64,000 bases of DNA from positions 19,616-83,615 of the forward strand of contig JBCDKA010000002.1 of assembly GCA_038747195.1 (NCBI GenBank), written 5' to 3'. The notes beneath the pieces are model-generated. The model ran no database searches, was not told the DNA's origin, and saw only the letters and a list, made by a program, of their open reading frames with translations. This document shows, piece after piece, positions 1 to 64,000 of the stretch. Position numbers and translations under genes: made by a program. Each line of letters begins with the position of its first letter. Within the stretch, counting starts at the first letter, position 1. Origin of the DNA: Pseudomonadota bacterium. Lineage in GTDB: Bacteria > Pseudomonadota > Gammaproteobacteria > Xanthomonadales > SZUA-38.

Positions 1-1
1 A

Positions 2-2116
2 GAGGTACGGGAAGACACGCCGACGCTGATTACGCTGGACGGATCGGACCCCGATCCGCTGGACATGCTGACCTTCAGCATCACTGAGATGCCGCAGCAC
101 GGAACGCTGACCCTGAGCGGCAACCAGGCGACCTATACACCCGATCTCAATTTTGTCGGCGAAGACCACTTCAGCTTCAACACGAGCGACGGTCTCGATA
201 CCTCGGCCAGCGAGGCGGTCACCATCCTGGTGGAAAACGTCAACGATCCCGCCGTTGTAACGTTCGACGAAGCACCGATTACGGCAGCGCGGGGTTTTGA
301 CACCCTGTTGGAAGGCACGCTGACCGACCCGGACGCCGCGGACAAACACTCCCTTCTGGTGCGATGGAATGACGGCACCCCGGATGAACCCGAGGGGGAG
401 GTCACCATGATGGGCACGATCACCGGCCCCATGCTAATGGAGCGGGCCACGGGTGACGGCTCAATCCGAGCCAGCCATGTATTCGAGAACGCCGGTTTGT
501 TTAGCGTCCAGTTCTGCGTCACTGACCAGATTGACGACTCCAGCGGGAACAAGGTTCCGACGGCGGACTCGCTCACGCTGTGTTCGCCGGTCGATGTGCA
601 GGTCGAGGACCTCTTGGATCTGACGCTGACCGTGAGCGGACCCGACGTGCTTGTGCGAGGCCAGTCGAGCAACTACGAAGTCACGCTGACCAATGAACAG
701 CCGTCGAGCGGCTCGGGTCTCACCGCGACTGGCCTGACCGCCACCGTCGACATCGATCCGGTGCTGATCACCTCAGCACCGGCGGGCTGCACGCTGACCG
801 GCAGCCGGGCGACGTGCAGCTTCGGGGATCTTGCTCCTGGGGAAAGCGATACCATCACCATTCCGATCATCGTGCCGGCAGACCCCGGCGGCGCCAGCAG
901 CGTGACCAGCGAGGTCGAAGTGCTGGTGGATCAAGCTGATAGAAAAGGAGCCAACAAACTGGTTGTCACGACGCCGCTGGCGACTGATGCGGACATCATC
1001 ATCGGTGGAGCGGGCGATCAGGAACTGGCGGATGATGAGGATGCGGTTCCGGGCGACGGTCTCTGTGAGGGCAACAACACCGGGACATGCAACCTGCGGG
1101 CCGCAGTCATGGAAGCCAACGCGTCTGCGTCAGTCAACTCGATCGCGCTGGGCAACGGCGTGTTTGCATTGACGCGAATGCCCCCAGGCTTGACCAAGTC
1201 TTCGGCCCTGGGCGACCTGGACGTGACCGAAGACCTCACGATCACCGGCAACGGTCCGCAGTTCACGTTTATCAATGCGGGCGGCGTCGACCGGGTCCTG
1301 GACGTAAGCGCAACCCTCGTGCTGGAAGGCGTGACGCTGTCAGGCGGGCTCTCCGCTGAGGGGGAGGGTGACAACGGCGCCGCGATTCGCGTAACCGGCG
1401 ACGGCCGGGTAGTGCTGCGCAACGTGCGAATCACCGGCAACGACGCGGCGGGCGCGGGCGGCGCCATCTGGGTCGACAGCACCCAGCCGGACGCGCTGCT
1501 GATCGAAAACAGCGTGATCAGCGCCAACACCGCTGCAGACGGCGCCGGGGTTGTCATGGTGAACGGCGGCGCTCAGCTCACAAACGTGACCTTCTCAGCG
1601 AACCGCGCCAGCGGTGATGGCGGAGCATTCCTGCTTCAGGGTGGCACGATGACCTTGCTGAACGTGACGGTAGCCGGGAACTCCGCCGTTCGTGGCGGAG
1701 GTGTGCTGCTGGACGGCGGCACGCTGGACACTACCAATACGCTGCTGGCAGACAATGCAGCAAGCACCGGCGCGGACTGCCAGTCGCTCGGCGGCAGCCT
1801 GATCTCCGGCGGCGGTAACCTGGTGGAACGGACCGACGGCTGCAGCGGCTGGAACCCCAGCCTCGACAAGCTCAGCGCACCGCCAGGTATCACCGAGCTG
1901 CTGGACAACAGCGGACCGACCCGAACCTACGCACTGCTGCCTGGCAGCCCGGCGCGGGACGGCGGTGTCCTGGCAACCTGTCCAGGAACCGATCAGCGCG
2001 GCCAGCCGCGGGCGACAGACGGGGTAGGAAACGGCCGGCCCGGCTGCGACATCGGCGCCTTCGAGGCGGCCGCGGTGCCGCTGCAGGAGACCATCTTTGC
2101 CAACTCGTTTGAGTGA
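2..2116 (+). CDS. Large exported adhesin-like protein, 5'-truncated by the window edge (cadherin-like / PKD-like / DUF11-like modules plus CSLREA-capped right-handed beta-helix)
   Basis: The frame of track ORF 65..2116 stays open back to nt 2 (EVREDTPTLITLDGSDPDPLD, no stop). Motifs: VENVNDPAVV (cadherin-like linker), HVFENAGLFSVQFCVTDQ (PKD-like), DUF11-like repeat (YEVTLTNE...CSFGDLAPGES), GTCNLRAAVMEANA (CSLREA-like), repeated GGA/GGG beta-helix rungs, CDIGAFE, terminal IFANSFE. Collinear paralog of the C-terminal ~690 aa of 13225..18741. Confidence 0.85.
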   Translation, partial: EVREDTPTLITLDGSDPDPLDMLTFSITEMPQHGTLTLSGNQATYTPDLNFVGEDHFSFNTSDGLDTSASEAVTILVENVNDPAVVTFDEAPITAARGFDTLLEGTLTDPDAADKHSLLVRWNDGTPDEPEGEVTMMGTITGPMLMERATGDGSIRASHVFENAGLFSVQFCVTDQIDDSSGNKVPTADSLTLCSPVDVQVEDLLDLTLTVSGPDVLVRGQSSNYEVTLTNEQPSSGSGLTATGLTATVDIDPVLITSAPAGCTLTGSRATCSFGDLAPGESDTITIPIIVPADPGGASSVTSEVEVLVDQADRKGANKLVVTTPLATDADIIIGGAGDQELADDEDAVPGDGLCEGNNTGTCNLRAAVMEANASASVNSIALGNGVFALTRMPPGLTKSSALGDLDVTEDLTITGNGPQFTFINAGGVDRVLDVSATLVLEGVTLSGGLSAEGEGDNGAAIRVTGDGRVVLRNVRITGNDAAGAGGAIWVDSTQPDALLIENSVISANTAADGAGVVMVNGGAQLTNVTFSANRASGDGGAFLLQGGTMTLLNVTVAGNSAVRGGGVLLDGGTLDTTNTLLADNAASTGADCQSLGGSLISGGGNLVERTDGCSGWNPSLDKLSAPPGITELLDNSGPTRTYALLPGSPARDGGVLATCPGTDQRGQPRATDGVGNGRPGCDIGAFEAAAVPLQETIFANSFE

Positions 2117-2133
2117 CGTTTCCCGGTCGGGTC

Positions 2134-3075
2134 CTAGTTGCGCTCGAGGGAGCCGACCGCGCGCTGCTTGGCGCCCGCAATGGGCACAATTTTTGTCGAG
2201 TGACCAAACCAACCAGCCACGGTCGATTTCTTGCGTCGACTGATCGGGATCTTGAGGTCGTTGGTCAGCAGGCAATACCACTGTTGTCCGTCCCTGACGA
2301 TTTTCATGATGGCGTGGCGCGCAACCCAGTGGGCGCGATGTACGCGCATGCCGTTGTCCCCCAGCGCATCGGCAGCCCGCTGCAGGGACCCCAGGACCAT
2401 ACATTGGCCCAGGTCTGTGTGGATATGCAGGTAGTGCAGATCCGACGAAATAGCCAGGACGTTGGTGCCGAGAGACTCGGGGATGTCGCTCAAGAACTTA
2501 TTGCGAACGTCCTCTGCGTATCGTCCCGACTCGTCCTTTTCTACCTCCACCTCGTTGCGACCATTACCGTCCCCGTCGGGACCCGGCGGTCCGTTGTGGA
2601 CCGGTTTTGCTGACAAAAAAGGCAGGTTGATCGCCATCCATACCAGCAGCACCTGAGGTCCGTCTTCCAGGAATTCGGCCAGGAGACCCTGCCAAATGCC
2701 CTGGCTCTCGAAGACGTCCAGCCAGTCGCCGTCGTTGGACATCCACCACTCGGGCTGAATGCGCTCGATCAGGTAACCGAAGGGGGCCATCAGCGTGGCG
2801 CCGGCAATTCCGGCGATCACCAGGGCGAGCCAGGGCGGCAAATGGCGAATGATCCTGGGGAGCAGGAACCAGCTCGCGGCATACAGCGCAGCGAGCGCCA
2901 GACCGACGTTGGTCGTCCAGAACGCGATCCGTTCAAAAAACTTGAGCCCCTGGCTTGCTTCCGGCTCCATGAGTACGAAGATGGCCACCAGCGTTGCGCC
3001 CACGATGATAATCGATCGGCCCAAGGGCCAAAGACCAAATACCGTACCGTTGCTAACGTCCACGTGGCGATTCAC
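2134..3075 (-). CDS. Membrane-embedded LytTR-domain DNA-binding protein
   Basis: C-terminal LytTR-like block (ISSDLHYLHIHTDLGQCMVLGSLQRAADAL...VHRAHWVARHAI...IPISRRK) after about four hydrophobic helices. Track ORF 2134..3426 overlaps the upstream receptor gene. I place the start at GTG 3075 (alternatives GTG 3063 or ATG 2970), so the start is uncertain. Confidence 0.7.
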   Translation of the reverse strand: MNRHVDVSNGTVFGLWPLGRSIIIVGATLVAIFVLMEPEASQGLKFFERIAFWTTNVGLALAALYAASWFLLPRIIRHLPPWLALVIAGIAGATLMAPFGYLIERIQPEWWMSNDGDWLDVFESQGIWQGLLAEFLEDGPQVLLVWMAINLPFLSAKPVHNGPPGPDGDGNGRNEVEVEKDESGRYAEDVRNKFLSDIPESLGTNVLAISSDLHYLHIHTDLGQCMVLGSLQRAADALGDNGMRVHRAHWVARHAIMKIVRDGQQWYCLLTNDLKIPISRRKKSTVAGWFGHSTKIVPIAGAKQRAVGSLERN

Positions 3076-3104
3076 CGTGTTTACTGCCTGTCCCGATTCC
3101 AGCT

Positions 3105-5501
3105 TTACCAAGCGTACTCGAAAATCAGGCCGAGAAGCGGGAGCGCGTCTTCGTCGTCGCTGATTTCGTTGCCGCGCAGGATATTGAGCTCCGGCGGCTC
3201 GCCCGAAGGCCCGCCGTACACGTTCAAGACATCCAGGAACAGCACAAAGTCGACCGGACCCATGGGGCGCCGGTAATCGACGCGCACGTCCAGTGAGTGG
3301 AACGCGTCTCCGCGGTCGACGTTGGTCTGCGTGATTTCCCGGGAGAAGCGTACGGGCAGGTTGGGTGCCAGGACATCTTCGTAGGTAATGTATCGGTCGG
3401 TCGGTTGCCCGGAGCCGTAGCGCCATCGCCCCGACAACTGCCAGCGATTGGTGATCTCCCAGCGACCTCCAATCGATACAAAATGTTCGCGGTTGAAGTC
3501 GGCGTCGTATTCGCCAAGACCATCGTTGTCATCAACCCGGAAACGATTCCAGGAATAGGCAAAGTCGGCTGACCAGCCTCGGTCGAAGCGGCGCGTTAAC
3601 ACCACATCAACGCCGGTATTGGTGCCCTCGCCTGCATTGGATATGCGGGCATTGGTGCGGCTATCCGGGACGAGCAGGTTGTCGAGCTGCTGATAGTAGC
3701 CTTCGACCAGCAGGCTCAGCTTGTCATTCCACTGATAGTTAAGCCCAAGTCCGAAATGAACGAGCTCCTCGCTCTCAAGGTTGAAATTTTCCGGATCCGC
3801 TGCCCGCGCAAGGTTGCTCGGCGCCTCGTAGAAAATGCCTGTCGATGCCGACAAACTCAGACGCGGAGACACCCGGTAATTGAGAGCGAGTCGCGGTGAA
3901 ACCAGGTTTTCGTCGCTGAAGCCGTTTCGATCGTAGCGAAGCCCGGTGCGCAGGCTTGCAGGGCCGATGTCGAAGACCTGTTCTGCGTACAGCGCGTAAT
4001 TGGTTTCACTGGCACTGTAGGCCGAGTTGATATCATCCGGCTGCAACACGATGAAGTTTGCACCGGCCGGGCGCGGATCATCGGACTCGAAAACGTACCG
4101 AATCCAGTCTTCGCGCAGCACGGTCGAGTAGTCGATGTCCGTGTTTGTCAGCAGCAGGCCGGCGGAAAACAGGCCAAACCGGTTGCCCATCGAGACGTCG
4201 CTGCGCCAGCCGATTTCCGATTCGACCTCTTGTATCGTTAGGAGATTCTCGCGGACCGGGACCTGATCGGCCGCTGTGCCTGGCGGCACCAGGTCCGGAA
4301 AGGACTCCCCCTCCGACGACAGCTTGTCGCTCTCGCGAACATACAGACGGTTTGTCCATCGCCCGTCGTTGCCAAACAATCGATGCCACGTGCCGCCGAA
4401 CAGGGTGAGGTCCTGATCGACGTCCAGGAGCGCCACATCCTCAATGCCCTCTTCCTCCTCCTCACCGGCAAGGACGTTTTCGATATCTCGGGTGTATTCC
4501 TCGGGCGCGTAGATAGCAAGAAACTCAAACTCATTGTTTGCATCGAACTGTGTATGCGTCTTGACGATCACGTCGGTCATGACGGGCGAACCGAAGTCGT
4601 TCTCGCCAATGGTCTCGAAAAGCTGCCCAAAGTCGAACTGACGAGCCTGCACAAACATGGTGGTGTTGTCATGAAAACCGCTCGGACCCTCATAGAGGAA
4701 CTCGAGCCCGGCCAGGTCAACGCGCACGCTAGCGACGGGGCTTGGTGCGCCGTCAACGAGATCCAACTGCAGCAGCGATGCTTTCCGACCGCCGAACTCG
4801 GCGCTCCAGCCGCCCGGCGAAAACTCCGCGCCGGCGACGGCGTTCGGCGCAAAAATCGAATAGCGTCCGCCATTAACGATGTCCTCTTCTTCGCCGAGGG
4901 TCTGCTCGAAATGGACAACCTGCTGGAAAGGAAAGCCGTCAACAAAAATCAGGTTGTTCTTGGGCCCGTGGCCGCGCACGGAAAAGCTCGCAAATGGTCC
5001 CCTTGACGCCAGGCCCGGGAGACCGCTTAGGGCGCGCATGACATCGCTGCCGCTACCGGCCGCGCTGCGAAGCTCCTCGCGGTTGCGAAAGCTGCTCGAC
5101 GCACCGAACGGATCAGCTTTCTGGGCACGGTCGACGACAACAATTTCCTCCAAGGTTTCGGTAACCGCCTGAAGCTCGAAGCGGATTCGGCCCGTACGCC
5201 GCTCCAATACCCGAACTCGTCGCTCGACAGCCGTGAGGTAGCCCGCAGCTTCGGCACGAATCGTAAAGAATCCGATCGGCAATTCGTCGATGATCGCGGT
5301 ACCGTTTTCCGTCGACTCCGACCGTATGGACCCCTCACGCGACTCGACGGACACCGTGACCGAGTCGACGGGCCGAAGCGTAACCGCATCGATCACCTCA
5401 ACGGATAGCGAGCCGGTCTCGGCAACTGCCGTTGCGGACGCAAGCAGCAGAAGAAGGATGTTTGACAATGGGAACGGGACAGACCGTCTGGCTGGGAGCA
5501 T
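3105..5501 (-). CDS. TonB-dependent receptor with CarboxypepD_reg-like N-terminal domain
   Basis: Signal peptide (LLLLLASATAVA). N-terminal SLSVEVIDAVTLRPV...FFTIRAEAAGY block, then a plug-like region and a long beta-barrel-type sequence. Terminal aromatic residues FEYAW. SD-like GAGGA lies upstream of ATG 5501. Confidence 0.85.
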   Translation of the reverse strand: MLPARRSVPFPLSNILLLLLASATAVAETGSLSVEVIDAVTLRPVDSVTVSVESREGSIRSESTENGTAIIDELPIGFFTIRAEAAGYLTAVERRVRVLERRTGRIRFELQAVTETLEEIVVVDRAQKADPFGASSSFRNREELRSAAGSGSDVMRALSGLPGLASRGPFASFSVRGHGPKNNLIFVDGFPFQQVVHFEQTLGEEEDIVNGGRYSIFAPNAVAGAEFSPGGWSAEFGGRKASLLQLDLVDGAPSPVASVRVDLAGLEFLYEGPSGFHDNTTMFVQARQFDFGQLFETIGENDFGSPVMTDVIVKTHTQFDANNEFEFLAIYAPEEYTRDIENVLAGEEEEEGIEDVALLDVDQDLTLFGGTWHRLFGNDGRWTNRLYVRESDKLSSEGESFPDLVPPGTAADQVPVRENLLTIQEVESEIGWRSDVSMGNRFGLFSAGLLLTNTDIDYSTVLREDWIRYVFESDDPRPAGANFIVLQPDDINSAYSASETNYALYAEQVFDIGPASLRTGLRYDRNGFSDENLVSPRLALNYRVSPRLSLSASTGIFYEAPSNLARAADPENFNLESEELVHFGLGLNYQWNDKLSLLVEGYYQQLDNLLVPDSRTNARISNAGEGTNTGVDVVLTRRFDRGWSADFAYSWNRFRVDDNDGLGEYDADFNREHFVSIGGRWEITNRWQLSGRWRYGSGQPTDRYITYEDVLAPNLPVRFSREITQTNVDRGDAFHSLDVRVDYRRPMGPVDFVLFLDVLNVYGGPSGEPPELNILRGNEISDDEDALPLLGLIFEYAW

Positions 5502-5893
5502 CGCGAGTCCTCGTGGGTGCTAAATACTCAAAAGCCTGACGGTACCTAACCTTCTATGGCGGCACGCGGTGCCGTTTAACCAGCGGTGCAATTACTTCAC
5601 TAACGGTATCTGTTCGCGTCATCCGCTGATCCCCGCCGTTCAACCGTACTGCGAAACTCATTACGTTTACGATCCGCGAAACGGGATCAAGATCATTTAA
5701 TGCGAAGATTATCAGTAGCTTAGAGTCTAATTGATCATAACTTCTTGTTTTGAATGACGTTAGATGAACATGCCCAAGCCCTGGGAAGCTATGGCGGCCC
5801 GCGGGTAATAGGATTATGGTTGAGGCGAGTGGCGGCCAATCGTTGTCCGCACGGGTTGGCTGACGGCATTCCAAATCAACTGAGGGTGTGATT

Positions 5894-6859
5894 ATGAACA
5901 GGCGCGAGATGATGATTTTGACGGGTTCCATGGCTGTGGGCCTGGGCGCTTCGACCGAGATCCTGGCGGAGTCCGAGGTGCCGGCGGGCTTCAAGGGTCC
6001 TTACATCGATCTCACCACACCCAAGGGAAACGTCAACGCAGCGGTCCGTATCGACGCCAATCTCGATGAGAGCAAACAGAAATGGGCCAGCGTCAGCGGC
6101 GTGGTTTGCGGCGTTCGCGACGGTGGGGCGTTACAGGACCTGTTTGGTTTTGAAGTGGTCTCGGTGGCCCGCGCCTGGGCGCAGCCTGACGGCAGCTACC
6201 GCGTTCCGCATCGGGAAGCCATTTTCTACACGGACCTCAAGACCGGAGACGTCCTTCGCACCTGGAAAAACCACTACATCGACGAAGAGGTTGAAGTGGT
6301 CGACGTGATCAACGATCCGTGGAATCACTCCTTCGCGGAAGAGGTAAAGCGTTTCGAGCCAAATTACGGCGGGCTCAACAAACCCAAGCCCAAGCCGCCG
6401 ATCCCCTTCAGCAACGGTTTTTTTGATGCCGGTAACGGCATGGTGCAGAAGCGCCGGCACATCAATCTCTATTATCCGGCGGCCCTGCAGCCGGATAAGT
6501 GGCCGCGTGAAAGCGCAGGAAAGATGAACCGGGTCAGCGAATTTTTTACCACCTCTGCAAAGCTAGCGGATCTGCAGAATCCGGAGATGACCTCGGTGCA
6601 CATCACCGGATCATGGTCGCGTGTGACCCCGTGGCTCCCCTGGATGCTGATGGGGCAGGCGCCCGGGCACATTGTTTATCACTCGACGTTTCATTCATTT
6701 GATTCGCTGGACGGTTTTAAGCCTAAGGTCCTGGCGCACGCGGAGAAACACCATCCGAAAATGCTGGAGGCGCCGCCGAGAGACGAGTGGGACAAGCCCA
6801 ATCTTTCCAGCCTCGAGGTCTACGCCAAGACACAAAAGCCGAAGCCGCCGAAGACCTGA
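5894..6859 (+). CDS. Exported hypothetical protein, DUF1838-like, with Tat-type signal
   Basis: MNRREMMILTGSMAVGLGAS carries a twin arginine plus an h-region. The body (LDESKQKWASVSGVVCGV...DGSYRVPHREAIFYTDLKTGDVLRTWKN) resembles DUF1838 as I remember it. GAGGG sits 7 nt before ATG 5894, preferred over track start GTG 5888. Confidence 0.55.
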   Translation: MNRREMMILTGSMAVGLGASTEILAESEVPAGFKGPYIDLTTPKGNVNAAVRIDANLDESKQKWASVSGVVCGVRDGGALQDLFGFEVVSVARAWAQPDGSYRVPHREAIFYTDLKTGDVLRTWKNHYIDEEVEVVDVINDPWNHSFAEEVKRFEPNYGGLNKPKPKPPIPFSNGFFDAGNGMVQKRRHINLYYPAALQPDKWPRESAGKMNRVSEFFTTSAKLADLQNPEMTSVHITGSWSRVTPWLPWMLMGQAPGHIVYHSTFHSFDSLDGFKPKVLAHAEKHHPKMLEAPPRDEWDKPNLSSLEVYAKTQKPKPPKT

Positions 6860-6988
6860 GGCGGGTAGCGGCTTTTCGCTGCCCTTAGCTGCGACTACAG
6901 GCCTGTCGGCCATCGGTGCCGACGGCCACCCCAACCATTGCTATGCTGCATTCCCAGACACCTTGCGGGACATCGTGTAGGTGATTTT

Positions 6989-7034
6989 ATCTTTACGTAA
7001 AGATAAACTTGGCTTAATATCTTTATATGAAGAT
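6989..7034. promoter_or_regulatory. Two 16-bp dyad operators (ATCTTTA-N2-TAAAGAT type) at the hydrolase-MarR operon start
   Basis: Site 1, 6989..7004: ATCTTTACGTAAAGAT, a perfect palindrome. Site 2, 7019..7034: ATCTTTATATGAAGAT, one mismatch, covering the ATG at 7027. Centres are 30 bp apart. The region is a strongly AT-rich island in GC-rich DNA. Confidence 0.6.
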
Positions 7035-8589
7035 AAAAAAGCTGGCGGTTTCTCATTCCCTCTCTTCGCTCGTAGCAGGACTCGGATTTCTGGTGGTCTT
7101 CTGCGTGGGTCTGATCGGCTGCTCAACTAACAGCGAGTCGCCTGGAGAGGCCTCCAAACCACTCCCGCGACTCTCTGGTCGCACCGCATCGCTAGAAAGT
7201 GGTGGAACATACCGCTACGACCGCGGGATTCTTTCGGTACCGGAGAACCGCGGTCGTCAAAGTGCTCGTAGCATTGACCTGGAGTTTCATCGACTGCCGT
7301 GGACTGGAGAAGGCAGCGGTAAGGTCCCGCCGATCTTTATCCTAAAAGGTGGTCCAGGCTTCGAGGGGCTGGAGGACGATCTGGCCCGTGTCGGCTACTA
7401 CGAGTTCTTTCTTGAGCGCTACACCCGACTCGCTGACGTGGTGGTGGTTGGGCAGCGAGGCTTTGGCAATAGCGGGCCGCTTCCCTGCCCCGATCTGCCT
7501 TCGGTCTCGATCGATCAGGTCGATAGCGCCCGCGAACGTCATGCGCGTCTGCGCTCGGGCATGCAGGTGTGCCGCCGCCTCTATGAAGACCAGGGCGTCG
7601 ATCTATCCGGTTACAACGTTGTGGAGATGGCGCATGACGTGGCAGCGGTGGCCAATGCTTTAGGCTATGAAAAAATCCAGCTTGTCGGCAACAGCTTCGG
7701 ATCCCACTGGGGCATGGCCATACTGCGTGAGTATCCGCAGCTAGTTAGTAGGGTGACCTTTAGCGCGCTGGAGGGCCCCGACCATACCTTCGACCACCCG
7801 CTCGAAGTGGATGCTGCCCTGAGGCGTATCGCTGACGCGGCACGGCCAGGCGAGGGGCAAAATGACCAGCCGGCAACGCCAAACCTGCTCAATCGGTTCC
7901 GTGGCGTCGTTAGCACAGCCGAGTTGTCACCGATGCCCGTCCAATGGCAGCCTGATGAAGAAAACCCCGCTTGGGAGATTCTTTTGGACGGAGATGCGCT
8001 GCGCTTGCTGAGCCGAGGGTACTCTCGCGGGACAACCTGGCGTTATTTGATGCCGGCCTGGCCCCAGGATCTCGAGACGATGATTGAGGGCAACTTTTAT
8101 GGCGGTGTCCGAAGGCTCACCCGCTGGTGGCTCAGCAACGAAATGGATAGTGCGGCCTACTTTTCCGTAGAGTGTGGCTCCGGAATCAGCGCCACAAGAG
8201 CTGCTGACATTGCTGCCAGCACCGGCGCCAGCGCTTCGTCGGTCAACGCGCTGCTGGCAGGCGGGCACTGTGACGCGTGGCCGTCGGACCTTGGCCCCGA
8301 TTTCCGGGAGCCGTTTGAGACCGATACGCCTGCTCTTCTGATCCACGGAGATTGGGATACCTCAACCCCCATCGAAAACGCGGCGGTGGTGCGATCCATG
8401 TTCAGCGACCATCACTTTGTGGTGATTCGGGGCGGTTCGCACGGCGCGTGGCGAGAGGCTGAGGAGAGTTCTCCCGAATTCCAGCAGGCGGTGCTAGCCT
8501 GGATTGCGACTGGGAGTGCCGAGCGATTGCCGCAGTCTCTCTCACTGCCACCGCTGACGTTTTTGCCGGCGGGGCAGAACACTGACTGA
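7027..8589 (+). CDS. Lipoprotein alpha/beta hydrolase (S33 prolyl/tripeptidyl aminopeptidase-like)
   Basis: Lipobox LIGC. GGPGFEG oxyanion-type motif, nucleophile elbow GNSFG, later IHGDWDTSTP (Asp) and GGSHGAW (His). Confidence 0.8.
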   Translation: MKIKKLAVSHSLSSLVAGLGFLVVFCVGLIGCSTNSESPGEASKPLPRLSGRTASLESGGTYRYDRGILSVPENRGRQSARSIDLEFHRLPWTGEGSGKVPPIFILKGGPGFEGLEDDLARVGYYEFFLERYTRLADVVVVGQRGFGNSGPLPCPDLPSVSIDQVDSARERHARLRSGMQVCRRLYEDQGVDLSGYNVVEMAHDVAAVANALGYEKIQLVGNSFGSHWGMAILREYPQLVSRVTFSALEGPDHTFDHPLEVDAALRRIADAARPGEGQNDQPATPNLLNRFRGVVSTAELSPMPVQWQPDEENPAWEILLDGDALRLLSRGYSRGTTWRYLMPAWPQDLETMIEGNFYGGVRRLTRWWLSNEMDSAAYFSVECGSGISATRAADIAASTGASASSVNALLAGGHCDAWPSDLGPDFREPFETDTPALLIHGDWDTSTPIENAAVVRSMFSDHHFVVIRGGSHGAWREAEESSPEFQQAVLAWIATGSAERLPQSLSLPPLTFLPAGQNTD

Positions 8590-8615
8590 TTTCTCTTGCT
8601 GGAGATGGACTGACC

Positions 8616-9116
8616 ATGCCGCGAAATTCCCCAACCGATGCCGATGTGATCGACCTGCTGCGCAGCCAGTGGGAATCTCAGTTGCCGCACCTGGATACCG
8701 AGGCGATGGAGGTGGTGGGGCGGATTACGTTGCTCGCGAGCCGCTGGGAGGCTGAGCTCCAACGAGCCCTCAAACCGTTCGCGCTGAGCTACACCGACTT
8801 CGACATCATCGCCACGCTCAGGCGTAGCGGCGAACCCTACGAGCTAACCCCGACGGAGCTCCTGCAATCAGTGGTGCTGACCTCCGGCGCTATGACCACG
8901 GCCCTAACCCGCCTGGAAAAAGCCGGATTGCTGAGTCGAACGCCCGATCCGAGCGACGGCCGAGTTCGTCGAGCCAAACTGACTCGATCCGGTGCAGCGC
9001 TGGCGGCAAAGGCGGCGCGTGTCAGGTTCAACGTCGCCGGGGAACAGGTCACCGAACTGACCAATAAAGATCAGCAAGCGCTGGTCGGACTGTTGAGAAA
9101 AATGGTCCAAGCCTGA
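8616..9116 (+). CDS. MarR-family transcriptional regulator
   Basis: 166 aa with MarR-like winged-HTH core (FDIIATLRRSGEPYELTPTELLQSVVLTSGAMTTALTRLEKAGLLSRTPDPSDGRVRRAKLT). Starts 26 nt after the hydrolase gene, with GGAG upstream. Confidence 0.85.
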   Translation: MPRNSPTDADVIDLLRSQWESQLPHLDTEAMEVVGRITLLASRWEAELQRALKPFALSYTDFDIIATLRRSGEPYELTPTELLQSVVLTSGAMTTALTRLEKAGLLSRTPDPSDGRVRRAKLTRSGAALAAKAARVRFNVAGEQVTELTNKDQQALVGLLRKMVQA

Positions 9117-9150
9117 CCGTACGCTCAGCGCGCTCGTGCGAAAGGACTGC

Positions 9151-9840
9151 CTAACCGCTGGAGATTTTCTGGCGCAGGTCTCTCACCCGACGGCGACTGA
9201 CCGGATATTCGATGCCCGAACGAAGCTTGGCTCGGTACTGACTACCCGGCAGTGATCGGATGGATTCGATGGTCGAGAGCCTCAGAATATGTGAACGGTG
9301 AACCCGAACAAAGTCCTCGGGCAACACTTTCTCCAGCGCATCGAGGCCTTTCTCATGAAGCCTTGAGCTGTTGTCGATCAACATAATCTCAGCGTAGTCA
9401 CCGGCACCGTGAATCGACGCAATGCGCTCGGTTTCAATCACCTCCAGCCGACCGCGATGACGAACCGTCAGCCTCGCAGCCGATGACCTTGCGCCAGCGG
9501 TTAGCCGATCAAGTGCTGTTGCCAGGCGCGCCTGATTAAACGGCTTGGGAACAAAATCGACCACGCCCCACTCGAAGGCCTCTACGGCACGGTCAACGTT
9601 GGCAGAAATCACGATCGTCTCCGCAGCGCTGGCTACGGCCTCTGCGAGCAGCTGAAAGCCGTCGTCCCCCTGCAGGTTCAGATCCAGAAGCACCACGTCA
9701 GCTGAGTTTTCCGAAAGGCCTGCCAGGGCTTCCGGCAGACTGCTGAAATGCTGCGTTGTGGCCTGCGGTCGTACCGCTTTGGTGAGGCGCTCGATCCGCT
9801 GCGCGATCAGCGGCTCGTCTTCAACGATCGCAATTTTCAC
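9151..9840 (-). CDS. LytR/AlgR-family response regulator (REC + LytTR)
   Basis: REC motifs (KIAIVEDEP, VVLLDLNLQGDDG, KPF) and a C-terminal LytTR block (IHGAGDYAEIML...VHRSHILRL...PVSRRR). Start moved to GTG 9840, which forms a GTGA overlap with the kinase stop at 9839..9837. The track start is 9867. Confidence 0.85.
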   Translation of the reverse strand: MKIAIVEDEPLIAQRIERLTKAVRPQATTQHFSSLPEALAGLSENSADVVLLDLNLQGDDGFQLLAEAVASAAETIVISANVDRAVEAFEWGVVDFVPKPFNQARLATALDRLTAGARSSAARLTVRHRGRLEVIETERIASIHGAGDYAEIMLIDNSSRLHEKGLDALEKVLPEDFVRVHRSHILRLSTIESIRSLPGSQYRAKLRSGIEYPVSRRRVRDLRQKISSG

Positions 9841-11510
9841 GCGGGAAGCTCCAGGCGCGTTACCCACGTATCCTTGGTGTTCTTTACCACCATGTTGGCC
9901 CGCCCGCCGAAGACCTCTTCAAGCCGGGCCGTGATGTAGCTCTCACCAAGCCCTCCACCGACGTGTTCCTGGTTGTCCCCACGCGGTGCGTGGAATTCGA
10001 GTTGGTGCCCCTGCTCGCTTGCGCCGACTTTGAGCAGGAAATCAACGCCTGCGTTAAAGCGGTTGTGTGTCAGCGCATTCTCGATCAGCGTATGAAGCAC
10101 GACAGGCGGTAGGCGAAGCTCCTGGCCGTCAAGGCCGTTATCCTCGATCTCCAGCGACAGCGGCACGTTGTAGCGTAGCGACATCACATCAAGGTGGGCA
10201 CGACACAGCGCAACCTCCTCGTCCAGAGAAACCGTTGCCTGCCGACTGAGCTGACTCATCATCCGAAACTCTTCTCCCAGCGCGTCGATCATCCGGCTTG
10301 CGCGCTGCGCGTCGGTTTCGATCAACTCCTCGAGTGTTGCCAGGGTGTTGAGCAGAAAATGGGGCTGGAGATGCCGTTTCGCATAGTCCAGCTCCAGGCG
10401 TGCCGCCTTTAGCTCAGCAGCTTCTCGCTGGGCTCGCTCGCGGAAATAGGCGCGCAGATGGTCGACAAAAAACAGCAGTAAGATGACGGCCAACCCAAGA
10501 TAAAAGAAGAGGTCCAGAAAAACGGTTTGACTCAAAACCAGCAGCAGGCCGAAGGCAAGAAACGCCACTAGAGCAATCTCTGCCGACGGCCGCCTTCGCC
10601 GAATCCCCTGGGCGGCGGCAATGCCTCCCCCGAGCGTCGCCAGCGCGAAGTTGAGCAGAGAGATCTCATCTCCGCCATTCGCAAACAGCACCAGCACCCC
10701 GGCTATGGCGCAGTAACTGACAAGCCATGGCCACGCAGCGCGATCGGGCACAAAGCGTCGGAAGCTGAAGCCGAGCAGGCCAAGGCCAGCTAGCCCCGCA
10801 GCAGCGCCAATCGCAGCGAGCCGAAGGGAGTGAAGCGGATAAGGGTAATTCACGAAGGCGCGCGAGGTCTCCGCGGTTAGCTGCAATAGCGCACCTAGCG
10901 TTGCCAGTGCGAGCCAGGCCGTTGCGGCATCGCGACCTCGTACTGCCAGACCGATTAACAAGAGAAACGCGAGAGCCAGTGAGCCCCCAACGACCTGAGC
11001 CGGCAGATAGCCAGCTCGCGAAAAACGCAGCGGATCACCGTAAGGTCCAATAAAGACTGCATCCACGGGCGTTCGGACTCGCGGCCCGGCGTTGTGAGAC
11101 GACCAGCGTACAGCCAGGGTGTGCAGGCCTTCGGCTGGCGCTGGCAGCGGCAGCACAAAGGCAATCGTGCCCGGTACTTCGCCCTGTGGATCATCGGCGG
11201 GTCGGCCATTGCGTCCGAGGAGCTGTCCGTCCCAGTGAATCTCCGCCGACGCTGCGGCAAACAGATAGAGGCCCAGCGGCTGGTTCGACGCGCGCAAGGC
11301 TTTGGGAATCTCGATGCTGGACCGCATCCACCAGCTTTTCCGCCGATCGACCCGTGCCCATGAAACCGTCTCCCAGTCGGCGTCGTCCAGCTCCCGTGCG
11401 GCCCAGCTAGGGTCGTTGCCGTAGCGAACCTTGACTTCACCGATGCCGGCGAGTGGCTCACGGGCGCAGCCGGCCAACGCCAGGGCCCATAGAAGAACAG
11501 CGATCCGCAT
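9837..11510 (-). CDS. LytS/His_kinase-type sensor histidine kinase with periplasmic domain and multi-TM region
   Basis: H-box HLQPHFLLNTLATLEEL, HATPase-like tail (ENALTHN...GGGLGESY), about 6-7 hydrophobic helices, lipoprotein-like N-terminus MRIAVLLWALALAGC. Start chosen at ATG 11510 rather than track start 11648. Confidence 0.85.
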   Translation of the reverse strand: MRIAVLLWALALAGCAREPLAGIGEVKVRYGNDPSWAARELDDADWETVSWARVDRRKSWWMRSSIEIPKALRASNQPLGLYLFAAASAEIHWDGQLLGRNGRPADDPQGEVPGTIAFVLPLPAPAEGLHTLAVRWSSHNAGPRVRTPVDAVFIGPYGDPLRFSRAGYLPAQVVGGSLALAFLLLIGLAVRGRDAATAWLALATLGALLQLTAETSRAFVNYPYPLHSLRLAAIGAAAGLAGLGLLGFSFRRFVPDRAAWPWLVSYCAIAGVLVLFANGGDEISLLNFALATLGGGIAAAQGIRRRRPSAEIALVAFLAFGLLLVLSQTVFLDLFFYLGLAVILLLFFVDHLRAYFRERAQREAAELKAARLELDYAKRHLQPHFLLNTLATLEELIETDAQRASRMIDALGEEFRMMSQLSRQATVSLDEEVALCRAHLDVMSLRYNVPLSLEIEDNGLDGQELRLPPVVLHTLIENALTHNRFNAGVDFLLKVGASEQGHQLEFHAPRGDNQEHVGGGLGESYITARLEEVFGGRANMVVKNTKDTWVTRLELPA

Positions 11511-11666
11511 GGTGGGATTATGCCAGCCGCGCAGGCGGCTCCGCGCGGTGCAATGAGCCGTTGGGCGAGCTGCATGAGCACTTCGGCGTGGTTCCCGGTT
11601 TTTGCCCTCAAAACACCGGGCAGCGCGGGTTAGGCTGCCCGAACCCAACGAAAAACGGAGTTCTCT

Positions 11667-13094
11667 ATGCGCCGCTTAGCTCGCTCGACTGGCCTCATGC
11701 TCTTGCTTCTGACTTTCCAGGCGACAGCTTTGGAATTCCAGAGCAAGCCCTACACCTTTGAATCGAAGGGTAAAACGGGCGCCGAAGTCGAAGCCGAGTG
11801 GGGTGAGCTGGAGGTGCCATTGCGGCACAACAAGCCTGACGGCGAGCAGCTGACCCTGGCGTTCGTTCGCTTTCCCTCGACCAATCCCAAGCCGGGGCAC
11901 CCGATTGTCTACCTCGCCGGCGGCCCCGGAGGTTCGGGAATCGGTACGGCTAAAGGACGGCGTTTCCCGCTCTTCATGGCGCTGCGCGAAGTGGCTGACG
12001 TCATCGCCCTGGATCAGCGCGGAACGGGCGCGTCGTCCTCCGGGCCGGCCTGCCGCTACCCGGAAGCGCCCGACTTGAGCCAACAGGATTCGCGCGAGAA
12101 CGTGGTCGCCTACGTGCAGTCTGCGGCTCGGTACTGCCTCGACTGGTGGGCAGAACAGAAGGTCGATGTTGGTGCCTTCACTACGCGGGAAAGCGCTCGT
12201 GACCTGGAGCTGTTGCGACAGGCGCTAGGCGCCGAAAAACTGAATCTCTGGGGAATCAGCTACGGGACTCATCTCGCGCTGGACGCTTTCCGGGTGCTTG
12301 GCCCCGACCGCATCCATCGAGCCGTACTGGCGAGCCCGGAGGGATTGACCCAAACCGTCAAGCTACCTGGCTACTCGGACCGCTACTTCGAAAGGGTGGC
12401 GGAGCTGGCCAAGGACCAATACCCGGATTTTCTCAAGGTCCTGCGCGGGCAGATGCAGCGGCTTGCCGACAAACCCGAGACCTTGACGCTGTCACCTTCA
12501 GGAGCCCCTGATCCGGTCACCATGACGATCGGTGCCCAGAGCTACCGGATGCTGATCGCTTTTGCGATGGTCAAAAACCCCGGCAACGTGGCTGGCCTGC
12601 CGCAAATGGTCTACGGAGTCGAAGCACAAGGGATGCAAATGCTGGTGCCTTTTATTCGGCAAATGTTCGCCGAACCGATGACGCTGCGGCCGATGAGTTT
12701 TGCGATGGACGTCGCGTCCGGCATCAGCCCGGAGAGGCAGGCGCTGGTGGCGAGCCAGGCAGAAAACGCTGTACTCGGTGACGTGATGAATTTCCCGATG
12801 CCCCATGTATTGGGGGTGCCGGGTCTGCCGGACCTCGGAGAGGGCTTTCGCACCGAGGTCGAGAGCCCGATCGAGACGCTGGTACTCACTGGAACGCTGG
12901 ATGGCCGCACGTTCCCGGAGGCGCACGCCGAGATCCTGGCCGGGCTTTCCAGCGGGCGTCAGATCATCGTAGAAAACGCCGGACACGACCTGTTTATGGT
13001 CAGTCAGGAAGTTCAAGACGCGGTGATGCGATTCTTTGCAGACGGCACGGTCAGCAGTCCGAAAATCGGCATCCCCCCACCGGCGTTTCGGTGA
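11667..13094 (+). CDS. Exported alpha/beta hydrolase (S33 aminopeptidase-like)
   Basis: Signal peptide (LMLLLLTFQATA). GGPGGSG, nucleophile elbow GISYG, LTGTLDGRT (Asp) and NAGHDLF (His). GGAG lies 7 nt before the ATG. Confidence 0.8.
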   Translation: MRRLARSTGLMLLLLTFQATALEFQSKPYTFESKGKTGAEVEAEWGELEVPLRHNKPDGEQLTLAFVRFPSTNPKPGHPIVYLAGGPGGSGIGTAKGRRFPLFMALREVADVIALDQRGTGASSSGPACRYPEAPDLSQQDSRENVVAYVQSAARYCLDWWAEQKVDVGAFTTRESARDLELLRQALGAEKLNLWGISYGTHLALDAFRVLGPDRIHRAVLASPEGLTQTVKLPGYSDRYFERVAELAKDQYPDFLKVLRGQMQRLADKPETLTLSPSGAPDPVTMTIGAQSYRMLIAFAMVKNPGNVAGLPQMVYGVEAQGMQMLVPFIRQMFAEPMTLRPMSFAMDVASGISPERQALVASQAENAVLGDVMNFPMPHVLGVPGLPDLGEGFRTEVESPIETLVLTGTLDGRTFPEAHAEILAGLSSGRQIIVENAGHDLFMVSQEVQDAVMRFFADGTVSSPKIGIPPPAFR

Positions 13095-13224
13095 CCCTGC
13101 CATAGCCCTGCAGGCCGATCGATCCTAGTGCAACCTGGAGGCAGACTTGTGCAACCAGGGTGACAGATCAGAGGGCGTAACTCTGGCAAGCTAAATGGCA
13201 TTCCACGGAGCGGGAGTGCGGCTT

Positions 13225-16200
13225 ATGTCAGGAAAAAAGACCTTTTTTGCGGTTATCTGCGGTTTTTGGCTCATCTGCGAAGCGGGTACTGCCGCAACGC
13301 CACCAGAGCTGTCGGGGCTGACTGCGCTGCTGTCGTCTGACAAGTCAGGCGGAGACGGGGAGCTGACGCGGCACACGCTGCAGACGCTCCCCTATCGGCA
13401 GGGGCGGATTACCCTTATCGAACCCCTGGTCCTTCAGTTCTCAGCGCCGCAAACGCGCTTTGTTGCGCAGCTGGACGATCCGGCTGGCGACTCGATCTAC
13501 GCGATCGAAGCCTTTCGCGGAACGGAATCGCTCGCGCTGGAGCGTTTTGCCTTGGGTGACCAGAAGCTGCCCAGCGTCAGGCCCGCGCCCGATGGCATGC
13601 TCTCCCTGAGCACCACGCAACCCTTTGACCGGGTGGAAATCCGCGAGATCCATGGTCGAGCTTCGAGCGATCCGGAGTACGTCGAGGCGCTCTATGCTGG
13701 GAATCCGTCGCAGAAAGGCGGGGGCAACGCCGATGCGCTCATCTGTCAGGTCCCGCTGGGCCTCACCTACAACGTCGCCTTTGGAGTTGCGCTCGTGGCG
13801 TTCGACCCCCTAACGGTGACCGCCGCAAACGCCGCGGCATACACGTCAAATCTGGGGCTGAAGTTCTGCAAAACGGTGATCGAGCCGCCGGCGGATATCG
13901 TGCGCTCGGTTGTACCCGGCCAGTGCGTGAAGAATTTTCTCCAGCCGCACATGGTGGCGGAGTACGAAAACGCCCTGGGCGTGCCGCTGAAATTTGAATA
14001 CAACTGGGGCCAGCTCGGTACGCCGATTGTCTTCCATCACAATACCGAGGTGGAGGTCAGTCTCCAGTTCGATTCACCGCCTTCGCCAAGCGTCGAAAAT
14101 TTCAGCCTTCGCGCCCTGCTGACCGATTCGTCGCTCGACGGCACCGATGCCATCTATCGCGAGTGTGACGACAAGAACGGCACGAAGCGCTTCAGTCAGC
14201 TGGAGCCGGGGGTCGGCCCACGCTACGAGTGCCCGTACGTAGTCAATCGCGAGCTGGCGGTGCCGGTCGGCGAGAATACGCTCGTCTGGCGTGCTAACGC
14301 CAAGATGGGTCTCCTGGACCTATTCTCCCCGCTGATACCCGGCGTACCCACCGGCGCCAAGGTGCCGTACTACAAATCGATCCTGCTGCGCGTTGCGCAG
14401 GAAGCGCTGCTGATCGCCAGCGACTTCTTCCTCGGCGGCTGGCGCTGGGGCAACACGAGCGTGGCGTTTCAGACGGTCACGATTATCGATGACCGACCGC
14501 CGCAGATCCTTCCGGAACCGGAAAATGCCGCCATGCTCGAAGGGCGGATCACCGCCATGCTGATCAACGACGAGCTGCGGGTGCAGATCGAGGCGGACGA
14601 GCCGGGTGGCGTTTCAACTCGCCGCTACGAGCCGCTGCTGAAGCAGCTTTACCGGGTATTTGATCCTTGCGATCGGCCGGTGACGTTCACTGCGGCGTAT
14701 CCGAACGGTGGGCTGCGCACCTTCTGGCCGGTCAGCACGCAGGCCCAGGACCAGAGCTTCACGATCACCTGGACCGCCGAGGACCTCGGCCCCAACAACA
14801 ACGGCGTCCCCAACCAAACGCCGGCCACCATGCGGGTTGAGGTCGTGGATATTCGCCCGCCAGCGCTGCTGCCGCCGCCGGATATTGTCGAGATAACGGG
14901 GCAAACCGTGAGCGAGCTGGGTCAGCCGCTGGTGTTCGACTTTGTCGACTTAGACCCGCTCATCACCAACAACGCCAGCCTGCCGTTGGGGCAGGGTCTG
15001 ACCGAAGTGACCTGGACTGCCACCGACGCGTCCGGCAACAGCACAACGGCGGTGCAGCTGGTCAACCTCAAGGCGAGCAACGCTGATCCCACCGCGGATG
15101 CTCAAACGGGCGCCAATAGGGAGGAGGCTGTTTCCTTTGAGCCCACCACGCTGCGCCTGACCGGCAGCGACCCGGACGGTGACCCGCTGCGCTTTTTTGT
15201 GGAGCAGTATCCCGAGAACGGGTTCTTTGTGGCCCCGCTTTATCCCTACTTTGTCGAAGACTTTCGGGTTGCCCGAAACGTACCGACCGGAGACCTTTTC
15301 GACCAATTCTGCGACCCGGCCAATGCCGAGCAGGACTTCCAGATCAAGTATCCGGTGGAGCCGAGTTTTATCGACGTTTCCGAAGACGGCAGGACATTCG
15401 TGATGGACCGCGGCCGAATCGACTGCCGCGGTGGCGGGACAGCCAGCCGACGGCCACGCATCGCGGTCTTTCCGGCGGGCTTTGACCCCGACGGCAGCGA
15501 ATCGCCGCTGGCGATCCAGACGGCGGAGCCCGCCGATCTTGTGGTCGATGAGTTCAATCAGCTGATGGTGGTCACCACCAACTCAAGCGGTGGTGACGCA
15601 TTCGTGCGCACCTATGACTTTGCCCTGAACCAGGTGCAGGCTTACGACCTGGACGACGTAGACGATCGGGCAACCGGGACCTGCACCAACTTTGGCACGA
15701 ATAATTTTTGCGAGATTCGCGAGGCCCGCAGCGCGGTGGTCGACGCCAACGGCGTGCTCTACGTGATGGACGTAAAGGGGAGAATCTACGCCCTGGAACT
15801 GGTCGATGACACCACCTCGGCCACGCAGTTCATCGATTACCTGTCGGACGACGTGACCAACAGCAGCAATACGAACGTCTCGTCGCGCGCGCTGGCGCTG
15901 GACGCTGACGGGTTTGTCTACGCCACCCGCAACAACCGCATCTACAAATACGGACCCTCCTGGGTGGATGCTGACGGATTGGTTCAGATTGGTGAACCAA
16001 TCGGCTGGCTGGGCCGTTGCGACGTGGACCTGGCGCCGGGACAGGACGCGGTCTGCGACGTGACTAACCGCCGCAGCCTGGGTTTTTCCTGCACGGACGC
16101 AACCTGCAGTATCGATGATGCCATCACCCAGGAAGAAAAGGATTTCTGCGGTCTGACCTTCTCCAACCTGGGCAACTTCGGCTGCCGGCCGGGCCAGTTT

Positions 16201-18741
16201 CGCAGTCCCCTGGGGCTGGACATCGATCCGCGAGGCAACATCTACGTCGCGGATAACGCCAACCAGCGCATCCAGCGCTTTACGCCGGAGGGTTTTTTCG
16301 CCGGCGAAGCGGAGTCGGAGTGTGACGGCAGCTGTTTTGTCCTGGGCGACTTCGGCAATCCGCAGGATATCTCGGTCAACTCCGGCCGCTTTTACATCCT
16401 GGACCCGAGCACCAACCTGCTGCATATATCGCTGCTCACGCCGTTCACCGACCAGGGCCCGGACTTTGCTGAATTGGTCTATCAATCGAACAACGACTTT
16501 GGCGCACTGAACCCGGCTGAATCGGTTGATCAGTTTGCGTTCAGCGTCAGCGACGGCGTGCGCGACCCCGACAGCGGTCAGCCGGCTCGCACCGCGCCCG
16601 CCACGGTGGAGATTGCGGTGCGCCGCAACTTCCGACCACCGACGGCCACGCCGGGCATCAGCGCCGTAGCCCTGGAGGATGTTGAAACACCGATCATGCT
16701 GGACGGCGCGGAGCTGGATCCGCTGGACGTACTCACCTTCAATCTGATCGATCCACCGACCAAAGGCAGCGTGATCGTCGTTGGTGACGAGGCGCGCTAT
16801 CTGTCCGACCCCAACTATGTCGGGCCAGATAGTTTCACCTTCGCTGCTTTCGACGGCCTGGATGAATCGGCGCCGGAACGAGTAGAGGTTGACGTCCTGA
16901 ACGTGAACGATCCGCCGGTAGTCAGCCCCTTGGATGACGCGCAGGTGAGCACTGGCTTTACCTTTACTCTGCGTCATGACTTTGATGATCCGGACGCTAA
17001 AGATTTGCACGGCCTGGCCATCAACTGGGGTGACGGCACTGCGTCACCGGAAGGCGAGATCGACATGAATGGCCAGCTGACGGGTCCGATCCTGGATGAG
17101 GGTGATGTCGGGCCCGGTCGGATCACCGCTGAGCATGTCTACACAGCGGCGGGCAGCTATACGCTGGAGGTTTGCGTCACCGACCAGATGGTGGGCTCGG
17201 GTTCCAGCAAGGTCCCGACGGCGCAGACCACCACCGGATGCGCCGAGGCGACGGTGACCGTGATCGACGGTTTGGACCTCCAGCTTTCCGGCTCGCCCTC
17301 AAGCGACGCCGCACTGCCCGGCCAGATTGTTGGCTACGAGTTTTCCGTTGAGAACCTGACGCCGAGCGCCGGCGCAGGGCAGACGGCCACCGGTGTGGAA
17401 ATGACCATCGACGTGGCGCCGGAGTTTGAGCTGAATTCCATCGCCGCCGCGGGATGTCAGCGCAGCGGCCGGCAGCTGCGCTGCGCCCTGGCTGACCTGG
17501 CGCCCGGGGCAACCGCCGCCGTCAACGTCAGCGCCCGAGTGCCCTTCGATGTCGATCTCGGCCTGCGCCTCCGGACCGACGTGCGGGTGACCCAGGATCA
17601 GTCGGACCAGACGCCAGACAACACGCTCGCCCAGATCACGCCGGTCTTAAGGCCAGCGGATCTTCAGGTGGGCAGCACGGAAGAAGCGCTGACCGACAAA
17701 GGTGACGTTAATGCCGGTGACGGACTATGTGCCAGCGAGGACGGCGTCTGCACGCTGCGGGCTGCCATCGAGGAGGCGAACGCGCTGCCGGGCCAGCAGT
17801 CGATTGCGCTGGGCAGCGGCACCTATCAGGTCGGGGAGACTGCACCACTGAATGTCACCGACAGTCTGACGCTGCTTGGCAATGGCGCTGAGCGTACGAT
17901 CATTTTTGGTAACGCTGGCTTCACGGCGCTGGTCAACGAGGCCGGCGCAACGCTGCGCCTGGAAGATCTGACGATCAGCAGCGAAGGCGGCGGCCTCAGC
18001 GCGCGGGGCGACCTGTTTACGCGTGGGGTCCGATTTACCGCCAACCGGGTGAACGGTTCTTTTGGCGCCGCCGTTTTTGCGGATTCGAATGTCGATCTTC
18101 GTGACACCACCTTCGATGGCAACCAGACGTCCGCCGACGGCGCGGCGCTCTTTAATATCTCGGGCACCAGCTATCTGGAGAACGTCACCGTGGTGGGTAA
18201 CCGCGGTGGAGGCCTGGTGTTCAACGATGACGCGACGCTGGTCAACCTGACGATCACCGGCAACAGCGGTGGCTGCTGCTGGGTGACGACGTCCGCCGCT
18301 CTGAACGCCTTCGGGTCCGGCACGGTGGTAACCCTGGTCAACTCGATGCTCGCAGGAAACTCACCCTCCGCGGCCTTTTTTGCTGGGCCCGATTCGCCGC
18401 CAAACTGCGTCACTGCCGACGGTGGCAGCATCGTGTCACTGGGCAACAACCTGCTCGGAGATTTAGCGGGTTGTGAGCTGTCGCCGCTGCCCAGCGATAT
18501 TCTCGCCGAAGATGCGGACCTGAATCCCATCGGGCCCAACGGCGTTCTTGTGCCGACCCTGAATCCTCGGATTACCTCGCTGCTGGTGGATGGTGGTGAT
18601 GCCGACAGCTGCCCCGCCGGGGATGCCCGAGGAATTTCTCGTCCGGAAGACGGCAATGGTGACGGCAGCGCATCGTGCGATATCGGTGCGGTTGAGCTCA
18701 GAGAGGATGGACTGTTTGTCTCCGGTTTCGAAGAACTGTGA
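13225..18741 (+). CDS. Giant exported multidomain adhesin-like protein (HYR-like, NHL, cadherin-like, PKD-like, DUF11-like, CSLREA-capped beta-helix)
   Basis: Signal peptide from ATG 13225 (MSGKKTFFAVICGFWLICEAGTA); the track start is 13195. HYR-like GLTEVTWTATDASGNSTTAVQLVNL, NHL repeat GQFRSPLGLDIDPRGNIYVADNANQRIQRF, LNVNDPPVV, PKD-like HVYTAAGSYTLEVCVTDQ, DUF11-like repeat, GVCTLRAAIEEANA, beta-helix rungs, CDIGAVE, terminal LFVSGFEEL. Confidence 0.9.
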   Translation: MSGKKTFFAVICGFWLICEAGTAATPPELSGLTALLSSDKSGGDGELTRHTLQTLPYRQGRITLIEPLVLQFSAPQTRFVAQLDDPAGDSIYAIEAFRGTESLALERFALGDQKLPSVRPAPDGMLSLSTTQPFDRVEIREIHGRASSDPEYVEALYAGNPSQKGGGNADALICQVPLGLTYNVAFGVALVAFDPLTVTAANAAAYTSNLGLKFCKTVIEPPADIVRSVVPGQCVKNFLQPHMVAEYENALGVPLKFEYNWGQLGTPIVFHHNTEVEVSLQFDSPPSPSVENFSLRALLTDSSLDGTDAIYRECDDKNGTKRFSQLEPGVGPRYECPYVVNRELAVPVGENTLVWRANAKMGLLDLFSPLIPGVPTGAKVPYYKSILLRVAQEALLIASDFFLGGWRWGNTSVAFQTVTIIDDRPPQILPEPENAAMLEGRITAMLINDELRVQIEADEPGGVSTRRYEPLLKQLYRVFDPCDRPVTFTAAYPNGGLRTFWPVSTQAQDQSFTITWTAEDLGPNNNGVPNQTPATMRVEVVDIRPPALLPPPDIVEITGQTVSELGQPLVFDFVDLDPLITNNASLPLGQGLTEVTWTATDASGNSTTAVQLVNLKASNADPTADAQTGANREEAVSFEPTTLRLTGSDPDGDPLRFFVEQYPENGFFVAPLYPYFVEDFRVARNVPTGDLFDQFCDPANAEQDFQIKYPVEPSFIDVSEDGRTFVMDRGRIDCRGGGTASRRPRIAVFPAGFDPDGSESPLAIQTAEPADLVVDEFNQLMVVTTNSSGGDAFVRTYDFALNQVQAYDLDDVDDRATGTCTNFGTNNFCEIREARSAVVDANGVLYVMDVKGRIYALELVDDTTSATQFIDYLSDDVTNSSNTNVSSRALALDADGFVYATRNNRIYKYGPSWVDADGLVQIGEPIGWLGRCDVDLAPGQDAVCDVTNRRSLGFSCTDATCSIDDAITQEEKDFCGLTFSNLGNFGCRPGQFRSPLGLDIDPRGNIYVADNANQRIQRFTPEGFFAGEAESECDGSCFVLGDFGNPQDISVNSGRFYILDPSTNLLHISLLTPFTDQGPDFAELVYQSNNDFGALNPAESVDQFAFSVSDGVRDPDSGQPARTAPATVEIAVRRNFRPPTATPGISAVALEDVETPIMLDGAELDPLDVLTFNLIDPPTKGSVIVVGDEARYLSDPNYVGPDSFTFAAFDGLDESAPERVEVDVLNVNDPPVVSPLDDAQVSTGFTFTLRHDFDDPDAKDLHGLAINWGDGTASPEGEIDMNGQLTGPILDEGDVGPGRITAEHVYTAAGSYTLEVCVTDQMVGSGSSKVPTAQTTTGCAEATVTVIDGLDLQLSGSPSSDAALPGQIVGYEFSVENLTPSAGAGQTATGVEMTIDVAPEFELNSIAAAGCQRSGRQLRCALADLAPGATAAVNVSARVPFDVDLGLRLRTDVRVTQDQSDQTPDNTLAQITPVLRPADLQVGSTEEALTDKGDVNAGDGLCASEDGVCTLRAAIEEANALPGQQSIALGSGTYQVGETAPLNVTDSLTLLGNGAERTIIFGNAGFTALVNEAGATLRLEDLTISSEGGGLSARGDLFTRGVRFTANRVNGSFGAAVFADSNVDLRDTTFDGNQTSADGAALFNISGTSYLENVTVVGNRGGGLVFNDDATLVNLTITGNSGGCCWVTTSAALNAFGSGTVVTLVNSMLAGNSPSAAFFAGPDSPPNCVTADGGSIVSLGNNLLGDLAGCELSPLPSDILAEDADLNPIGPNGVLVPTLNPRITSLLVDGGDADSCPAGDARGISRPEDGNGDGSASCDIGAVELREDGLFVSGFEEL

Positions 18742-18820
18742 GGTAGCTTAGGTCAATGCGTGGGTAGGACAACGGTTTGCCCCGATCACGCCGGAGCAGC
18801 AACCGGAGTAAGCTGGCGTT

Positions 18821-20002
18821 ATGGGTCGTTTTCGCACAGGTCGTGTCCTCCGGCTATGCCGCCTAATTGGGTTCTTCGCGGTCATGTCGCTGGCTGCGAC
18901 GCCCACTTTTTCCGAACCGTCAGCTGCCGAGATCCTGGAGGCGATCGCGGCGTCGGATGATCCCGACGAAGTTGTCCGGCAGCGCCTGCGGGGTGAGACC
19001 CCGCCACTGGTGTTTGGCGAAGAGTTCCTTTTCCTAGCTCGCGCAGAAGGATCCTCCCCGCCCCGAATCGTCGGGGACTTCAACGATGGCGGCTATGCCC
19101 GATCGGAGGTGTTTGGAAACGGGACCATGCAGCGGGTAGGCAGCACCGCGTGGTTTGCGCTCAGGGTTCCGGTGGGGCGAGACGCTCGGTTTGAGTACCA
19201 GCTTGCCGTTGGGAATTTGCGCTCTCCCGATCCGCTGAATCCCGATCTTGCGCTGACGTACGGCAGTCGCCGTTCTGTTGCGGTCGGGCCAGACTCGCGT
19301 TCCGCACCCCTGCCCCTGGTTGGGGCGTCGCGGGGCCGGATAGAAATCCTGCAGTTCTCAAGCCGAATCCGAAAAAATACGCGCCCGATTCACGTCTATC
19401 GGCCGCCGGGTGCTGGCGGCGGTAATCGCCTGCCAACGCTTTACGTCAAGGATGGGGATCTTTTTCGCCGGGACGCTGCTATGCCGGCGCTGATCGATAC
19501 GTTGATTGCCCGAGGCATGCTGCCGCCAATGTTTGTGGTCTTCCTTGTGCCGATCGACCGGGCGACGGAGTACGGCACTTCGGCCGACTATCGCCAGCTG
19601 GTGATCAACGAGCTCGTGCCGTTTATCGAGACGCGCTTTGAAACTGGAGGTGCGGCAAGTCAGCGTGGCCTTTTGGGCGCCTCGCGCGCCGGGCTGGCCG
19701 CTGTGGATCTGGCGCTCAGGCACTCAGACGTGTTTGGCTTCGCCGCCGCCCTGTCGCCCGCGATCCGGCCCGTTCGGCTCATTGACCAGATTGCCGAAGC
19801 GACGGCGGATGACGCTAAATTCTTTGTGCTGCTGTCCCGTTTTGATACCCCGGCGCTCATCGAGGATGGGCGCCTGCTGGCCGGCGCTCTCAGGCATGCC
19901 GGTCACCGGGTGAATGTTATTGAAGCGCCGATTGACCACTCGATTAACGCCTGGGCGCACTGGATTGACCTGGCTTTAAGCGGCTGGAATCTGGATCGCT
20001 AG
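18821..20002 (+). CDS. Exported esterase (enterochelin-esterase-like 'putative esterase' fold)
   Basis: Hydrophobic N-terminus, Ig-like N-domain, then IHVYRPPG...LPTLYVKDGD and nucleophile elbow GASRAG followed by AALSPA. Confidence 0.7.
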   Translation: MGRFRTGRVLRLCRLIGFFAVMSLAATPTFSEPSAAEILEAIAASDDPDEVVRQRLRGETPPLVFGEEFLFLARAEGSSPPRIVGDFNDGGYARSEVFGNGTMQRVGSTAWFALRVPVGRDARFEYQLAVGNLRSPDPLNPDLALTYGSRRSVAVGPDSRSAPLPLVGASRGRIEILQFSSRIRKNTRPIHVYRPPGAGGGNRLPTLYVKDGDLFRRDAAMPALIDTLIARGMLPPMFVVFLVPIDRATEYGTSADYRQLVINELVPFIETRFETGGAASQRGLLGASRAGLAAVDLALRHSDVFGFAAALSPAIRPVRLIDQIAEATADDAKFFVLLSRFDTPALIEDGRLLAGALRHAGHRVNVIEAPIDHSINAWAHWIDLALSGWNLDR

Positions 20003-20128
20003 CCCATGGTCTTGGCCTTTTGGAAAAGGCTAGCGGCCAGAACGGTGACGCGACCAGCGAGCGTGAATCGTTGCTGAGGAGTTGTCGGAAGATCACTGAA
20101 ACACACCGACGTCCGCCCAGCCAAGGAA

Positions 20129-21610
20129 TCAGGATTCGAAGCTGTCTCTGAATAGCGTGTCGGTGACGGGGTCCAGCTCTAAAGCACCGATGTCGGGACT
20201 GAGGCCACGCTCGCGCCCGAGGATGTCGTCAAATGCCGCGGACGCCGGGTCGGCCGCATCCACACCGGCCGTGCCTGGCGCGGGTGTGCCAAACCGAATG
20301 ACCAGCGATTCAAATACCTGCCGGATGGTGCTTGAGCCGTCAGCAAAGGTCGTCCCGTTCCAGGTAGGCGGCACAAGGCCAAGCTGATCGGCGAACTGCG
20401 GGTCGGCAACGATGGCGTTAGCGTCGTCGCTGAAACGCAGATCCTGACCGTTATCCTCGGGGATGGGGTTCGCGCCGTTGAAGTACAGATTGTTGTCCAG
20501 CGTAGCTGCTGCCGTGTTGCCGGCGGGTGCGTCGAACAGATCGACGCCGCTAAAGCCTTCTGTGCCCATTGTTCCGGTCGGATCGGCGTAGATATTGTTG
20601 GCGAAAGTCAGATTCTCGTTGGCCGGGTTGGCGCCGGAGGCCAGCAGCCGGCCGGCAAAGCTGCGCGCCGCCATGTCGCCCACCAGCGTGTTGTTGCGAA
20701 AGATCAGGTCGCGAGAGCCCTGGACGGTGAGCGGGGAGCGCATCAGATCTGTGCTGTTGCCGATCATCAGATTGTTTTCCACGAGCAGATCGCGGGCTTC
20801 AAAATTTGCCGTGCCGTCTTCGCCAAACCGTAGGAAGCTCTGGCCGGCATTTCCGAGCCAGTTCGCAAACACGTTGCGGCGCACCGTGACGTCTTGGGTG
20901 CCCACCACCGTATCGCTGCTGCCGTTGGAGTCTTTGACCACGATATAGGAGCTGGTGGCGTTGTCGACGCTGTTGAAGAACACGTTGTCTTCGATCACCA
21001 CGTCGATCACGCTGTTGACGTCCATGTGCTCGTCCGAACCAAACTGGTTGTAGAACAGGTTACCGATCACTTGCACCCGCTCGGCGCCGTTGTTGATTTT
21101 CAGCAGGTCGTTGTTGGTGCTGTCGTGAATGATGTTGTTGCGAAACGTAATGTCTGACACAACCGGATCGTTGCCGCCATCGCTGCCGTTCACCGCGCCG
21201 AGCAGATCCTGAACCTGCACCACCAGCCCACCGGTATTGCCCGGCGCATGGGCAATGTCGAATCCTTCGATCACGATGTTGCGGCCAGTGAACACCACGA
21301 GGGCCGCACCGCTGTTGTGCCGAAGCTGTGCCTGATAGGGCACCTCCGATCGCACCGTGACGGGCTGGACGAACTGCCGGCGCAGGGTTTGCCGCCCGTT
21401 GTAGAGGCCAGGCCGAACGAGGATTGTGTCACCCCCAACCGCGTTGTCCACCGCGTGGGTCAGGGTAGCCCAGGGGTTGCCGACGGTGCCGTCACCGGTT
21501 TGATCGCTGCCGTCTACAGCGACATAGCGGAGCCCGCCCGCGAGGGCAGACGCGCTCCAAAACAAAAGCGTGACCGCACAAAGGCATCGACACACAAGCC
21601 GATGATTCAT
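20129..21610 (-). CDS. Exported right-handed parallel beta-helix protein (DUF1565/pectate-lyase-like)
   Basis: Signal peptide (CLCAVTLLFWSASALAGG). GNPWATLTHAVDNAVGGDTILVRPGLY cap, repeated N-x-[IVF] helix rungs, PDIGALE, terminal LFRDSFES. Start set at ATG 21610 (GGAGAG upstream); the track start is GTG 21619. Confidence 0.8.
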   Translation of the reverse strand: MNHRLVCRCLCAVTLLFWSASALAGGLRYVAVDGSDQTGDGTVGNPWATLTHAVDNAVGGDTILVRPGLYNGRQTLRRQFVQPVTVRSEVPYQAQLRHNSGAALVVFTGRNIVIEGFDIAHAPGNTGGLVVQVQDLLGAVNGSDGGNDPVVSDITFRNNIIHDSTNNDLLKINNGAERVQVIGNLFYNQFGSDEHMDVNSVIDVVIEDNVFFNSVDNATSSYIVVKDSNGSSDTVVGTQDVTVRRNVFANWLGNAGQSFLRFGEDGTANFEARDLLVENNLMIGNSTDLMRSPLTVQGSRDLIFRNNTLVGDMAARSFAGRLLASGANPANENLTFANNIYADPTGTMGTEGFSGVDLFDAPAGNTAAATLDNNLYFNGANPIPEDNGQDLRFSDDANAIVADPQFADQLGLVPPTWNGTTFADGSSTIRQVFESLVIRFGTPAPGTAGVDAADPASAAFDDILGRERGLSPDIGALELDPVTDTLFRDSFES

Positions 21611-21857
21611 CACCAACACTCTCCCAAAACGATCCAGGACACTAGCACCGCAGCCTCGCGAAAACTGCGAACTCTGTCGGGCACTCCAAGCAACTCGGGT
21701 TCACCGTGACCTGATGCGAAGCGTCGGGTACGTCCGACCCAAGTGTTATCGGTCTGTCGTAAGGAGAATTTAAGAACGCCGTGAGCCAGAAGCGTCTTTC
21801 GAAATCGGTTTGCCTTCGCTTGAGGGTCGGCGCCGCAGCGACGCCGACCACGGAGAT

Positions 21858-23690
21858 TCAGCGCACGAAGCAGGTTCCTGTGAAGCCGGCCTCGCTTTTC
21901 TCGAGGGCCGTCGCCAGCCGCCAGCTGCCTACGCCGGCATGATCCCCCAATAGACCTGCGTTGAAGTCCGCCAGCACGCTGTCGGCGTCGGGCGACAGGC
22001 TGCCGCCCGCGCCGCCGCACAGATCGCCGAGCCAGTCGTAGTGCTGCAGGGGGCTGCACCGGAGCCAGATGAGGTTGCGGGAAAGCTGCAATGCCTGTGA
22101 GCCCACGACGTCGAACGCCAGCGGTGAGAGTTTTGTGGTGTCGGTGAGTGAGCACGACTTTAGGCCGCCTACCGCGATCTCGAAGCCGTCTGCAAACAGC
22201 CGGTCGTCGACGAAAATGAGAGTGCCGGTGGCTGGTGTGCCCTGCACGTAACTGCCGCCTTGCAGCTCCAGGATCAAGGTCTCCTCCCCCTCGGTCAGAT
22301 CATCCAGCACAGCGGTAAAACCCAGTTCGCGGGACGCCTGACCTGCCTGGATGTTCACCGTCCCAAAGACCTGCAGCGTGCCGCCGTCGTCTACCGTGAA
22401 GTCGCTGTCTACCACGGTGGACGCCGCGCTGATCATGGCGTTGACGGTCAGTACCTGGTTCACGTTGCCGCCCGTGCGATCCAGACTGAGTACGCCGGCT
22501 GGGCCACCCTCGGCGGCTTCTGGCTGCACAACGCTGATGCTGACCACCGGCGGATCATCGGCCAGGGTGGCGCTGCCACTGTTTGGGGTGTCGATGTTGT
22601 AGCTGCCGGCGGCGAGCGACAGGTCGAGCTGCTCGACGGGTTCGACCCGGTTATCGAGCACGGGGGTAAAGGTCACGTCCCGAAACGCGTTGTTGCCGAA
22701 AATGGTCACGGTCTGAAACGCGGCCAGCGTGCCACCGTCGTCACCGGAGATGTCGTTGGCGCCGGTCAGATTGGCGGTGGTGCTGGGGTCGATCGTTACG
22801 TTGACGGTAAGGTTTTGACCGATGTTGCCGCCGGTGCGGCTGAAGCGGAAGACCATGGGGTCCTGGCCGGCTTCGTCAGCGCTGGCATCGGTTGCCTCGA
22901 GCGTCACGACCGGTGGATCGTCGGCGAGGGTGGCGCTGCCGCTGTTTGGGGTGTCGATGTTGTAGCTGCCGGCGGCGAGCGACAGGTCGAGCTGCTCGAC
23001 GGGTTCGATCCGGTTGTCGAGTACGGGGGTGAAGGTCACGTCGCGAAACGCGTTGTTGCCGAAAATGGTCACGGTCTGAAACGCGGCCAGCGTGCCACCG
23101 TCGTCACCGGAGAGGTCGGGGGCACCGCCGGTCAGATTGGCGGTGGTGCTGGGGTCGATTGTTACGTTGACGGTTAGGTTTTGACCGATGTTGCCGCCGG
23201 TGCGGCTGAAGCGGAAAACCATGGGGTCCTGGCCGGCTTCGTCAGCACTTGCATCGGTTGCTTCCAGCGTCACAACCGGCGGATCGTCCTCAACGGTGAT
23301 GCTCGCAGAAGAGTTGCTGCCGATCGTATAGCCAGACCCTGCCGCAACGGTCACGTCAAACTGTTCCTGACCCTCCACCAGGTTGTCCAAGCGGGGGGTC
23401 AGCGTGATCGTTCTGGACGATTGGCCGTTGTTAAAAGTCACGGTGCCAAAGGCGATAAGTGTTCCACCGTCATCGAAGGAAAAATCGTTGTTTGCTGCGG
23501 TTCCACCAATCGTGACGTTGACGGTCAGGCTGCCGGCGGAGCTGGCGCGGGTGAACTCAAACGTGCCGGGTACCTGCCCCAGTTCGCTGGTTGGAGATGG
23601 CGGCACCAGGGTCGTGACGTTCACCTCGTTGCCCCCTCCAAGGGCAAGCGTCGGAAGAAGGAGCAGTGCAAAGCAGGCAATACGATTCAT
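21858..23690 (-). CDS. Exported protein with four Calx-beta-like modules and a Cys-containing C-terminal domain
   Basis: Signal peptide MNRIACFALLLLPTLALGG. Calx-beta-like blocks (FRFSRTGGNIGQNLTVNVTI...DDGGTLAAFQTVTIFGNNAFRDVTFTPVLDNR.EP.E). Internal LFADGFE followed by a 106-aa domain with four Cys and GSWRLATALE (weakly DUF1566-like). Confidence 0.85.
   Translation of the reverse strand: MNRIACFALLLLPTLALGGGNEVNVTTLVPPSPTSELGQVPGTFEFTRASSAGSLTVNVTIGGTAANNDFSFDDGGTLIAFGTVTFNNGQSSRTITLTPRLDNLVEGQEQFDVTVAAGSGYTIGSNSSASITVEDDPPVVTLEATDASADEAGQDPMVFRFSRTGGNIGQNLTVNVTIDPSTTANLTGGAPDLSGDDGGTLAAFQTVTIFGNNAFRDVTFTPVLDNRIEPVEQLDLSLAAGSYNIDTPNSGSATLADDPPVVTLEATDASADEAGQDPMVFRFSRTGGNIGQNLTVNVTIDPSTTANLTGANDISGDDGGTLAAFQTVTIFGNNAFRDVTFTPVLDNRVEPVEQLDLSLAAGSYNIDTPNSGSATLADDPPVVSISVVQPEAAEGGPAGVLSLDRTGGNVNQVLTVNAMISAASTVVDSDFTVDDGGTLQVFGTVNIQAGQASRELGFTAVLDDLTEGEETLILELQGGSYVQGTPATGTLIFVDDRLFADGFEIAVGGLKSCSLTDTTKLSPLAFDVVGSQALQLSRNLIWLRCSPLQHYDWLGDLCGGAGGSLSPDADSVLADFNAGLLGDHAGVGSWRLATALEKSEAGFTGTCFVR
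22552..23280. repeat. Intragenic tandem duplication, 363 bp + 366 bp, near-identical
   Basis: Copy 1 is 22552..22914 and copy 2 is 22915..23280. Aligned by eye they differ by scattered substitutions and one 3-nt indel. Each encodes one whole Calx-beta-like module (DDPPVVTLEATDASADEAGQDPMVFRFSRTGGN...SGSATLA). Confidence 0.9.
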
Positions 23691-23887
23691 CACGAAATTC
23701 TCCGAAAGAGCTGTTCAGTCAAGCTAAATTCTGTGCGTGGGAGATTCTCGATGCTTGAACAAAGCTTGACGAAACTCTAACGAAGTCCCTAAAACCGCCA
23801 ATGTCTGACGTTTATGAGTGGTCGTGCTTGCTCAAGCCGTAGGATGGAGGCTCGCTAGGTAAAATTCCCGGCGCGGCCCGCAGCGGG

Positions 23888-26269
23888 TCAATTGACTGAG
23901 GACAGGGCCTGTTGGAGCTGCTGCAGCTCAAGCTCATCGGAGGATCGCCAGCCTTCGCCAAGGAGTTGCTTGCGCCGCAGCGCGTGGTCCAGCGCGAGGG
24001 CAGGGTTGTTGTGGTAGGCATGAAAGCGTGACAGGAAAGCCAGGGCATTGGCACTGGCCTGCGCGTCATCGGACAGCTCCTTAGCAAGCATCGCCAGGCG
24101 CTGGTCGGTCGGGTCATAGCCCAATAGCCACAGCCCGAACAGACCGCCGATATCGTAGGCGGCGATCGGGGATTCCTGGCCGCTAGCCTCCTGATAGGCG
24201 GCTGCAATTTGCGTGATGGCGGAGGCCGTATCGCCGCGCTCTAGCGCGAGACGGGCTTTGGCCACCTGTAAATCGACGGCAAGCTGTGAGACCTCTGAGC
24301 TGGCGATGACCGACTCGGCTTTTGCAACCGCCTCCGCGGCGTCGTCGGTTTTCTGGTCGTCCAGTAGCGTGTTAGCCAGAGCGATATGGCTGGTCGCCTG
24401 GCTCAGGGGTTCCTGAATACTGCCGGCCAGGCCCGCCGCGGCCTCAAACAGTTCGGTTGCTCTTCCGATGTTGTGCATGGCTCGTTCCACCCGCCCGCCC
24501 TGCAGCAAGGCATCCGCCTCGCTACTGGGATTGCCTACCTCCGCGGCAATCGAGCGGGCCTGCGCCGCCATTTCGCGGGCTTCGGTAAGACGACCGAGTC
24601 GGCGCAAGGCCGCCGCCAGATCAGAGCTGGCTTGCGCCTCGAGCACCGGATCCTCGTACTCCTGTGCCGCTGCGAGCACGCGCTCCTGAAACGTCAGCGC
24701 CTCCGCCCAGAAACCCCGGACCATCTTGATGTCCGCGAGCACGCTCATGGTCAGGGCAACCTGAAGGGGTAGCTCCAGCTCCCGCCGCAGCTCGAGCGAT
24801 TCTTCCAGCACCGCTTCTGCCTCAGCGTAGCGGGACTGATCGGTGTAGAGATTACCCAGGTTCTTGAGCGCCGTGGCTTCATTAAAGCGGTCGCCGGACT
24901 GCTGGTAATGCTGCAGCGCTTCGAGGAAGCGAACTTCTGCGTCCTGGTACTGGCCCGAGGTAGCGGCCAGGATGCCCAGATTGGCCGTCACGCTGGCGAT
25001 GTAGTCCGCGTTGTTTTCGGCTCGATAGTTTTCCAGTGACTGGTTGTACCAATCCCGCGCTGCGTCTTTGTCGCCACGGCGCCATGCCAGAATGCCCGAG
25101 ACCGACTGCACGGCCGCCAGCATGCTCATGTTCCCGCTGGCCTCCGCGGCCGCCAGCAGCTCCTTGTTGAGCTGGTCTGTATAGTCATAGTCACCGAGGA
25201 ATCGGACCACCAGGCTCAGGTGGTATTTGGCCTCGAGCAGATCCGGCGCCGCCGCCAGCACCGTGTCAAAGTATCGGGCGGCGTCTTCGTGACGGCCCCG
25301 CAAGCGCGCGTCCAGGCCACGCGCGAAGGCTTCGTTAACAAAGACATCGTCCGTCACCAGGCTGCTTTGCGCTCGCTGGGCACCCTGCCAGCGAGACAGC
25401 CGTTCGCTCAGGCTCTGTGCTGCCGCAACAGCCAGCAGCGCAACATCTTCTCCGTAGAGTGACAGCGGCGGCAGGTCACCGCGGGCTTCCACGGGCTGAA
25501 TATCCAGGCGCAGTCCGTCACCCTCCTTGGAAAGTCGGGGAACCAAAACGCTGTCTGCGCCGGTGCTCAGCCGCAGGAGCCGCGCCTGTTCCTCTGGGTC
25601 GGCGGCCTCTGGATAGCGTCGGAGTGTGGCCAGCACAGTTCCCGGACGAACCCTGGTGACACCGGCGTCCGCCAGCGATTCGTCCATCAGCGACGGTATG
25701 CCCAGCCGAGCCCACTCGAGATCGACGTCACCCGTGTCGTTGCGCACCGGCAATACGGCAATTCGGATGGGCTCCCCGCTGCGGCTCGACGGTCGATTGG
25801 TCCAAACTGCCAGGAACGCCACGACCAGCGCGGTCAGGGCGATGGCCCACAGCCAGCCGCTTCGCCCAGCCGGTTTTTCGGGCGTGGTGGTCGATTGATC
25901 CGCGCTGTTTTCCAGACGCTCTACCGGCTGAACAAACCGGTAGCCGACCCCATAAGCGGTAGCGATAAACGATTCGGGCCCTTCTCCGCCGAGGGCTCGG
26001 CGCGCGCGGCTGACGGCCTGGGCTACGGTCGATTCCGAGACCGGTCGTCCGGCCCAGACCTTATCCAGCAGCTCCGCTTTTTCGACGACCCGACCTTCGC
26101 TCGCCATGAGATAGGCCAGCAGATCAAAGGCGCGCTTCTCGATGGCGATTGAATCGCCGTCGATCGTCATTTCGCGGCGGGCGGTGTCGACAATGACCGT
26201 GCCGCACTTAAAGAGGGGCAAGGTAGGCGGTTGCCCGTGATCCGAAATGTCCGAATCCGTTACTTCCAT
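23888..26269 (-). CDS. Membrane-anchored CadC/ToxR-like winged-helix regulator with TolB-N-like and TPR regions
   Basis: N-terminal OmpR/PhoB-type wHTH without receiver (EKRAFDLLAYLMASEGRVVEKAELLDKVW...TAYGVGYRF). One TM (WLWAIALTALVVAFLAVW). IRIAVLPVRNDTGD block, then many TPR-like repeats. Confidence 0.85.
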   Translation of the reverse strand: MEVTDSDISDHGQPPTLPLFKCGTVIVDTARREMTIDGDSIAIEKRAFDLLAYLMASEGRVVEKAELLDKVWAGRPVSESTVAQAVSRARRALGGEGPESFIATAYGVGYRFVQPVERLENSADQSTTTPEKPAGRSGWLWAIALTALVVAFLAVWTNRPSSRSGEPIRIAVLPVRNDTGDVDLEWARLGIPSLMDESLADAGVTRVRPGTVLATLRRYPEAADPEEQARLLRLSTGADSVLVPRLSKEGDGLRLDIQPVEARGDLPPLSLYGEDVALLAVAAAQSLSERLSRWQGAQRAQSSLVTDDVFVNEAFARGLDARLRGRHEDAARYFDTVLAAAPDLLEAKYHLSLVVRFLGDYDYTDQLNKELLAAAEASGNMSMLAAVQSVSGILAWRRGDKDAARDWYNQSLENYRAENNADYIASVTANLGILAATSGQYQDAEVRFLEALQHYQQSGDRFNEATALKNLGNLYTDQSRYAEAEAVLEESLELRRELELPLQVALTMSVLADIKMVRGFWAEALTFQERVLAAAQEYEDPVLEAQASSDLAAALRRLGRLTEAREMAAQARSIAAEVGNPSSEADALLQGGRVERAMHNIGRATELFEAAAGLAGSIQEPLSQATSHIALANTLLDDQKTDDAAEAVAKAESVIASSEVSQLAVDLQVAKARLALERGDTASAITQIAAAYQEASGQESPIAAYDIGGLFGLWLLGYDPTDQRLAMLAKELSDDAQASANALAFLSRFHAYHNNPALALDHALRRKQLLGEGWRSSDELELQQLQQALSSVN

Positions 26270-26386
26270 GGTTTAAGGAGTGTAACGCAGCGACCGGCCT
26301 TAACAGGCCCTTGTTTCCGATCCCGTCATGACATCGTCAGGATCCGTTCAGTACTTCCCGCAAAAGATTTTGCAAAGTGCGATGCT

Positions 26387-26809
26387 ATGAAGGCGATGCT
26401 GATCGTAGTGGCGACAATCACGCTGATGCAGGGCGACCTGGCGGGTCGGCCCGCGGCAGATGTCCCTGAGTTGAGCGCACGATTGCTCGGCCAGTTCTCC
26501 GGGATGGAGCAAGACGGCCGGCGTCAAGTGGACCTGCGAATACGGTTTTTTTCGACCGCCAGCGGCGGTCTGCCGGTCGCTGAGAGGACGTTTTCCGATG
26601 TGCCGCTCGCGGGCGGCCAATTTTCCGTTGCACTGGATCCACGGGGGCTGGCGGGTTCAGCGACGTACGTTGAGGTGGGGCTGCGCCCGGCTGGACGACG
26701 ATATGCGGAGTTTCAACCCGCGGGTCAGCGCCGAGCGCTCGAGCTCGATCAGGGCGGTGTCGAATCGGTCTGGCGTCTCAGGCTGGCCGGCGACGACCCG
26801 GACAGCTAG
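26387..26809 (+). CDS. Small hypothetical exported protein
   Basis: Hydrophobic N-terminus MKAMLIVVATITLM and coding-like composition, but no recognisable motif. Start chosen at ATG 26387 because track start 26231 overlaps the divergent regulator gene. Confidence 0.35.
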   Translation: MKAMLIVVATITLMQGDLAGRPAADVPELSARLLGQFSGMEQDGRRQVDLRIRFFSTASGGLPVAERTFSDVPLAGGQFSVALDPRGLAGSATYVEVGLRPAGRRYAEFQPAGQRRALELDQGGVESVWRLRLAGDDPDS

Positions 26810-26958
26810 CGGGCCTTGAGGACTCGCGTCTTGTCCTGGCGAAACCGCAAGTTTGGCATACGCGCGGTACGACCGACGCTACCGGGTAGGTCGAATGTCA
26901 CTTGCGGCTGATAAGGCCGCTCCATACTTTAGCGGCCTGCTAAACGAGAGCCTGCCCC

Positions 26959-29073
26959 ATGAAACGATCCATTTTGGCCCTGAGCGCCCTATCTTTCGTC
27001 CTCCTTGGCTGCAACAGCGCTGACGATGCTGCGCCGGAAAGTTCGCCGAATCCCTCGGCTGAGGCTTCGGCCGCCACCGACGCTGTAGCCGTCGCTCCGG
27101 CAGCCGTCGCCGAACTCATTGACCGGGAGAAGATCTTCGGCAATCCCGAGCAGGCGCAGGGCCGGATCAGCCCCGACGGCAAATACGTCAGCTGGCTCGC
27201 TCCGGTCAACAATGTGCTTAACGTGTGGGTCGCGCCCGCGGACGATCTGTCAGCAGCGCGGGCGATTACGCAGGACACGTCTCGTGGCATCAACAACCAC
27301 TTTTGGTCGCCGGACGCTAAGTTTGTCTACTACCAGCAGGACAAAGGCGGCAACGAAAACTTCCACGTATACGCCGCTAACGTTGAGACCGGTGAGGTGC
27401 GTGACCTGTCGCCCTTTGAGGAATCCGTGCGCGCAGGCATTCAGGCCGTATCAAAGGAGCGTCCCGGTGAAGTGCTGATCGCCGCCAACGCTCGCAACCC
27501 GCAGCTGTTCGACCTCTATCTGGTAGATGTTGCCACCGGTGAGCGGGAGCTCGTGGCGGAAAATCCCGGCTACGGCGGGTGGCTGGTGGACAACACGCTG
27601 ACCCCGCGCTTTGGCATGAAGCAAACCGCAACCGGCGGCGCTGATTACGTGGATATGGAAGGAAACACGCTGTTTTCTGTGCCGGTGGAGGACGTGCTCA
27701 CGACCAACGCCTTCGGGTTTGATGCCACCAATAACTATATTTTTGCCGTCGACAGCCGCGGCCGGGACAAGGCCGCGCTGGTGAAGATGGCTGTTGCTGA
27801 CGGCAGCACCGAGGTGCTGGCTCAGAGTGACACCGCGGACATCAGCGACGTTCTTCTCGATCCCAATACCTTTGAGCCGCTGGCTTACGCGGTGGACTAT
27901 CTGCGCAACGAGTGGACGCCCCTGACGGAAGAAACAGGCAAAGACCTCGCTTTTCTGGACGACCAGCTCGTCGGAGACTTTGACATTACGTCCGCCACTG
28001 ACGACCTCAGCCGCGTTGTTGTCTACGCGGAGTCGGCCCAGGCGCCAGGCGTCTACCTGATGTACGACCGCAAGGCGCAAACCCTGACCGAACTTTTTTC
28101 GACCCGGCCGGATCTGACCGGAGCGCCGCTCCAGCCCATGCACCCGGTTGAGATTCCGTCTCGCGACGGCCTGACCCTGGTGTCTTACCTTACGCTGCCG
28201 CCGGGATCTGACGAGGACGGCGACGGTCGGCCCGACTCGCCGCAGCCCATGGTACTGGACGTTCACGGTGGCCCCTGGGCACGCGACAACTATGGCTACA
28301 ACGCCTGGCATCAGTGGCTTTCCAACCGGGGATACGCCGTGCTGTCGGTCAACTATCGAGGCTCAACCGGCTTCGGCAAAGACTTTGTGAACGCGGCAGT
28401 CGGTGAGTTTGCCGGCAAGATGCATGATGACTTGATCGACGGCGTGAACTGGGCTGTCACCGAGGGCATCGCAAAAGAAGATCAGGTGGCGATCGCCGGC
28501 GGTTCCTACGGTGGTTACGCGACGCTGATCGGCGTTTCATTTACGCCCGACACTTTCGCGTGTGGGGTGGATCTCGTGGGTCCGTCGAGCCTGGTGACGC
28601 TGATCGAAAGCTTCCCGGATTATTGGAAGCCGTTTCTGGAAGGAAGCTGGTTCAAGTATGTCGGAGACCCGTCGGACGCCGACGAGCGTGCTGACATGTA
28701 CAACCGATCTGCCATCAGCCGCGTCGACGATATTTCGGTGCCGCTGCTGATCGGCCAGGGCCAGAACGACCCGCGGGTTACCAAGAATGAGAGCGATCAG
28801 CTGGTGGCGGCGATGGATGAAAGAGAGCTGCCGGTCACCTACGTCAATTTCCCGGATGAGGGCCATGGCTTTGTCCGGCCCGAAAATCGCCTGGCCTTTT
28901 ATTCGGTGATGGAGGGTTTTCTGTCGCGCTGTCTGGGTGGGCGAGCTGAACCGATTGGTGATGCTTTCGCTGGCTCCAGCGTCGAGATCCTGCATGGCGA
29001 GCAGTACGTTGAGGGCCTTGCTGCCGCCGTCGAAAAAATGAAGCCTGCTGCCGAGGCGGCGGCCGAGGGCTAA
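26959..29073 (+). CDS. S9-family serine peptidase lipoprotein (prolyl oligopeptidase / dipeptidyl peptidase type)
   Basis: Lipobox LLGC. N-terminal propeller-like region. Catalytic triad motifs GGSYGGY (Ser), GQNDPRV (Asp), DEGHGF (His). Confidence 0.9.
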   Translation: MKRSILALSALSFVLLGCNSADDAAPESSPNPSAEASAATDAVAVAPAAVAELIDREKIFGNPEQAQGRISPDGKYVSWLAPVNNVLNVWVAPADDLSAARAITQDTSRGINNHFWSPDAKFVYYQQDKGGNENFHVYAANVETGEVRDLSPFEESVRAGIQAVSKERPGEVLIAANARNPQLFDLYLVDVATGERELVAENPGYGGWLVDNTLTPRFGMKQTATGGADYVDMEGNTLFSVPVEDVLTTNAFGFDATNNYIFAVDSRGRDKAALVKMAVADGSTEVLAQSDTADISDVLLDPNTFEPLAYAVDYLRNEWTPLTEETGKDLAFLDDQLVGDFDITSATDDLSRVVVYAESAQAPGVYLMYDRKAQTLTELFSTRPDLTGAPLQPMHPVEIPSRDGLTLVSYLTLPPGSDEDGDGRPDSPQPMVLDVHGGPWARDNYGYNAWHQWLSNRGYAVLSVNYRGSTGFGKDFVNAAVGEFAGKMHDDLIDGVNWAVTEGIAKEDQVAIAGGSYGGYATLIGVSFTPDTFACGVDLVGPSSLVTLIESFPDYWKPFLEGSWFKYVGDPSDADERADMYNRSAISRVDDISVPLLIGQGQNDPRVTKNESDQLVAAMDERELPVTYVNFPDEGHGFVRPENRLAFYSVMEGFLSRCLGGRAEPIGDAFAGSSVEILHGEQYVEGLAAAVEKMKPAAEAAAEG

Positions 29074-29242
29074 CATCCCAAGAGCCTGGGCTGTCGGGTG
29101 CACTCGGCAGCCCAGTCCTCGACTAACCGCATTTAACGGCTGACACCGATCGACTCGACGGACGTTAGCCATTGCCCGGTGGCCTGCCCGGCGACCGGCA
29201 AAAGCCGGTACCATGGGCGGCCCGCACCAGCGTGGAACGACC

Positions 29243-31195
29243 ATGTCAGCAACCCTACGATCTGCCTTCCTGATTCTCAGTGCCGCGGCCTTAAGCGCCT
29301 GCGGCGGTTCTTCTGAACCCGACACGGCGGCGCCTCAAGCTCAGGCTGACCCGGCTCCGGCAGCCGACGCCATTCCTCGCTACAGCGCCGAGGCGTTTTT
29401 CAACACCATCAGCTACGGGATGGCCTCTTCGACCGGCTATCCCTTCTCACCGGACGGCAGCAAGCTGCTGGTGACCGCGGACAACACCGGGATCTTTAAC
29501 GTCTACGCGATGCCCATCGATGGGTCGGAGCCAACCGCCTTCACCGAGTCTGACGACTCAGCTCGCTATGCGATCAGCTGGTTTCCCGCCGACGAGCGGG
29601 TCCTGTTCACCTTCGACGGCAATGGTGATGAGCTCAATCACGTTGCGGTGCGAGAAACCGACGGCACCGTGAAGGATTTGACGCCGGGAGCGGATCTCAA
29701 AGCCGTGTTTATCCGCTTTGAAGACGGCGGCGAGCACTTTTTTCTGGCGACCACCGAACGCAATCAGCGCAGCTTCGACATCTATCGCTACCAGGCGGAT
29801 GGCTACGAGCGCGAGCTGATTTTTGAGAACCCAGGCTTCTCGATCGGCGACATTAGCCCCGACGGGCGCTGGGTGGCGCTGAACAAGCCCCGCACCAGCG
29901 CTGACTCCGATATCTATGTTGTCGATTTGGCCGCGGACAATCCCGAGCCGCTGCTGATCAGCGAACACACCGGGAACGTGGCGTTCTCAACCTATGAGTT
30001 TTCTCCGGACAGTCAGCGTCTGGTGTACGCCACCGACCAGCACGGTGAGTTTGCACAGGCCTGGCAGTATGAGATGGCCAGCGGCGAGCATTCGGCGCTG
30101 ATCGAGGCGCCCTGGGACGTTTCCTACGTCACCTTTTCACCCTCCGGCCGCTTCGAGGTATCCGGCATCAACGCGGATGCTCGCACCGAGGTCACGGTCC
30201 GTGACGTGACGGCCAACAGCGAGCTGGCCCTGCCGGAGCTGCCGCCGGGAGATCTGCGCAACGTCCGCTTTTCTGCTGACGACAAGATGATGGCGCTGAT
30301 CATCAACGCTGACGACTCGCCGTCCGACATTCATGTTATTGACCTGGGCGCTAAAACCAGCCGCCAGCTCACCAGCGCGCTCAATCCCGCAATCAAGCCG
30401 GAACACCTGGTGCGCAGCGAGGTAATCCGCTACCCGAGCTTCGACGGCCTGGAGATTCCGGCGATCCAGTATCGACCTCACAACGCCAGCGCCGACAATC
30501 CGGTACCCGCTTTGGTGTTTGTCCACGGCGGCCCGGGGGGGCAGACCCGAACCGGCTATCGCGCTCTCTTTCAGCATCTGGTGAACCACGGCTACGCGGT
30601 GCTGGGTGCCAACAACCGAGGCTCGTCCGGCTATGGCAAAACGTTTTTCCATCTCGACGACAAGCGACATGGCGAAGAGGACCTCCAGGACATTGTCTAC
30701 GGACGAAAATATCTTGAGAGCCTCGACTGGGTGGACAGCGACCGGATCGGCATCATCGGCGGGTCTTATGGTGGCTATATGGTGGCCGCGGCGCTCGCGT
30801 TTGAGCCGGAGGTTTTTGACGTTGGGATCGACATCTTTGGTGTCACCAACTGGGTAAGAACGCTGGAGAGCATTCCCCCCTGGTGGGAAGACTTTAAGGA
30901 GGCGCTGTACGACGAGATGGGAGATCCGGCCACCGACGCCGAGCGTCACCGTCGCATCTCGCCGCTGTTTCACGCGGAGAATATCGTCAAGCCGCTGCTG
31001 GTGGTGCAGGGCGCGAACGATCCGCGGGTGCTCCAGGTTGAGAGCGATGAGATTGTCGCTGCCGTCCAGAAAAACGAGGTGCCGGTTGAGTACGTCGTGT
31101 TTCCGGACGAGGGCCACGGCTTCTCAAAGCGCAGCAACAAGATTGCCGCCTCCGAAGCCTACGTCACTTTCCTCGACGCCTACCTGAAGCACTAG
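29243..31195 (+). CDS. S9-family serine peptidase lipoprotein (paralog type of 26959..29073)
   Basis: Lipobox LSAC from ATG 29243 (track start 29213). Motifs GGSYGGY, GANDPRV, DEGHGF. The stop overlaps the convergent gene's stop in the palindrome CTAG (31192..31195). Confidence 0.9.
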
Positions 31196-31935
31196 GCGAG
31201 CTGTCTCAGCAGCTCCGGTCGAACGTGCTGCGGCATTTCCCCCGAGCTCAGACAAAACTCAGTAAAGCGATATCCAAGCGTCATCGGTTCAAGCAGCGGC
31301 ACCGATGCGGGAGTGGCAACCGCGTGTGCCACTGGCGCCATGCACGTACAGCCAAGCACTACGGCCGCGGCACGCTGGCGTGTGATCGCGTCGTCCCGCG
31401 CCCGGCTAATGGCGTCAACAGCGCTCAGTTCGCAGGCTCGCATATCGGTGACGAAGTTTTGCTCGTCAACCAGCGTCGCGAGGTCCTCATCCGCTGCCAG
31501 GTGAGTGATGCCAAGTAAATCTCGTCGAGTATCGCTCTCCTCCAGCACTCGCTCGTACAGAAACGCCAGCGCCGGCGGCCAGATCGTGATGATCGCGAAA
31601 GGCCCGAAAGAAGCAGCCACTCGCAACGACGTTTCGCCCGAGCCGACAACCGGTATGCACAGCGTCTCGCGAAGCGTCGTCAACCCGTAGTCACCTACCG
31701 TGTTGATGTAGATGGCGTCGAAGCCGTCGTTTTGAGCCTTGAGGCCCGCCTCATAGTGCTGTCGGTCGCACACTGCCCGCGCCTCTGGATCGCCCGGAAA
31801 AACGCCGTCCGGGATTTCAACAAGCTCGGCGTGAAAGCCGCGGCCGACAATGGCCTCGATTTCCGGCGGCGGCTGACTGGTGGCCTGGGGCCGAAAGCCG
31901 GTCCCGATCACCGCGATGCGAAGCGAGTTGGTCAC
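31192..31935 (-). CDS. Asp/Glu/hydantoin racemase superfamily protein
   Basis: RIAVIGTGF, IYINTVGDYGL...IPVVGSGE and VVLGCTCM blocks. Start set at GTG 31935, forming a GTGA overlap with the upstream gene's stop (31934..31932). The track start is 31998. Confidence 0.7.
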   Translation of the reverse strand: MTNSLRIAVIGTGFRPQATSQPPPEIEAIVGRGFHAELVEIPDGVFPGDPEARAVCDRQHYEAGLKAQNDGFDAIYINTVGDYGLTTLRETLCIPVVGSGETSLRVAASFGPFAIITIWPPALAFLYERVLEESDTRRDLLGITHLAADEDLATLVDEQNFVTDMRACELSAVDAISRARDDAITRQRAAAVVLGCTCMAPVAHAVATPASVPLLEPMTLGYRFTEFCLSSGEMPQHVRPELLRQLA

Positions 31936-33074
31936 CGCCCCGTCGGCGTAAGCTTCAGCAGCCTGCCTCGAGGGCCGCTGCCGTCTTCCAGGACCCAAAC
32001 GGCGCCATCCGGTCCCTCTTCGAGGCTCCGGATCCTGGCGCCCATCGCATAGCGTTCGACTTCTTTTGCGCCGTCAGCCTCCAGGCGAATGCGAACGATT
32101 GCGTTGGAAGAAAGACCGGCGACCAGTGCGTTGCCGCGCCAGGGCTCAAACAAATCACCGCCGTAGATCATCAGATCGCCGGGGGATACCACCGGCGTCC
32201 ACCAGATAGCCGGCTTGGCAAATTCGGGGCGGGTGTCGTGATCCGGAATCGGCCGGCCGTCGTAGTGATTGCCGTTGGAAACCTCAGGGTAGCCGTAGTT
32301 GGCGCCACGTTGGATCAGATTCAGCTCATCACCACCGGCGGGGCCCATCTCGACCTCCCATAGCCGACCATTGCCATCGAAGGCCATGCCAAGCGGGTTT
32401 CGATGCCCCAGCGACCAGACCTGCTGATGGACCACACTGTCGCCCGAAGTTGGGCGATCAAAAAACGGGTTGTCGGCAGGCACGGAACCATCGTCGTTCA
32501 GCCGGATGATTTTTCCCATTGAGGATTTCATGTCCTGAGAGGGCGTGAACTTCTGTCGTTCGCCCGAGCTGATGAACAGATACCCATCGTCGTCGAACGC
32601 CATTCGATGGCCGTAGTGACCGCGCCCGTTCACTTTCGGGAATTGTCGCCAGATGACCTCGAGGTCCGCTAGTTCCGGTTGCGTAGCGCTACCGCCGAGA
32701 ACAGCTTTTGCCACGGCAGCGCCTCGCCTGCGGCCTTTTCCGGATTCTGCGTAGCTGAGGTAGATGGTGCGATTAGCGGAGAAGTCGGGATGGAGCACCA
32801 CGTCACCCAGGCCACCCTGACCGCCATAGTCGACCTCCGGGACGCCGACGGCGGGCTCAGATTTCTCGCCGCTTGGGGAAACGATAAACAGGTGACCCTT
32901 CTTTTCCGTCACCAGTATTCGGCCGTCTGGCATAAAGGCCATGGACCAGGGCTCTCTGAAGCCCGCAATGGGTTCAACCGCAAAAGGCAGGTCCTGCTGG
33001 GCAGTCGTCCTCGATACGATGAACACGCCGAGGGCGGCTGCCAAAACCAGACTAACTCGCCAAATGTGCTTCAT
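31932..33074 (-). CDS. PQQ-dependent sugar (glucose/sorbosone) dehydrogenase-like beta-propeller protein
   Basis: Signal peptide MKHIWRVSLVLAAALGVF. GLGDVVLHPDF, HYGHRMAFDDDGYLFISSGERQ, SLGHRNPLGMAFD, GGDELNLIQRGANYGYP. GAGGA lies 6 nt before ATG 33074. Confidence 0.85.
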   Translation of the reverse strand: MKHIWRVSLVLAAALGVFIVSRTTAQQDLPFAVEPIAGFREPWSMAFMPDGRILVTEKKGHLFIVSPSGEKSEPAVGVPEVDYGGQGGLGDVVLHPDFSANRTIYLSYAESGKGRRRGAAVAKAVLGGSATQPELADLEVIWRQFPKVNGRGHYGHRMAFDDDGYLFISSGERQKFTPSQDMKSSMGKIIRLNDDGSVPADNPFFDRPTSGDSVVHQQVWSLGHRNPLGMAFDGNGRLWEVEMGPAGGDELNLIQRGANYGYPEVSNGNHYDGRPIPDHDTRPEFAKPAIWWTPVVSPGDLMIYGGDLFEPWRGNALVAGLSSNAIVRIRLEADGAKEVERYAMGARIRSLEEGPDGAVWVLEDGSGPRGRLLKLTPTGR

Positions 33075-33295
33075 AGAAAATCCTCGCGCTTTTTTTTGCC
33101 GGTGTCGGCATGAACCTCGACATCCGGCCCGACTGCCCACTGTAGCGAAACGGTTGTTGGTTCGACAGGCGGCCGTCGGAGAACAAGGTGAGTTGACGAT
33201 ATTCGGCGCTCACCGGTGGGTTTGAATTAACCTGATTGTCCGGGGTCCAACGTCGACAATGTGCCAAGACATCAGTCACATCAGGGAGCTTGTCA

Positions 33296-34177
33296 ATGAC
33301 TAACGCCGCGAGTCACGGATCGTCGGGCTGCCGATCAGACTCATCACTGGCTTACCGCCTGGGCCTGCCCGCATGGGCTTTCTCTGGCTGGTCGGGGTGC
33401 TACTGGGACGGCCGCCCCAGCCCTCTGGCCGGCTACAGCCAGGTGTTCAATGCGGTCGAAGGAAATACCACCTTCTATCGAACGCCTGATGCCCAAACCG
33501 TCGAGGGCTGGCGAAAGACGTTGGCGGGACGCGATTTTCAGTTCAGCTTCAAGCTGCCGCGAACCTTTACCCACGAGGCCACCTGCGACCTGGCGCTGCT
33601 GCGGGAGTTCCTGCGTACGCTGGCGCCGCTGGATGAGCATCTCGGCCCCTGGCTGGTGCAATTTCCGGCCTGGACCGGTCCGGCAGATCTGACGCGGATC
33701 GAGCGCATCCTGGCGGAGTTGACGAACTTCGGGTCGTCGGTGCTCGAGGTGCGCCATCCACAGTTTTTCACCGAGCCAGAGCGGCTGGATTCCCTGATCA
33801 AAGAGTTCCCCGTGTCCAGACTTTCGCTGGACACCCGGGCGCTCTATGCCGGGGATATGAATCATCCGGAGGTCCGGTCAGCGCGACACCACAAACCCGA
33901 TCTGCCGGTCACGCCGCATGCTGATCACGGTTTGGTGTATGTGCGCATGGTGCTGCATCCCGATCCGCAAACCAACGCGGTCAGTCTGGACTACTGGGCT
34001 CGCTACTGCGCCGAGGCGCTCGACGCTGGTCACACCGTATGGGTGATGATCCACTGTCCGAACAATCAGCATTGCCCGCCCTACGCCCGAGACTTTCACC
34101 AGCGGTTAAGTGTTCGCTGTGCAAAAGCCGGCATCATGCCGTCCTGGCCGATGCCGGAACAGGCGACGCTGCTTTAG
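33296..34177 (+). CDS. DUF72-family protein
   Basis: GLPAWAFSGW...YSQVFNAVEGNTTFYRTP...WRKTLAGRDFQFSFKLPRTFTHE is the DUF72 pattern. AGGGAG lies upstream of ATG 33296 (track start 33236). Confidence 0.75.
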   Translation: MTNAASHGSSGCRSDSSLAYRLGLPAWAFSGWSGCYWDGRPSPLAGYSQVFNAVEGNTTFYRTPDAQTVEGWRKTLAGRDFQFSFKLPRTFTHEATCDLALLREFLRTLAPLDEHLGPWLVQFPAWTGPADLTRIERILAELTNFGSSVLEVRHPQFFTEPERLDSLIKEFPVSRLSLDTRALYAGDMNHPEVRSARHHKPDLPVTPHADHGLVYVRMVLHPDPQTNAVSLDYWARYCAEALDAGHTVWVMIHCPNNQHCPPYARDFHQRLSVRCAKAGIMPSWPMPEQATLL

Positions 34178-34325
34178 CGAGCGTTTCGTTCCAGCGCTGG
34201 TTCTCCAATTTTCGATGCCATTGCGCGTCCACGGGTGAGAACCCCTCAGGGGTTTTGTCTGGCGGGTCTACCTGCAACAATCGGTGGGCACTACAGCAAA
34301 ACCACGACGCCCAGGGGCAGTAAGC

Positions 34326-35048
34326 ATGCAAAACCATATCAGCACCGTCCTGGTGACGGGAGCCAACCGCGGCCTGGGTCTGGAGTTCAGCCGCCAGTAT
34401 CTGGATCAGGGCTACCGAGTGCTGGCGACATGCCGATCGCCGGAGCAAGCCATCGATCTCAGTGGGCTGGGAAACGATGAAGACCGGCTGGAGGTTTTTG
34501 CGCTCGACGTCGCGGACTTTAGTGCGGTGGATGCGCTGGCCGAAACACTGTCCGGGCGTCACGTGGATATCCTGATCAACAACGCCGGCGTATTTGGGCC
34601 AAAACCCAAAGCGGAGCGGGATCTCAGGCAGAGTTTTGGCCACCTGTCTTACGACCTTTGGGCAGAGATCTTCCGCATCAATTCCCAGGCGCCGGTGAAG
34701 CTGGCCGAGGCGCTGCTTCCCAATCTGCTCGCCGGATCGCAGCGTAAGGTGGTGAACATCTCGTCGACGGAAGGCTCAATCGCTGGCGCCAACGCCGGAC
34801 TCTACGCCTACCGCACCAGCAAAGCCGCCTTGAATATGGCGACCGCACTGCTGGCCGCAGATCTTGTGAACCAGAACATTATCGCCGCGGCGCTCAACCC
34901 GGGCTGGGTCAAAACGCGCATGGGCGGACCGCAGGGGGTGCTGGAGCCGGAGCAGAGCATAGCCAGCATGCGGCAGGTGATCGAGGGGCTGACGATGGAC
35001 GACACTGGGGCCTTCCTGGACTACAACGGAGATTCCATTCCCTGGTAG
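34326..35048 (+). CDS. Short-chain dehydrogenase/reductase (SDR)
   Basis: VLVTGANRGLGLEF (TGxxxGxG), NNAG, YRTSKAALN (YxxxK). Start at ATG 34326. Confidence 0.85.
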   Translation: MQNHISTVLVTGANRGLGLEFSRQYLDQGYRVLATCRSPEQAIDLSGLGNDEDRLEVFALDVADFSAVDALAETLSGRHVDILINNAGVFGPKPKAERDLRQSFGHLSYDLWAEIFRINSQAPVKLAEALLPNLLAGSQRKVVNISSTEGSIAGANAGLYAYRTSKAALNMATALLAADLVNQNIIAAALNPGWVKTRMGGPQGVLEPEQSIASMRQVIEGLTMDDTGAFLDYNGDSIPW

Positions 35049-35239
35049 GGCTAAGGTCAGGAAACTAGCCTTTTTGTGATCAATCTTCGCGCACGCTAGC
35101 CAGACCAAAATAACGAGCAACGGCGGGCAACCTCCTTTCCTCAATGTCGAGCCGCGTGATCTGCTACCCTGATTCGGCCTCGTGTTGCGCATCGAGGTCG
35201 CTGGCCAATCGGTACCGCCGCTCGCAGTGGAGGATTTGC

Positions 35240-35992
35240 ATGAAGCTCAAGGCCTTGTTCATCACGTTTGTATTGCTGTTCTCGGGAGGCGCCCACGCTG
35301 ACCTTAAGAGTAAGTTGAAAGGGTTGCTCGGCGAGGAGGAAGAGACTGGCACTACCCAGGCAGAGTCAGCGGATTTTCTGGGGCTGTCTTCGGAACAGCA
35401 GATCGAAGGGCTTAAACAGGCTTTGGCGCAGGGGTTCACTCGCGCTGTTGGTACGCTCGGCAAGGAGGATGGATTTTGGGGCAACGAGCTGGTTCAGATA
35501 CCTCTACCTGAAGCTGTCGAGCGGGTTGCAAAAGGAGCCCGCCGCTTGGGTGGCGACCGCTACGTCGACGAGTTCCACGAAACGCTCAATCGTGCCGCGG
35601 AGAGCGCTGTACCCGTGGCTACCGAACTGTTTGCGGCAGCGTTGAGAGATATGACGGTCGACGACGCGATTGAGATCATCCGGGGAGAACCCGACGCGGC
35701 GACGCAGTATTTTCGCAGCAGGACCGAAGCTTCCTTGGTCGAGCAGTTTCTGCCGCTGGTAGCCGAGGCTACTGACGACGCCGGTGTGACTCAGGCCTAC
35801 AAGGAGCTCAACAAGAAAGCCGGCGGGTTTCTGTCGGCCCTGGGCGGCGATGACGACAGTCTTGATCTTGATCGTTACGTCACCGACAAGGCGTTGGACG
35901 CACTATTTATTTATATCGCGGCGGAAGAAAAGCAGATTCGCGAAGACCCGGTCGCCCGAACGACGGATCTGCTGAAGGCACTGTTTGACTAA
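35240..35992 (+). CDS. DUF4197-like exported protein
   Basis: Signal peptide MKLKALFITFVLLFSGGAHA. LSSEQQIEGLKQALAQGFTRAVGTLGKEDGFWGNELVQIPLPE resembles DUF4197. GGAGG lies 7 nt before ATG 35240. Confidence 0.6.
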   Translation: MKLKALFITFVLLFSGGAHADLKSKLKGLLGEEEETGTTQAESADFLGLSSEQQIEGLKQALAQGFTRAVGTLGKEDGFWGNELVQIPLPEAVERVAKGARRLGGDRYVDEFHETLNRAAESAVPVATELFAAALRDMTVDDAIEIIRGEPDAATQYFRSRTEASLVEQFLPLVAEATDDAGVTQAYKELNKKAGGFLSALGGDDDSLDLDRYVTDKALDALFIYIAAEEKQIREDPVARTTDLLKALFD

Positions 35993-36198
35993 GTCAGCAT
36001 GTTTCCGCTGTTGTGATTGCGCGGCAACGGTTGCCGGCTAGCCGGCTGCATTTCCTGGCCGCAGAACGACCTAGCTTACGCCCGATTCAGCCTCCGGAAA
36101 CGCTCCACCGTGCTCAGGGGCTTGGCGCATCTCAAGGCCCCTGCAGACGGAAGCGCTGCTACACTCAGGACGAGGGTAGTCCAAGTAGGGGTTTGGTC

Positions 36199-39100
36199 AT
36201 GCCGCGTTTGCGTTTCGTGTCTCTTTTCGTTTTCTTGCTCGGCCCATCGTTGTTGCACGCCGGCGAAAGCATTCAGTTTCGTTTTGAACAAGCGTTGCCC
36301 ACGCTGCAGCAGCCCTGGTTCTTCGGGCTGCGCGGGGGAATTGCCGTAGATGAGGACAACTTCGTCTATGTCACGGAGCGCGATACTGAGGTTATTCGCA
36401 AGTTCAACCGCTCTGGCTTGCTTGTCACAAGCTGGGGTCGGCGAGGCACGGGTGACGGCGAGTTTGCTGGCCCTCATGACGTCGCGCTGAGTGACGACGA
36501 TCGGGTTTATATCACCGATGAGTTCAATCATCGCGTTCAGATTTTCACCCGGGATGGCGTTTACCTCGCGCAGTTTGGTGCCTTTGGAAGCGGCGACGGC
36601 CAGCTGAACCGGCCGACTGGAGTTGCTCAGCACCAGGGGTTTGTCTACGTTGCCGACAGCGAAAATTTCCGGATCCAGAAGTTTACCAGCGACGGTGACT
36701 ATGTCGGCCAGTGGGGCAGCGAAGGCAGCGGCAACGGCCAGTTTCAACGCCCCGAAGACATCGCCATCTCGCGTACGGGATTTGTTTACGTCATTGACCA
36801 GGCCCGACCGTTTATCAACTACGAGAACACTCGTGTTCAGTATTTTGATACGGAGGGCAACTTTATTGGAACGTGGGGCTCTACCGGCACCGGGCTGGGG
36901 CAGTTCCAGGAGCTCGTCGCCATCGAGGTGGATCAGTTTGGCGTTGTCTTTACGTTAGACGAGGATGGCCGGATTCAGCGCTTCACCCCGGACGGCCTGG
37001 GGGTTTCTCAATTCACGATGGATCCTGACGAACTGCCTATCAATCGACCGAGCGGGATTGCCAAAGCCCCGGACGGGCGCATATACGTTCGCGATGTCTC
37101 GCGCGTCTCCCAGTTCCTGCCGACCGGGCAGTTTGCTGATCGCTGGGGCAGCCTGGGTGATGAGCTTGGCCAGTTCAATTTTCCGCTGGGTATTGCGGCC
37201 CAGGCCAACGGTAACCTGCTCGTGTCGAATATCTTCAACAACCGGGTACAGGTCTTCACGCCGGAGGGTATGCCGTTGTCGTCATTCGGCGGTCCCGGGA
37301 GTCCTGGGGAGCTCATCGGACCGGGGCAAATTGCCGTGAGCGCACAGGGCGATATTTATCTGAGCGAACTCACGTCAAGCCGCGTCAGCGTATTCGACGA
37401 GAATTTTAATTTCATCCGGCGAATCGGTAGTTTTGGTTCGGGAAATGGTGAGTTTGACCTCCCGCGTGGCGTAGGGATCGACAGCCAAGGTTTTGTTTAC
37501 GTGGCCGACGGCAACAACCATCGCGTTCAGAAGTTTACCCCTGACGGGACCTACGTTGATCAGTGGGGCGTCAGGGGGAGTGAAAACGGGAACTTCGAAA
37601 GACCCAACTCATTAGTGGTTGGGCCCGGCGATCTCATTTACGTAGCCGATCGCGATCTCGACCGGATTCAGATCTTTGAATCTGACGGAACATTTGTGAG
37701 CGTTTTTGGCGAGAGCGGTACGGGTCCGGGGCAGTTCAATATTCCGGAAAGTATGGCGTTTGATTCGTTTGGCTTCCTTTACGTTGCTGATGTGTTCAAC
37801 GATCGATATCAGGCCTTTACGGCCAATGGGGAGTATGTTGGCAAGTACGATATGCCGGGCGTGGCACCCGGCTCGTTGACCCGGCCTGGCGGCATCTATT
37901 TCGATAACAGCCAGCGGGTTTTCATGGTCGATGGCCGAAATAACCGCCTGCAGCGGTTCAGCCGAGTTGAGTTGCTGCCGGATTCTAAGGTTGTGGTTGT
38001 CGCGGGCGGCGGCCCTTATCCGGGAAATCCCTTGTGGGACGCCACCCAGGTCAACGCCAACTTTGCGTACCGAACGCTAGCCGTTCAGGGTTTCACCGAC
38101 GACCTCATCTACTATCTAACGCCGAACCTGGACCTGGATCTGGACCAAAACGGGAACTCTGATGAAGTGGACGGTGTGCCTACCGCACAGGCTTTGCGGG
38201 AGGGGATTCTGGGATCCTTTGGCGCAGACGCCGACAATCTCACTCTCTATCTCGTAGATCATGGCGGTGACAAAACGTTTCGACTGACCGAGAACGAAAT
38301 CCTCAGCTCGAGTGAGCTCGATAGCTGGTTGGACGAGTGGCAGGCGACCCGGCCCAACGGCAACGTCACCTTGATTTACGACGCGTGCCAGTCGGGCTCT
38401 TTCCTGGATGAACTTCGTGATCCCAATCGGATTCTGATTGCCTCGGCAGGCGCCGAAGAAGCCGCCTATTTTGTTTCCCAGGGCTCCCTGTCATTTTCGA
38501 ATCGCTTCTGGAGCCAGATCTTTAACGGAGCAACGCTGGGCGAAGCCTATGATCTGGCCAGCCAGGCCACCTCAACGGCGTTCCCGCTGCAAAACCCCCT
38601 GCTCGACGCTGACGGCGACGGTAGCTTCAATACGGCTGCCGACCTGGCGGCAATCGAAAATTTGGTGATTGGAGCGGGCACCGAAGTGGACGGTAACGCG
38701 CCGGTGATCACCAGCGTCAGCCCCGTTCAGAACCCGACCGCGAGCACCGCAACGATCGAAGCCAACGGCGTCACCGATGCCGACGGCATTGCCCGGGTGT
38801 GGGCCGTGCTTCGTCCCCCGGGTTTTGCGCCAGACTCGGCCGATAATCCGGTGCAGGATCTCCCGACCGTTGAGCTTACCCAGCAGCCCGGCACAGCTGA
38901 CTATCAGGCGGAGTTTAGCGATTTCACCATTGCCGGAACCTACGATATATCGATTGAGGCCCAAGATCGTATTGGCAATACCGCGATCCCGAGGCTGACC
39001 CAGGTGGTAGTGGGCACACCCGTCAGGCGCCGCGCGGTCATCATCGGTGGCGGTGATCCGTCCGCGCCGGAATTTGCAAACCTGAAGACCAACAGCGATC

Positions 39101-40062
39101 TGGCGCTGGCGGCGCTTAACCTCCAGGGCTACGGGCCTGACGGGATCACCTGCAATGATCCGAGCTGCGACGATGTGTACTACATGACGAGCGGATCCTC
39201 CACCGGCTCCGACGCGGGCACCAACCTGACTAACGTTGAATTTGCGATCACCAGTTTTGGCGTCGACAACGCCGAAGACTTGACGGTTTATCTGGTTGCG
39301 CCCAAGTCCGGTGCTGGCTACCGTCTGAACAACACCGAAATCCTCGACGCAGCAACGCTGGACGGGTGGCTCGATACCGCTCAGGCGACGTTGCCCGGCG
39401 TATTGACGGTGATTGTTGATGCTGATGACGCGCAGACCTTTATGCAGGGTATTGCCCCAGATGGTGGACAGACGCGTTTTCTGGTGGCGAGCACGGACGT
39501 CGACGAAAATGCGAGCTTTGAGCTGGGCGGCGAGGTGTCCTTCTCTCGCTTCTTTTGGAATCAGACGCTGAATGGCGCGCGCCTGCGCCAGGCGTTTCAG
39601 GTCGCGCGTCGGGCGATCAATCTGACACAAAACGCCCAGCTCGACGTGGATGGCAACGGCGTGCCGAATCAGATTACCGATGCGCTGGTCGTCGACGATT
39701 ACTTCATCGGCTCCGGCGTGGCCCTGGCTGGTGATGACCCCTTTGTTTCCGAGGTGATGGTCAACGCTGAGCTGGTCAGCGATTTTGAATCCATCACTGC
39801 TACCGGCGTCACCTCTACCGGCTCGATCGATCGGGTGGTTGCGATTGTGGCCCAGCCGGATGGTGCGCTGGTGACCCAGCCGTTAGCGACGGTCGGCGAC
39901 GCTTTCTCCGACCGCAGCTTTGGGCTGTGCGGTCCCGCCGGAAGTTATGGTGTTGCGGTGCATGCCATCGACGCCGAGGGCAACGTATCGCTTCCAGCTG
40001 AGGCGACGGTGAACCGCGCCACGGACTGCGCAGACTTTCAGTTTGCCTCCGGGTTCGAGTAA
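36199..40062 (+). CDS. Exported NHL-repeat propeller protein with tandem [C13 legumain-like module + Ig-like domain] x2
   Basis: Signal peptide MPRLRFVSLFVFLLGPSLLHA. More than 12 NHL repeats (G.G.GQF..P.G[IV]A.D..G..YV[AT]D..N.R[IV]Q.F). First C13-like module: YLVDHGG (His codon 38260..38262) and IYDACQSGSF (Cys codon 38386..38388). The 42-residue spacing compares with 41 in human legumain (FTDHGS ... IEACESGSM). The second module has VAPKSG / VDADDAQTF at the equivalent positions. Terminal FQFASGFE. Confidence 0.85.
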   Translation: MPRLRFVSLFVFLLGPSLLHAGESIQFRFEQALPTLQQPWFFGLRGGIAVDEDNFVYVTERDTEVIRKFNRSGLLVTSWGRRGTGDGEFAGPHDVALSDDDRVYITDEFNHRVQIFTRDGVYLAQFGAFGSGDGQLNRPTGVAQHQGFVYVADSENFRIQKFTSDGDYVGQWGSEGSGNGQFQRPEDIAISRTGFVYVIDQARPFINYENTRVQYFDTEGNFIGTWGSTGTGLGQFQELVAIEVDQFGVVFTLDEDGRIQRFTPDGLGVSQFTMDPDELPINRPSGIAKAPDGRIYVRDVSRVSQFLPTGQFADRWGSLGDELGQFNFPLGIAAQANGNLLVSNIFNNRVQVFTPEGMPLSSFGGPGSPGELIGPGQIAVSAQGDIYLSELTSSRVSVFDENFNFIRRIGSFGSGNGEFDLPRGVGIDSQGFVYVADGNNHRVQKFTPDGTYVDQWGVRGSENGNFERPNSLVVGPGDLIYVADRDLDRIQIFESDGTFVSVFGESGTGPGQFNIPESMAFDSFGFLYVADVFNDRYQAFTANGEYVGKYDMPGVAPGSLTRPGGIYFDNSQRVFMVDGRNNRLQRFSRVELLPDSKVVVVAGGGPYPGNPLWDATQVNANFAYRTLAVQGFTDDLIYYLTPNLDLDLDQNGNSDEVDGVPTAQALREGILGSFGADADNLTLYLVDHGGDKTFRLTENEILSSSELDSWLDEWQATRPNGNVTLIYDACQSGSFLDELRDPNRILIASAGAEEAAYFVSQGSLSFSNRFWSQIFNGATLGEAYDLASQATSTAFPLQNPLLDADGDGSFNTAADLAAIENLVIGAGTEVDGNAPVITSVSPVQNPTASTATIEANGVTDADGIARVWAVLRPPGFAPDSADNPVQDLPTVELTQQPGTADYQAEFSDFTIAGTYDISIEAQDRIGNTAIPRLTQVVVGTPVRRRAVIIGGGDPSAPEFANLKTNSDLALAALNLQGYGPDGITCNDPSCDDVYYMTSGSSTGSDAGTNLTNVEFAITSFGVDNAEDLTVYLVAPKSGAGYRLNNTEILDAATLDGWLDTAQATLPGVLTVIVDADDAQTFMQGIAPDGGQTRFLVASTDVDENASFELGGEVSFSRFFWNQTLNGARLRQAFQVARRAINLTQNAQLDVDGNGVPNQITDALVVDDYFIGSGVALAGDDPFVSEVMVNAELVSDFESITATGVTSTGSIDRVVAIVAQPDGALVTQPLATVGDAFSDRSFGLCGPAGSYGVAVHAIDAEGNVSLPAEATVNRATDCADFQFASGFE

Positions 40063-40194
40063 GGCGGGTATGGCGCTAGCTTGTCGGTGATAAGGACAGG
40101 TGCCGCCGGTTTTCCTCCGTGGTGGAACCGCCTAACATACCGTCGGTCCAGCAACCGGAAGCCCTTGATCGTGAGTTTCACCACACCCAATCTG

Positions 40195-40740
40195 ATGCGG
40201 CTCGATCTGCAGGAGTCGCTGAAGAACAGCACCATTGAGCTTAGTGACCTGAGCCCGTTTCAACGGGTACTGCTGACGACCGACGGCATGGTGACGGAGA
40301 TCCTGGAGGCCTACACGTGGGAACGCGTCACGGTCAGCAAGCTGCTTCAGGACCAGGTGGCTGCCGATGAGCCGATCGCCGAACTGAACCTGGAGCCGGG
40401 GGAAACCCTGCTGCGCCGAACCATTCTGCTGCACGGCACCAAAAGCCAAAGAAACCACATCTACGCTCATTCGCTGCTGTGCGTTGACCGGCTCGACGAC
40501 AAAATCCGCGATGGACTGATGAACAGCGCTAAACCGATTGGTCTGCTGATCCAGGAAAACCAGCTGGAGACCTTCCGCGAGGTTTTAGTTTGCGAAAAGC
40601 ACGCCGCCGCAGAGCTGGCTGAGCATTTCGACGTAGAGCCGGAATCCAGCCTGATCTCCCGCACCTACCGCGTTTTTGCCTACGGGTTGCCTATTATGCT
40701 GATCACCGAGAAGTTTCCTGAGGGGTCCTTCCGGATTTAG
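40195..40740 (+). CDS. Chorismate-lyase-fold (DUF98/UbiC-like) family protein
   Basis: FQRVLLTTDGMVTEILEAYT...LLRRTILLHG...IYAHSLL...PIGLLI...FREV...RTYRVF matches the DUF98/chorismate pyruvate-lyase-like pattern. Start is ATG 40195 or GTG 40171. Confidence 0.6.
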   Translation: MRLDLQESLKNSTIELSDLSPFQRVLLTTDGMVTEILEAYTWERVTVSKLLQDQVAADEPIAELNLEPGETLLRRTILLHGTKSQRNHIYAHSLLCVDRLDDKIRDGLMNSAKPIGLLIQENQLETFREVLVCEKHAAAELAEHFDVEPESSLISRTYRVFAYGLPIMLITEKFPEGSFRI

Positions 40741-40921
40741 CCCGTTGCGGGCGGCGACCACTCGTGTTCATGAGCCGCACCGTGACCCGTCTTGGTGACC
40801 AATTGCGCTTCGATAAGATAGCGGGACGGCAAATGGCTGCGGTTGTGTATCGTCGAGGATTCCTGGGTTGAATCCTGTGGCCGATGCTATCAATCCGCTC
40901 TTGCACTCAGGAGACTCCGGT

Positions 40922-42379
40922 ATGCGCACAATAACAACCCTAATAACGCTACTCAGTTTGTTCGCCGGCAGCGCCTCGGCGCAGCTAGAGTTCGGCGCCA
41001 ACGATTTTCGGATCACCACGTTTGGGCCGGACGGCACCAACGCCTTTGGCGCAATTCGCCCGGAGATCGCCTACAACAGCAGCGCCGATGAGTATCTGGT
41101 GATCTTCATCGCCAATACGGACCAGGGGCCAACAGCTCCGTCGGAGGTGGAGCTTTGGGGGCAGCGGGTGGGGCCTGACGGAAGCCTTTTGGGCCGGCCA
41201 ACGCTGCTGACCGATGTCGGCGGCATCGGCGCGGTCGGCGCAACACCGAACTTCTACCGCGTCATCTACGTGCCCTCAAGAAACGGCTATTTTGTGAGCT
41301 ACAGCGCCGCTGACTCGGATTTCGGGGATACCACTTTCAGGGTTTATGGGCTGTTTTTAACCGCTGCCGGCGCGCCGGACGGCGCGGCGTTTCAGCCGAC
41401 GTCGGGTGGCACCACCGTTACCAACCAGCGCGGTGAGTTTTCTCCGGACATCGTCTACAACTCAGTCGATGACAACATTCTGCTCGCCTGGGAGCGCAGC
41501 ACGGACGCGGCAGAGGCGGCGATCTTTGCCCGTCTGCTGTCGGCCAGCGACGGCAGCCCCGAAAGCGCAGAGATCCAGGTGGATTCTGTGAACGTCTTTT
41601 CGGTGGACGTTGCGGTTGCCCATAACGCCTCGGACAACGAATTCCTGGTGCACTGGCGACGCGGTTTCAGCCAGTCGACGATGTTTCAGATCCTCGACGA
41701 TGCGGCGCAGCCTCAGCTGATGGCGGATCGGGAGCTCGCCAGCCCTGGATACTTCTCGGGCAAAAGCAGCGTCGCGTTCGATCCCGACGCGCAGCAGTAC
41801 CTGGTCGTATGGGTCAACTCTGATCCGGCCCTGGGAACGGTGGAAGGGGCGTACGAGATCTTTGGCCGTCGCGTCGCTGCCGGCGGCGATCTGCTGGGAA
41901 CGGATAAGTTTCGAATCAGCCAGTCAGACGGCCTCGATACGCTGGCTTTTGGTGCCAACGTGGACTGTGGCCCCAACAACCCGTGTCTGGGGACCGCTCG
42001 ACCAGGTATCGACTACTCGAATTTCGAGGATGCCTTCGTCGTTTCCTGGAGCAGCACGCTGCTCCAGACTGACCCTGCCGAGATGCAGACCAACCAGCTC
42101 GACAGCCTGGTCAGGCGCATCGCCTCCGGGCAGGACGCCGACCCGGCAAGCCCGCAGGTGCAGATCAGCAATGCGGGCGGCCAGGAGTTGGGCTTCTTTG
42201 GCGTTCACGCGGTTATCGCTGCCGGTGCCGGCGGTCGGTATCTGGCGACCTGGTGGGGTGACGACAACCGCAACGGGGGAAGTCAGTCGGAAACCGAGGT
42301 CTGGGGACAGGTGCTGCTGGCCAACTCGCTGCGCGATGTTTTCGTAGATAGCTTCGAGAGCCCTCCGCCCGGACGCTAA
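40922..42379 (+). CDS. Exported hypothetical protein with about seven degenerate internal repeats (propeller-like)
   Basis: Signal peptide MRTITTLITLLSLFAGSASA with AGGAGA upstream. Repeat pattern P.I.YN...[DN].[FY]LV.W.....E[IV][FW]G[QR]RV...G.LLG recurs. Terminal VFVDSFESPPPGR. Confidence 0.75.
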   Translation: MRTITTLITLLSLFAGSASAQLEFGANDFRITTFGPDGTNAFGAIRPEIAYNSSADEYLVIFIANTDQGPTAPSEVELWGQRVGPDGSLLGRPTLLTDVGGIGAVGATPNFYRVIYVPSRNGYFVSYSAADSDFGDTTFRVYGLFLTAAGAPDGAAFQPTSGGTTVTNQRGEFSPDIVYNSVDDNILLAWERSTDAAEAAIFARLLSASDGSPESAEIQVDSVNVFSVDVAVAHNASDNEFLVHWRRGFSQSTMFQILDDAAQPQLMADRELASPGYFSGKSSVAFDPDAQQYLVVWVNSDPALGTVEGAYEIFGRRVAAGGDLLGTDKFRISQSDGLDTLAFGANVDCGPNNPCLGTARPGIDYSNFEDAFVVSWSSTLLQTDPAEMQTNQLDSLVRRIASGQDADPASPQVQISNAGGQELGFFGVHAVIAAGAGGRYLATWWGDDNRNGGSQSETEVWGQVLLANSLRDVFVDSFESPPPGR

Positions 42380-42404
42380 AGTCGAAAAGACGGGCTATCG
42401 CGAG

Positions 42405-42776
42405 CTATTCGGCAATCAAAAAGTATTCGCGCAGGCCTGGCATGGCCAGCGATACCTTCATGCCGTCGTGCGCACCGCCCAGCACGCGACCCTCTGGCCA
42501 TTCGTCGATACCGCGTGTGAGGGTGTTGTCACCTCGCACGAGAGCCACGGTGATTTGTGTTCCTGCAGCCAGCGCGATGACCTGTGACGGCCGCGCTTTG
42601 CCGGCACCGGGCCGATAGCTGCTGACGAGCTCAGTCCGTTTACCCCACGTGACGGCAAACAGGGTCGTGCGGGACTGATAAAGGTTCCCGACTTGAAAAC
42701 CGTTTTCCTGGCCGCTGTGACGGGTCGTGGCGCAGGCTGCCAGCGTCAGGCACATCAGTATCATCAGTCGGCGCAT
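42405..42776 (-). CDS. Small lipoprotein, hypothetical
   Basis: MRRLMILMCLTLAACATT lipobox. The ATG at 42776 is separated from the upstream gene's stop codon (42778..42780) by a single nucleotide. Track ORF 42405..43070 is an over-extension. Confidence 0.65.
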   Translation of the reverse strand: MRRLMILMCLTLAACATTRHSGQENGFQVGNLYQSRTTLFAVTWGKRTELVSSYRPGAGKARPSQVIALAAGTQITVALVRGDNTLTRGIDEWPEGRVLGGAHDGMKVSLAMPGLREYFLIAE

Positions 42777-42777
42777 G

Positions 42778-43497
42778 TCATTCAAAGCCTCTTCTAAGCA
42801 GATGCATCGCAATGTTGGTGCCCTGGCTGTGAGCGAGGATGACCAGGTCGTTACTCGCGTCGCTGAGCCATGTGGCCAGCGTCGAAATGGGTGCCGGCGC
42901 AATCTCTCCGGTCTCCCGCCAGAGGTATCGCTTGATGTTGCTACCGGGTCGGGGCACCAGGACGCGGGTAACAATCTTCGGCTGCGGCACAGCAAATCCG
43001 CTGAAGTCGTGGCCTTGACCAAAGCCACTGCCAACATCGTTTTCCACCGGCCAAACCTGGCCGCCGCCACGCTCGAAACGCCGCCAGTACGTCAAGGAAT
43101 CCGGGCGAATCAGGCTCTGGTTCGGCACTTGATCTCGGGGGCTCCAGTAAACTTCAACACATAGGCCGGCACCCTGAGGGGGTTCGGTGGTGGTCTTTGG
43201 CGCAACCAGCATCACGCGAACGGTTTTTCCCCGAAGACTGCCACGAGCAACCACCGGCCAGCCGCCGCCATGTTCAGCGATGTCTTTGGCTTCGCCATCC
43301 AATAGATCTTCGGAGTCCAGCGTGACCACGTTTCTCGCCTTCGGATAGGCGCTGGTGGTTCCCAGCCGGCTGGCGTAGCGACGGGTGGGTGAAAAGCTCT
43401 GAAGGTGGGGCTGAACAAAGTCCCAGACATAGTCGACATATTCGCCGGTCTGCGGGTTCAGCGGGCTGTTGATACCAGCTAGCGTCCAGAATTCCAT
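42778..43497 (-). CDS. Hypothetical protein with C-terminal AHSQG nucleophile-elbow-like motif
   Basis: No signal peptide (MEFWTLAGINSPLNP). AAGGA lies 9 nt before the ATG and composition is coding-like. VILAHSQGTNIAMHLL sits only about 14 aa from the C-terminus. Ends RRGFE. Confidence 0.6.
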   Translation of the reverse strand: MEFWTLAGINSPLNPQTGEYVDYVWDFVQPHLQSFSPTRRYASRLGTTSAYPKARNVVTLDSEDLLDGEAKDIAEHGGGWPVVARGSLRGKTVRVMLVAPKTTTEPPQGAGLCVEVYWSPRDQVPNQSLIRPDSLTYWRRFERGGGQVWPVENDVGSGFGQGHDFSGFAVPQPKIVTRVLVPRPGSNIKRYLWRETGEIAPAPISTLATWLSDASNDLVILAHSQGTNIAMHLLRRGFE

Positions 43498-43788
43498 GGT
43501 TTTTGTCCTTTGGGCACCGGGTGGCGGCCATGTTCACATCCTGAAGATGAATCCGGTCGGCCAGACTCGCCGCCGCAATCGCTAACCCAGGCGCAACCGC
43601 CGACATGATCAGCGTAACACCGGTTTGCCGGGTGGCACCCAAAGCCCGGTGGCCAGCAGCCCAATCGCGACTGCGTCGACAAAAACTCATCGCGGCGCAG
43701 CGCGTGTACCACTCGCGGCTTTTGCCCTAGTGCGTGTCGTTTTTCTCGACCAATTGCGTAGTCAACAGGAGCAATGCAAGGAGCGAGC

Positions 43789-45516
43789 ATGGTGAGTATT
43801 CGATTGGTCATAGTTCTGATAGTGCTCTCAGGACTGGGCACCCCGCGGGTATCGATGGCTGGGAGCAAAGGGTTTGTCCTGCCGCCAGCGACCCTTCGTG
43901 TCGGCTCCGACCCCGCATGTGATTTTTCCTCGCTGGGAGACGCGCTAGATGCGGCCGCCGACCGCGATTTGATCCTGGTCAATAGCGGGACCAATTTTCT
44001 GACCAACGGTTTCGAAATCAATGAGAAGAGCCTGACGCTGATCGGCGGCTACCCCAGCTGCACGGCGGATGAGTCCGATCCCGACGCCCGGAGCGCGATG
44101 TCGGGAGTGGCCCTCAGCTCCGTGTTGGAGATTCAAAACGCGACGGCGACGCAAAGAACCGTTGTCGTTCGAAATTTTGTGATTCGCGGCGGCCGCTCAG
44201 ATCAGACAGGAGGCGGCGGTATCGATATCCGCGAAAACGTTCGGGTACGCCTCGATAACGTCTGGGTGCAAGAAAACGAGTCGACCACCGGCGGCGGGAT
44301 CAGCATCCGTGGCTTAGGGTTTCCTGCCTCACTGCGCCTGGAAGGTGGGACGCGCGTGGGCCTGGCTTCGGAGATGTTCGGCAATACGGCCTCCGAGGAG
44401 GGCGGGGGCATTTTCTGCCGCCGTGCCGCGATCGAGTGGGTGGACGCCACCATCGAATGGAATGCGGCTGAGGAAGGCGGGGGACTCTATGCGTTTGAGT
44501 GTCAGGTAACGACGCCACCGATTACCGATGATGGGCCCGCGCAAATCGTGGGGGCGCTCAACAACACGGCGGCCTCTATCGGCGGCGGGATCTCGCTCCG
44601 CAGCATCGGAGTCGGGGAGTCGTCCATCCAGCTGAGTAGTTCTCCCCAGCGGCAGATTCTCATCTCCGGCAATAGCGCTGGCGGGGACGGCGGCGGCGTG
44701 GCGCTCTCCGAATCGAGTTTCATTGGAGACGGCATCGCGATCGTCGACAATCAATCGGGAAATTCCGGTGGGGGTGTCCGGGTCTTTAGCTCGATTTTTG
44801 ATCTGGATCGAGGTGACGGTGGGACCTGTGCCAACCTGCAAAGATGTTCGCAGATCAGCGGCAACACCGCCGAGACGAGCGCTGGTGCCGTGTATGTGCT
44901 GTCGGGTACAGCCGATCTTCGCCAGACGTTCATCGACAACAACGAATCGGATCGCGCTCCGGTGATCCTGGCGACGGGTAGTGATTCGATGGTGGTTATG
45001 CGGAGCGTACAAATCTCTGGCAACGTGGAAACTGGATTGGTCAACTCAACGCTGATGTTCGGTTCCATGTCGGTGTTCGACATGAACTTTGTGACGGTGA
45101 CTGGCAACACGTCGGACAGGGTTATCGAGCTGATCAACAACTCGTCGCTGGCGGTGAGCAACAGCATCTGGTGGGAGCCGGCCATGGAACTGGTCGTCGG
45201 TGACGAATCCAGCGGGACGGCCAGCGCCTGCATGAACGCCAGCGACGACAGCAGCTTATCTGCCGATACCCGCGACCCGGAATTCGAAATTATTGTCCAG
45301 AACGGTCAGACCCCAATTTACGCGCTCGCCGACACCTCACCCAATGTGGACGCCTGCGCGGGGGTCGCCATGAAAGGTATGGGCCTGTCGGTGGACGCCC
45401 TCGGTGAGTCGCGCTTTGTCGATCAGCCGGACATCGCCAACGGTCCCGGATTTCAGGATCGCGGCGCCTTCGAACTTCAGCTGCCGCTGCTGTCCGACGG
45501 CTTCGAGGATCCCTGA
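43789..45516 (+). CDS. Exported right-handed beta-helix protein (polymorphic-membrane-protein-like GGG[IVL] rungs)
   Basis: AAGGAG lies 5 nt before ATG 43789 (track start 43774). Signal peptide MVSIRLVIVLIVLSGLG. Repeated GGGI/GGGL/GGGV/AGAVY rungs, QDRGAFE, terminal LLSDGFEDP. Confidence 0.8.
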   Translation: MVSIRLVIVLIVLSGLGTPRVSMAGSKGFVLPPATLRVGSDPACDFSSLGDALDAAADRDLILVNSGTNFLTNGFEINEKSLTLIGGYPSCTADESDPDARSAMSGVALSSVLEIQNATATQRTVVVRNFVIRGGRSDQTGGGGIDIRENVRVRLDNVWVQENESTTGGGISIRGLGFPASLRLEGGTRVGLASEMFGNTASEEGGGIFCRRAAIEWVDATIEWNAAEEGGGLYAFECQVTTPPITDDGPAQIVGALNNTAASIGGGISLRSIGVGESSIQLSSSPQRQILISGNSAGGDGGGVALSESSFIGDGIAIVDNQSGNSGGGVRVFSSIFDLDRGDGGTCANLQRCSQISGNTAETSAGAVYVLSGTADLRQTFIDNNESDRAPVILATGSDSMVVMRSVQISGNVETGLVNSTLMFGSMSVFDMNFVTVTGNTSDRVIELINNSSLAVSNSIWWEPAMELVVGDESSGTASACMNASDDSSLSADTRDPEFEIIVQNGQTPIYALADTSPNVDACAGVAMKGMGLSVDALGESRFVDQPDIANGPGFQDRGAFELQLPLLSDGFEDP

Positions 45517-45578
45517 CGCCCGAGCTGCGTTACGCCGTCTGCTAGCCGGAAGATTGGCAGCGCCAATGTCACAGCGCG

Positions 45579-46235
45579 TTGAGTTTCCCCGCCAGTTTTG
45601 ATTGCATACCCGCAGTAGCAGGCAATCCAAGGTGGCGCGGTCCGGTGTCAATCGACAAACCAACGCCCTCAGAATCCGAGCAGCCGGGAATCACGACGAC
45701 GGCGCTTCTCGATCGAGCGAACAGCGGGGACGAGGCGGCGCGCGACGCGCTGTTCCAGCGCGTGCTCCCCATGTTGCGCCGCTTCGCGCGCGGCCGTTTG
45801 CCCGCCTGGGGCAGAGACTCCGCCGAAACCGAGGATCTTGTGCAGATCACGCTGCTTCGCGCGTTTAAACGTCTGGGCGACTTTAAGGCTGAGCGCCCTG
45901 GTGCGTTCCTGTCGTATCTGCGCACCATCATGATGAACGCGGTACGCGACGAAATCCGCAAAAAGGGCCGTCGACCGCATAGCACCTCTTCGGTCGAAGA
46001 AGCGGTGATCGACCCGGAGAGCGTCGTGGCGAACGTAGTCGGCATGGAGACAATCGATGCGTATGAAGGGGCGATGGCCGAGCTCAACGAAGGCCGGCGT
46101 GAGGCGGTGATGATGCACGTAGAGTTTGGGATGACTTACGCAGAGGTGGCCCTGGAGCTTGGGCTGCCGTCAGCCAACGCCGCCCGCATGAGAATCAAGC
46201 GGGGGCTGGAGGAAGTGGCCAGGCTGATGCCCTGA
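45579..46235 (+). CDS. ECF-type sigma-70 family factor
   Basis: Region 2 (EDLVQITLLRAFKRLGDFK...FLSYLRTIMMNAVRDEIRK) and region 4 (EAVMMHVEFGMTYAEVALELGLPSANAARMRIKRGL). Start uncertain: TTG 45579 in the track, GTG 45645 is an alternative. The stop TGA overlaps the kinase ATG (TGATG, 46233..46237). Confidence 0.8.
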   Translation: MSFPASFDCIPAVAGNPRWRGPVSIDKPTPSESEQPGITTTALLDRANSGDEAARDALFQRVLPMLRRFARGRLPAWGRDSAETEDLVQITLLRAFKRLGDFKAERPGAFLSYLRTIMMNAVRDEIRKKGRRPHSTSSVEEAVIDPESVVANVVGMETIDAYEGAMAELNEGRREAVMMHVEFGMTYAEVALELGLPSANAARMRIKRGLEEVARLMP

Positions 46236-48448
46236 TGACCGAGGATCGAGGGTCTCAGGACGAGACCGCTGGGCCAGACACCACTCGTATTCTCGATGAA
46301 GACGAGTCGCGGCGGATTGCGCGAAATCTCAAGAAGCTCGAGGCGCTGCGCGACCTCATGGGCAGCCTGGGTCCCGATGCGGCGGGCGAAGAATCCGAAG
46401 TCACTAACGGCCAGTGGGGGCACCTGACGCTCAAGGACAGGCTGGGTGCAGGCGGCTTCGGTGATGTATATCGTGCCTACGATCCGCTGCTGCAGCGGGA
46501 CGTCGCGCTCAAGCTTCGCCGTCGTGAGGCCGTCGACTCCGACAACGAGCTCTACATCAACGAGGCCCGGCGCATGGCGCAGGTTCACCATCCGAGCGTG
46601 CTCGCCATCCACGGCGCCGGCATCAACGATGGCCGGGTAGGTCTGTGGGCTGACCTGATCAACGGCGAGACGCTGCAGGATCTCCTGCAAACCGAGGGCA
46701 ACTTCGACCGGTCGACGCTGTTGACGCTGCTCACTCAGCTCAACGACGCGCTTCGCCACGTGCACGAGGTCGGCCTGGTTCACGGCGACGTAAAGCTCGA
46801 CAACGTGATGCGCCGCGACGGCCGGTTTGTGCTCATGGACTTTGGCGCAGCCGAGCACGACGGCACGCGTCCCCGCTTCGGTTCACCGGCCTACATGGCC
46901 CCAGAGCTGTTCGACGAGGACGGCAAGCTCACGCCCAAAGCCGACCTTTACTCCCTAGGTATTCTCGCCCTGGGCGCTGCCACCGGCGAACAGATTCCGA
47001 AACCAAAAATGCTCAACAACCCTAAGCTGAGGGCCGAGCTTGGCTCGGATCTGCATGCGATTCTCCAGGGTCTACTCGAACGCGATACCGTCAATCGCTT
47101 AGATCACGACGGGCTGGACGAGGCGTTGGCGTTGATCAGGGACGCGCCCGCGAGGCGCCGCCGCCGGCTGATCTTCGCGGTGATCGTCGCCAGCTTAAGC
47201 GTCGGTCTGTTGCTCAGTTTGTTTGCGCTGAACCGTGTCGAACGGGAGCGGCAGCGTTTGGAGCTCGTCAAAGATCTGGTGGTGGAGTCGGTGCAGCAGC
47301 TCTCGCCGGAAGGCTCCAGCGGTCCCGAGGTCATGCAGGCGCTGTTTGAGAACATTGGTGAGCTTACTGCTGAGCGCCTGTCCGACTATCCTGACGCCCG
47401 GGCGGATATGCAGCTGATTGCTGGTGAGGGTCTCCAGGCATACGGCGAGCGCGGCAGCGGGCTGGCTCTGGCGGAACAGGCGCTGGTCACGATGCTCGCT
47501 GAGAGACGCAGCGTCCGCGATCTGGCTCATACCCACAACATCGTAGCCCGTATGCGCAACGCGGCCGGGGATATCGGCGGAGCTGAGGCGGCAATCCGTC
47601 GCTCCGTGGCGCTTTTTGAAACGCTCCCCGCTGCGCAGTTCGAAAAACCCAACGAAGGCCCTCTGGGCGTCATTCAGGGCCGAACGCTCCTGGCGAATCT
47701 GCTGGCTCGGCAGGGTGATCTGCGCGGCCGTCTCGAAGCGCATCGGTTGATCCTGCAAGACCGCGAGGCGCTCCTGGGAGTCGGTCAGTCCGGGTCCGCG
47801 GTGGACTATCACAACGTGGCTCAGTCGTTGCTGGCCCTCGGTTTCACCGCCGATGCGGTGGCGTCGGAGGAAGGGGCGCTGGCGCTGCTGGGCCAAGAAG
47901 ATCTAGGAACCTTCAAGGAGCTCCTGGTCCAGCTCGGCTTGGCTCGCGCATATGGTGAGAATGGAGAGCATGAGAAAGCCCAGACAACGTTGGCCCGGAC
48001 CCGCGAGCTGTTTCAACGGCTGCTGCCTGAGGGCCACCGCCTATATGCCTCGCTGGACGAGGCAAGCGCGCGACTGGCGTATCTTCGGGGAAATCGCGAT
48101 ATTGCTTTGGCGACCTATCGAGCCCATTTCGCTGATGCGGGGCCGGGTGCCGGGACGGCGTCTGGCCGAACCTGGCTGCAGTACGCCGAGACCGAGCGAT
48201 TGGTGGGCAACTCAGAGGCTTTCGAACAGGCGCTCGCCAAAGGACAGGTGCTGCTGACCGACGAATATGGCGTGCTCAGACCGGTATTTGTCCTGGGTAC
48301 CCAGGTTGCGGCAAGCCTCACCGGTCGGGCGACGCTTACCCGCGATGAGCTGGTGGTCGCGATCGATGAGCTGGCCGAGCAGCTGCGGAGCGACTATCCG
48401 CAGCTGCCCGAGCTTGCCCTGCTGCATGCCTGGCGTGAGGCCATCTGA
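46235..48448 (+). CDS. Membrane Ser/Thr protein kinase (non-RD) with C-terminal TPR-like region
   Basis: LGAGGFGDVY (Gly loop), VALKL (Lys), VHGDVKLDN (HGD replacing HRD), DFGAA, PAYMAPE. One TM (LIFAVIVASLSVGLLLSLFAL), then about 400 aa of helical repeats. Confidence 0.9.
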   Translation: MTEDRGSQDETAGPDTTRILDEDESRRIARNLKKLEALRDLMGSLGPDAAGEESEVTNGQWGHLTLKDRLGAGGFGDVYRAYDPLLQRDVALKLRRREAVDSDNELYINEARRMAQVHHPSVLAIHGAGINDGRVGLWADLINGETLQDLLQTEGNFDRSTLLTLLTQLNDALRHVHEVGLVHGDVKLDNVMRRDGRFVLMDFGAAEHDGTRPRFGSPAYMAPELFDEDGKLTPKADLYSLGILALGAATGEQIPKPKMLNNPKLRAELGSDLHAILQGLLERDTVNRLDHDGLDEALALIRDAPARRRRRLIFAVIVASLSVGLLLSLFALNRVERERQRLELVKDLVVESVQQLSPEGSSGPEVMQALFENIGELTAERLSDYPDARADMQLIAGEGLQAYGERGSGLALAEQALVTMLAERRSVRDLAHTHNIVARMRNAAGDIGGAEAAIRRSVALFETLPAAQFEKPNEGPLGVIQGRTLLANLLARQGDLRGRLEAHRLILQDREALLGVGQSGSAVDYHNVAQSLLALGFTADAVASEEGALALLGQEDLGTFKELLVQLGLARAYGENGEHEKAQTTLARTRELFQRLLPEGHRLYASLDEASARLAYLRGNRDIALATYRAHFADAGPGAGTASGRTWLQYAETERLVGNSEAFEQALAKGQVLLTDEYGVLRPVFVLGTQVAASLTGRATLTRDELVVAIDELAEQLRSDYPQLPELALLHAWREAI

Positions 48449-48457
48449 CAATCCGCG

Positions 48458-49552
48458 CTAGAAGATCACACCCGGAATAATCCAGTCATCATCCCCTTCC
48501 AGCCCGTCGGAAAAGATCTGCGCCTCGTAGGCTCCCAGGTCCACCGCGGGTCCGACGATGCGCCCCATGCCGTCCGCGTCCCTCGGCGGCAGTCCGTCTG
48601 GCACCGGGAGCCCCGCGTCGATCAGCGGTGAGCCGATATTCGGGCTCACGCCAAGCGAGCCAAGACCGAGCTGCGGGTTTCCGCTGAGCGTGCCGGTTTC
48701 CTCCAGGGGATTTGAGCCGGCCAGTGAGTTCAAGAAGTTCCGATTGAGCCGGACGCTGGATCCCGCCAGCAGCAGGTCGTCCCCATTGTTGTCGGCAAAC
48801 ACGTTGTTGAGCAGGCGCACCGTGGCGTTTCCGCCGATCCGGACACCTGCGCCATCATCTGCTGCGGAGTTTTCGGCGATTGTCACGTTGGCTATGAGGT
48901 TCTCCGCGCCGTTCAGCAGCAGCTCGGCGGCGCCGCCATCACCGCCCGCCGCGTTCCGGAAAAACACGGAGTTCTCCAGACGCAGGCTGCCCCGGTCGAG
49001 AATGACATAAAGTCCGGCGCCCTGTTCGGTGGCCTCGTTGAGGTTAAAAATCAGCGTAGAGAACCGATACGACCCCTCCCAGTCCGGCGAAAAGGATCGG
49101 GCGTCGATGCCGCCGCCGTTGAGCGAGATGACGGGATCATTGGCGCCGCCGCGGGTGATCGTCAGGTTTTCGACCGCGATGTCGCCGCTGTCTGGACCCG
49201 GCTGAAGCACCAGCCCCTGAATCTGAAAATCGCCGTCGATGACGGTCAGTCGGGGGTTGTCTTTACGGCTGTCGCATACCGGCGCGTCCGGCGGATCAGG
49301 CGGGCCCCAGCCCCCCGACACCGTCAGGCCGCCGGGCTGGCTGGAGACGTAGCGAAAGCCGTTGTTGGCCGTGGGGACCAGGTACTGGCCCACCATCAAT
49401 CGGATTTCGTCAGTTTCGCTATTCCCGGCTGCGGCCAGCAGCGCGTTTTGGAGTGCGCTTGGGGTGCCGACGCAGAAGATCTCAGCGCGCGCGTTTGACG
49501 TCGCAAACGTCAGCGCCAAACTCAAGGTTATTCCAGAAAGTATCCGTTTCAT
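48458..49552 (-). CDS. Exported right-handed beta-helix protein
   Basis: AAGGAG lies 9 nt before ATG 49552 (track start 49609). Signal peptide MKRILSGITLSLALTFATSNARA. Beta-helix rungs (GGGI, GAGL, GGAA, GAGV), VDLGAYE, then IFSDGLEGDDDWIIPGVIF. Confidence 0.8.
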   Translation of the reverse strand: MKRILSGITLSLALTFATSNARAEIFCVGTPSALQNALLAAAGNSETDEIRLMVGQYLVPTANNGFRYVSSQPGGLTVSGGWGPPDPPDAPVCDSRKDNPRLTVIDGDFQIQGLVLQPGPDSGDIAVENLTITRGGANDPVISLNGGGIDARSFSPDWEGSYRFSTLIFNLNEATEQGAGLYVILDRGSLRLENSVFFRNAAGGDGGAAELLLNGAENLIANVTIAENSAADDGAGVRIGGNATVRLLNNVFADNNGDDLLLAGSSVRLNRNFLNSLAGSNPLEETGTLSGNPQLGLGSLGVSPNIGSPLIDAGLPVPDGLPPRDADGMGRIVGPAVDLGAYEAQIFSDGLEGDDDWIIPGVIF

Positions 49553-49702
49553 CGTAGGGGTCTCCTTACTCAAAGCCGTCGGACCGTCCGGTCCTGCCAT
49601 CGCCTGCACCAGCTCCGCGCTATTGGTGGCGAAGTCCTGGCGTGTTCAGGAGTTCCAACGACGACACCCCCCAAATGTGCACAGCTGGAGGAGACAAAGA
49701 CC

Positions 49703-51373
49703 CTATTGCTCGGGGTTGAGCAGCCCAGCCAGCGCTGGATCGGACTCGATCAGCATGCGTTGCTCGGCGACTTGGTCGTCGATCTGAGAGAGGAAGGGTG
49801 AAAGGTCGAGCGCCGCAGGCAGCGCGCCGAGCCGCTGCAGCATCCGGAGGCGAGAAGTGTCTCGATAGCCGAGCGCTACGGCCCGATTAAGGTGCTCACG
49901 AGCGGCTTCTGGATCTCCTTCGGCGGCTGTGAGCATGGCCAGCTCGAGATGGTGATAGGGCCATTCGTTTCCGCTGGCGATCTCCTGCTGGGACTTTCGC
50001 TTGATGGCCGGGAGGTCGGTCATGGCTTCTGGATCCTGTGCCTGAACCAGCAGCGCGATGCAGCTCACGCAGTCGCAGCCGCGGGCTCGTGCGTGGCGCT
50101 GCCCCTCACGAAAGGCGCTGACGGATGCTTCGAAACGCCCAGCGCCGCGCAGCGCCAGGCCGCGCAGAAAATTGTGGTCATTGAGATCGACCGCCGCACT
50201 ATTCAGCAGCGCCAGCGCCTGTTCGTATTGTTCGTCCACCAGCCGCTGCTGCACCTGATATCCCAGCAGAAAGACGTTGTCCGGCCTTAGCGTTTCGGCC
50301 CGATCCAACCATCGGTCAGCGGCGTCGGCGAGGCCGGCCAGGCGCAAAGCCACGGCAATCTGAAAATCAGCGAAGAAGGTCGGTGGCCCTAGGCTGAGCG
50401 CTTCAGCCTCCAGCCGAAGCGACTCGTGCAGGTGACCCTGCACCTGCTTGAGATAGGCGATGTTGCTCACATAGCGTGGGGCATTTGGCTCGGTGTCCAA
50501 CGCTCGCTGATAGTAGTCCATGGCCCGGCTGACGCGGCCCCGCGCGTCGTCCGCCAGGCCTCGAGCCGCCCAGGCGGGGGCGTCCTCGGGGTTCAGGACC
50601 AGGGCGCGATCAGCCAGCTCCGCCGCCTGCGCGGCATGGGACATCGAATAGTCGTACTTTGACGTTTTGTGAGACAGCGAAAGGCTGAGACCGATCAACG
50701 CGGGAAGATAATCCGGCGCATCAGCCAGCGCCCGGCGGTAAAGATCGATCGCAATTTCGTTGCTCTCAAAGATGCCGCGAAGCCGATAGTCATCCGCGCG
50801 GCGGACCAGCTCTCCGGCGCGGTCCGTTGGCGGCTGTTCCACCGCTGTTCCGCTGGACGCGAACGTTGGCGCGGATCTGCTGGTCATGGCCTCGCCCGGC
50901 GCATTAATCCGGGACCAGGTGATATACATCAGGGTCAAGATCAGCCCCGAGGCGATAAACCACTGGACCTGCCAGCGGCGACCGGATTCAGTCGCCAGGG
51001 GCGGCTGGGATTGATCTTCGAAGGGCTCTACCGGCGGAATGAGTTGATAGCCCCCACCCCGAATGGTGCGAATGTAGCGCGGCGCGCGCGGATCGTCGCC
51101 GAGCGCCTGCCGCACCTGCCGGGCTCGCTGGGCGATAGTCTCCGGCGACACGTGGGGTGACTCCCAGACTTCGCGACAAAGGGTCTCGGAGCTGGCCGGT
51201 TCCGGCGCCTGCGCCACAAGGGTCATCAGGAATCGCCAGGATAGGTCGGTCAGGGATGTGGTGGTGCCATCGACCGTAACGGACCGTTGGCTGGTGTCGA
51301 GCAACGCGTCACCCAACGAGATTCTGCCAACGTTTGTCCAGCGCGTGCTGAAAACCGCTTCTTCAGCTCTCAT
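49703..51373 (-). CDS. Membrane-anchored CadC/ToxR-like winged-helix regulator with TPR region
   Basis: wHTH (LTDLSWRFLMTLVAQAPEPASSETLCREVW...IRTIRGGGYQL), one TM (WFIASGLILTLMYITW), then TPR-like repeats. Confidence 0.85.
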   Translation of the reverse strand: MRAEEAVFSTRWTNVGRISLGDALLDTSQRSVTVDGTTTSLTDLSWRFLMTLVAQAPEPASSETLCREVWESPHVSPETIAQRARQVRQALGDDPRAPRYIRTIRGGGYQLIPPVEPFEDQSQPPLATESGRRWQVQWFIASGLILTLMYITWSRINAPGEAMTSRSAPTFASSGTAVEQPPTDRAGELVRRADDYRLRGIFESNEIAIDLYRRALADAPDYLPALIGLSLSLSHKTSKYDYSMSHAAQAAELADRALVLNPEDAPAWAARGLADDARGRVSRAMDYYQRALDTEPNAPRYVSNIAYLKQVQGHLHESLRLEAEALSLGPPTFFADFQIAVALRLAGLADAADRWLDRAETLRPDNVFLLGYQVQQRLVDEQYEQALALLNSAAVDLNDHNFLRGLALRGAGRFEASVSAFREGQRHARARGCDCVSCIALLVQAQDPEAMTDLPAIKRKSQQEIASGNEWPYHHLELAMLTAAEGDPEAAREHLNRAVALGYRDTSRLRMLQRLGALPAALDLSPFLSQIDDQVAEQRMLIESDPALAGLLNPEQ

Positions 51374-51457
51374 CAGAAATCTTCAGAATAATTTCCTGGA
51401 CCAAGGCGCCTCAAGACCTAACGATACTGTCCCATACGCGAGTCTCCAAGAGGTGTT

Positions 51458-52513
51458 TTGCCGATGAAAGTGCTGATCTTCCCATTTCTGCTGCTGGCTT
51501 TGGTTCACGCGACCGCCGAGTCCGCCGCATCGACCTTCACCCTTGGGGGAGACCTCGATCAAGCCATGGCGGATGAGACGTTCAGGCAGGTCACCAGCGT
51601 GCTGGTTTCCGTCGATGGTGAGAAGGTCTACGAGGCGTACTGGGGGGAAGGGAGTGCAACCCAGCTCAACGACACCCGCTCGGCGATGAAAACGCTGGTG
51701 GCCATGGCGGTTGGCGCGGCGATTGACGACGGCAGCCTGGAAGGCGTTGAGTCGACGGCGATGAAGTGGTTTGAAGCCGACATGCCCACACGCTTTCCCT
51801 CTCGCTTGAAAAACGAGATCACCGTCCGTGATCTGCTCACGATGTCCTCGGCGCTCGACTGCAACGACAACGTCTGGGAATCGCCGGGCAACGAAGAACA
51901 CATGTATCCAGCTCGCCGCTGGACCTATTTTGTGCTCGACCTCCCTACGCGGAAGGACTACCGGCGTGACGAAGCGGGCCTGGGAGAGTTTGCTTACTGC
52001 ACTGCCGGCTCGTTTCTGCTCGGTCAGCTGCTGGAGCGCGCAACTGGGAAGGATGTCGATCGCTATCTGGCAGAGCGCCTTTTCGAGCCGCTAAGCATTA
52101 CCGAGGTGAACTGGGACCGCTCGCCGTCCGGCGAGATCATGACCGGTGGCGGCACCGAACTTAACTCCCGAGATCTGCTCAAGCTGGGCGAGATGCTGTT
52201 GAACGGTGGTTCCCACGACGGCGAGCAGGTGCTCTCAGAGGCCTGGGTCAAGGAAATGATGACCGCCCATCGACAGCCCGGCGAAGATCGGCGGTACGGC
52301 TATCAAATCTGGGCGGAGCCGTTTACGTGCGGTGATCGGCAGCTCTACGGCTGGTATATGTCAGGCAACGGCGGCAATAAGGTGGCGGTGTTTGCCGAGC
52401 TGGACCTGGTGGTTGTGGTGACCGCCACGCTCTACGGGACGCGTGGTATGCACCAGCAGTCCGCTGACATCATCAACGACTATGTGCTGCCTGGTGTTAG
52501 GGGGTGTGGCTAG
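51458..52513 (+). CDS. Exported serine hydrolase (beta-lactamase / PBP-related family)
   Basis: Signal peptide MKVLIFPFLLLALVHATA. S-x-x-K motif in TRSAMKTLV and overall class-C-like layout (YCTAGSFLLG, GNGGNK). Confidence 0.75.
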   Translation: MPMKVLIFPFLLLALVHATAESAASTFTLGGDLDQAMADETFRQVTSVLVSVDGEKVYEAYWGEGSATQLNDTRSAMKTLVAMAVGAAIDDGSLEGVESTAMKWFEADMPTRFPSRLKNEITVRDLLTMSSALDCNDNVWESPGNEEHMYPARRWTYFVLDLPTRKDYRRDEAGLGEFAYCTAGSFLLGQLLERATGKDVDRYLAERLFEPLSITEVNWDRSPSGEIMTGGGTELNSRDLLKLGEMLLNGGSHDGEQVLSEAWVKEMMTAHRQPGEDRRYGYQIWAEPFTCGDRQLYGWYMSGNGGNKVAVFAELDLVVVVTATLYGTRGMHQQSADIINDYVLPGVRGCG

Positions 52514-52531
52514 GGGTCCGACCAGGGACGC

Positions 52532-52861
52532 TCAGGTGAAAAGGCAGCCCAGCCCGCCAAAAACCAACGCGCCCAGCGCCAGCAGGATGGCAAAAGGCAG
52601 CAGGGCCGGCAGCAGGATGACCCCGATGATCACCGCAATGATCAGCAGCGGCAGCCCGGCAACCATGACGAGCAGGGTCGAGGCGAAGAGTGCGAGCAGG
52701 CCCAGGCAGACGACCACCGCCAGCAGCAGGCCGGCGGCCTCAGCCAGCGGGTTGTCCCACATCAGTACAGGCATAGGCCCCTGGAAGGCGGTGCCTCCCG
52801 ACACCAGGGACAAAACAACGTAGACAACGGCGATCAGGCCAATAACTCTCAGCATGAACAT
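52532..52861 (-). CDS. Small polytopic membrane protein, hypothetical
   Basis: 109 aa, almost entirely hydrophobic with about 3-4 predicted helices. Same strand as, and 61 nt downstream of, the DUF5989-like gene. Confidence 0.5.
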   Translation of the reverse strand: MFMLRVIGLIAVVYVVLSLVSGGTAFQGPMPVLMWDNPLAEAAGLLLAVVVCLGLLALFASTLLVMVAGLPLLIIAVIIGVILLPALLPFAILLALGALVFGGLGCLFT

Positions 52862-52922
52862 AGTGTCCCGTAGATACTGGGGCCGCGGCCAGTGCCAGAG
52901 GTTGATGAACCGAGCGGAAGAT

Positions 52923-53075
52923 CTAAAACAGCGTGTAGATCAGCGGCGCCAGCGCGGAGCCTTCGCCGAGCACAATGAGCACTCCGAGCAGCACCATCAC
53001 CAGCACAATCGGCGCCAGCCAGTACTTTTTGCGCACCCGCATGAATTTCCAGAGATCGGACAGCAGATCGAACAT
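52923..53075 (-). CDS. DUF5989/SxtK-like 50-aa membrane protein (absent from the supplied ORF track)
   Basis: My own translation of the minus strand gives MFDLLSDLWKFMRVRKKYWLAPIVLVMVLLGVLIVLGEGSALAPLIYTLF*. This is the pattern of the tiny protein normally found with carbamoyltransferase plus SxtJ-like genes. Its ATG shares one nt with the upstream stop (TGATG). Confidence 0.8.
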   Translation of the reverse strand: MFDLLSDLWKFMRVRKKYWLAPIVLVMVLLGVLIVLGEGSALAPLIYTLF

Positions 53076-53488
53076 CAGAAGGGGTTGTCCAGCGATTTTT
53101 CGGTCGTTTGGTCAGACTCGACGCGGTAGCTCTTTGCGTTACCGTCCAGCCGTCGGTCCAGAGGATCTCGCCTCAGCGCGCGCATGACAAGTGCCGTGGG
53201 TACAATCGTCAGAAGGAACACCAGTGTCAAAATCAGGGGCGTGGTGACCCGGCTCAGCAGCAGTCCAAACCTCATCCAGGCGCGATACAGCGGGTCAAGC
53301 GAGGCGGGAGCAACGGTCGACCAGACAACCAGCGCCAGCGCGACCCCAGCGGGCCAGAAGGGTATCGCCACCTCGCGCAGCCAGGGGATCAGCAGGCCGA
53401 AGACCACCAGGATAACCGTCGCCATCGTCCAGCCGAAGTTGGCGAGCTCCCGAGGTGTCAGGTCGCGAATTTTTGCGCGGCTCGCCAT
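53075..53488 (-). CDS. SxtJ-like membrane protein
   Basis: MASRAKIRDLTPRELANFGWTMATVILVVFGLLIPW... is the SxtJ-family pattern as I remember it. Start at ATG 53488 overlaps the carbamoyltransferase stop by 1 nt (TGATG). The track start is 53515. Confidence 0.7.
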   Translation of the reverse strand: MASRAKIRDLTPRELANFGWTMATVILVVFGLLIPWLREVAIPFWPAGVALALVVWSTVAPASLDPLYRAWMRFGLLLSRVTTPLILTLVFLLTIVPTALVMRALRRDPLDRRLDGNAKSYRVESDQTTEKSLDNPF

Positions 53489-55332
53489 CAGTCGAGTTCC
53501 AGGCGTTCGCGCCATGCCGGGTCTTCAGTAAAGGTGGGCTGGTCCGCCTTGCTCAGCACAAATCGATCGACGATCAGGTAGTCCATCTCGGTGCGCATGA
53601 AACAGCGATAGGCGTCCGCCGGCGACTCCACCACGGGCTCACCGCGCACGTTGAACGACGTATTGACCACCAGCGGGCAGCCCGTTTGATCCTTAAACGC
53701 CCGGATCAGCGCGTGATAGCGGGGGTTTTGTTCAGCGTGCACCGTCTGTACCCGGGCAGAGTAGTCCACGTGGGTCACCGCAGGGATTTCGCTTCGTTTG
53801 GTCTGTAAACGGTCGATCCCGCTGAGTGAGTCGGCGTTTTTGTCCGGCGCTATGCGTCGCGCCTCCGCGACCGGCGCCACAATCAGCATGTAGGGAGACG
53901 CTTCGTCCAGTTCAAAATAGTCGCTGGCGTCTTCGGCCAGCACAGACGGCGCAAAAGGCCGGAACGACTCTCGGTATTTGATCTTGAGGTTCATGACCGA
54001 CTGCATCGACTCGCTTCGTGGGTCTCCCAGGATCGATCGACCCCCGAGCGCCCGCGGCCCATATTCCATCTTCCCCTGAAACCAGCCGAGCACGTTCTGC
54101 TCAGCGAGAAGCTGGGCGCCGCGCCCGGCGATCGCTTCTTCGTCCAGCCGTTCGTAGACGGCGCCGAATTCATCAAGCTGCGACTCTATCTCCGCCTCGG
54201 TGTAGGCCGGCCCCAGATAGCTGCCCTGCATGGTGTCAGCGGCGGGCGTCGGCTTCGGTGTTGCGTCATGATCTTCATGCCAGGCGACCAGTGCCGCACC
54301 CAGGGCGCCGCCGGCATCCCCCGCAGCGGGCTGAATCCACAGCCCGTCGAAAGGGCCTTCCCGAAGGACGCGGCCGTTGGCCACGCAGTTCAGCGCCACG
54401 CCGCCTGCCAGACAGAGGTTGCTGGCGCTTGTCTCATCGAAGACAGTCTTTGCCAGGCGAAGGACCACTTCCTCGGTGACGGCCTGGATCGATGCCGCCA
54501 GATCCATCTCCCGCTGGGTAATTTCACTTTCCGGCGCTCGTGGTGGGCCGCCAAACAGTTCGTCGAAGCGCGGGCTGGTCATGGTTAAGCCCGTACAGTA
54601 GTTGAAGTACTGCATGTCGAGCCGGAAGGTGCCATCGGGTTTCAGGTCGAGGAGATGATCGGTAATAAGCCGCTCAAACTTCGGTTCACCGTAGGGCGCC
54701 AGCCCCATCAGCTTGTATTCCCCGGAGTTCACCTTAAAGCCGGTGTAGTAGGTAAACGCGGAATAAAGCAGGCCAAGCGAGTGCGGGAAATCGATTTCCC
54801 AAAGTGGCGTGAGCTCCTTTCCCTGGCCACGCCAGACCGAGGTTGTCGCCCACTCGCCGACGCCGTCGATGCACAGGACCGCCGCGTCGTCGAAGGGGCT
54901 CGGGTAGAAAGCAGAAGCGGCGTGCGACTGGTGATGTTCAGCAAAACGCAGTCGCGGAATCTCCGTTTTCTTGCAGCCGCCGATCTCCGCCAGCGCAACC
55001 TTAAGCGTGTTTTTGAGGTACAGCTTCTCCTTAAGCCAGATGGGCATAGCGGTCAGAAATGACCTTAAGCCCCGCGGTGCATAGCTCAGATAGGTTTCAA
55101 GCAGCCGTTCAAATTTCACCAGAGGTTTGTCGTAGAACACCACCTGATCGAGGTCATGCAGGCTGATGCCGGTCTCCTTGAGCGCTCGCCGTAGCGCCAG
55201 CGCGGGAAACGCGGCATCGTGCTTTTTTCGGCTGAACCGCTCTTCCTGGGCGGCAAACAGGATCTCCCCGTCACCCAGCAGCGCCACCGCACTGTCGTGG
55301 TAGTACGCCGATATGCCCAGTATGTATTTCAA
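53488..55332 (-). CDS. Carbamoyltransferase (NodU/CmcH family)
   Basis: N-terminus KYILGISAYYHDSAVALL, with HHQSHAASAF and GGVALNCVANG blocks and a C-terminal carbamoyltransferase domain (PAVTHVDYSARVQTV...NTSFNVRGEP). Apparent TTG start at 55332, 6 nt after the TIR gene stop. Confidence 0.9.
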   Translation of the reverse strand: MKYILGISAYYHDSAVALLGDGEILFAAQEERFSRKKHDAAFPALALRRALKETGISLHDLDQVVFYDKPLVKFERLLETYLSYAPRGLRSFLTAMPIWLKEKLYLKNTLKVALAEIGGCKKTEIPRLRFAEHHQSHAASAFYPSPFDDAAVLCIDGVGEWATTSVWRGQGKELTPLWEIDFPHSLGLLYSAFTYYTGFKVNSGEYKLMGLAPYGEPKFERLITDHLLDLKPDGTFRLDMQYFNYCTGLTMTSPRFDELFGGPPRAPESEITQREMDLAASIQAVTEEVVLRLAKTVFDETSASNLCLAGGVALNCVANGRVLREGPFDGLWIQPAAGDAGGALGAALVAWHEDHDATPKPTPAADTMQGSYLGPAYTEAEIESQLDEFGAVYERLDEEAIAGRGAQLLAEQNVLGWFQGKMEYGPRALGGRSILGDPRSESMQSVMNLKIKYRESFRPFAPSVLAEDASDYFELDEASPYMLIVAPVAEARRIAPDKNADSLSGIDRLQTKRSEIPAVTHVDYSARVQTVHAEQNPRYHALIRAFKDQTGCPLVVNTSFNVRGEPVVESPADAYRCFMRTEMDYLIVDRFVLSKADQPTFTEDPAWRERLELD

Positions 55333-55338
55333 TGAGGA

Positions 55339-57600
55339 CTAGCCGTCGCGGCCGAGAATCTGCCGGAAGCGAGGGGTGTCGCGAAAGGCGGCAAAATCCG
55401 GGTGATGGGTAAAGCGGATGCCGTCATAGCTCGATGGCGTTTGCAGAAGAAAAGCCATTTGATCGAGCGCCTCGTCGACTCGCCCGAGGACCGCCATAAT
55501 CTCCATGAGCTGGTAGCCAACCTCCATCGCGAGCAGCGGATCTTTCTCCGAAGGCATCAGCGCCGCACCTTGCTGTGCGTGCTCAAAGGCGAGCTGTGCC
55601 TCCTCAAGCTCGGCATAAGTCTTGCCCAGCGCCAGATGAATACGAAAGTCTTCTGGGCTTTCCTCAAGCTTCGACACCAGGTGGGTCAGGGCAGACTCCA
55701 GCCGGGTCCTGGCTTCCTCGGGTCGTTGCAGCCGCCTCAGAACCATACCCGCCAGATAGTCGGTTAACACGTAGTGGGCCTGCAGCGGGAAGACGGTTCT
55801 GGGAGAGTTCAGTACCCGGTCCAAAGCGGCCTGCGGGTCACCTTCGTAAAGGTGCTGGTAGAACCACGGATAAACGGTAAAACCCGACCGCGGGTTGGGG
55901 AAGGACTCCAGCATCGCCCGGCCTCCTTCGAGATCACCTTCTTCTCCACGGCACCAGATGGCAAAGAGGCTGAATAGCGGCGCCGTTTCGCTGCCCGGCG
56001 CCAGTTCGCGCGTCCGGCCCAGGAGCCTTATCCCTTCGTCATAGTCATCGAGCAGAACTTGGGTCCAGCCCGTTTCGAGCGTCATCCGGGCGTTGAGCGG
56101 GTCCAGGGTCAACGTCTTTTGCAGCATCTGAAGTGCGGATTTTGTGAGGCCCTGGCGGCGCCAGATGAATCCCATGCGCTGCAGCACCTCGGGGTCGTTA
56201 GGCCGGGAGTCCAGCAACCCTGCGAGAATGTCTTGAGCGCGGTCGTAGTCGCGCAGGCGATAATGATAGTCGGCCTCCAGCAGCATCGTGGCAGGGAGGT
56301 TAGGGGAGAGCGTCTGAGCTTTTTCGATCCGAGACAGGGCCGTGTCCAATCGCTCAGGTGTGAAGTCATAGCCGTTCCAGTAAAGCCCCATATCGGCGCC
56401 CGCCAGTTCCAGCCAGGCTTCGGGAAAGTTTGGGTCGAGTCGCGTGGCCTGCTCCAGGAGCTGATGCGCCTCCCGAAAGCGATCCTCGGAACCATGGCCC
56501 GTGCCGATTCGGTGCCGGCCCTGCAGGTAAGCTTCGAATGCCAGCGCGTTGTGGCTCTCCCAGCGCCTAACCTGCTCCCGTTCTGCCTGGGACAGCGACA
56601 CATTCAGCCCTTCGATCACCTTCGAGGCAATATCGGACTGCATCTTCAGGAGGTCGCTCATCGGTTGATCAAGCTGGCCGCTCCATAGCAACCTGTTGTC
56701 AGACGCCTGCGTCAGTTCGGCGTTGACTCGAACCTGTCGGGCGTCTCCCGATTCATTCGACCAGCGCACGCTCCCCGAGAGCAAATAGTCGGCTCCCACC
56801 GTCTTGGCGAGCTCGTCGGAGGGCACCCCCTGAGCCTCGAGCTGCCGCACGCTGTTGGGGCCAATGACCGACAGAAAGCGGAGTCCAGACAGCCGGCTGT
56901 TCAGCTCGGCCGAGATACCCTCAGAAAAAACGTTGTCTGCCGCTTCGCCGATGTTGGTGAAGCTCAAGATGGCGAGTTTGGGGGTCGGCGCCGTCGACGA
57001 ATCAGGCGCAGGCTCCGGCGTTGTAGCTGCGGGAGAGGCCGAGCTGGGTTCGGCGTCGCGCTGCCAGGGCAAACCGTCAGGCAGCACCTTCCAGATGAGT
57101 ATGCCCACAGCTAGCCCGATGGCGGTAGACCAGGTCAGCTTCTTGCCGGAGGCGGACGTTCGGTTTGCGCCAACCGCTGACGTTGCCGCGGCGGGCGGTG
57201 CATCATCAGGGTCGCCAAGCCGGGCGCGGATCGCGGCGAGCACCTCCTCGATGGCTGCGCGATCTGTCTGCCCATTCCAGCGGGAAAGATCAATACAGTG
57301 AAACTGGCGGAAGCCGATTGGCGGTTCGCTGCCGTCGAGGCTCAAGGCAATGAGTTTGCCGGCGTCCGCAGCTACCGAAGCCTCATCCTTGACCCATCGC
57401 GAGCCGGTAGAGGCGCTGGACCAGGCGACCAGCACGGCACCGGCCGCGCCGAGCTCACGCTCGATATCGGCGGAAAACTCGTCGCCGCCGACCAGCCGCC
57501 GATCCCACCAGATCGAGTAATCGTGCGCCGCCAGCGCTTGCGCCAGCTGTTCGATTCGGTCGCGGTCACTGCGCGCGTAGGAGATGAACAGATCGGCCAA
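55339..57600 (-). CDS. TIR-domain / single-TM / TolB-N-like / TPR protein
   Basis: N-terminal TIR_2-like ADLFISYARSD...YSIWWDRRLVGGDEF...AVLVAWSSASTGSRWVKDEASVA, with the conserved Glu in WVKDE. One TM (WSTAIGLAVGILIWKVL). LAILSFTNIGE...YLLSGSV block, then TPR repeats. Apparent TTG start at 57600 with AGGAAAG upstream. Confidence 0.85.
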   Translation of the reverse strand: MADLFISYARSDRDRIEQLAQALAAHDYSIWWDRRLVGGDEFSADIERELGAAGAVLVAWSSASTGSRWVKDEASVAADAGKLIALSLDGSEPPIGFRQFHCIDLSRWNGQTDRAAIEEVLAAIRARLGDPDDAPPAAATSAVGANRTSASGKKLTWSTAIGLAVGILIWKVLPDGLPWQRDAEPSSASPAATTPEPAPDSSTAPTPKLAILSFTNIGEAADNVFSEGISAELNSRLSGLRFLSVIGPNSVRQLEAQGVPSDELAKTVGADYLLSGSVRWSNESGDARQVRVNAELTQASDNRLLWSGQLDQPMSDLLKMQSDIASKVIEGLNVSLSQAEREQVRRWESHNALAFEAYLQGRHRIGTGHGSEDRFREAHQLLEQATRLDPNFPEAWLELAGADMGLYWNGYDFTPERLDTALSRIEKAQTLSPNLPATMLLEADYHYRLRDYDRAQDILAGLLDSRPNDPEVLQRMGFIWRRQGLTKSALQMLQKTLTLDPLNARMTLETGWTQVLLDDYDEGIRLLGRTRELAPGSETAPLFSLFAIWCRGEEGDLEGGRAMLESFPNPRSGFTVYPWFYQHLYEGDPQAALDRVLNSPRTVFPLQAHYVLTDYLAGMVLRRLQRPEEARTRLESALTHLVSKLEESPEDFRIHLALGKTYAELEEAQLAFEHAQQGAALMPSEKDPLLAMEVGYQLMEIMAVLGRVDEALDQMAFLLQTPSSYDGIRFTHHPDFAAFRDTPRFRQILGRDG

Positions 57601-57786
57601 CGAATATCTTTCCTGTGAGATGGACTTATATTGTAGCGGGTTCGTCCGCGCGTAAGGCCTCTAGCGGCAGCTTTGTCTTGTAGTTCTGCGTGCGGCGGAT
57701 TGATCGGTTCGCTAGACTCTCGTCCTATGCTGATTTTCGGTTTCGCCGATCGCACGATTCGCGAACACGCCGTCAGGGGTCGCGCG

Positions 57787-59472
57787 ATGCCGCTTTGGTG
57801 GGCAGTCGCAGTTGCCGCAGCATTGACGGTCGTGGCGTGCGGTCTCACGCCCCCGGAGGCTCCCGAGACTCCCGGTCAACCCAATTTCCTGGTCATCGTG
57901 GCCGACGACCTGGGCTTTTCTGACCTGGGCCTCATGGGCAGTGAAATCCGCACCCCAAACCTGGACGCGCTGGCCGCAACGGGGACGGTGCTTACCAACT
58001 TTCACGTCGCGCCAACCTGCTCTCCAACCCGCGCTATGCTTCTGACCGGCGTGGACACGCATCCCGCGGGCCTGGGAACCATGAGCGGGGAGCAAAGCGT
58101 GGAACAGATTGGCCAACCGGGTTACGAGGGGGTGATGAGCGATCGGGTGGTCACCGTAGCGACGCTACTGCGCGAGGCTGGGTACCAAACCTATCACGTT
58201 GGCAAATGGCATCTCGGCGCGGAACCAGGGCAGCAGCCCACCGATCGGGGGTTCGAGCGGTCGTTCGGCCCGGCCCGCGGGGGCGCCAGCCACTTCAGCG
58301 ATCAGCTGCGCATGTTCTTTGACGACGAAGAGAACTCCCGGGCGCTCTACCTGGAGGACGGCAAGCCGGTCGAGCGCCTGCCGGAGGATTTCTTTTCCAG
58401 TGAGAGCTACACCGACAAGCTGATCGCTCAGCTGGAAGGCGGCCGGGGCGACGGCCGGCCGTTCTTTGCTTATGCCTCGTACACGGCGCCACACTGGCCC
58501 CTGCAGGTGCCGGACGAATGGCTCGATCGCTACGCTGGCACCTACGACGCGGGCTGGGACACGCTGCGGGCCCGTCGCGTGGCTGCGCTCAGAGATCGTG
58601 GCCTGATTCCAGACAACACCCAGTCGCCCGACCTGGTTGCCTGGGAAGATCCGTGGCATACCCTGACGCCTGTGAAGCAGCGCCACGCCTCACGACGGAT
58701 GGAGCTCTACGCAGCGATGGTCGAAAACCTCGATCATCATATTGGACGGCTGCTGGCCTACCTCACGCAATCCGGCCAGTTCGACAACACGCTCATCGTC
58801 TTTCTCTCCGATAACGGCGCCGAGGGAAACCTGGTCAACCGGATCGCCGCCGACTGGAACTGGGTCGAGCGACGCTTCGACAATCGGCTGGAGAACCTGG
58901 GCCGTCGCGGGTCATACGTGTTTACCGGACCGGGTTGGGCGCAGGCCTCCACCGCGCCGTTTGGCTACTACAAGGCATTCCCCTCTGAAGGCGGTACGCG
59001 AACGCCCGCCATTTTCAGCGGTGTTGGCGTGAATGGCGGCATTACCAGCCAATCGTTTGCTACGGTGAAAGACCTGACGCCTACCTTGCTGGATCTCGCT
59101 GGTGTTCCCAGGCCACGAGGTCTGTTCAACGGCAGAGCGGTAGCGTCAATTGAGGGAAGCAGCCTTGCGCCGCTGCTCTCGGGCGCCACAAACCGGGTGC
59201 ACAATACGGACTATGAAGTGGGCTGGGAGCTGTTCGGACGGCGGGCGATGCGGGTTGGCGACTGGAAAATCCTTTGGCTCTACGAACCCTACGGAGAGGG
59301 CCGGTGGTGGCTATTCGATCTGGCCTCAGATCCCGCGGAAACCAACGACCTCTCCCGGGACCGCCCGGAAAAGCTTGCCGAGATGGTTGCTGCCTGGGAC
59401 CGATACGCAGCGGCTAATCAGGTGGTATTGCCGGCGAGCGACGCCGGCTACGGCCGCGAGGACCCGTGGTAG
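57787..59472 (+). CDS. Arylsulfatase-family lipoprotein
   Basis: Lipobox VVAC from ATG 57787 (track start 57673). FLVIVADDLGFSD and the sulfatase signature CSPTRAMLLTG (C-x-P-x-R). LSDNG, GKWH. Confidence 0.9.
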   Translation: MPLWWAVAVAAALTVVACGLTPPEAPETPGQPNFLVIVADDLGFSDLGLMGSEIRTPNLDALAATGTVLTNFHVAPTCSPTRAMLLTGVDTHPAGLGTMSGEQSVEQIGQPGYEGVMSDRVVTVATLLREAGYQTYHVGKWHLGAEPGQQPTDRGFERSFGPARGGASHFSDQLRMFFDDEENSRALYLEDGKPVERLPEDFFSSESYTDKLIAQLEGGRGDGRPFFAYASYTAPHWPLQVPDEWLDRYAGTYDAGWDTLRARRVAALRDRGLIPDNTQSPDLVAWEDPWHTLTPVKQRHASRRMELYAAMVENLDHHIGRLLAYLTQSGQFDNTLIVFLSDNGAEGNLVNRIAADWNWVERRFDNRLENLGRRGSYVFTGPGWAQASTAPFGYYKAFPSEGGTRTPAIFSGVGVNGGITSQSFATVKDLTPTLLDLAGVPRPRGLFNGRAVASIEGSSLAPLLSGATNRVHNTDYEVGWELFGRRAMRVGDWKILWLYEPYGEGRWWLFDLASDPAETNDLSRDRPEKLAEMVAAWDRYAAANQVVLPASDAGYGREDPW

Positions 59473-59488
59473 GCCGTGTGTGACTTGC

Positions 59489-60409
59489 CTAGGTCCTTGA
59501 ATCAAAAAGCATCTTCCTCGCCAGCACCCGTTCGGTGATCGCATCGGATACGGCGCGGATCCGGGCGCTGTGTTTGAGCTCCTCATGAGTCACCAGCCAT
59601 AGTTCAGAGCGGTGCACGTCCATCTCCGGCAGCACCCGCACCAGGTCCTCGTGCATGCTGGCCCAGCGGCTGGAAAGCACCGCAAGCCCATAGCCGGCTC
59701 GCGCCGCCGACATCTGCGCCGTTGGGCTGTTGGTCGTGAACACCGTTCGCCCGAGGCGCCGAGGGAGCGGCGAATCGTCCGAAAAGGCAATGCTGGTAGA
59801 CCCGTCCGGCAGCACCAGCCCGACAAATTCGTGGCGCTCCAGATCATCGGGACTGTCGACTGGTCCTTTGGTATCCAGGTAGCTGCGCGACCCGTAGAGC
59901 CCAAACGTGACGTCAATCAGGCGGCGCACGATCAGGTCCGGTTGCGTCGGTCGGCCGAGGCGCAGAGCGATGTCCGCTTCGCGGTGCACCAGATCCAGCG
60001 CACGGCTTTCAACCTTAATGTTCAGCACAATATCCGGGTACTCACGGTGAAAATCCGCCAGCTCCGGCGCCAGCCAGTCGGTCCCGATACCTTCGGTGGC
60101 GGTGATGGTCACCTCTCCAGAAAGGCCCCGCGACTCGACATCCACGGCCCGCTCGATGGCGTTCATCTCCCGATCCATTCGCTCCGCGCTTTCCAAGATG
60201 GCGTTGCCGGCGTCGGTCAGCTCCAGCCGCCGGCCGCCACGTACAAAGAGGGTGGCGTCGAGGCGTTGCTCCAGCGACTGGAGGCGTCGCCCGAGCGTGG
60301 GCTGCGACATGCCGACCTGCTCGGCGGCCGCGGACAGGTTCCCGTGACGCGCAATGGCCAGAAAGAGGGCGATGTCAGTCCAACTGTTGATGGCGTCTTT
60401 TTTATTCAT
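59489..60409 (-). CDS. LysR-family transcriptional regulator
   Basis: N-terminal HTH (FLAIARHGNLSAAAEQVGMSQPTLGRRLQSLEQRLDATLFVR) plus a LysR substrate-binding-type C-terminal half. Confidence 0.9.
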   Translation of the reverse strand: MNKKDAINSWTDIALFLAIARHGNLSAAAEQVGMSQPTLGRRLQSLEQRLDATLFVRGGRRLELTDAGNAILESAERMDREMNAIERAVDVESRGLSGEVTITATEGIGTDWLAPELADFHREYPDIVLNIKVESRALDLVHREADIALRLGRPTQPDLIVRRLIDVTFGLYGSRSYLDTKGPVDSPDDLERHEFVGLVLPDGSTSIAFSDDSPLPRRLGRTVFTTNSPTAQMSAARAGYGLAVLSSRWASMHEDLVRVLPEMDVHRSELWLVTHEELKHSARIRAVSDAITERVLARKMLFDSRT

Positions 60410-60434
60410 TAATGAATGATAAATATAAATTTAT
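60404..60434. promoter_or_regulatory. AT-rich dyads in the LysR divergent promoter region
   Basis: ATTCATTAATGAAT is a perfect 14-bp palindrome (60404..60417) overlapping the LysR ATG. ATAAAT-ATAA-ATTTAT lies at 60419..60434. Both sit in an AT-rich island between divergent genes. Confidence 0.45.
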
Positions 60435-60496
60435 GACATTGCTATGCTTTGGCGAATATTTAAACTGAGCTCATCCACCCACTGAGGAACAGAGAG

Positions 60497-60970
60497 ATGA
60501 CCTCGAAACTACAAACCATCGCCGCTGCTTTCGCCATGCTCACCGCCGTCAACGCGGCGCAGGGTGAGGGGTTGGGAGCCCATCCGCCCATGTTTCTGGT
60601 GCAGGCGGAATACGCGCTGGAGGCGGGTGACACGACCCGCGCGATCGAACTGCTGAACAGGCGGTACAAGCGACTGCGCAATCCCGCCTACCGCGTCCGG
60701 GGCTTGGCCGTGCTCTGCAGCGCCCACCTTCAGGACGAGGACTTCGAGCGGGCGTTCCGCCCCTGCGAAAGCGCGACCGAAATGCAGCAAGCGGGCTGGA
60801 GTGATTTCAACAACCGGGGCGTGCTCGAGCTGCATCTCGGCCGCTTTGATGAGGCGCTGGCTTCGTTTGAGCGGGCTCGGCAGATGAATCCCGAATCCGA
60901 ATCGGTGCTGAACAATCTGGCGCGCACCCGCGCCATCCGGGACAACGCGCTGGTGTCTTCATCCCAATAG
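60497..60970 (+). CDS. Small exported TPR-repeat protein
   Basis: Signal peptide (AAAFAMLTAVNAAQG). TPR-like helices (AEYALEAGDTTRAIELL, NNRGVLELHLGRFDEALASFERARQMNP). Confidence 0.7.
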   Translation: MTSKLQTIAAAFAMLTAVNAAQGEGLGAHPPMFLVQAEYALEAGDTTRAIELLNRRYKRLRNPAYRVRGLAVLCSAHLQDEDFERAFRPCESATEMQQAGWSDFNNRGVLELHLGRFDEALASFERARQMNPESESVLNNLARTRAIRDNALVSSSQ

Positions 60971-60993
60971 CCGTTCACGCCCCCACCTGATGA

Positions 60994-61023
60994 GAGCCGC
61001 CCCCGGGCGGCTCTTTGCTTTTT
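60994..61023 (+). terminator. Rho-independent terminator after the TPR gene
   Basis: AGAGCCGC-CCCCGG-GCGGCTCT GC-rich hairpin followed by TTTGCTTTTT, 24 nt after the stop. Confidence 0.6.
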
Positions 61024-61174
61024 GGCTCCGGGAACCGTTAGCGGTGGTGGCCGAAACCTTTCGACGTTTTCCGTCGACGCGAGCCCGCGCAAAACTTCCT
61101 GAGGAGAAATTCCTTCCGCACCGTTAGTTAAGCAGCCAAGAGGCTCAACTGACGACATGTAACGGGAGGTACCA

Positions 61175-62599
61175 ATGTCATCTTGTCCTGTACAACATCA
61201 TGGAATGACCAAAGCCAAAGGCTGTAGCCACGCACGTCTAGGCAACTTCGGCAAGCTGTTTCCCAAGCTCACGCCGCTGAGTTTGAGCGAAGAGCAGGCC
61301 TCGCTGCTCGGCGGGCTCAACTCGCCGATGCACGACATCGGCAATCAGTCGCCTGACAGCAAGCTGCCCGCGGGTTACACCTTTTTTGCGCAGTTTGTCG
61401 ATCACGACATCACGCTGGATACCACCTCGGACCTGCACGGCGCGCCGCTTTCCACCGGCGCAATCATCAAGCTGCCCAATCTGCGAACGCCGACGCTGGA
61501 CCTGGATTGTGTGTATGGCTTCGGCCCCGAGGCGAGTCCGCATCTGTATGCCGGCGCCACGGCACCCGGACGGCTGCTCGAGGGCAGCGCGGGAAATCCG
61601 GACGACGTTCCGCGCAACGAGTCCGGAACCGCACTCATCGGGGATCCGCGCAACGACGAAAACTTGTTTGTATCGCAGATGCAGCTGCTGTTCATTCGGT
61701 TCCACAACCGGATCTATGACTCGCTGGTAGCGAGCGTCCCGCTGGGCGAGCGTTTCGAAGAGGCTCAGAAAATAGCTCGGTACCACTACCAGTATCTTGT
61801 GGTGCACGACTTCCTGCGCCGGATCTGCGACCCGAAGATCTTCGAGTTTGCGCTGAAGAAGGTCGCTGATCATCACTACCCGCTGGTCTACGCGGCGGAC
61901 AAACACGGCAACCTGCCCATGCCGGTGGAGTTCAGCGTGGCGGCGTACCGCTTTGGCCACACCACGGTGCGCTCAACCTACGCTGCTAACAGCCAGTTTC
62001 CCGACGTGGATCTGTTTGACGAACGCTTCGGCACCACCGGATTTTCGACGCTGCCGCCGGAGCTGACGGTGGATTGGCGATTCCTGCTGCCCGTGGACAA
62101 ATGTTTGTCGCCACTGCTGGCGAAGCGGTTCGACATTCTGTTCCCCGAAGAGCTGATCGCCATGCCCGACCCGATTGTTGGTCGTGGGGCCAGCAGCAAC
62201 GAGCGGTCGTTGGCCTTCCGCAATCTGCTGCGGGGCAACGCGCTGGCGCTTCCCTGCGGTCAGGCCGTGGCGGGTGCGCTGAAGGACGCCGGCTATCCGA
62301 TCAGCGTGAACTTCACCCCGCTGAAGCTGGCTGAGGTCATCCCGGCGGATCCTGCGACCCAGCCGCTGGTCGACGAGACCCCGCTGTTTTTCTACCTGAT
62401 GCGCGAAGCCGGCACGCTCGGCAAGGGCGAGCGGCTCGGCCCGACCGGTTCGGCGATTCTGCTGGAAGTATTTCTTGGCGGGCTGCTGCATTGCGAGGAC
62501 AGCGTTCTCAAAGACCCGGACTGGAAGCCCGACCCGTGTATCGCCGGGCCTGGCAAAACGTTCGAGCTCGCAGACGTCGTGCGTTACGTGGGGGCCTAG
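61175..62599 (+). CDS. Animal-haem-peroxidase / cyclooxygenase superfamily protein (short bacterial form)
   Basis: FFAQFVDHDITLD (distal His motif), GDPRNDENLFVSQMQLLFIRFHN, AAYRFGHTTV (proximal His motif). No signal peptide. GGGAGG lies 6 nt before the ATG. Confidence 0.8.
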   Translation: MSSCPVQHHGMTKAKGCSHARLGNFGKLFPKLTPLSLSEEQASLLGGLNSPMHDIGNQSPDSKLPAGYTFFAQFVDHDITLDTTSDLHGAPLSTGAIIKLPNLRTPTLDLDCVYGFGPEASPHLYAGATAPGRLLEGSAGNPDDVPRNESGTALIGDPRNDENLFVSQMQLLFIRFHNRIYDSLVASVPLGERFEEAQKIARYHYQYLVVHDFLRRICDPKIFEFALKKVADHHYPLVYAADKHGNLPMPVEFSVAAYRFGHTTVRSTYAANSQFPDVDLFDERFGTTGFSTLPPELTVDWRFLLPVDKCLSPLLAKRFDILFPEELIAMPDPIVGRGASSNERSLAFRNLLRGNALALPCGQAVAGALKDAGYPISVNFTPLKLAEVIPADPATQPLVDETPLFFYLMREAGTLGKGERLGPTGSAILLEVFLGGLLHCEDSVLKDPDWKPDPCIAGPGKTFELADVVRYVGA

Positions 62600-62669
62600 C
62601 TTTGTGAGGTTTGCGGACCGTTGCCGCGGAGACCGGGAGGGTTTCTGTTGGCAGCGGGCCGCCTACACT

Positions 62670-62730
62670 CCCCGGGTCTGCCATGTTTTTTGACCCCCCA
62701 GGTTGTCTGGCAGTCCCGGGGTTCTTTTTT
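62670..62730. terminator. Long hairpin plus T-tract between convergent genes
   Basis: CCCCGGGTCTGCCA (62670..62683) pairs with TGGCAGTCCCGGGG (62708..62721), one mismatch, followed by TTCTTTTTT. Confidence 0.5.
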
Positions 62731-62744
62731 GACCGCTTGGACGA

Positions 62745-64000
62745 CTAACCCTCCAGCTTGGCGAGCGAACTCATCAAGAGCTCATAGTCGTCCGTTTCCT
62801 TAAGGTATGGCTGAGCCGCCTCCATCAGGGCTTTGCCTTCGGCGATCTTGCCCTCGAGAACGCGACATCGACCCAGATGAAATCGGCTTTGATTGCTGGA
62901 GACCGAGTCTTCACCGCGCAGCTCGAGCCGCAGGGCCATGGTGGCGGCGATACGCTTACAGCCCTCAACGCTTTTGCCATTGGCCAGCAGGATCTTGCCC
63001 AGCTCGTGGCTGGCACCCGCCGTGTGTAGATGGTTGTCGGGCAGCGTTGAGCTGAGCACGCGCACCGTTTCCCGCCAGTAGGATTCGGCCCGATCCAGCT
63101 GGCCCAGATCTCGAGCAACCCGTCCGAGATAGCCCAAGGTCCAAGCCATCTTGGGATGATCGCCGCGATAGATCTCTCGTTCGCGATCCCGGACCTGACG
63201 CAGCAGGCGCTCTGATTCGGTGAGGTTGCCCAAGCCGATTTCCAGCACCGCCAAGTTGCGCAGCGTGGTCAGGGTTCGAGGGTGGGTTGGACCGAGTCCC
63301 GCTTCCTGAATGGCGGCTGCTTCCCGGTATAGCTCGCCGGCCTCGGCACGGCGAGCCTGCTTGTGCAGCACCACACCGTAGTCCGCTTTGGATAGCGCCA
63401 GCGCGAGGTCGTCAGCCGGCAACAGCTGGCTCCGAAGCTCAAGCGCCTGGCGGTGAAACTCGCCGGATTTCGCGTTGTCGCGCAGCTCGGAGTAGGTCAC
63501 GCCCAGCGAAGAGTAGATTTTTGCTAGCGCCAGCGGATCAAAGCCTGCGCTGTCGCGGGCGATGGTGAGCGCTCGCCCGAGGTTGTCTAAAGCGGCGGTG
63601 AATTCGCCGGCGCCGCGCTGGGAATTCCCCAGCTGACGCAGCGTGGCTGCGACGCTCGCCGCGGACGCCCCGGCCTGATCTTTTAAGGCCAGGCTGCGCT
63701 GAAAATGATCGATCGCGGCGGGATACTCTGCCAGCGAGTGGTAGATACCGCCGAGATTGTCGAGCATCTCCGCCTTGAGAACCGGCTGATCGGCGAGCCG
63801 GCCCTCTAGCACCACGCTTCCCTGGTCGACCATCTCTTTGATGGTGAGCTCCTGTCCCAGGCTGACCTCCGGGGAAGCGTTGCTGAACAGCTCCTGCAGA
63901 AACCCCGAGATTTCTTGGGCTTTGGCGGTCTCGAGGCGCGCTGCGTCGCGCTGCTCGGCAATCCGCTTGGACTGCCAGGTCACCGTTCCGGCATAAGCCA
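62745..64000 (-). CDS. TPR-repeat sensor protein, N-terminus beyond the window (likely post-TM part of a kinase-type or similar sensor)
   Basis: The frame remains open to nt 64000 (..AYAGTVTWQSKRIAEQRDAARLETAKAQEISGFLQELF). This juxtamembrane pattern plus TPR_12-like repeats is typical of membrane sensor proteins. The output domain is not visible. Confidence 0.75.
   Translation of the reverse strand, partial: AYAGTVTWQSKRIAEQRDAARLETAKAQEISGFLQELFSNASPEVSLGQELTIKEMVDQGSVVLEGRLADQPVLKAEMLDNLGGIYHSLAEYPAAIDHFQRSLALKDQAGASAASVAATLRQLGNSQRGAGEFTAALDNLGRALTIARDSAGFDPLALAKIYSSLGVTYSELRDNAKSGEFHRQALELRSQLLPADDLALALSKADYGVVLHKQARRAEAGELYREAAAIQEAGLGPTHPRTLTTLRNLAVLEIGLGNLTESERLLRQVRDREREIYRGDHPKMAWTLGYLGRVARDLGQLDRAESYWRETVRVLSSTLPDNHLHTAGASHELGKILLANGKSVEGCKRIAATMALRLELRGEDSVSSNQSRFHLGRCRVLEGKIAEGKALMEAAQPYLKETDDYELLMSSLAKLEG

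Follow-up and report, generated by a model that had tools for sequence, protein, structure and literature searches.

Tail-bearing genes in the window

The DNA analysed here, a stretch of 64,000 nucleotides (the window; positions are counted from its first letter) from a Lysobacterales/Xanthomonadales MAG, holds eight genes for exported proteins that share a seven-residue tail ending in Glu. The first gene, at 2..2116 (plus strand), is the 3' part of a gene for a 1835-aa protein, the start of which lies upstream of the window. It encodes Big_9/Cadherin_5, DUF11, Beta_helix and choice-of-anchor Q domains and ends in the tail IFANSFE (2093..2113, plus), directly followed by the stop codon. The 1848-aa protein at 13195..18741 (plus) combines NHL, Big_9, DUF11, Beta_helix and choice-of-anchor Q domains with the tail LFVSGFE (18712..18732, plus), after which only EL and the stop follow. 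Two genes on the minus strand come next. At 20129..21619, a 496-aa right-handed beta-helix protein carries the tail LFRDSFE (20135..20155, minus), then S and the stop; at 21858..23693, a 611-aa Calx-beta protein has the motif as an internal linker copy, LFADGFE (22179..22199, minus), and the 106-aa Cys-containing domain behind it gave no Pfam match. On the plus strand again, an NHL-propeller and Peptidase_C13 protein (36013..40062 as the longest ORF, with a plausible start at 36199) stops directly after QFASGFE (40039..40059, plus). A protein of about 485 aa without Pfam match (40868..42379, plus) ends in VFVDSFE (42338..42358, plus), SPPPGR and the stop. The 580-aa protein at 43774..45516 (plus) shows a weak choice-of-anchor Q match and the tail LLSDGFE, where the first Phe is replaced by Leu (45487..45507, plus), followed by DP and the stop. 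Downstream of this gene lie genes for an ECF sigma factor and a Ser/Thr kinase. Finally, a beta-helix protein of about 364 aa with a choice-of-anchor Q domain (48458..49609, minus) carries the variant tail IFSDGLE (48497..48517, minus), then GDDDWIIPGVIF.

All eight C-termini quoted in the original prediction are present as written, and the eight motif ranges translate to the quoted strings. For the seven proteins whose N-terminus is visible, a crude test for Sec-type signal peptides was positive throughout, and the carrier domains, described as unrelated, were indeed assigned by Pfam to Big_9/Cadherin_5/DUF11/Beta_helix, NHL, Calx-beta and NHL plus Peptidase_C13. A choice-of-anchor end had been proposed before the tail of five proteins, and the NCBIfam model for choice-of-anchor Q (NF041518, cut-off 25 bits) matched five, four with 32.9-64.2 bits and one with 18.8 bits; these matches concern the carrier domain, not the tail.

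Distribution and conservation of the motif

In the whole genome the consensus reads P-[DE]-x-[LIV]-F-x-[DNS]-[GS]-F-E, followed by 0-10 arbitrary residues. The common tail seen on eight proteins was thus a correct observation and an understatement, since 91 proteins (2.4% of the proteome) carry this consensus followed by 0-7 residues. There are more on the window and on its contig, including genes beyond the window on contig C2 at -5489..-3555 and 69996..70721 in window coordinates. The strict regular expression [LIVM][FLY].[DNS][GS]FE gave 108 matches among about 4014 predicted proteins, when about 3 were expected from composition. This approximately 30-fold over-representation, found in the proteome scan that had been proposed as a check, was nearly limited to proteins with signal peptides, and 85 of the 108 matches (79%) were located at most 8 residues from the stop, positions that make up 2.5% of the total (binomial p ~3e-114). 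At the DNA level, F-x-D-G-F-E occurred 42 times, versus 0-3 times for six near-neighbour control hexapeptides. The Glu is invariant in all 91 proteins, 31 of which stop directly after it.

The tail was predicted to be a portable module, and single-linkage BLAST distributed the 91 carriers over 47 unrelated families, 41 of them singletons. The crude signal-peptide test was positive for 59 of 73 tail proteins (81%) versus 30% for the background, and most of the negatives show a signal peptide when inspected by eye. Pfam domains on the carriers are of extracellular type: bacterial Ig (Big_9), cadherin-like, Beta_helix, DUF11, FG-GAP, M12 protease, CARDB and fn3. The genome has 11 terminal choice-of-anchor-Q-like ends, and each of them has the tail 4-10 aa further on. 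A cluster with another tail gene was found for 32 of the 91 genes, and many tail genes are members of one expanded adhesin superfamily; a recurrent neighbour gene was not detected in the neighbourhoods examined. The extreme C-terminal position claimed for the tail holds for the 79% of strict matches mentioned above and does not hold for the rest, as five copies are situated 2-5 residues downstream of the point where the signal peptide is cleaved, and about 18 lie between domains or in linkers. Since it also occupies linkers and the N-terminus of mature proteins, the motif is better described as a tag of termini or linkers than as a signal confined to the C-terminus.

The tail is also kept in orthologues, and in this respect, too, the original prediction stands. 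For the beta-helix protein at 20129..21619 (orthologue set A2), it was retained in 16 of 16 orthologues from seven families with 48-95% identity, while the spacer and the trailing residues varied. Both Phe are invariant in this set and are among only 45 invariant columns (16-17 orthologues). The variant tail of the protein at 48458..49609, Q[IV]F.[DN]G[LMVA]EG, was conserved in 8 orthologues of 47-90% identity. Synonymous codon usage in the tail is that of the genome, both AGY and TCN codons are used for Ser and nothing is conserved downstream of the stop, which indicates selection on the peptide and not on the DNA. In an AlphaFold2 model of the 20129..21619 protein (mean pLDDT 85, pTM 0.87), LFRDSFE was the only C-terminal stretch with a pLDDT below 50, and the tail was left unpacked against its own protein.

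Up to 61 copies of F-x-D-G-F-E plus stop per genome were counted in seven families of the order, versus 0-1 in 298 other Gammaproteobacteria. Within the order the motif was abundant in seven sampled families, patchy in two and near-absent in two large isolate-like families. Motif-less lineages have lost the N-terminal, linker and C-terminal copies all together, and whole carrier families, such as the choice-of-anchor Q proteins, are missing from these genomes as well. Some lineages have their own consensus: genus g13 carries F-x-D-R-F-E, genome G457 shows F-x-N-G-F-E as its lineage consensus and family f3 has a terminal Gln. Such lineage-wide shifts would be expected if the tail co-evolved with a reader.

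Comparison with known sorting signals

The tail was predicted to match no named family, and neither NCBIfam nor Pfam contained a model for it; no CTERM model hit the tails at NCBIfam E ≤ 10, and the motif strings were not found in the literature searched. It resembles PEP-CTERM, LPXTG, GlyGly-CTERM, MYXO-CTERM and IPTL-CTERM in being a lineage-restricted short C-terminal signature on many unrelated Sec-exported surface or extracellular proteins. Like tripartite sorting signals, it follows choice-of-anchor domains and marks a few percent of the proteome; unlike these, it has linker and mature N-terminal copies as well and, as had been pointed out, neither hydrophobic helix nor basic cluster. 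None of the 91 tails has the P-E-P, transmembrane helix and Arg/Lys cluster of PEP-CTERM. One weak Exosortase_EpsH match (35.6 bits) was obtained for a 188-aa open frame on contig C36, and about five classical C-termini with transmembrane helix and basic residues exist genome-wide. The Gly-Gly, transmembrane helix and basic architecture of GlyGly-CTERM is equally missing from the tails, and the search for rhombosortase (TIGR03902) returned only generic rhomboid matches of 22-25 bits versus a cut-off of 84. LPXTG signals consist of a pentapeptide, a hydrophobic span and a positively charged tail and are cut within the pentapeptide, for which residues behind it are required. A sortase-like cleave-and-transfer mechanism of this type is unlikely, because the 31 proteins ending exactly at the Glu offer no leaving group for transpeptidation. 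Substrates of type I secretion lack a Sec signal peptide and have their signal, often with RTX repeats, in the last ~50 aa, whereas the tail proteins have signal peptides.

The C-terminal domain (CTD) of the T9SS, which marks cargo of Bacteroidota for an outer-membrane translocon, is likewise C-terminal and portable and found on Sec-exported adhesins and enzymes. It is, however, a folded beta-sandwich of ~80-100 aa that is cleaved off, whereas the tail described here is unstructured, belongs to Gammaproteobacteria and has a conserved element of 7-8 residues; no CTD family was among the Pfam matches of 60 tail proteins. The N22 segment of the curli subunit CsgA is another short unstructured terminal peptide that takes a Sec-exported protein to an outer-membrane secretion channel, but it is N-terminal, unrelated in sequence and limited to one protein family. 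Metagenomic proteins with choice-of-anchor Q domains, presumably from other phyla, showed a different short tail behind this domain, [YF]-[LMF]-P-[LIV]-[IVL]-x-[RK]. It likewise comes after the D-x-G-A-x-E end of the Q domain and lacks a full transmembrane anchor, and is hydrophobic, Pro-containing and basic where the tail studied here is aromatic and acidic. We know of no description of this second tail. In all, the Phe-Glu tail may serve about 90 exported adhesin- or enzyme-like proteins as a signal for export or sorting that has not been described before.

Co-variation with an accessory T2SS and possible readers

An accessory T2SS locus, gspC-D-E-F, is present on contig C200 of the genome. 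Its GspC matched T2SSC (HR) with E = 2e-15 and PDZ_2 with E = 8e-5, the latter below the Pfam gathering score; the PDZ-like domain aligns across 21 orthologues, and its assignment as PDZ is a weak one. Over 201 genomes, 104 were both motif-rich and equipped with PDZ-type GspC, 13 had the motif only, 18 this GspC only and 66 neither, which corresponds to an odds ratio of ~29 (uncorrected, ignoring phylogeny). In family f12, the seven motif-rich genomes are exactly the seven with PDZ-type GspC (7/7 vs 0/20), with a contrast even within one genus (G395 vs G381), and in family f2 a single genome, G431, has either of the two and has both. Genus g13, an apparent exception, turned out to carry its variant tail. 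As a control, a core Xps-type T2SS marker was present in 195 of the 201 genomes and did not track the motif. The motif is missing where GspC lacks the PDZ; family f8 is a real exception, where at least eight genomes have 8-22 motif copies together with an Xps-type T2SS only and a GspC-like protein without PDZ. The co-variation is a correlation over few independent evolutionary events, uncorrected for phylogeny, and no linkage of tail genes to the gspCDEF locus was found.

XpsC of Xanthomonas has no PDZ fold (PMC11981180). The PDZ domains of EpsC and OutC pick out part of the T2SS substrates, and PelI binds the PDZ of OutC through a disordered loop (PMC12369372). In the pairs EpsC-VesB of V. 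cholerae and OutC-PelI of Dickeya, the domain is needed for some substrates only, as would be the case here. There, the information is carried by a folded Ig or Fn3 domain without linear consensus (PMC12369372), in contrast to the seven-residue consensus common to about 90 proteins, for which PDZ binding is a prediction.

We tentatively favour a tag that is read in trans after Sec export, most likely for export or sorting, with the accessory T2SS as the best candidate reader. The tail is a short linear motif that selection on the protein maintains at a flexible end of extracellular-type proteins exported by Sec; in most cases it is found at the C-terminus, and now and then in a linker or at the N-terminus of the mature protein. 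That the motif acts as a signal, that the T2SS would read it and that the PDZ-like C-terminal domain of the accessory GspC would be the contact, we infer from the pattern described above. Since PDZ-type GspC is common outside the order, where the tail is absent, any specificity would be lineage-specific. The absence of carrier families from motif-less genomes means that shared ecology or joint loss of gene repertoire could explain the correlation without direct recognition.

Family f8, which retains tails without PDZ-type GspC, and the missing carrier families fit a rather unlikely alternative, in which the tag is recognized by something other than the accessory T2SS and the correlation reflects a shared accessory gene repertoire. 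Examples are recognition by a periplasmic chaperone, packaging into outer-membrane vesicles or non-covalent retention at the cell surface through LPS, a capsule component or an outer-membrane protein. The carriers are adhesin-like surface proteins of a kind that is anchored in other lineages, and homologues elsewhere have transmembrane-plus-basic anchors, dockerin or another short tail at the same position. However, neither a candidate receptor nor a recurrent neighbour gene was found, and the fine-scale match to gspCDEF in families f2 and f12 would be a coincidence.

A role in processing or stability is improbable. The tail could be a site for a periplasmic or secreted protease (which would mature the protein, trim it to one common ...GFE end or separate domains at internal copies) or a cap against tail-specific proteases, and the invariant Glu, the arbitrary trailing residues, as if irrelevant or removed, and the internal copies exactly at domain boundaries agree with this. 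Yet a third of the tails end at the Glu and leave nothing to cleave, no protease co-occurs in the neighbourhoods, and a cap needs no seven conserved positions and would not act at the N-terminus. A tail without trans partner, be it a structural element in cis (edge-strand cap, folding nucleus) or a neutral remnant of a linker that domain shuffling has spread within the lineage, matches the domain-boundary positions, the turn-like [DNS]-[GS] pair and the clustered genes and expanded superfamily, which are compatible with duplication, but is highly improbable given the 47 unrelated folds, the unpacked tail of the AlphaFold2 model, the near-invariant Phe, Phe and Glu across the order next to a drifting spacer and the all-or-none gain or loss by lineage with lineage-wide consensus shifts (g13, G457, f3).

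Returning to the accessory T2SS as reader, it is possible, if doubtful, that the Phe-Glu tail represents the first linear and transferable T2SS secretion signal, which, in part of the Xanthomonadales, the PDZ-like domain of the accessory GspC would read on ~90 substrates in each genome, and consensus shifts such as F-x-D-R-F-E in genus g13 would then reflect the co-evolution of tag and reader.

Tail-bearing proteins in the window and the genome

All eight C-termini named in the original prediction occur verbatim in the window, and each of the eight nucleotide ranges translated to its motif string. Seven strings (IFANSFE, LFVSGFEEL, LFRDSFES, FQFASGFE, LLSDGFEDP, VFVDSFESPPPGR and IFSDGLEGDDDWIIPGVIF) are followed by a stop codon; the eighth, LFADGFE, is an internal copy. 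The seven carriers with an N-terminus, for which signal peptides had been claimed, all passed a crude test, and the carrier domains were indeed diverse in Pfam/NCBIfam: Big_9/Cadherin_5/DUF11/Beta_helix with choice-of-anchor Q (NF041518, here Q domain), NHL, Calx-beta, and NHL with Peptidase_C13. Three window carriers had no Pfam/NCBIfam family. With seven canonical tails, one variant and one internal copy in 64 kb, where the genome average predicts about 1.2, the window is a tail hotspot; genome-wide, 32 of the 91 tail genes had another tail gene at most three genes away. An ECF sigma factor and a Ser/Thr kinase (45579-48448) and two Trans_reg_C plus TPR proteins (23888-26269 and 49703-51373) lie among the tail genes. 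The window also encodes a 753-aa protein (55339-57600, minus strand) with an N-terminal TIR domain and TPR repeats, an architecture that occurs in some defence or signalling proteins. Past the internal motif, a 106-aa Cys-containing domain (21861-22178, minus strand) matched no family in Pfam at E ≤ 1e-4; a like arrangement, with the motif followed by ...KSCSL..., was seen on contigs C373 and C316.

The assembly (4.8 Mb, 374 contigs, 61% G+C, 89% complete) was scanned in every stop-to-stop frame with a loose regex, which gave 245 matches, 32 ending at the stop, 38 followed by one or two residues and 14 by three to five. Separately, 4014 genes were predicted with a home-made caller; these gene calls and the signal-peptide calls come from crude scripts. 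The whole-proteome regex scan proposed with the original prediction placed the tail on 91 proteins (2.4%). In the predicted proteome a strict regex, [LIVM][FLY].[DNS][GS]FE, matched 108 times where composition predicts about 3, and 85 of the 108 matches lay within eight residues of the C-terminus (binomial p ~3e-114 for C-terminal bias). Among the non-terminal matches, 5 sit 2-5 residues past the point where a signal peptide is cleaved, and the other 18 look like linker copies. At the DNA level, 42 copies of F-x-D-G-F-E were found versus 0-3 for each of six neighbouring control hexapeptides.

Across the 91 tails, Pro was enriched at position -4 and Asp/Glu at -3, Leu, Ile or Val occupied position -1 in 89, and the first Phe followed in 85. 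After a variable position, most often Ala, Arg or Ser, came Asp (57), Asn (17) or Ser (17), then Gly (62) or Ser (29), the second Phe (88 of 91) and an invariable closing Glu (91 of 91). The stop followed at once in 31 proteins, after one residue in 19, after two in 21 and after three to seven arbitrary residues in 20. Phe codons in the tail (TTT/TTC 52/48, genome 53/47) and Asp codons (GAC/GAT 70/30, genome 66/34) follow the usage of the genome, Ser codons of both the AGY and the TCN type are used, and no conserved sequence was found past the stop codon. Selection therefore acts on the peptide, and a DNA-level repeat or an RNA element at the 3' end is ruled out by the same synonymous sites and the lack of conservation beyond the stop.

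The idea of a portable module on exported proteins held genome-wide. Single-linkage BLAST clustering divided the 91 proteins into 47 families, 41 of them singletons, and 59 of 73 tail proteins were positive in the crude signal-peptide test versus a 30% background; most of the 14 negatives have a visible signal peptide. Lipoboxes were scarce (3/59 versus 167/1104 other signal-peptide proteins). A Pfam run on up to 500 C-terminal residues of 60 representatives returned Big_9, Cadherin_4/5, Beta_helix, DUF11, FG-GAP, reprolysin-like M12 proteases, CARDB, fn3 and MAM, and no family over the tail itself. As predicted, the tail follows choice-of-anchor ends: all 11 terminal Q-like ends in the genome carry it after a gap of 4-10 residues. 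Classical helix-plus-basic C-termini are rare, with only about five such proteins in the whole genome. In the large adhesin-like BLAST family, tail-less members often end in a 50-70 aa module with two Cys (contigs C185, C26, C134, C226, C42, C145, C1 and C69, outside the window; for example ...RESWGSVTLRFLDCQQLEFSYDGADGIGELQLQRLTSVSGLRC at the stop), which may be another lineage-specific domain alternating with the FE tail.

Lineage range, conservation and the anchor slot

In most of 40 relatives F-x-D-G-F-E occurred 10-80 times per genome versus 0-3 for a reversed control, and it often stood directly before the stop (25 of 41 copies in G017, 30 of 53 in G028). A set of 298 further Gammaproteobacteria, spanning about 215 families, had 0-1 stop-linked copies per genome. 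Within an order sample of 201 genomes (families f1 to f12), nearly all genomes of f1, f3, f4, f5, f6, f9 and f11 were positive, the highest count being 61 stop-linked copies, f7 and f8 were patchy, and the large families f2 and f12, in which every genome is about 100% complete, were almost entirely negative. Judging by GroES sequences, f2 and f12 may be Xanthomonadaceae and Rhodanobacteraceae. Model genera appear not to have the tail, and this would account for its having gone unnoticed so far.

Two complete genomes from further families again had mostly C-terminal copies, 27 of 29 real ones in G038 and 18 of 20 inspected ones in G342, in G342 always with 1-10 trailing residues. The complete tail-bearing genomes G342, G431, G473 and G038 have the appearance of isolates. 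Counting motif-then-stop is too narrow for the trait, since G342 has 34 tails and none directly before a stop, and the DNA patterns cover only part of the motif variants. Genus g13 uses F-x-D-R-F-E throughout (G020 loci L167, L170, L173, L176, L182, L185, L188 and L192), G457 prefers F-x-N-G-F-E, and two f3 orthologues (L019, L021) end in Gln instead of Glu; motif-less genomes stayed at background even with a loose F-x-D-x-F-E. Such lineage shifts of the consensus are the pattern expected if a tag co-evolves with its reader. An obligatory type I' turn at D-G is weakened as an explanation by the D-R variant.

Conservation in orthologues bore out the prediction at two loci. The variant tail of 48458..49609 is kept at 47-90% identity. 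Orthologues of 20129..21619 came from 16 genomes in seven families (48-95% identity), and each of them closes with [LIVMF]-F-x-[DN]-[GSD]-F-[EQ] plus 0-7 residues; the spacer past the beta-helix and the trailing residues differ, and both tail Phe belong to 45 invariant columns. An AlphaFold2 model from this alignment (pLDDT 85.4, pTM 0.87) left residues 487-496 below pLDDT 50 and without secondary structure. As modelled, an invariant but unpacked terminal peptide has the look of a motif read in trans, and that the tail is a purely cis-acting or neutral element seems very improbable to us. A second model (48461..49552 family, 9 sequences) had low confidence across the entire last 60 residues.

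NCBIfam (release of June 2026) and Pfam gave no match on the tail, even for isolated tails at E ≤ 10. A literature search returned no paper with the six motif strings, and topical searches (DGFE, Xanthomonadales C-terminal motif, Wenzhouxiangella) turned up no account of the motif. A Q-domain-plus-tail query was compared with 1.84 billion representatives and the best 150 proteins were examined. Of these, 35 had a Q end near the C-terminus: about 20 closed with another short tail, [YF]-[LMF]-P-[LIV]-[IVL]-x-[RK], 2 with the FE tail, 1 with a helix-plus-basic anchor and 1 with a dockerin, and the others had nothing past the Q end; the Q-end pattern missed one more FE-tail protein in the set of 150, P0152. 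Since homologues end at this point in a short tail, a helix-plus-basic anchor or a dockerin, the FE tail occupies the 'anchor' slot. It is a sorting-type signature that was previously uncatalogued. The [YF]-[LMF]-P tail, which closes 28 of the best 150 beta-helix plus Q matches (for example ...VYLPLVIK and ...LYLPLIRR; P0007, P0017, P0028, P0044, P0082, P0091, P0104, P0110 and others), resembles the FE tail in that it too is short, fills the anchor slot and lacks a full transmembrane helix, and we know of no description of it.

Secretion systems and co-variation with GspC

Around the 91 tail genes, the neighbouring families were only ECF sigma factors (the most recurrent genome-wide), kinases and generic enzymes, with no adjoining machinery, and the other genes of the window were ordinary, with no machinery candidate. 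DUF1800-like proteins have homologues in the tail-bearing G431 and G017 and none in the motif-less G026 and G035 or the variant-tail G020 (five-genome panel). They carry the motif themselves, directly after the signal peptide (contigs C75, C293, C1 (33043-35064) and C214; loci L110-L113), and are therefore clients rather than machinery.

Of the two T2SS loci in the genome, one, on contig C108, is Xps-type and comprises a GspL-like protein, T2SSM_b, a 228-aa unassigned protein and GspD. The other is an accessory gspC-D-E-F locus on C200, whose GspC combines an HR domain with a C-terminal domain that is PDZ-like (PDZ_2 E = 8e-5, short of the gathering score). T2SS presence as such does not discriminate: GspD is nearly universal in the order, and motif-less genomes are among the 40 of 41 relatives that have it. 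Nor does the Xps-type system, as 195 of the 201 genomes have its marker, T2SSM_b, with or without the motif. A third secretin/GspE/GspF/pseudopilin cluster, T2SS- or type-IV-pilus-like (C53 12620-24111), has a tail gene (C53 3501-5846) at a distance of 7 kb; the cluster was rejected as reader because it is not conserved, a similar secretin being found in only a few relatives.

The GspC of C200 was searched in the same 201 genomes, with at least 8 total F-x-D-G-F-E copies taken as motif-rich (control maximum 3). Motif and GspC occurred together in 104 genomes, the motif alone in 13, GspC alone in 18 and neither in 66 (odds ratio ~29, p = 3e-23, both uncorrected for phylogeny). In f2, the sole motif-rich genome (G431, 65 copies) is the sole one with a PDZ-type GspC; in f12, seven genomes are motif-rich and the same seven, and no others, have it (p = 1e-6, not phylogenetically corrected), and two f12 species of one genus, G395 and G381, differ in both. 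Eleven of the 18 genomes with GspC alone belong to g13 and bear the variant tail; the mismatch of G457 is likewise resolved by its own variant. In a five-genome panel, Q-domain proteins occurred only with a PDZ-type GspC. Family f8 is a real exception: 8 genomes with 8-22 copies have an Xps-type system as their only T2SS, with a GspC-like protein that lacks a PDZ domain, which contradicts strict dependence on the PDZ-type system.

Possible roles of the tail

How T2SSs choose their substrates is a long-standing open question. Only some T2SS substrates require the PDZ domain, which PelI contacts through a disordered loop, and in the current view of the field the T2SS has no known linear signal (PMC12369372). 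In Xanthomonas XpsC, a single helix takes the place of the PDZ fold of OutC and EpsC (PMC11981180). The most economical model for the FE tail, which we put forward tentatively from sequence comparisons, is that of a candidate linear tag for the accessory, PDZ-type T2SS. Few independent losses lie behind the correlation between motif and GspC, and a shared accessory repertoire could imitate coupling to the T2SS because the motif-less genomes have lost whole carrier families. Recognition by another envelope component is a more doubtful reading. That the tail is a processing or stability signal we consider improbable, and sortase-like transpeptidation is unlikely, given that one protein in three has no residue past the motif.

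With a short, portable and strongly conserved tag on a few percent of the proteome, restricted to some families of a single order and co-varying with one T2SS variant even between species of one genus, the question of T2SS selection becomes directly testable. Whatever the reader, an HMM or regex rule for the tail could serve annotation, the tail indicates that sorting-like tags can do without the classical architecture of motif, helix and basic cluster, and it can be used to pick out the extracellular proteome of many uncultured marine and soil Xanthomonadales.

What the first reader, a model, noticed from the sequence alone, without database searches (positions are those of the whole stretch)
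2093..48517. Eight exported proteins share an extreme C-terminal [FL]-x-[DNS]-[GS]-[FL]-E tail: candidate undescribed sorting/processing signal
Seen directly, the C-termini read as follows. 2..2116: ...CDIGAFEAAAVPLQETIFANSFE*. 13225..18741: ...CDIGAVELREDGLFVSGFEEL*. 20129..21610(-): ...PDIGALELDPVTDTLFRDSFES*. 43789..45516: ...QDRGAFELQLPLLSDGFEDP*. 48458..49552(-): ...VDLGAYEAQIFSDGLEGDDDWIIPGVIF*. 36199..40062: ...ATDCADFQFASGFE*. 40922..42379: ...LRDVFVDSFESPPPGR*. 21858..23690(-): ...FVDDRLFADGFE followed by a 106-aa domain. Motif nucleotide positions are 2093-2113, 18712-18738, 20132-20155, 22179-22199, 40036-40059, 42338-42376, 45487-45513 and 48461-48517. All seven proteins with a visible N-terminus have Sec-type signal peptides. 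The carrier domains are unrelated (beta-helix, Calx-beta, NHL/C13, propeller-like repeat), so the tail behaves like a portable module. In five proteins it directly follows the D-[IL]-G-A-x-E end of a beta-helix of the kind annotated as 'choice-of-anchor' domains, which are named for being followed by alternative C-terminal sorting signals. This tail has no hydrophobic helix or basic cluster. It is therefore unlike PEP-CTERM, LPXTG, GlyGly-CTERM, MYXO-CTERM, IPTL-CTERM or a T9SS CTD, and I know of no named family matching it.
Basis: partly seen in the sequence, partly recalled or inferred. Interest (0 to 1): 0.85.

Follow-up and report, generated by a model that had tools for sequence, protein, structure and literature searches.

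The report
New C-terminal tag on Lysobacterales surface proteins
Many secreted, adhesin-like proteins in this bacterium and its relatives in the order Lysobacterales end in the same short tail, about F-x-D-G-F-E; it looks like an undescribed "address label" for putting proteins on the cell surface, but the machinery that reads it is unknown.

Summary
The eight tails are at the stated places. Across the whole genome (4.8 Mb, a Lysobacterales bacterium), 85–97 proteins end in [LIV]F-x-[DNS]-[GS]-F-E followed by 0–2 residues. Counting the same pattern inside proteins predicts about 1. The motif is about five times commoner on proteins with a signal peptide (p=1.6e-9). It is carried by about 48 unrelated families, mostly large Ig-, cadherin-, β-helix-, FG-GAP- and NHL-type surface proteins. 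In two unrelated proteins AlphaFold shows it as a conserved but disordered end beyond the folded domain. In orthologs the tail is kept within Lysobacterales. In other phyla the same domain families end instead in T9SS CTDs, RTX repeats, dockerins or hydrophobic/Arg-rich tails, the "choice-of-anchor" pattern. The motif is lineage-specific: abundant (often 20–80 per genome) in most Lysobacterales families, absent from one family, and at background level across the rest of the class. The genome has no PEP-CTERM/exosortase and no rhombosortase, and no NCBIfam/Pfam model or paper describes this tail. Best reading: an undescribed C-terminal targeting tag for surface localisation, read by an unidentified machine. 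One candidate processor, a self-tagged C13 protease, was tested and rejected.

The parts
1..2116 (+). P0001 choice-of-anchor Q / Big_9 / DUF11 / β-helix protein (gene begins upstream of window at G000:C2:16224); tail IFANSFE at 2093-2113
13195..18741 (+). P0002 1848-aa NHL/Big_9/DUF11/β-helix choice-of-anchor Q protein, tail LFVSGFEEL 18712-18738
20129..21619 (-). P0003 DUF1565/choice-of-anchor-Q β-helix protein, tail LFRDSFES 20132-20155; AF2 tail disordered
21858..23693 (-). P0004 Calx-beta protein; motif LFADGFE internal at 22179-22199, followed by a doubtful 106-aa extension
36199..40062 (+). P0005 NHL-propeller protein with GPI8/legumain-like C13 domain (His750 at 38260-38262, Cys792 at 38386-38388); tail FQFASGFE 40036-40059
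40868..42379 (+). P0006 PF22847-family protein (homologs elsewhere carry T9SS CTD, RTX, dockerin); tail VFVDSFESPPPGR 42338-42376; AF2 tail disordered
43774..45516 (+). P0007 choice-of-anchor Q protein, tail LLSDGFEDP 45487-45513
48458..49609 (-). P0008 β-helix choice-of-anchor Q protein, motif IFSDGLE then 12 more residues, 48461-48517

Best explanation
The tail is a lineage-specific C-terminal targeting tag of Lysobacterales (consensus D-x-[LIV]-F-[ARS]-[DSN]-[GS]-F-E plus 0-2 residues). Likely route: the proteins are made with a Sec signal peptide and reach the periplasm. The tag hangs free beyond the folded domain. It is then recognised by a still-unidentified envelope machine, probably at the outer membrane, that retains, anchors or exports the protein at the cell surface. 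In this role it stands in for the PEP-CTERM, T9SS CTD, dockerin and RTX modules that homologous domains carry in other lineages. Shown: the motif is real; it sits only at the C-terminus; it is tied to signal peptides; it is carried by many unrelated surface-type families and replaces other anchors in homologs; it is conserved in orthologs and restricted to one order; it is disordered; known sorting enzymes are absent. Inferred: that it directs surface localisation; whether it is cleaved or only docked; and what reads it.
For: C-terminal-only position: 85 vs ~1 expected; 89 ends in the last 10 residues. Signal-peptide enrichment: OR 5.1, p=1.6e-9; no lipoproteins among carriers. Cargo looks like surface/adhesin proteins (Big_9, cadherin, FG-GAP, β-helix, NHL, CARDB, Chlamydia PMP), typical of other sorting-signal cargo. 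About 48 unrelated families carry it. Kept in Lysobacterales orthologs of P0003 and P0006. Homologs elsewhere carry T9SS CTDs, RTX, dockerins, PWLILLLD and Arg-rich tails instead. P0005's closest curated relative is the PEP-CTERM protein ScyF. Disordered but conserved tail in two unrelated AF2 models. Order-restricted. No PEP-CTERM, exosortase or rhombosortase in the genome, and exosortase in only 3/201 order genomes.
Against: No recognising or processing machine was found. Function and localisation were not measured. Unlike all known sorting signals it has no TM segment or basic cluster, so the analogy is only partial. Its presence co-varies with the cargo families (a motif-negative family also lacks P0003 orthologs), so the tag may simply travel with its cargo. 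The crude signal-peptide rule misses some proteins.
Confidence: 0.55

Rival explanations
1. The tail is an export signal for release into the medium through a dedicated outer-membrane translocon (a secretion, not anchoring, variant), rather than a surface anchor.
For: Cargo includes enzymes (GSDH, C13 peptidases) as well as adhesins; tail disordered like a recognition peptide.
Against: Most cargo are large adhesin-like proteins typical of anchored proteins; no candidate translocon found.
Confidence: 0.15
2. The tail is a structural C-terminal element (a strand or metal site completing the folded domain), spread by domain shuffling, with no targeting role.
For: In 9 of 97 carriers it follows the β-helix DIGAxE end, and the nearly invariant F and E in the P0003 alignment could be structural.
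Against: AF2 puts the tail in a disordered region beyond the folded domain in two unrelated families. It sits on about 48 unrelated families, only at the C-terminus, and is restricted to one order.
Confidence: 0.08
3. A degron-like recognition tag for a periplasmic C-terminal-specific protease (Prc/CtpA-type), setting turnover of surface proteins.
For: Free C-terminal peptide; PDZ proteases read C-termini (known biology).
Against: The acidic end differs from Prc's nonpolar preference. Extra residues after the motif vary from 0 to 6. Prc is universal, yet the motif is order-restricted.
Confidence: 0.07
4. A signal read by the Type II secretion system.
For: The cargo are Sec-exported, and T2SS is common in Lysobacterales (knowledge, not tested).
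Against: T2SS substrates are known to be recognised by folded structure, not by C-terminal peptides (knowledge). One family with complete genomes lacks the motif.
Confidence: 0.05
5. Artefact of gene calling or chance.
For: None.
Against: DNA pattern including stop codon: 21 hits vs 0 controls in G000, 20-80 per genome in relatives, background elsewhere.
Confidence: 0.01

Closest known systems
PEP-CTERM / exosortase (XrtA) system
   Same: Short C-terminal tag on many unrelated Sec-exported surface proteins; lineage-specific; choice-of-anchor domains pair with it; P0005's nearest curated relative ScyF carries PEP-CTERM
   Different: No Pro-Glu-Pro motif, no TM helix, no Arg cluster; no exosortase in genome or order
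Bacteroidota T9SS C-terminal domain (PorU/PorV pathway)
   Same: Portable C-terminal module that directs exported proteins to the surface; some homologs of P0006 carry T9SS CTD; T9SS PorU is itself a CTD-bearing clan CD protease, paralleled by tail-bearing C13 proteins here
   Different: T9SS CTD is a ~70-100-aa folded Ig-like domain; this tag is ~10 residues and disordered; T9SS is Bacteroidota-only
MYXO-CTERM / JDVT-CTERM / GlyGly-CTERM / LPXTG (tripartite signals cleaved by myxosortase, rhombosortase, sortase)
   Same: Short C-terminal sorting-type motif on surface proteins, many per genome
   Different: All have motif + TM + Arg cluster (PMC11980579, 10.1101/2023.06.07.544157); this has none; no rhombosortase over cut-off
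NCBIfam choice-of-anchor Q domain (NF041518)
   Same: Carrier domain in P0001, P0002, P0007, P0008; the name implies alternative C-terminal anchors
   Different: The domain is the carrier, not the signal; tail also on ~40 other families
Xanthomonadales X-T4SS effector XVIPCD domain
   Same: Lysobacterales-specific C-terminal recognition region
   Different: XVIPCD is a long domain on cytoplasmic effectors without Sec signal peptides (from knowledge, not tested here)

Membership tests
PEP-CTERM | Pro-Glu-Pro signature motif | tested here: not met
   Tails read [LIV]F-x-D-G-F-E; TIGR02595 finds nothing in G000
PEP-CTERM | hydrophobic TM segment then Arg-rich cluster | tested here: not met
   Tail ends 0-2 residues after the motif and has no TM or basic cluster
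PEP-CTERM | exosortase present in genome | tested here: not met
   TIGR02602 absent in G000, found in 3/201 order genomes
T9SS CTD | 70-100-aa Ig-like folded C-terminal domain | tested here: not met
   Tail is about 10-15 residues and disordered in AF2
T9SS CTD | PorK/L/M/N/V machinery (Bacteroidota) | not tested
   Not searched; the host is a proteobacterium
MYXO-/JDVT-/CGP-CTERM | invariant Cys in the motif, then TM and Arg cluster | tested here: not met
   No Cys in consensus
GlyGly-CTERM | GG motif + TM + R cluster, rhombosortase | tested here: not met
   No such motif; TIGR03902 hits all below cut-off
NCBIfam/Pfam any described CTERM model | HMM match to the C-terminal 50 aa | tested here: not met
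   NCBIfam 20.0 at E<=10 on six C-terminal fragments: only carrier-domain hits; Pfam none
choice-of-anchor Q carrier domain | NF041518 match preceding the tail | tested here: met
   P0001, P0002, P0007, P0008 over cut-off, P0003 weak
PorU-like self-tagged clan-CD processor (C13 NHL proteins) | co-occurs with the tail across genomes | tested here: not met
   Large C13 proteins only in own family f1; absent from tail-rich families f3, f4, f9, f11

The most novel reading that the evidence does not exclude
Lysobacterales have an undescribed outer-membrane protein-targeting system. It reads a minimal, disordered 7-9-residue C-terminal tag with no TM anchor, placing dozens of adhesins and enzymes per genome on the surface. 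It does the job of T9SS or PEP-CTERM with a much smaller signal.
Probability: 0.4. Interest if true: 0.85.

Novelty: new variant of a known kind. Interest (0 to 1): 0.65.

Why it matters
If it is a sorting signal, it is the first common C-terminal sorting signal without a membrane-anchoring segment outside the T9SS. It would be carried on dozens of surface proteins per genome across a large, environmentally common order that includes plant pathogens' relatives, and it would point to an unknown envelope machine. It also makes the open question of how such proteins reach and stay on the surface directly testable: by phylogenetic profiling, and by tail-deletion reporters in a tractable strain.

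Tried and rejected
Candidate processor or partner: (1) A self-tagged clan-CD (C13, GPI8/legumain-like) protease, PorU-like. P0005 and 2-3 other tail proteins carry a C13 domain with the His/Cys dyad, but these proteins are confined to the genome's own family and absent from the tail-rich families. (2) Replacement of the PEP-CTERM/exosortase system: exosortase is missing from the genome and from 198/201 order genomes, so it does not sit in the tail-poor families either. (3) Rhombosortase/GlyGly-CTERM: below cut-off. (4) Structural cap of the β-helix: the tail is disordered in AF2 for two unrelated families and is carried by about 48 families. (5) X-T4SS XVIPCD: the carriers have Sec signal peptides and the tag is not a long domain (knowledge). 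(6) Artefact or chance: ruled out by DNA-pattern controls. (7) A neighbour search for a recurrent processing gene found only regulatory modules (ECF sigma, Ser/Thr kinase, TPR-OmpR regulators), none an obvious processor. (8) Literature and NCBIfam/Pfam searches found no described family.
Full report
Source and organism. The window is G000:C2:19616-83615 of a 4.8 Mb, 374-contig draft genome that is 89% complete. By names of orthologs it belongs to the order Lysobacterales (Xanthomonadales). The closest relative of P0003 is a 'Lysobacterales bacterium' MAG at 92% identity; homologs at 65-75% identity come from Wenzhouxiangella, Xanthomonadales and Lysobacteraceae.

Observation. Seven are at the very C-terminus. 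In P0004 the motif is internal and followed by 106 residues that score weakly as coding. A 1-nt shift just after the motif would end that protein FADGFE-SR-stop, so the 'domain' after it is doubtful. The seven proteins with a visible N-terminus have signal peptides by inspection (P0005 from Met63 at 36199).

Genome-wide test. I called 3982 genes with a codon-usage model. [FL]x[DNS][GS][FL]E ends within the last 12 residues of 85 proteins, against about 1 expected from its frequency inside proteins. A looser consensus gives 97 against 14. Motif ends cluster in the last 10 residues (89) against 0-5 per 10-residue bin further in. 0-2 residues follow the E in 69 of 85 cases. The logo is D(-8) x L/I/V F [A/R/S] [D/S/N] [G/S] F E. 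Among complete genes the motif is on 48/1375 signal-peptide proteins against 16/2265 others (OR 5.1, p=1.6e-9), and several of those 16 have signal peptides my crude rule missed. No carrier is a lipoprotein. Carriers are larger than other exported proteins (median 558 vs 329 aa). A DNA pattern for motif+stop matches 21 times with 0 reversed-pattern controls.

Portability and cargo. The 97 carriers fall into about 48 BLAST families, and only 9 end with the choice-of-anchor β-helix DIGAxE. A Pfam scan of 56 carriers shows a surface-protein repertoire: Big_9 (12), Cadherin_5/4/3 (9/6/2), β-helix (9), FG-GAP repeats (5+3+3), NHL (5), Chlamydia PMP (5), DUF11 (3), C13 peptidase (3), CARDB, He_PIG, G8 and GSDH. 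NCBIfam puts choice-of-anchor Q on P0001, P0002, P0007 and P0008. P0005's nearest curated relative is the PEP-CTERM protein ScyF.

Homologs. P0003 orthologs in Lysobacterales (63/120 close hits) keep the tail. More distant homologs in Arenicellales end ...PWLILLLD, in Anaerolineales ...RLYLPxL, and in Acidobacteria and others with other ends. Homologs of P0006's PF22847 domain in other phyla carry T9SS type-A CTDs (PF18962), RTX repeats, a dockerin, Arg-rich tails or Gly-rich ...GCSLIR tails. This is the choice-of-anchor pattern, with FxDGFE as the Lysobacterales choice.

Structure. AlphaFold2 with a 43-sequence alignment models P0003 at mean pLDDT 91. Its tail (491-496) is below 50, disordered even though F494 and E495 are nearly invariant in the alignment. 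P0006 with 26 sequences gives the same result: tail 491-503 below 50. So the tail is a conserved free peptide, not part of the domain fold.

Taxonomic range. Across 201 genomes of the order, 141 carry the motif+stop pattern, often 20-80 times (exact-end form only). Tail-rich families: f1 14/14, f3 8/8, f4 25/25, f9 24/24, f11 24/24. Family f2 carries it in 1/25 complete genomes, and f7, f8 and f12 have few. Across 300 genomes of the wider class, counts are 0-2, the same as the controls. Tail-poor f2 genomes also lack P0003 orthologs.

Known systems. The genome has no PEP-CTERM domain and no exosortase, and exosortase is in only 3 of 201 order genomes. Rhombosortase hits are all below cut-off. 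All described small C-terminal sorting signals have motif + TM + Arg cluster (10.1101/2023.06.07.544157; PMC11980579); this tail has neither. NCBIfam 20.0 and Pfam find no model for it, and no paper in the searchable library describes it.

A candidate processor tested. P0005 carries a GPI-transamidase/legumain-like C13 domain with the His750/Cys792 dyad. The genome has about six such proteins, three of them tail-bearing. This recalls PorU, the T9SS sortase that itself carries a CTD. But the large C13 proteins occur only in the genome's own family and are missing from the tail-rich families f3, f4, f9 and f11, so they cannot be the general processor.

Context. Tail genes cluster somewhat: the window holds 8 in 48 kb, and 15 tail-gene pairs lie within 3 genes of each other against about 6 expected. 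Recurrent neighbours are regulatory: Ser/Thr kinases (12), ECF sigma factors, and TPR/OmpR-like regulators. In the window, P0007, an ECF sigma gene, a kinase gene and P0008 sit in a row.

Verdict. The best-supported reading is a new C-terminal targeting tag for surface proteins, read by an unknown envelope machine (confidence about 0.55). That it works as a sorting signal rests on its parallels with known systems; localisation and processing were not measured. A full phylogenetic profile and tail-deletion reporters are the decisive tests.

Noticed in passing
window 45579-46235 (+), 46235-48448 (+): ECF sigma factor and a 737-aa Ser/Thr kinase sit between tail proteins P0007 and P0008. Genome-wide, 12 kinase and 4 ECF-sigma paralogs lie within 4 genes of tail genes, suggesting regulatory modules that control surface-protein genes.
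   Followed up: partly
window 36199-40062 (+) and G000 C3, C22, C118, C218: NHL-propeller proteins with a GPI8/legumain-like C13 domain and conserved His/Cys dyad; several carry the tail. This protein family is expanded (5-15 per genome) only in the genome's own family.
   Followed up: yes
window 21858-22178 (-): P0004 continues 106 codons past its FADGFE motif with weak coding signal; a 1-nt shift would stop it two codons after the motif. It may be a sequencing or frameshift issue.
   Followed up: partly
window 23888-26269 (-), 49703-51373 (-), 55339-57600 (-), 62745-63998 (-): Several large TPR proteins fused to OmpR-type DNA-binding, TIR or MalT-like regions recur near tail genes.
   Followed up: no
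P0150, P0152, locus L019: Some non-Lysobacterales homologs carry the motif followed by a conserved extension FxDGFE-SGDTAAW..., possibly an ancestral longer form.
   Followed up: no
P0138, P0141, P0149; P0003 homologs P0111/P0112: Other homologs end in Gly-rich ...GGGCSLIR or ...CFPVxxxxVxVCL tails with a Cys near the end, possibly other undescribed C-terminal signals.
   Followed up: no
window 1-2116: P0001 begins outside the window (full gene G000:C2:16224-21731, 1835 aa).
   Followed up: yes

Follow-up and report, generated by a model that had tools for sequence, protein, structure and literature searches.

Transmembrane transcription regulators of the ToxR/CadC type (E. coli CadC, V. cholerae ToxR; PMC10269533) combine an N-terminal receiver-less OmpR/PhoB-type winged helix (wHTH), one transmembrane (TM) helix and, at the C-terminus, an extracytoplasmic sensor, and for CadC the cadBA genes adjoin the regulator gene. 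In the PknS/EcfK system of Xanthomonas citri, an ECF43 sigma factor whose sigma2.2 region reads QTTA is activated by a transmembrane Hanks kinase (PMC13147305). DdvA of Myxococcus xanthus, an anti-sigma factor that proteolysis releases, has periplasmic TPRs joined to a CHAT protease (PMC11506125); it is single-pass and N-in, and its large periplasmic TPR module has been proposed to respond to a signal from the envelope and to regulate an ECF sigma. The five genes described here (A to E) resemble DdvA in this organization but have no anti-sigma or CHAT domain. They lie in a window of 64,000 nucleotides, the whole stretch of DNA that we analyzed, from a secretome-rich Lysobacterales-type gammaproteobacterium.

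All five open reading frames were recovered with the coordinates and strands of the first-pass annotation, and Pfam and hydropathy bore out the layout proposed there, a cytoplasmic output followed by one TM helix and a helical-repeat ectodomain. As that annotation had it, A (23888..26269, minus strand) and B (49703..51373, minus) have Trans_reg_C outputs without a receiver domain; C (46235..48448, plus) is a Pkinase protein preceded by an ECF sigma reading frame (45579..46235, plus); D (55339..57600, minus) has a TIR_2 output; and E (62745..64000, minus) is cut by the window edge, the remainder of the gene being supplied by contig L001 (3 mismatches to the window in 8376 nt). A single hydrophobic segment follows the output domain in A (residues 137-157), B (136-152, the weakest of those found, KD 1.61), C (311-333) and D (~157-172), and C-terminal TPR matches to Pfam occur in all sensors, that of C being just a weak TPR_19 match. 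All five receptors would be single-pass and N-in, a topology that we infer from these features.

The same annotation took the five genes for one sensor family, and named alignment of their repeat regions beforehand as a comparison able to refute this. The TPR regions came out unrelated: all-versus-all blastp of the post-TM regions gave no significant pairwise similarity (best E-value 0.001 over 48 aa), which contradicts a common origin of the five sensors, and full-length comparison linked just A with B (wHTH plus TM) and C with E (kinase onward, 26% identity over 586 aa). The proposed TolB-N-like block after the TM of A and D did hold up, with hhalign of the family profiles giving Prob 92.3% and E 5.4e-7. 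AF2 models of the two juxtamembrane domains (pLDDT 88.5 and 88.2) have the fold beta-alpha-alpha-alpha-beta-beta-beta-alpha, and both match GNA1162, the TolB N-domain, the LpoB C-domain and PelC in Foldseek (E 1e-5 to 3e-7, TM-scores 0.5-0.66). Unlike the known cases of this fold (COG5616, "TolB-like protein", mentioned in a single paper of the literature searched), the domain in A and D sits inside signalling proteins, joined to a TM helix in front and to TPRs after it. Inspection of the sequences of B, C and E revealed no such block.

The idea of interchangeable signalling chemistry survives in part: homologues of the D ectodomain in databases are fused to TIR, Pkinase, Guanylate_cyc or Trans_reg_C, so output swapping on this type of ectodomain is real, but it is database-wide and not seen within the window. 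We consider it probable that the five are independent receptors from three known classes of bacterial signalling protein, not a paralogous family. That they form one diverged family with swapped outputs, each member making a functional module with an adjacent tail-bearing exoprotein gene, is very improbable. Such a family would account for the common layout, the domain common to A and D, the outputs swapped on D-type ectodomains elsewhere and the contact of three of the five sensor units with a tail-bearing gene, but not for the unrelated post-TM regions or for B, C and E, where no TolB-like block was seen. The neighborhoods also speak against it, since adjacency in the window is within chance, the conserved partner of B is a PF00144 gene, and D and E lack an exoprotein neighbor both here and in relatives; for three of the sensors, B, D and E, the module model is already contradicted.

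The tail in question, a C-terminal [LI]FxDGFE, is carried by 8 of ~42 window genes, and because of this abundance the adjacency of sensors and tail-bearing genes, previously described as not random, is not significant within the window when gene order is shuffled (P=0.22-0.26 for three of five sensors adjacent, P=0.09-0.12 for four adjacent slots). Real evidence from other genomes that a sensor controls the adjacent secreted-protein gene exists for one of the five only, A.

Pfam, hydropathy, orthologues, hhalign, AF2 and Foldseek identify A as a ToxR-like transmembrane transcription regulator, with an OmpR/PhoB-type wHTH at residues 39-112, a TolB-N/LpoB/PelC-like domain at ~165-300 and TPRs at ~350-790; about 40 full-length orthologues were found in Lysobacterales MAGs. 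B is likewise ToxR-like (wHTH 37-111, TPR region, no TolB-like domain). The periplasmic part of both is a long TPR superhelix, in A after the TolB-N/LpoB/PelC-like domain, unlike the sensor folds of CadC or ToxR, and the text of the survey of these regulators does not mention TPR (PMC10269533). Neither has a ToxS/VtrC-like co-transcribed partner; A instead has a divergent gene for a small secreted protein of ~140 aa (26387..26809, plus) with no Pfam or NCBIfam match. A-family genes keep this protein as a partner, its homologues lying upstream of the sensor on the opposite strand in L003, L004, L005, L006, L007, L011, L013, L014/L018, L015 and L020.

The likeness to CadC extends to the DNA around A and B, where the predicted targets adjoin the regulator genes and the predicted operators are phased direct repeats. 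Predicted A-family operator 1 (26320..26352, minus) lies in the 117-nt divergent region separating A from the small secreted-protein gene and consists of three direct repeats with an 11-bp phase (ACTGAAC / CCTGACG / CATGACG). It contains the sole exact match in the window to CTGACG-N6-TGACG, an element present in 11 of 171 loci, 10 of which have it directly before an A-family gene. Predicted operator 2 (23754..23786, plus; CTTGAAC / GCTTGACG / CTCTAACG, the third repeat degenerate) lies 64 nt upstream of the ATG (23690) of the Calx-beta gene, its repeats directed away from that gene, inside a 103-nt block ~99% identical to L007, against ~86% for coding DNA. Taken alone, the exact-pattern scan of the window does not reach significance. 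With a matrix built from nine other genomes only, excluding the window lineage, operator 2 is the top site of the window (score 25.6, reached by 0 of 300 Markov-shuffled windows) and operator 1 the second (17.5), followed by a site scoring 6.8; the two best matches flank gene A, one on each side.

Downstream of A, in the gene order described by the first-pass annotation, come a secreted Calx-beta repeat protein (21858..23693, minus; Pfam Calx-beta, signal peptide), whose LFADGFE motif is internal, an additional C-terminal domain of 106 aa coming after it, and a secreted beta-helix protein ending in LFRDSFES (20129..21619, minus), the second gene downstream; both are syntenic with L007. The Calx-beta gene is a predicted direct target of A. 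The matrix scan of the window found no site upstream of the beta-helix gene, which may be co-transcribed with the Calx-beta gene.

Across relatives, the operator occurs downstream of an A-family sensor at at least 10 loci, being at the same post-sensor position in L005, L007, L012, L030, L039, L042, L045, L052 and L061; it is followed by a gene with the terminal tail in L012, L039, L052, L042, L045, L033 and L044, and the L010 operator occupies the promoter of a tail-bearing gene in convergent orientation. With genes called by a crude GC3-based ORF caller and tails by regular expression, 9 of 23 operator-target genes in relatives carry the tail, compared with 49 of 606 other genes (OR 7.3, p 7.7e-5, although Fisher p-values overstate independence because the loci are phylogenetically related). 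The targets span at least 8 different gene families. Tail-gene density falls with distance from A-family sensors (21%, 18%, 11%, then 6%), and the enrichment persists against a local control of genes within 10 kb.

These comparisons bear on whether sensors and tail-bearing genes are simply abundant accessory genes that end up side by side by chance or in variable regions common to both, with no regulation even for A. The frequency of the tail in the window with its permutation P of 0.09-0.26, the exact-pattern scan, and the absence of the Calx-beta and beta-helix genes beside A orthologues of 47-61% identity would all fit such co-location. We nevertheless regard it as quite unlikely, since a matrix from other genomes places its top window match in the gap between A and the Calx-beta gene, the operator recurs before unrelated tail-bearing genes in many genomes, and local control does not remove the enrichment. 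Comparison of sequences thus supports a regulatory link from A to the downstream Calx-beta exoprotein gene by a family-specific operator.

For B, the order of sensor and downstream beta-helix gene (48458..49552, minus) is as first described, but the candidate pairing is not supported: window scans found no B-type operator in front of the beta-helix gene, and a different neighbor is kept. The divergent gene for a secreted beta-lactamase-family serine hydrolase (PF00144 in Pfam; 51458..52513, plus) has homologues of 25-38% identity adjoining B-like genes in L090, L091, L092, L094, L095, L096 and L097, and gene-order conservation marks it as the deeply conserved partner of B. B itself has orthologues at 94% and 73% identity and distant relatives at 27-33%. 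A predicted B-family operator (51361..51385, minus; direct repeats TGAAG / TGATG / TGAAG) overlaps the beginning of B and faces the PF00144 gene; the window contains no other such triple, the mean after shuffling being 0.1, and B-like genes in L090-L096 are preceded by equivalent yTGAAG x3 arrays. Operator and partner together indicate that B would control the hydrolase gene, not the beta-helix gene.

The beta-helix protein between B and the C kinase (a secreted beta-helix / choice-of-anchor Q protein ending in IFSDGLEGDDDWIIPGVIF) may belong elsewhere. On the other side of pair C, and in the order first reported, lies a gene for a secreted PMP-like beta-helix protein ending in LLSDGFEDP (43774..45516, plus). 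L088 and L089 have this exoprotein, sigma and kinase in the same order, a conservation confined to relatives with a B orthologue of 73% identity or more; both also keep the block with beta-helix gene 48458..49552, L088 having an extra tail-bearing paralogue. About 70 nt of the promoter of 48458..49552, 3' of B, is conserved in L088, whereas the region upstream of 43774 is not. This conservation indicates that some regulator acts before the beta-helix gene(s), and B may act there through a different site. It is unlikely that 48458..49552, perhaps with 43774..45516, belongs to the regulon of pair C rather than B. The whole block (exoprotein, sigma, kinase, convergent beta-helix, B) is retained despite nearby gene gain and loss, and the conserved promoter has no B-type operator; but the relatives compared have a B orthologue 73-94% identical, none more distant, no promoter motif is common to the upstream region of the sigma and the exoprotein promoters, and L088 shows no conservation before 43774.

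Pairs C and E would be sigma/kinase pairs of the PknS/EcfK type, though with no T6SS cluster nearby, unlike PknS/EcfK and PknT/EcfP of Vibrio parahaemolyticus. Complete E (L001) has 822 aa (Pkinase, TM 392-410, TPR_12; the window holds its C-terminal TPR_12/TPR_10 ectodomain), close to the 833 aa of PknS, and in both a ~90-aa N-terminal extension is followed by a kinase domain, a TM helix and TPRs in the periplasm. The best PDB match of E is 9EED (X. citri PknS 1-364; E 5.7e-48, N-terminal extension aligned). An ECF43-like 186-aa PF07638 sigma gene, beyond the window, precedes and overlaps it by 16 nt and is Thr-rich at sigma2.2 (NTTG). No exoprotein gene adjoins E, here or in relatives.

Pair C has a PknS/EcfK-like gene order, the sigma stop and kinase ATG overlapping by 4 nt. 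The sigma (45645..46235, plus; 196 aa) likely starts at the GTG at 45645 within a frame open from 45579, and the L089 annotation also gives 196 aa. The Hanks-type kinase (kinase domain 66-256, helical ectodomain) matches PknS in the catalytic core only, and the sigma2.2 of its partner, ETEDLVQI, keeps acidic residues, so that ECF43-type phospho-activation may not apply and another kinase-linked ECF group may fit better; ECF59-62, 217, 267 or 283 (PMC7826278) are candidates.

D shares TIR_2 (residues 5-119) and the conserved S-x-W-x-x-x-E helix (SRWVKDE) with bacterial TIR-domain NADases (Thoeris ThsB and others). Unlike Thoeris, it is membrane-anchored with a large periplasmic sensor (TolB-N-like ~205-335, TPR, TPR end-of-group domain), lacks ThsA or another effector partner and lies outside a defence island; PADLOC gave domain-level matches only at this locus. 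A carbamoyltransferase gene (53488..55332, minus) follows after 6 nt and, with an SxtJ-like gene (53075..53515, minus; together 53075..55332), probably forms an operon with D. These genes are kept beside D in L087 and L089 and absent from distant homologues, neighbors not being conserved at 32-33% identity, and no exoprotein neighbor occurs in the window or in the relatives examined. D would be an orphan membrane TIR protein co-transcribed with the carbamoyltransferase operon.

The picture of repeated envelope sensor and exoprotein modules is thus partly supported: gene neighborhoods in relatives uphold it for A, where the operator precedes tail genes, and not for B, D or E, while the order around C is kept in close relatives. 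A and B would each sense a ligand, probably a protein or peptide, by the periplasmic TPR region, which in A is separated from the membrane by the TolB-N-like domain. Sensing would alter the oligomeric state, and the tethered wHTH would bind phased direct repeats near its own gene; ligand, DNA binding and direction of regulation we infer. Of the operators on both sides of gene A (yTGACg x3, 11-bp phase), one would control a divergent operon of the small secreted protein and then two S9 peptidases, and the other the Calx-beta exoprotein gene; in relatives, the same operator precedes genes for various secreted proteins ending in the tail. In C and E, the periplasmic domain would control kinase autophosphorylation, and the kinase would activate the co-transcribed ECF sigma.

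The window (G+C about 61%) holds about 42 genes, many of which encode secreted hydrolases or large beta-helix, NHL and Calx-beta proteins according to the ORF listing and Pfam/NCBIfam scans. It is most closely related to Lysobacterales (Xanthomonadales) MAGs that fall near Wenzhouxiangellaceae. The five receptor ORFs named in the first-pass annotation are present as described there, each carrying a single hydrophobic segment behind its output domain and then a long helical-repeat C-terminus. Sensors A (23888..26269, minus strand) and B (49703..51373, minus strand) are receiver-less winged-helix (wHTH) proteins with the OmpR/PhoB-type domain of ToxR-like transmembrane transcription regulators: Pfam places Trans_reg_C at residues 39-112 of A (E = 2.9e-17) and 37-111 of B (E = 7.5e-13) and gives no Response_reg match in either. 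By hydropathy alone, the single hydrophobic segment lies at residues 137-157 in A (KD 2.1) and 136-152 in B (KD 1.6), followed by a long C-terminal region that is probably periplasmic (N-in), given that the wHTH must reach DNA and that Arg and Lys residues lie ahead of the TM helix. Pair C consists of an ECF sigma gene (45579 or 45645..46235) whose stop codon overlaps, at 46235, the ATG of a Hanks-type kinase gene (46235..48448). Sensor D (55339..57600, minus strand) has TIR_2 at its N-terminus, and sensor E (62745..64000, minus strand) is cut by the window edge. A related locus, L001, which shows 3 mismatches to the window in 8376 nt, completes E as a kinase of 822 aa whose TM helix spans residues 392-410 and which has strong TPR_12 repeats; there, a PF07638 sigma gene (9574..10134) precedes the kinase gene (7121..9589) with a 16-nt overlap. 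With E completed, the receptor set becomes two wHTH regulators, two sigma/kinase pairs and one TIR protein.

These receptors had been proposed to form one family with a common TPR region and interchangeable outputs. An all-vs-all blastp comparison of the regions following the TM helix gave a best match of only E = 0.001 over 48 residues, which argues against a common origin of the five TPR regions. Full-length comparison joins only two pairs: A and B are alike in the wHTH and TM helix (30% identity), and C and E over 586 aa (26%). The five receptors are thus members of three known classes, not one family, and likeness of layout by itself overstated the kinship of five neighbouring receptors. 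The observations behind the first-pass annotation were largely right and its interpretation was right in part: the single family does not stand, whereas the proposed link between sensor A and its neighbouring exoprotein is supported.

A narrower relationship does connect two of the classes. The TolB-N-like block noted after the TM helix of both A and D was recovered by hhalign of the two family alignments (92.3% probability, E = 5.4e-7). AF2 models of the two domains (pLDDT 88.5 and 88.2) have the same beta-alpha-alpha-alpha-beta-beta-beta-alpha order, and both match GNA1162 (4hrv), the TolB N-domain, the LpoB C-domain and PelC in Foldseek. Among the five receptors the block was seen only in A and D, the two covered by the profile and structure comparison; B has only about 40 residues between its TM helix and first TPR. 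The idea of output swapping on a shared ectodomain fails for the window as one family but holds for the D-type ectodomain across databases, where homologues spanning D's entire ectodomain bear an N-terminal TIR, Pkinase, Guanylate_cyc or Trans_reg_C domain. Many of these homologues are labelled "TolB-like protein" by JGI, and we found no description of COG5616 in this setting in the literature searched.

The TIR domain of D is a strong Pfam match (TIR_2, E = 1.7e-20), and its SRWVKDE motif is kept as SRWVxDEA in the family consensus; the Glu of this motif is the putative catalytic residue, by analogy with TIR NADases. Six nucleotides past D begins a carbamoyltransferase gene, followed by SxtJ-like, DUF5989 and 107-109-aa genes, a run that looks like an operon with D (52532..57600 including D, minus strand). 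The run is conserved only in close relatives (loci L087 and L089, the former on a contig that breaks right after the operon, limiting the synteny check), and homologues at 32-33% identity have unrelated neighbours. The other neighbour of D is a sulfatase gene. No Thoeris-like partner effector or sensor and no defence island was found at D, for which PADLOC gives TIR-level matches but no defence system. The searched literature contained no description of a TIR-TM-TPR architecture.

For C and E, the closest characterised system is PknS, a kinase of 833 aa that has periplasmic TPRs and phosphorylates the ECF43 sigma factor EcfK (PMC13147305). ECF43 factors have the DxxD of sigma2.2 replaced by uncharged residues and a conserved Thr, with consensus QTTA (PMC13147305), and further kinase-linked ECF groups exist (PMC7826278). 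The sigma genes of both C and E are co-oriented with and adjacent to Hanks-type kinase genes. By eye, the E sigma factor (LNTTGLVNE) has NTTG where ECF43 has QTTA, while the C sigma factor keeps ETED (ETEDLVQI) and so lacks the uncharged sigma2.2 feature. The best PDB match of the E kinase is 9EED, Xanthomonas citri PknS(1-364), with residues 10-365 of E aligned to 2-361 of PknS (E = 5.7e-48); this alignment includes the N-terminal extension of PknS, and E also has strong TPR_12 matches. In contrast, C aligns only at residues 62-246, the kinase core, has only a weak TPR_19 match and does not show this PknS-type layout. On these sequence comparisons, C is the more distant relative. The C sigma gene has its own conserved upstream block, and we found no motif common to this region and the exoprotein promoters; a search for an ECF-type GGAAC-N16-CGT element in the exoprotein and sigma gene promoters gave nothing usable. 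E has haem peroxidase and DUF900 protein genes as neighbours. A small TPR protein gene (60497..60970) and an animal-haem-peroxidase-family gene (61175..62599) lie between a LysR regulator gene and E, and are kept in L001, L087 and L089.

Several of the secreted proteins around these receptors share a C-terminal tail. Eight window proteins bear the motif [LIV]F-x-[DSN]-[GS]-F-E. In seven it is at the extreme C-terminus (65..2116, 13195..18741, 20129..21619, 36013..40062, 40868..42379, 43774..45516 and 48458..49609), and in the Calx-beta protein (21858..23693) it is internal and followed by a 106-aa extra domain. Over all fetched loci we collected 43 non-redundant tail proteins with the consensus [LI]-F-x-[DN]-G-F-E plus 0-7 (once 12) residues; loci besides the window with such proteins include L004, L006, L007, L010, L012, L014, L015, L019, L033, L039, L042 and L052. 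Across Lysobacterales the tail ends many unrelated secreted proteins (beta-helix, NHL, GH10, DUF5122 and Calx-beta). Three proteins carry it immediately behind a choice-of-anchor Q domain with an above-cut-off score, the position at which other lineages carry sorting signals, PEP-CTERM-type anchors. The tails do not have the layout of PEP-CTERM, GlyGly-CTERM or MYXO-CTERM signals (motif, TM helix and basic cluster), ending 0-12 residues past the motif with no hydrophobic helix. No description of the tail was found in the literature searched.

Several further features of tail proteins were seen. The Calx-beta protein contains two near-identical internal repeats of about 115 aa (residues ~138-250 and ~253-365), and its orthologue in L007 has one repeat fewer. 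The 106-aa domain past its internal tail has a WRLAT..E motif, which we take to be reminiscent of DUF1566. Members of one family of secreted proteins, some 95-103 aa long and sharing a T[IV]GQPD motif and the same tail, are encoded at most three genes from A-family homologues (L020 5579.., L022 9492.., L023 7325.. and L025 7190..). Genes for a two-component system of the LytTR type and for a further membrane LytTR protein (2134..3426, 9151..9867 and 9837..11648) lie beside the tail-bearing beta-helix gene 65..2116 and may represent another regulator-exoprotein neighbourhood.

The placement of the sensors beside tail genes had been described as not random. Within the window, gene-order shuffling of the 8 tail genes among about 42 genes gave P = 0.22-0.26 for three of the five sensors being adjacent to a tail gene and P = 0.09-0.12 for four adjacent slots. 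Since the placement was not significant here, we turned to comparison with other genomes. Across 51 GTDB A-family loci, 11 of 94 sensor-adjacent genes were tail-bearing compared to 19 of 474 other genes within 10 kb (OR 3.2, p = 0.005; the loci are not independent). The density of tail genes dropped with gene distance from the sensor, from 21% to 18%, 11% and then 6%.

Sensor B had been tied to its neighbouring beta-helix gene, an association that comparison of distant loci did not bear out. The gene order exoprotein, sigma and kinase, then convergent beta-helix gene and B is retained around orthologues 94% and 73% identical to B. No homologues of the beta-helix, kinase or sigma genes were found in distant metagenomic B-like loci (27-33% identity), and in 7 of 8 of these the conserved neighbour is a mostly divergent PF00144 beta-lactamase-family gene, whose homologue in the window (51458..52513) adjoins B; the pairing with B-like genes is seen in L090-L097. 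Three yTGAAG repeats with 10-11 bp spacing lie ahead of the B-like genes, between sensor and PF00144 gene. The window contains exactly one such array (shuffle mean 0.1), at 51361..51385, at B's own start and facing the PF00144 gene, and the window scan gave no B-type operator upstream of the beta-helix gene. The conserved partner and the sole array facing it together make the hydrolase the best-supported target of B. The arrangement is like that of AmpR-AmpC, except that the B regulator is membrane-bound. In locus L088, B is directly followed by an extra tail-bearing beta-helix paralogue, ahead of which about 70 nt of promoter sequence are conserved. The same locus carries, at ~2490..2660, a 173-nt hairpin-repeat-rich insertion (MITE- or REP-like) between the B orthologue and the conserved beta-helix promoter; neither the window nor L089 has this insertion.

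For sensor A, we found about 40 full-length orthologues at 45-90% identity. At the 88% orthologue (L007), A is followed by the Calx-beta and beta-helix genes as in the window. This order is absent at 47-61% identity, where the neighbour is a divergent operon encoding a GH10 xylanase and a DUF5122 propeller that are both tail-ended. The check is limited by L005, whose contig ends 288 nt past the A orthologue, so that the expected Calx-beta region is missing. A gene encoding a secreted protein of about 140 aa (26387..26809, plus strand) lies divergently from A, with a counterpart in the same position in at least 11 A-family loci; its product matches no Pfam or NCBIfam family. In some loci this small-partner gene comes first or last in the GH10-DUF5122 operon (last in L006 and L011), and once, in L014/L018, its product is apparently joined to the DUF5122 protein at the N-terminal end of the latter. 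PADLOC assigned A to no defence system, and simple scans for terminators and promoters gave no information on the A-Calx-beta and B-beta-helix gaps.

An independent line of evidence came from a predicted operator, a cis-element of three yTGACg direct repeats in 11-bp phase. The window has a single copy of the exact string CTGACG-N6-TGACG, in the intergenic region between A and the small gene; the string is present in 11 of 171 loci and in 10 of these lies directly upstream of an A-family gene, down to 28% protein identity. (TCAAGC-N5-TCAAGC, first taken as a separate, chance-level motif, is in fact the reverse strand of the A-type operator.) A position matrix built from nine loci, excluding the window's lineage, places its top two window-wide matches on either side of gene A, at 23754..23786 (score 25.6) and 26320..26352 (17.5), with the next best at 6.8. 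Of 300 windows simulated under a first-order Markov null, none reached 25.6 and eight reached 17.5. The higher-scoring site is 64 nt upstream of the Calx-beta ATG, inside a 103-nt block about 99% identical to L007, compared to about 86% for coding DNA.

In 943 kb of A-family loci the matrix gave only 32 matches scoring at least 12, and nearly all of these flank the sensor gene, on its upstream side or a short way past its end, or fall within a neighbouring gene's promoter. In at least 10 loci an operator lies just downstream of the sensor, and the gene behind it is tail-ended in L012, L039, L052, L042, L045, L033 and L044, with a second tail gene next in L039 and L052; in L010 the operator is within the promoter of a convergent gene for a 1102-aa tail protein. 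Operator-target genes, which belong to at least eight unrelated families, were tail-bearing in 9 of 23 cases, compared to 49 of 606 other genes (OR 7.3, p = 7.7e-5), a conservative count because some sensor genes are still among the targets. The cross-genome operator and the tail enrichment of its targets support the suggestion that A regulates its neighbouring exoprotein. From these sequence data, the A type emerges as a variant ToxR-like regulator that has, besides a predicted operator and a conserved partner protein, a predicted regulon of tail-bearing exoproteins. High-scoring A-type operators were also seen 4-6 kb from the sensor, at L031 6761..6793 and 7225..7257 and at L073 16494..16526, in the promoters of genes for 187-220-aa products ending PTNV.V.V.SS; these genes may be further, tail-less members of the A regulon.

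Beyond the domain composition, the shared A/D fold and the conserved operators and partners, a mechanism can be sketched by analogy with ToxR/CadC-type regulators and PhoB-type wHTH domains. In an N-in sensor, the periplasmic TPR region would sense a ligand, and oligomerisation would drive binding of the wHTH to the phased repeats 35-70 nt upstream of target start codons. Tethering of the regulator to the membrane would account for targets lying near the regulator gene. A more specific version is that the TPR superhelix of A recognises the short, acidic [LI]FxDGFE-COOH tail common to secreted proteins that are otherwise unrelated and have the A operator in their promoters, forming a feedback circuit that senses cargo awaiting export, or clipped tails, and adjusts cargo transcription. 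There are parallels in DegS, which senses the C-termini of outer-membrane proteins, and in the TPR "carboxylate clamps" that bind EEVD-COOH; this version is attractive but unsupported, and we consider it unlikely. If it were true, the tail would serve Lysobacterales as a tag for export or sorting that has not been described before.

Environmental Proteobacteria commonly encode membrane one-component regulators with a TPR ectodomain, which to our knowledge are essentially uncharacterised. For the A family, three things can now be put to the test: the predicted operator, the conserved small partner and a predicted regulon of secreted proteins sharing a hitherto undescribed C-terminal tag. This opens both the input of periplasmic TPR sensors and the role of the [LI]FxDGFE tail to experiment.
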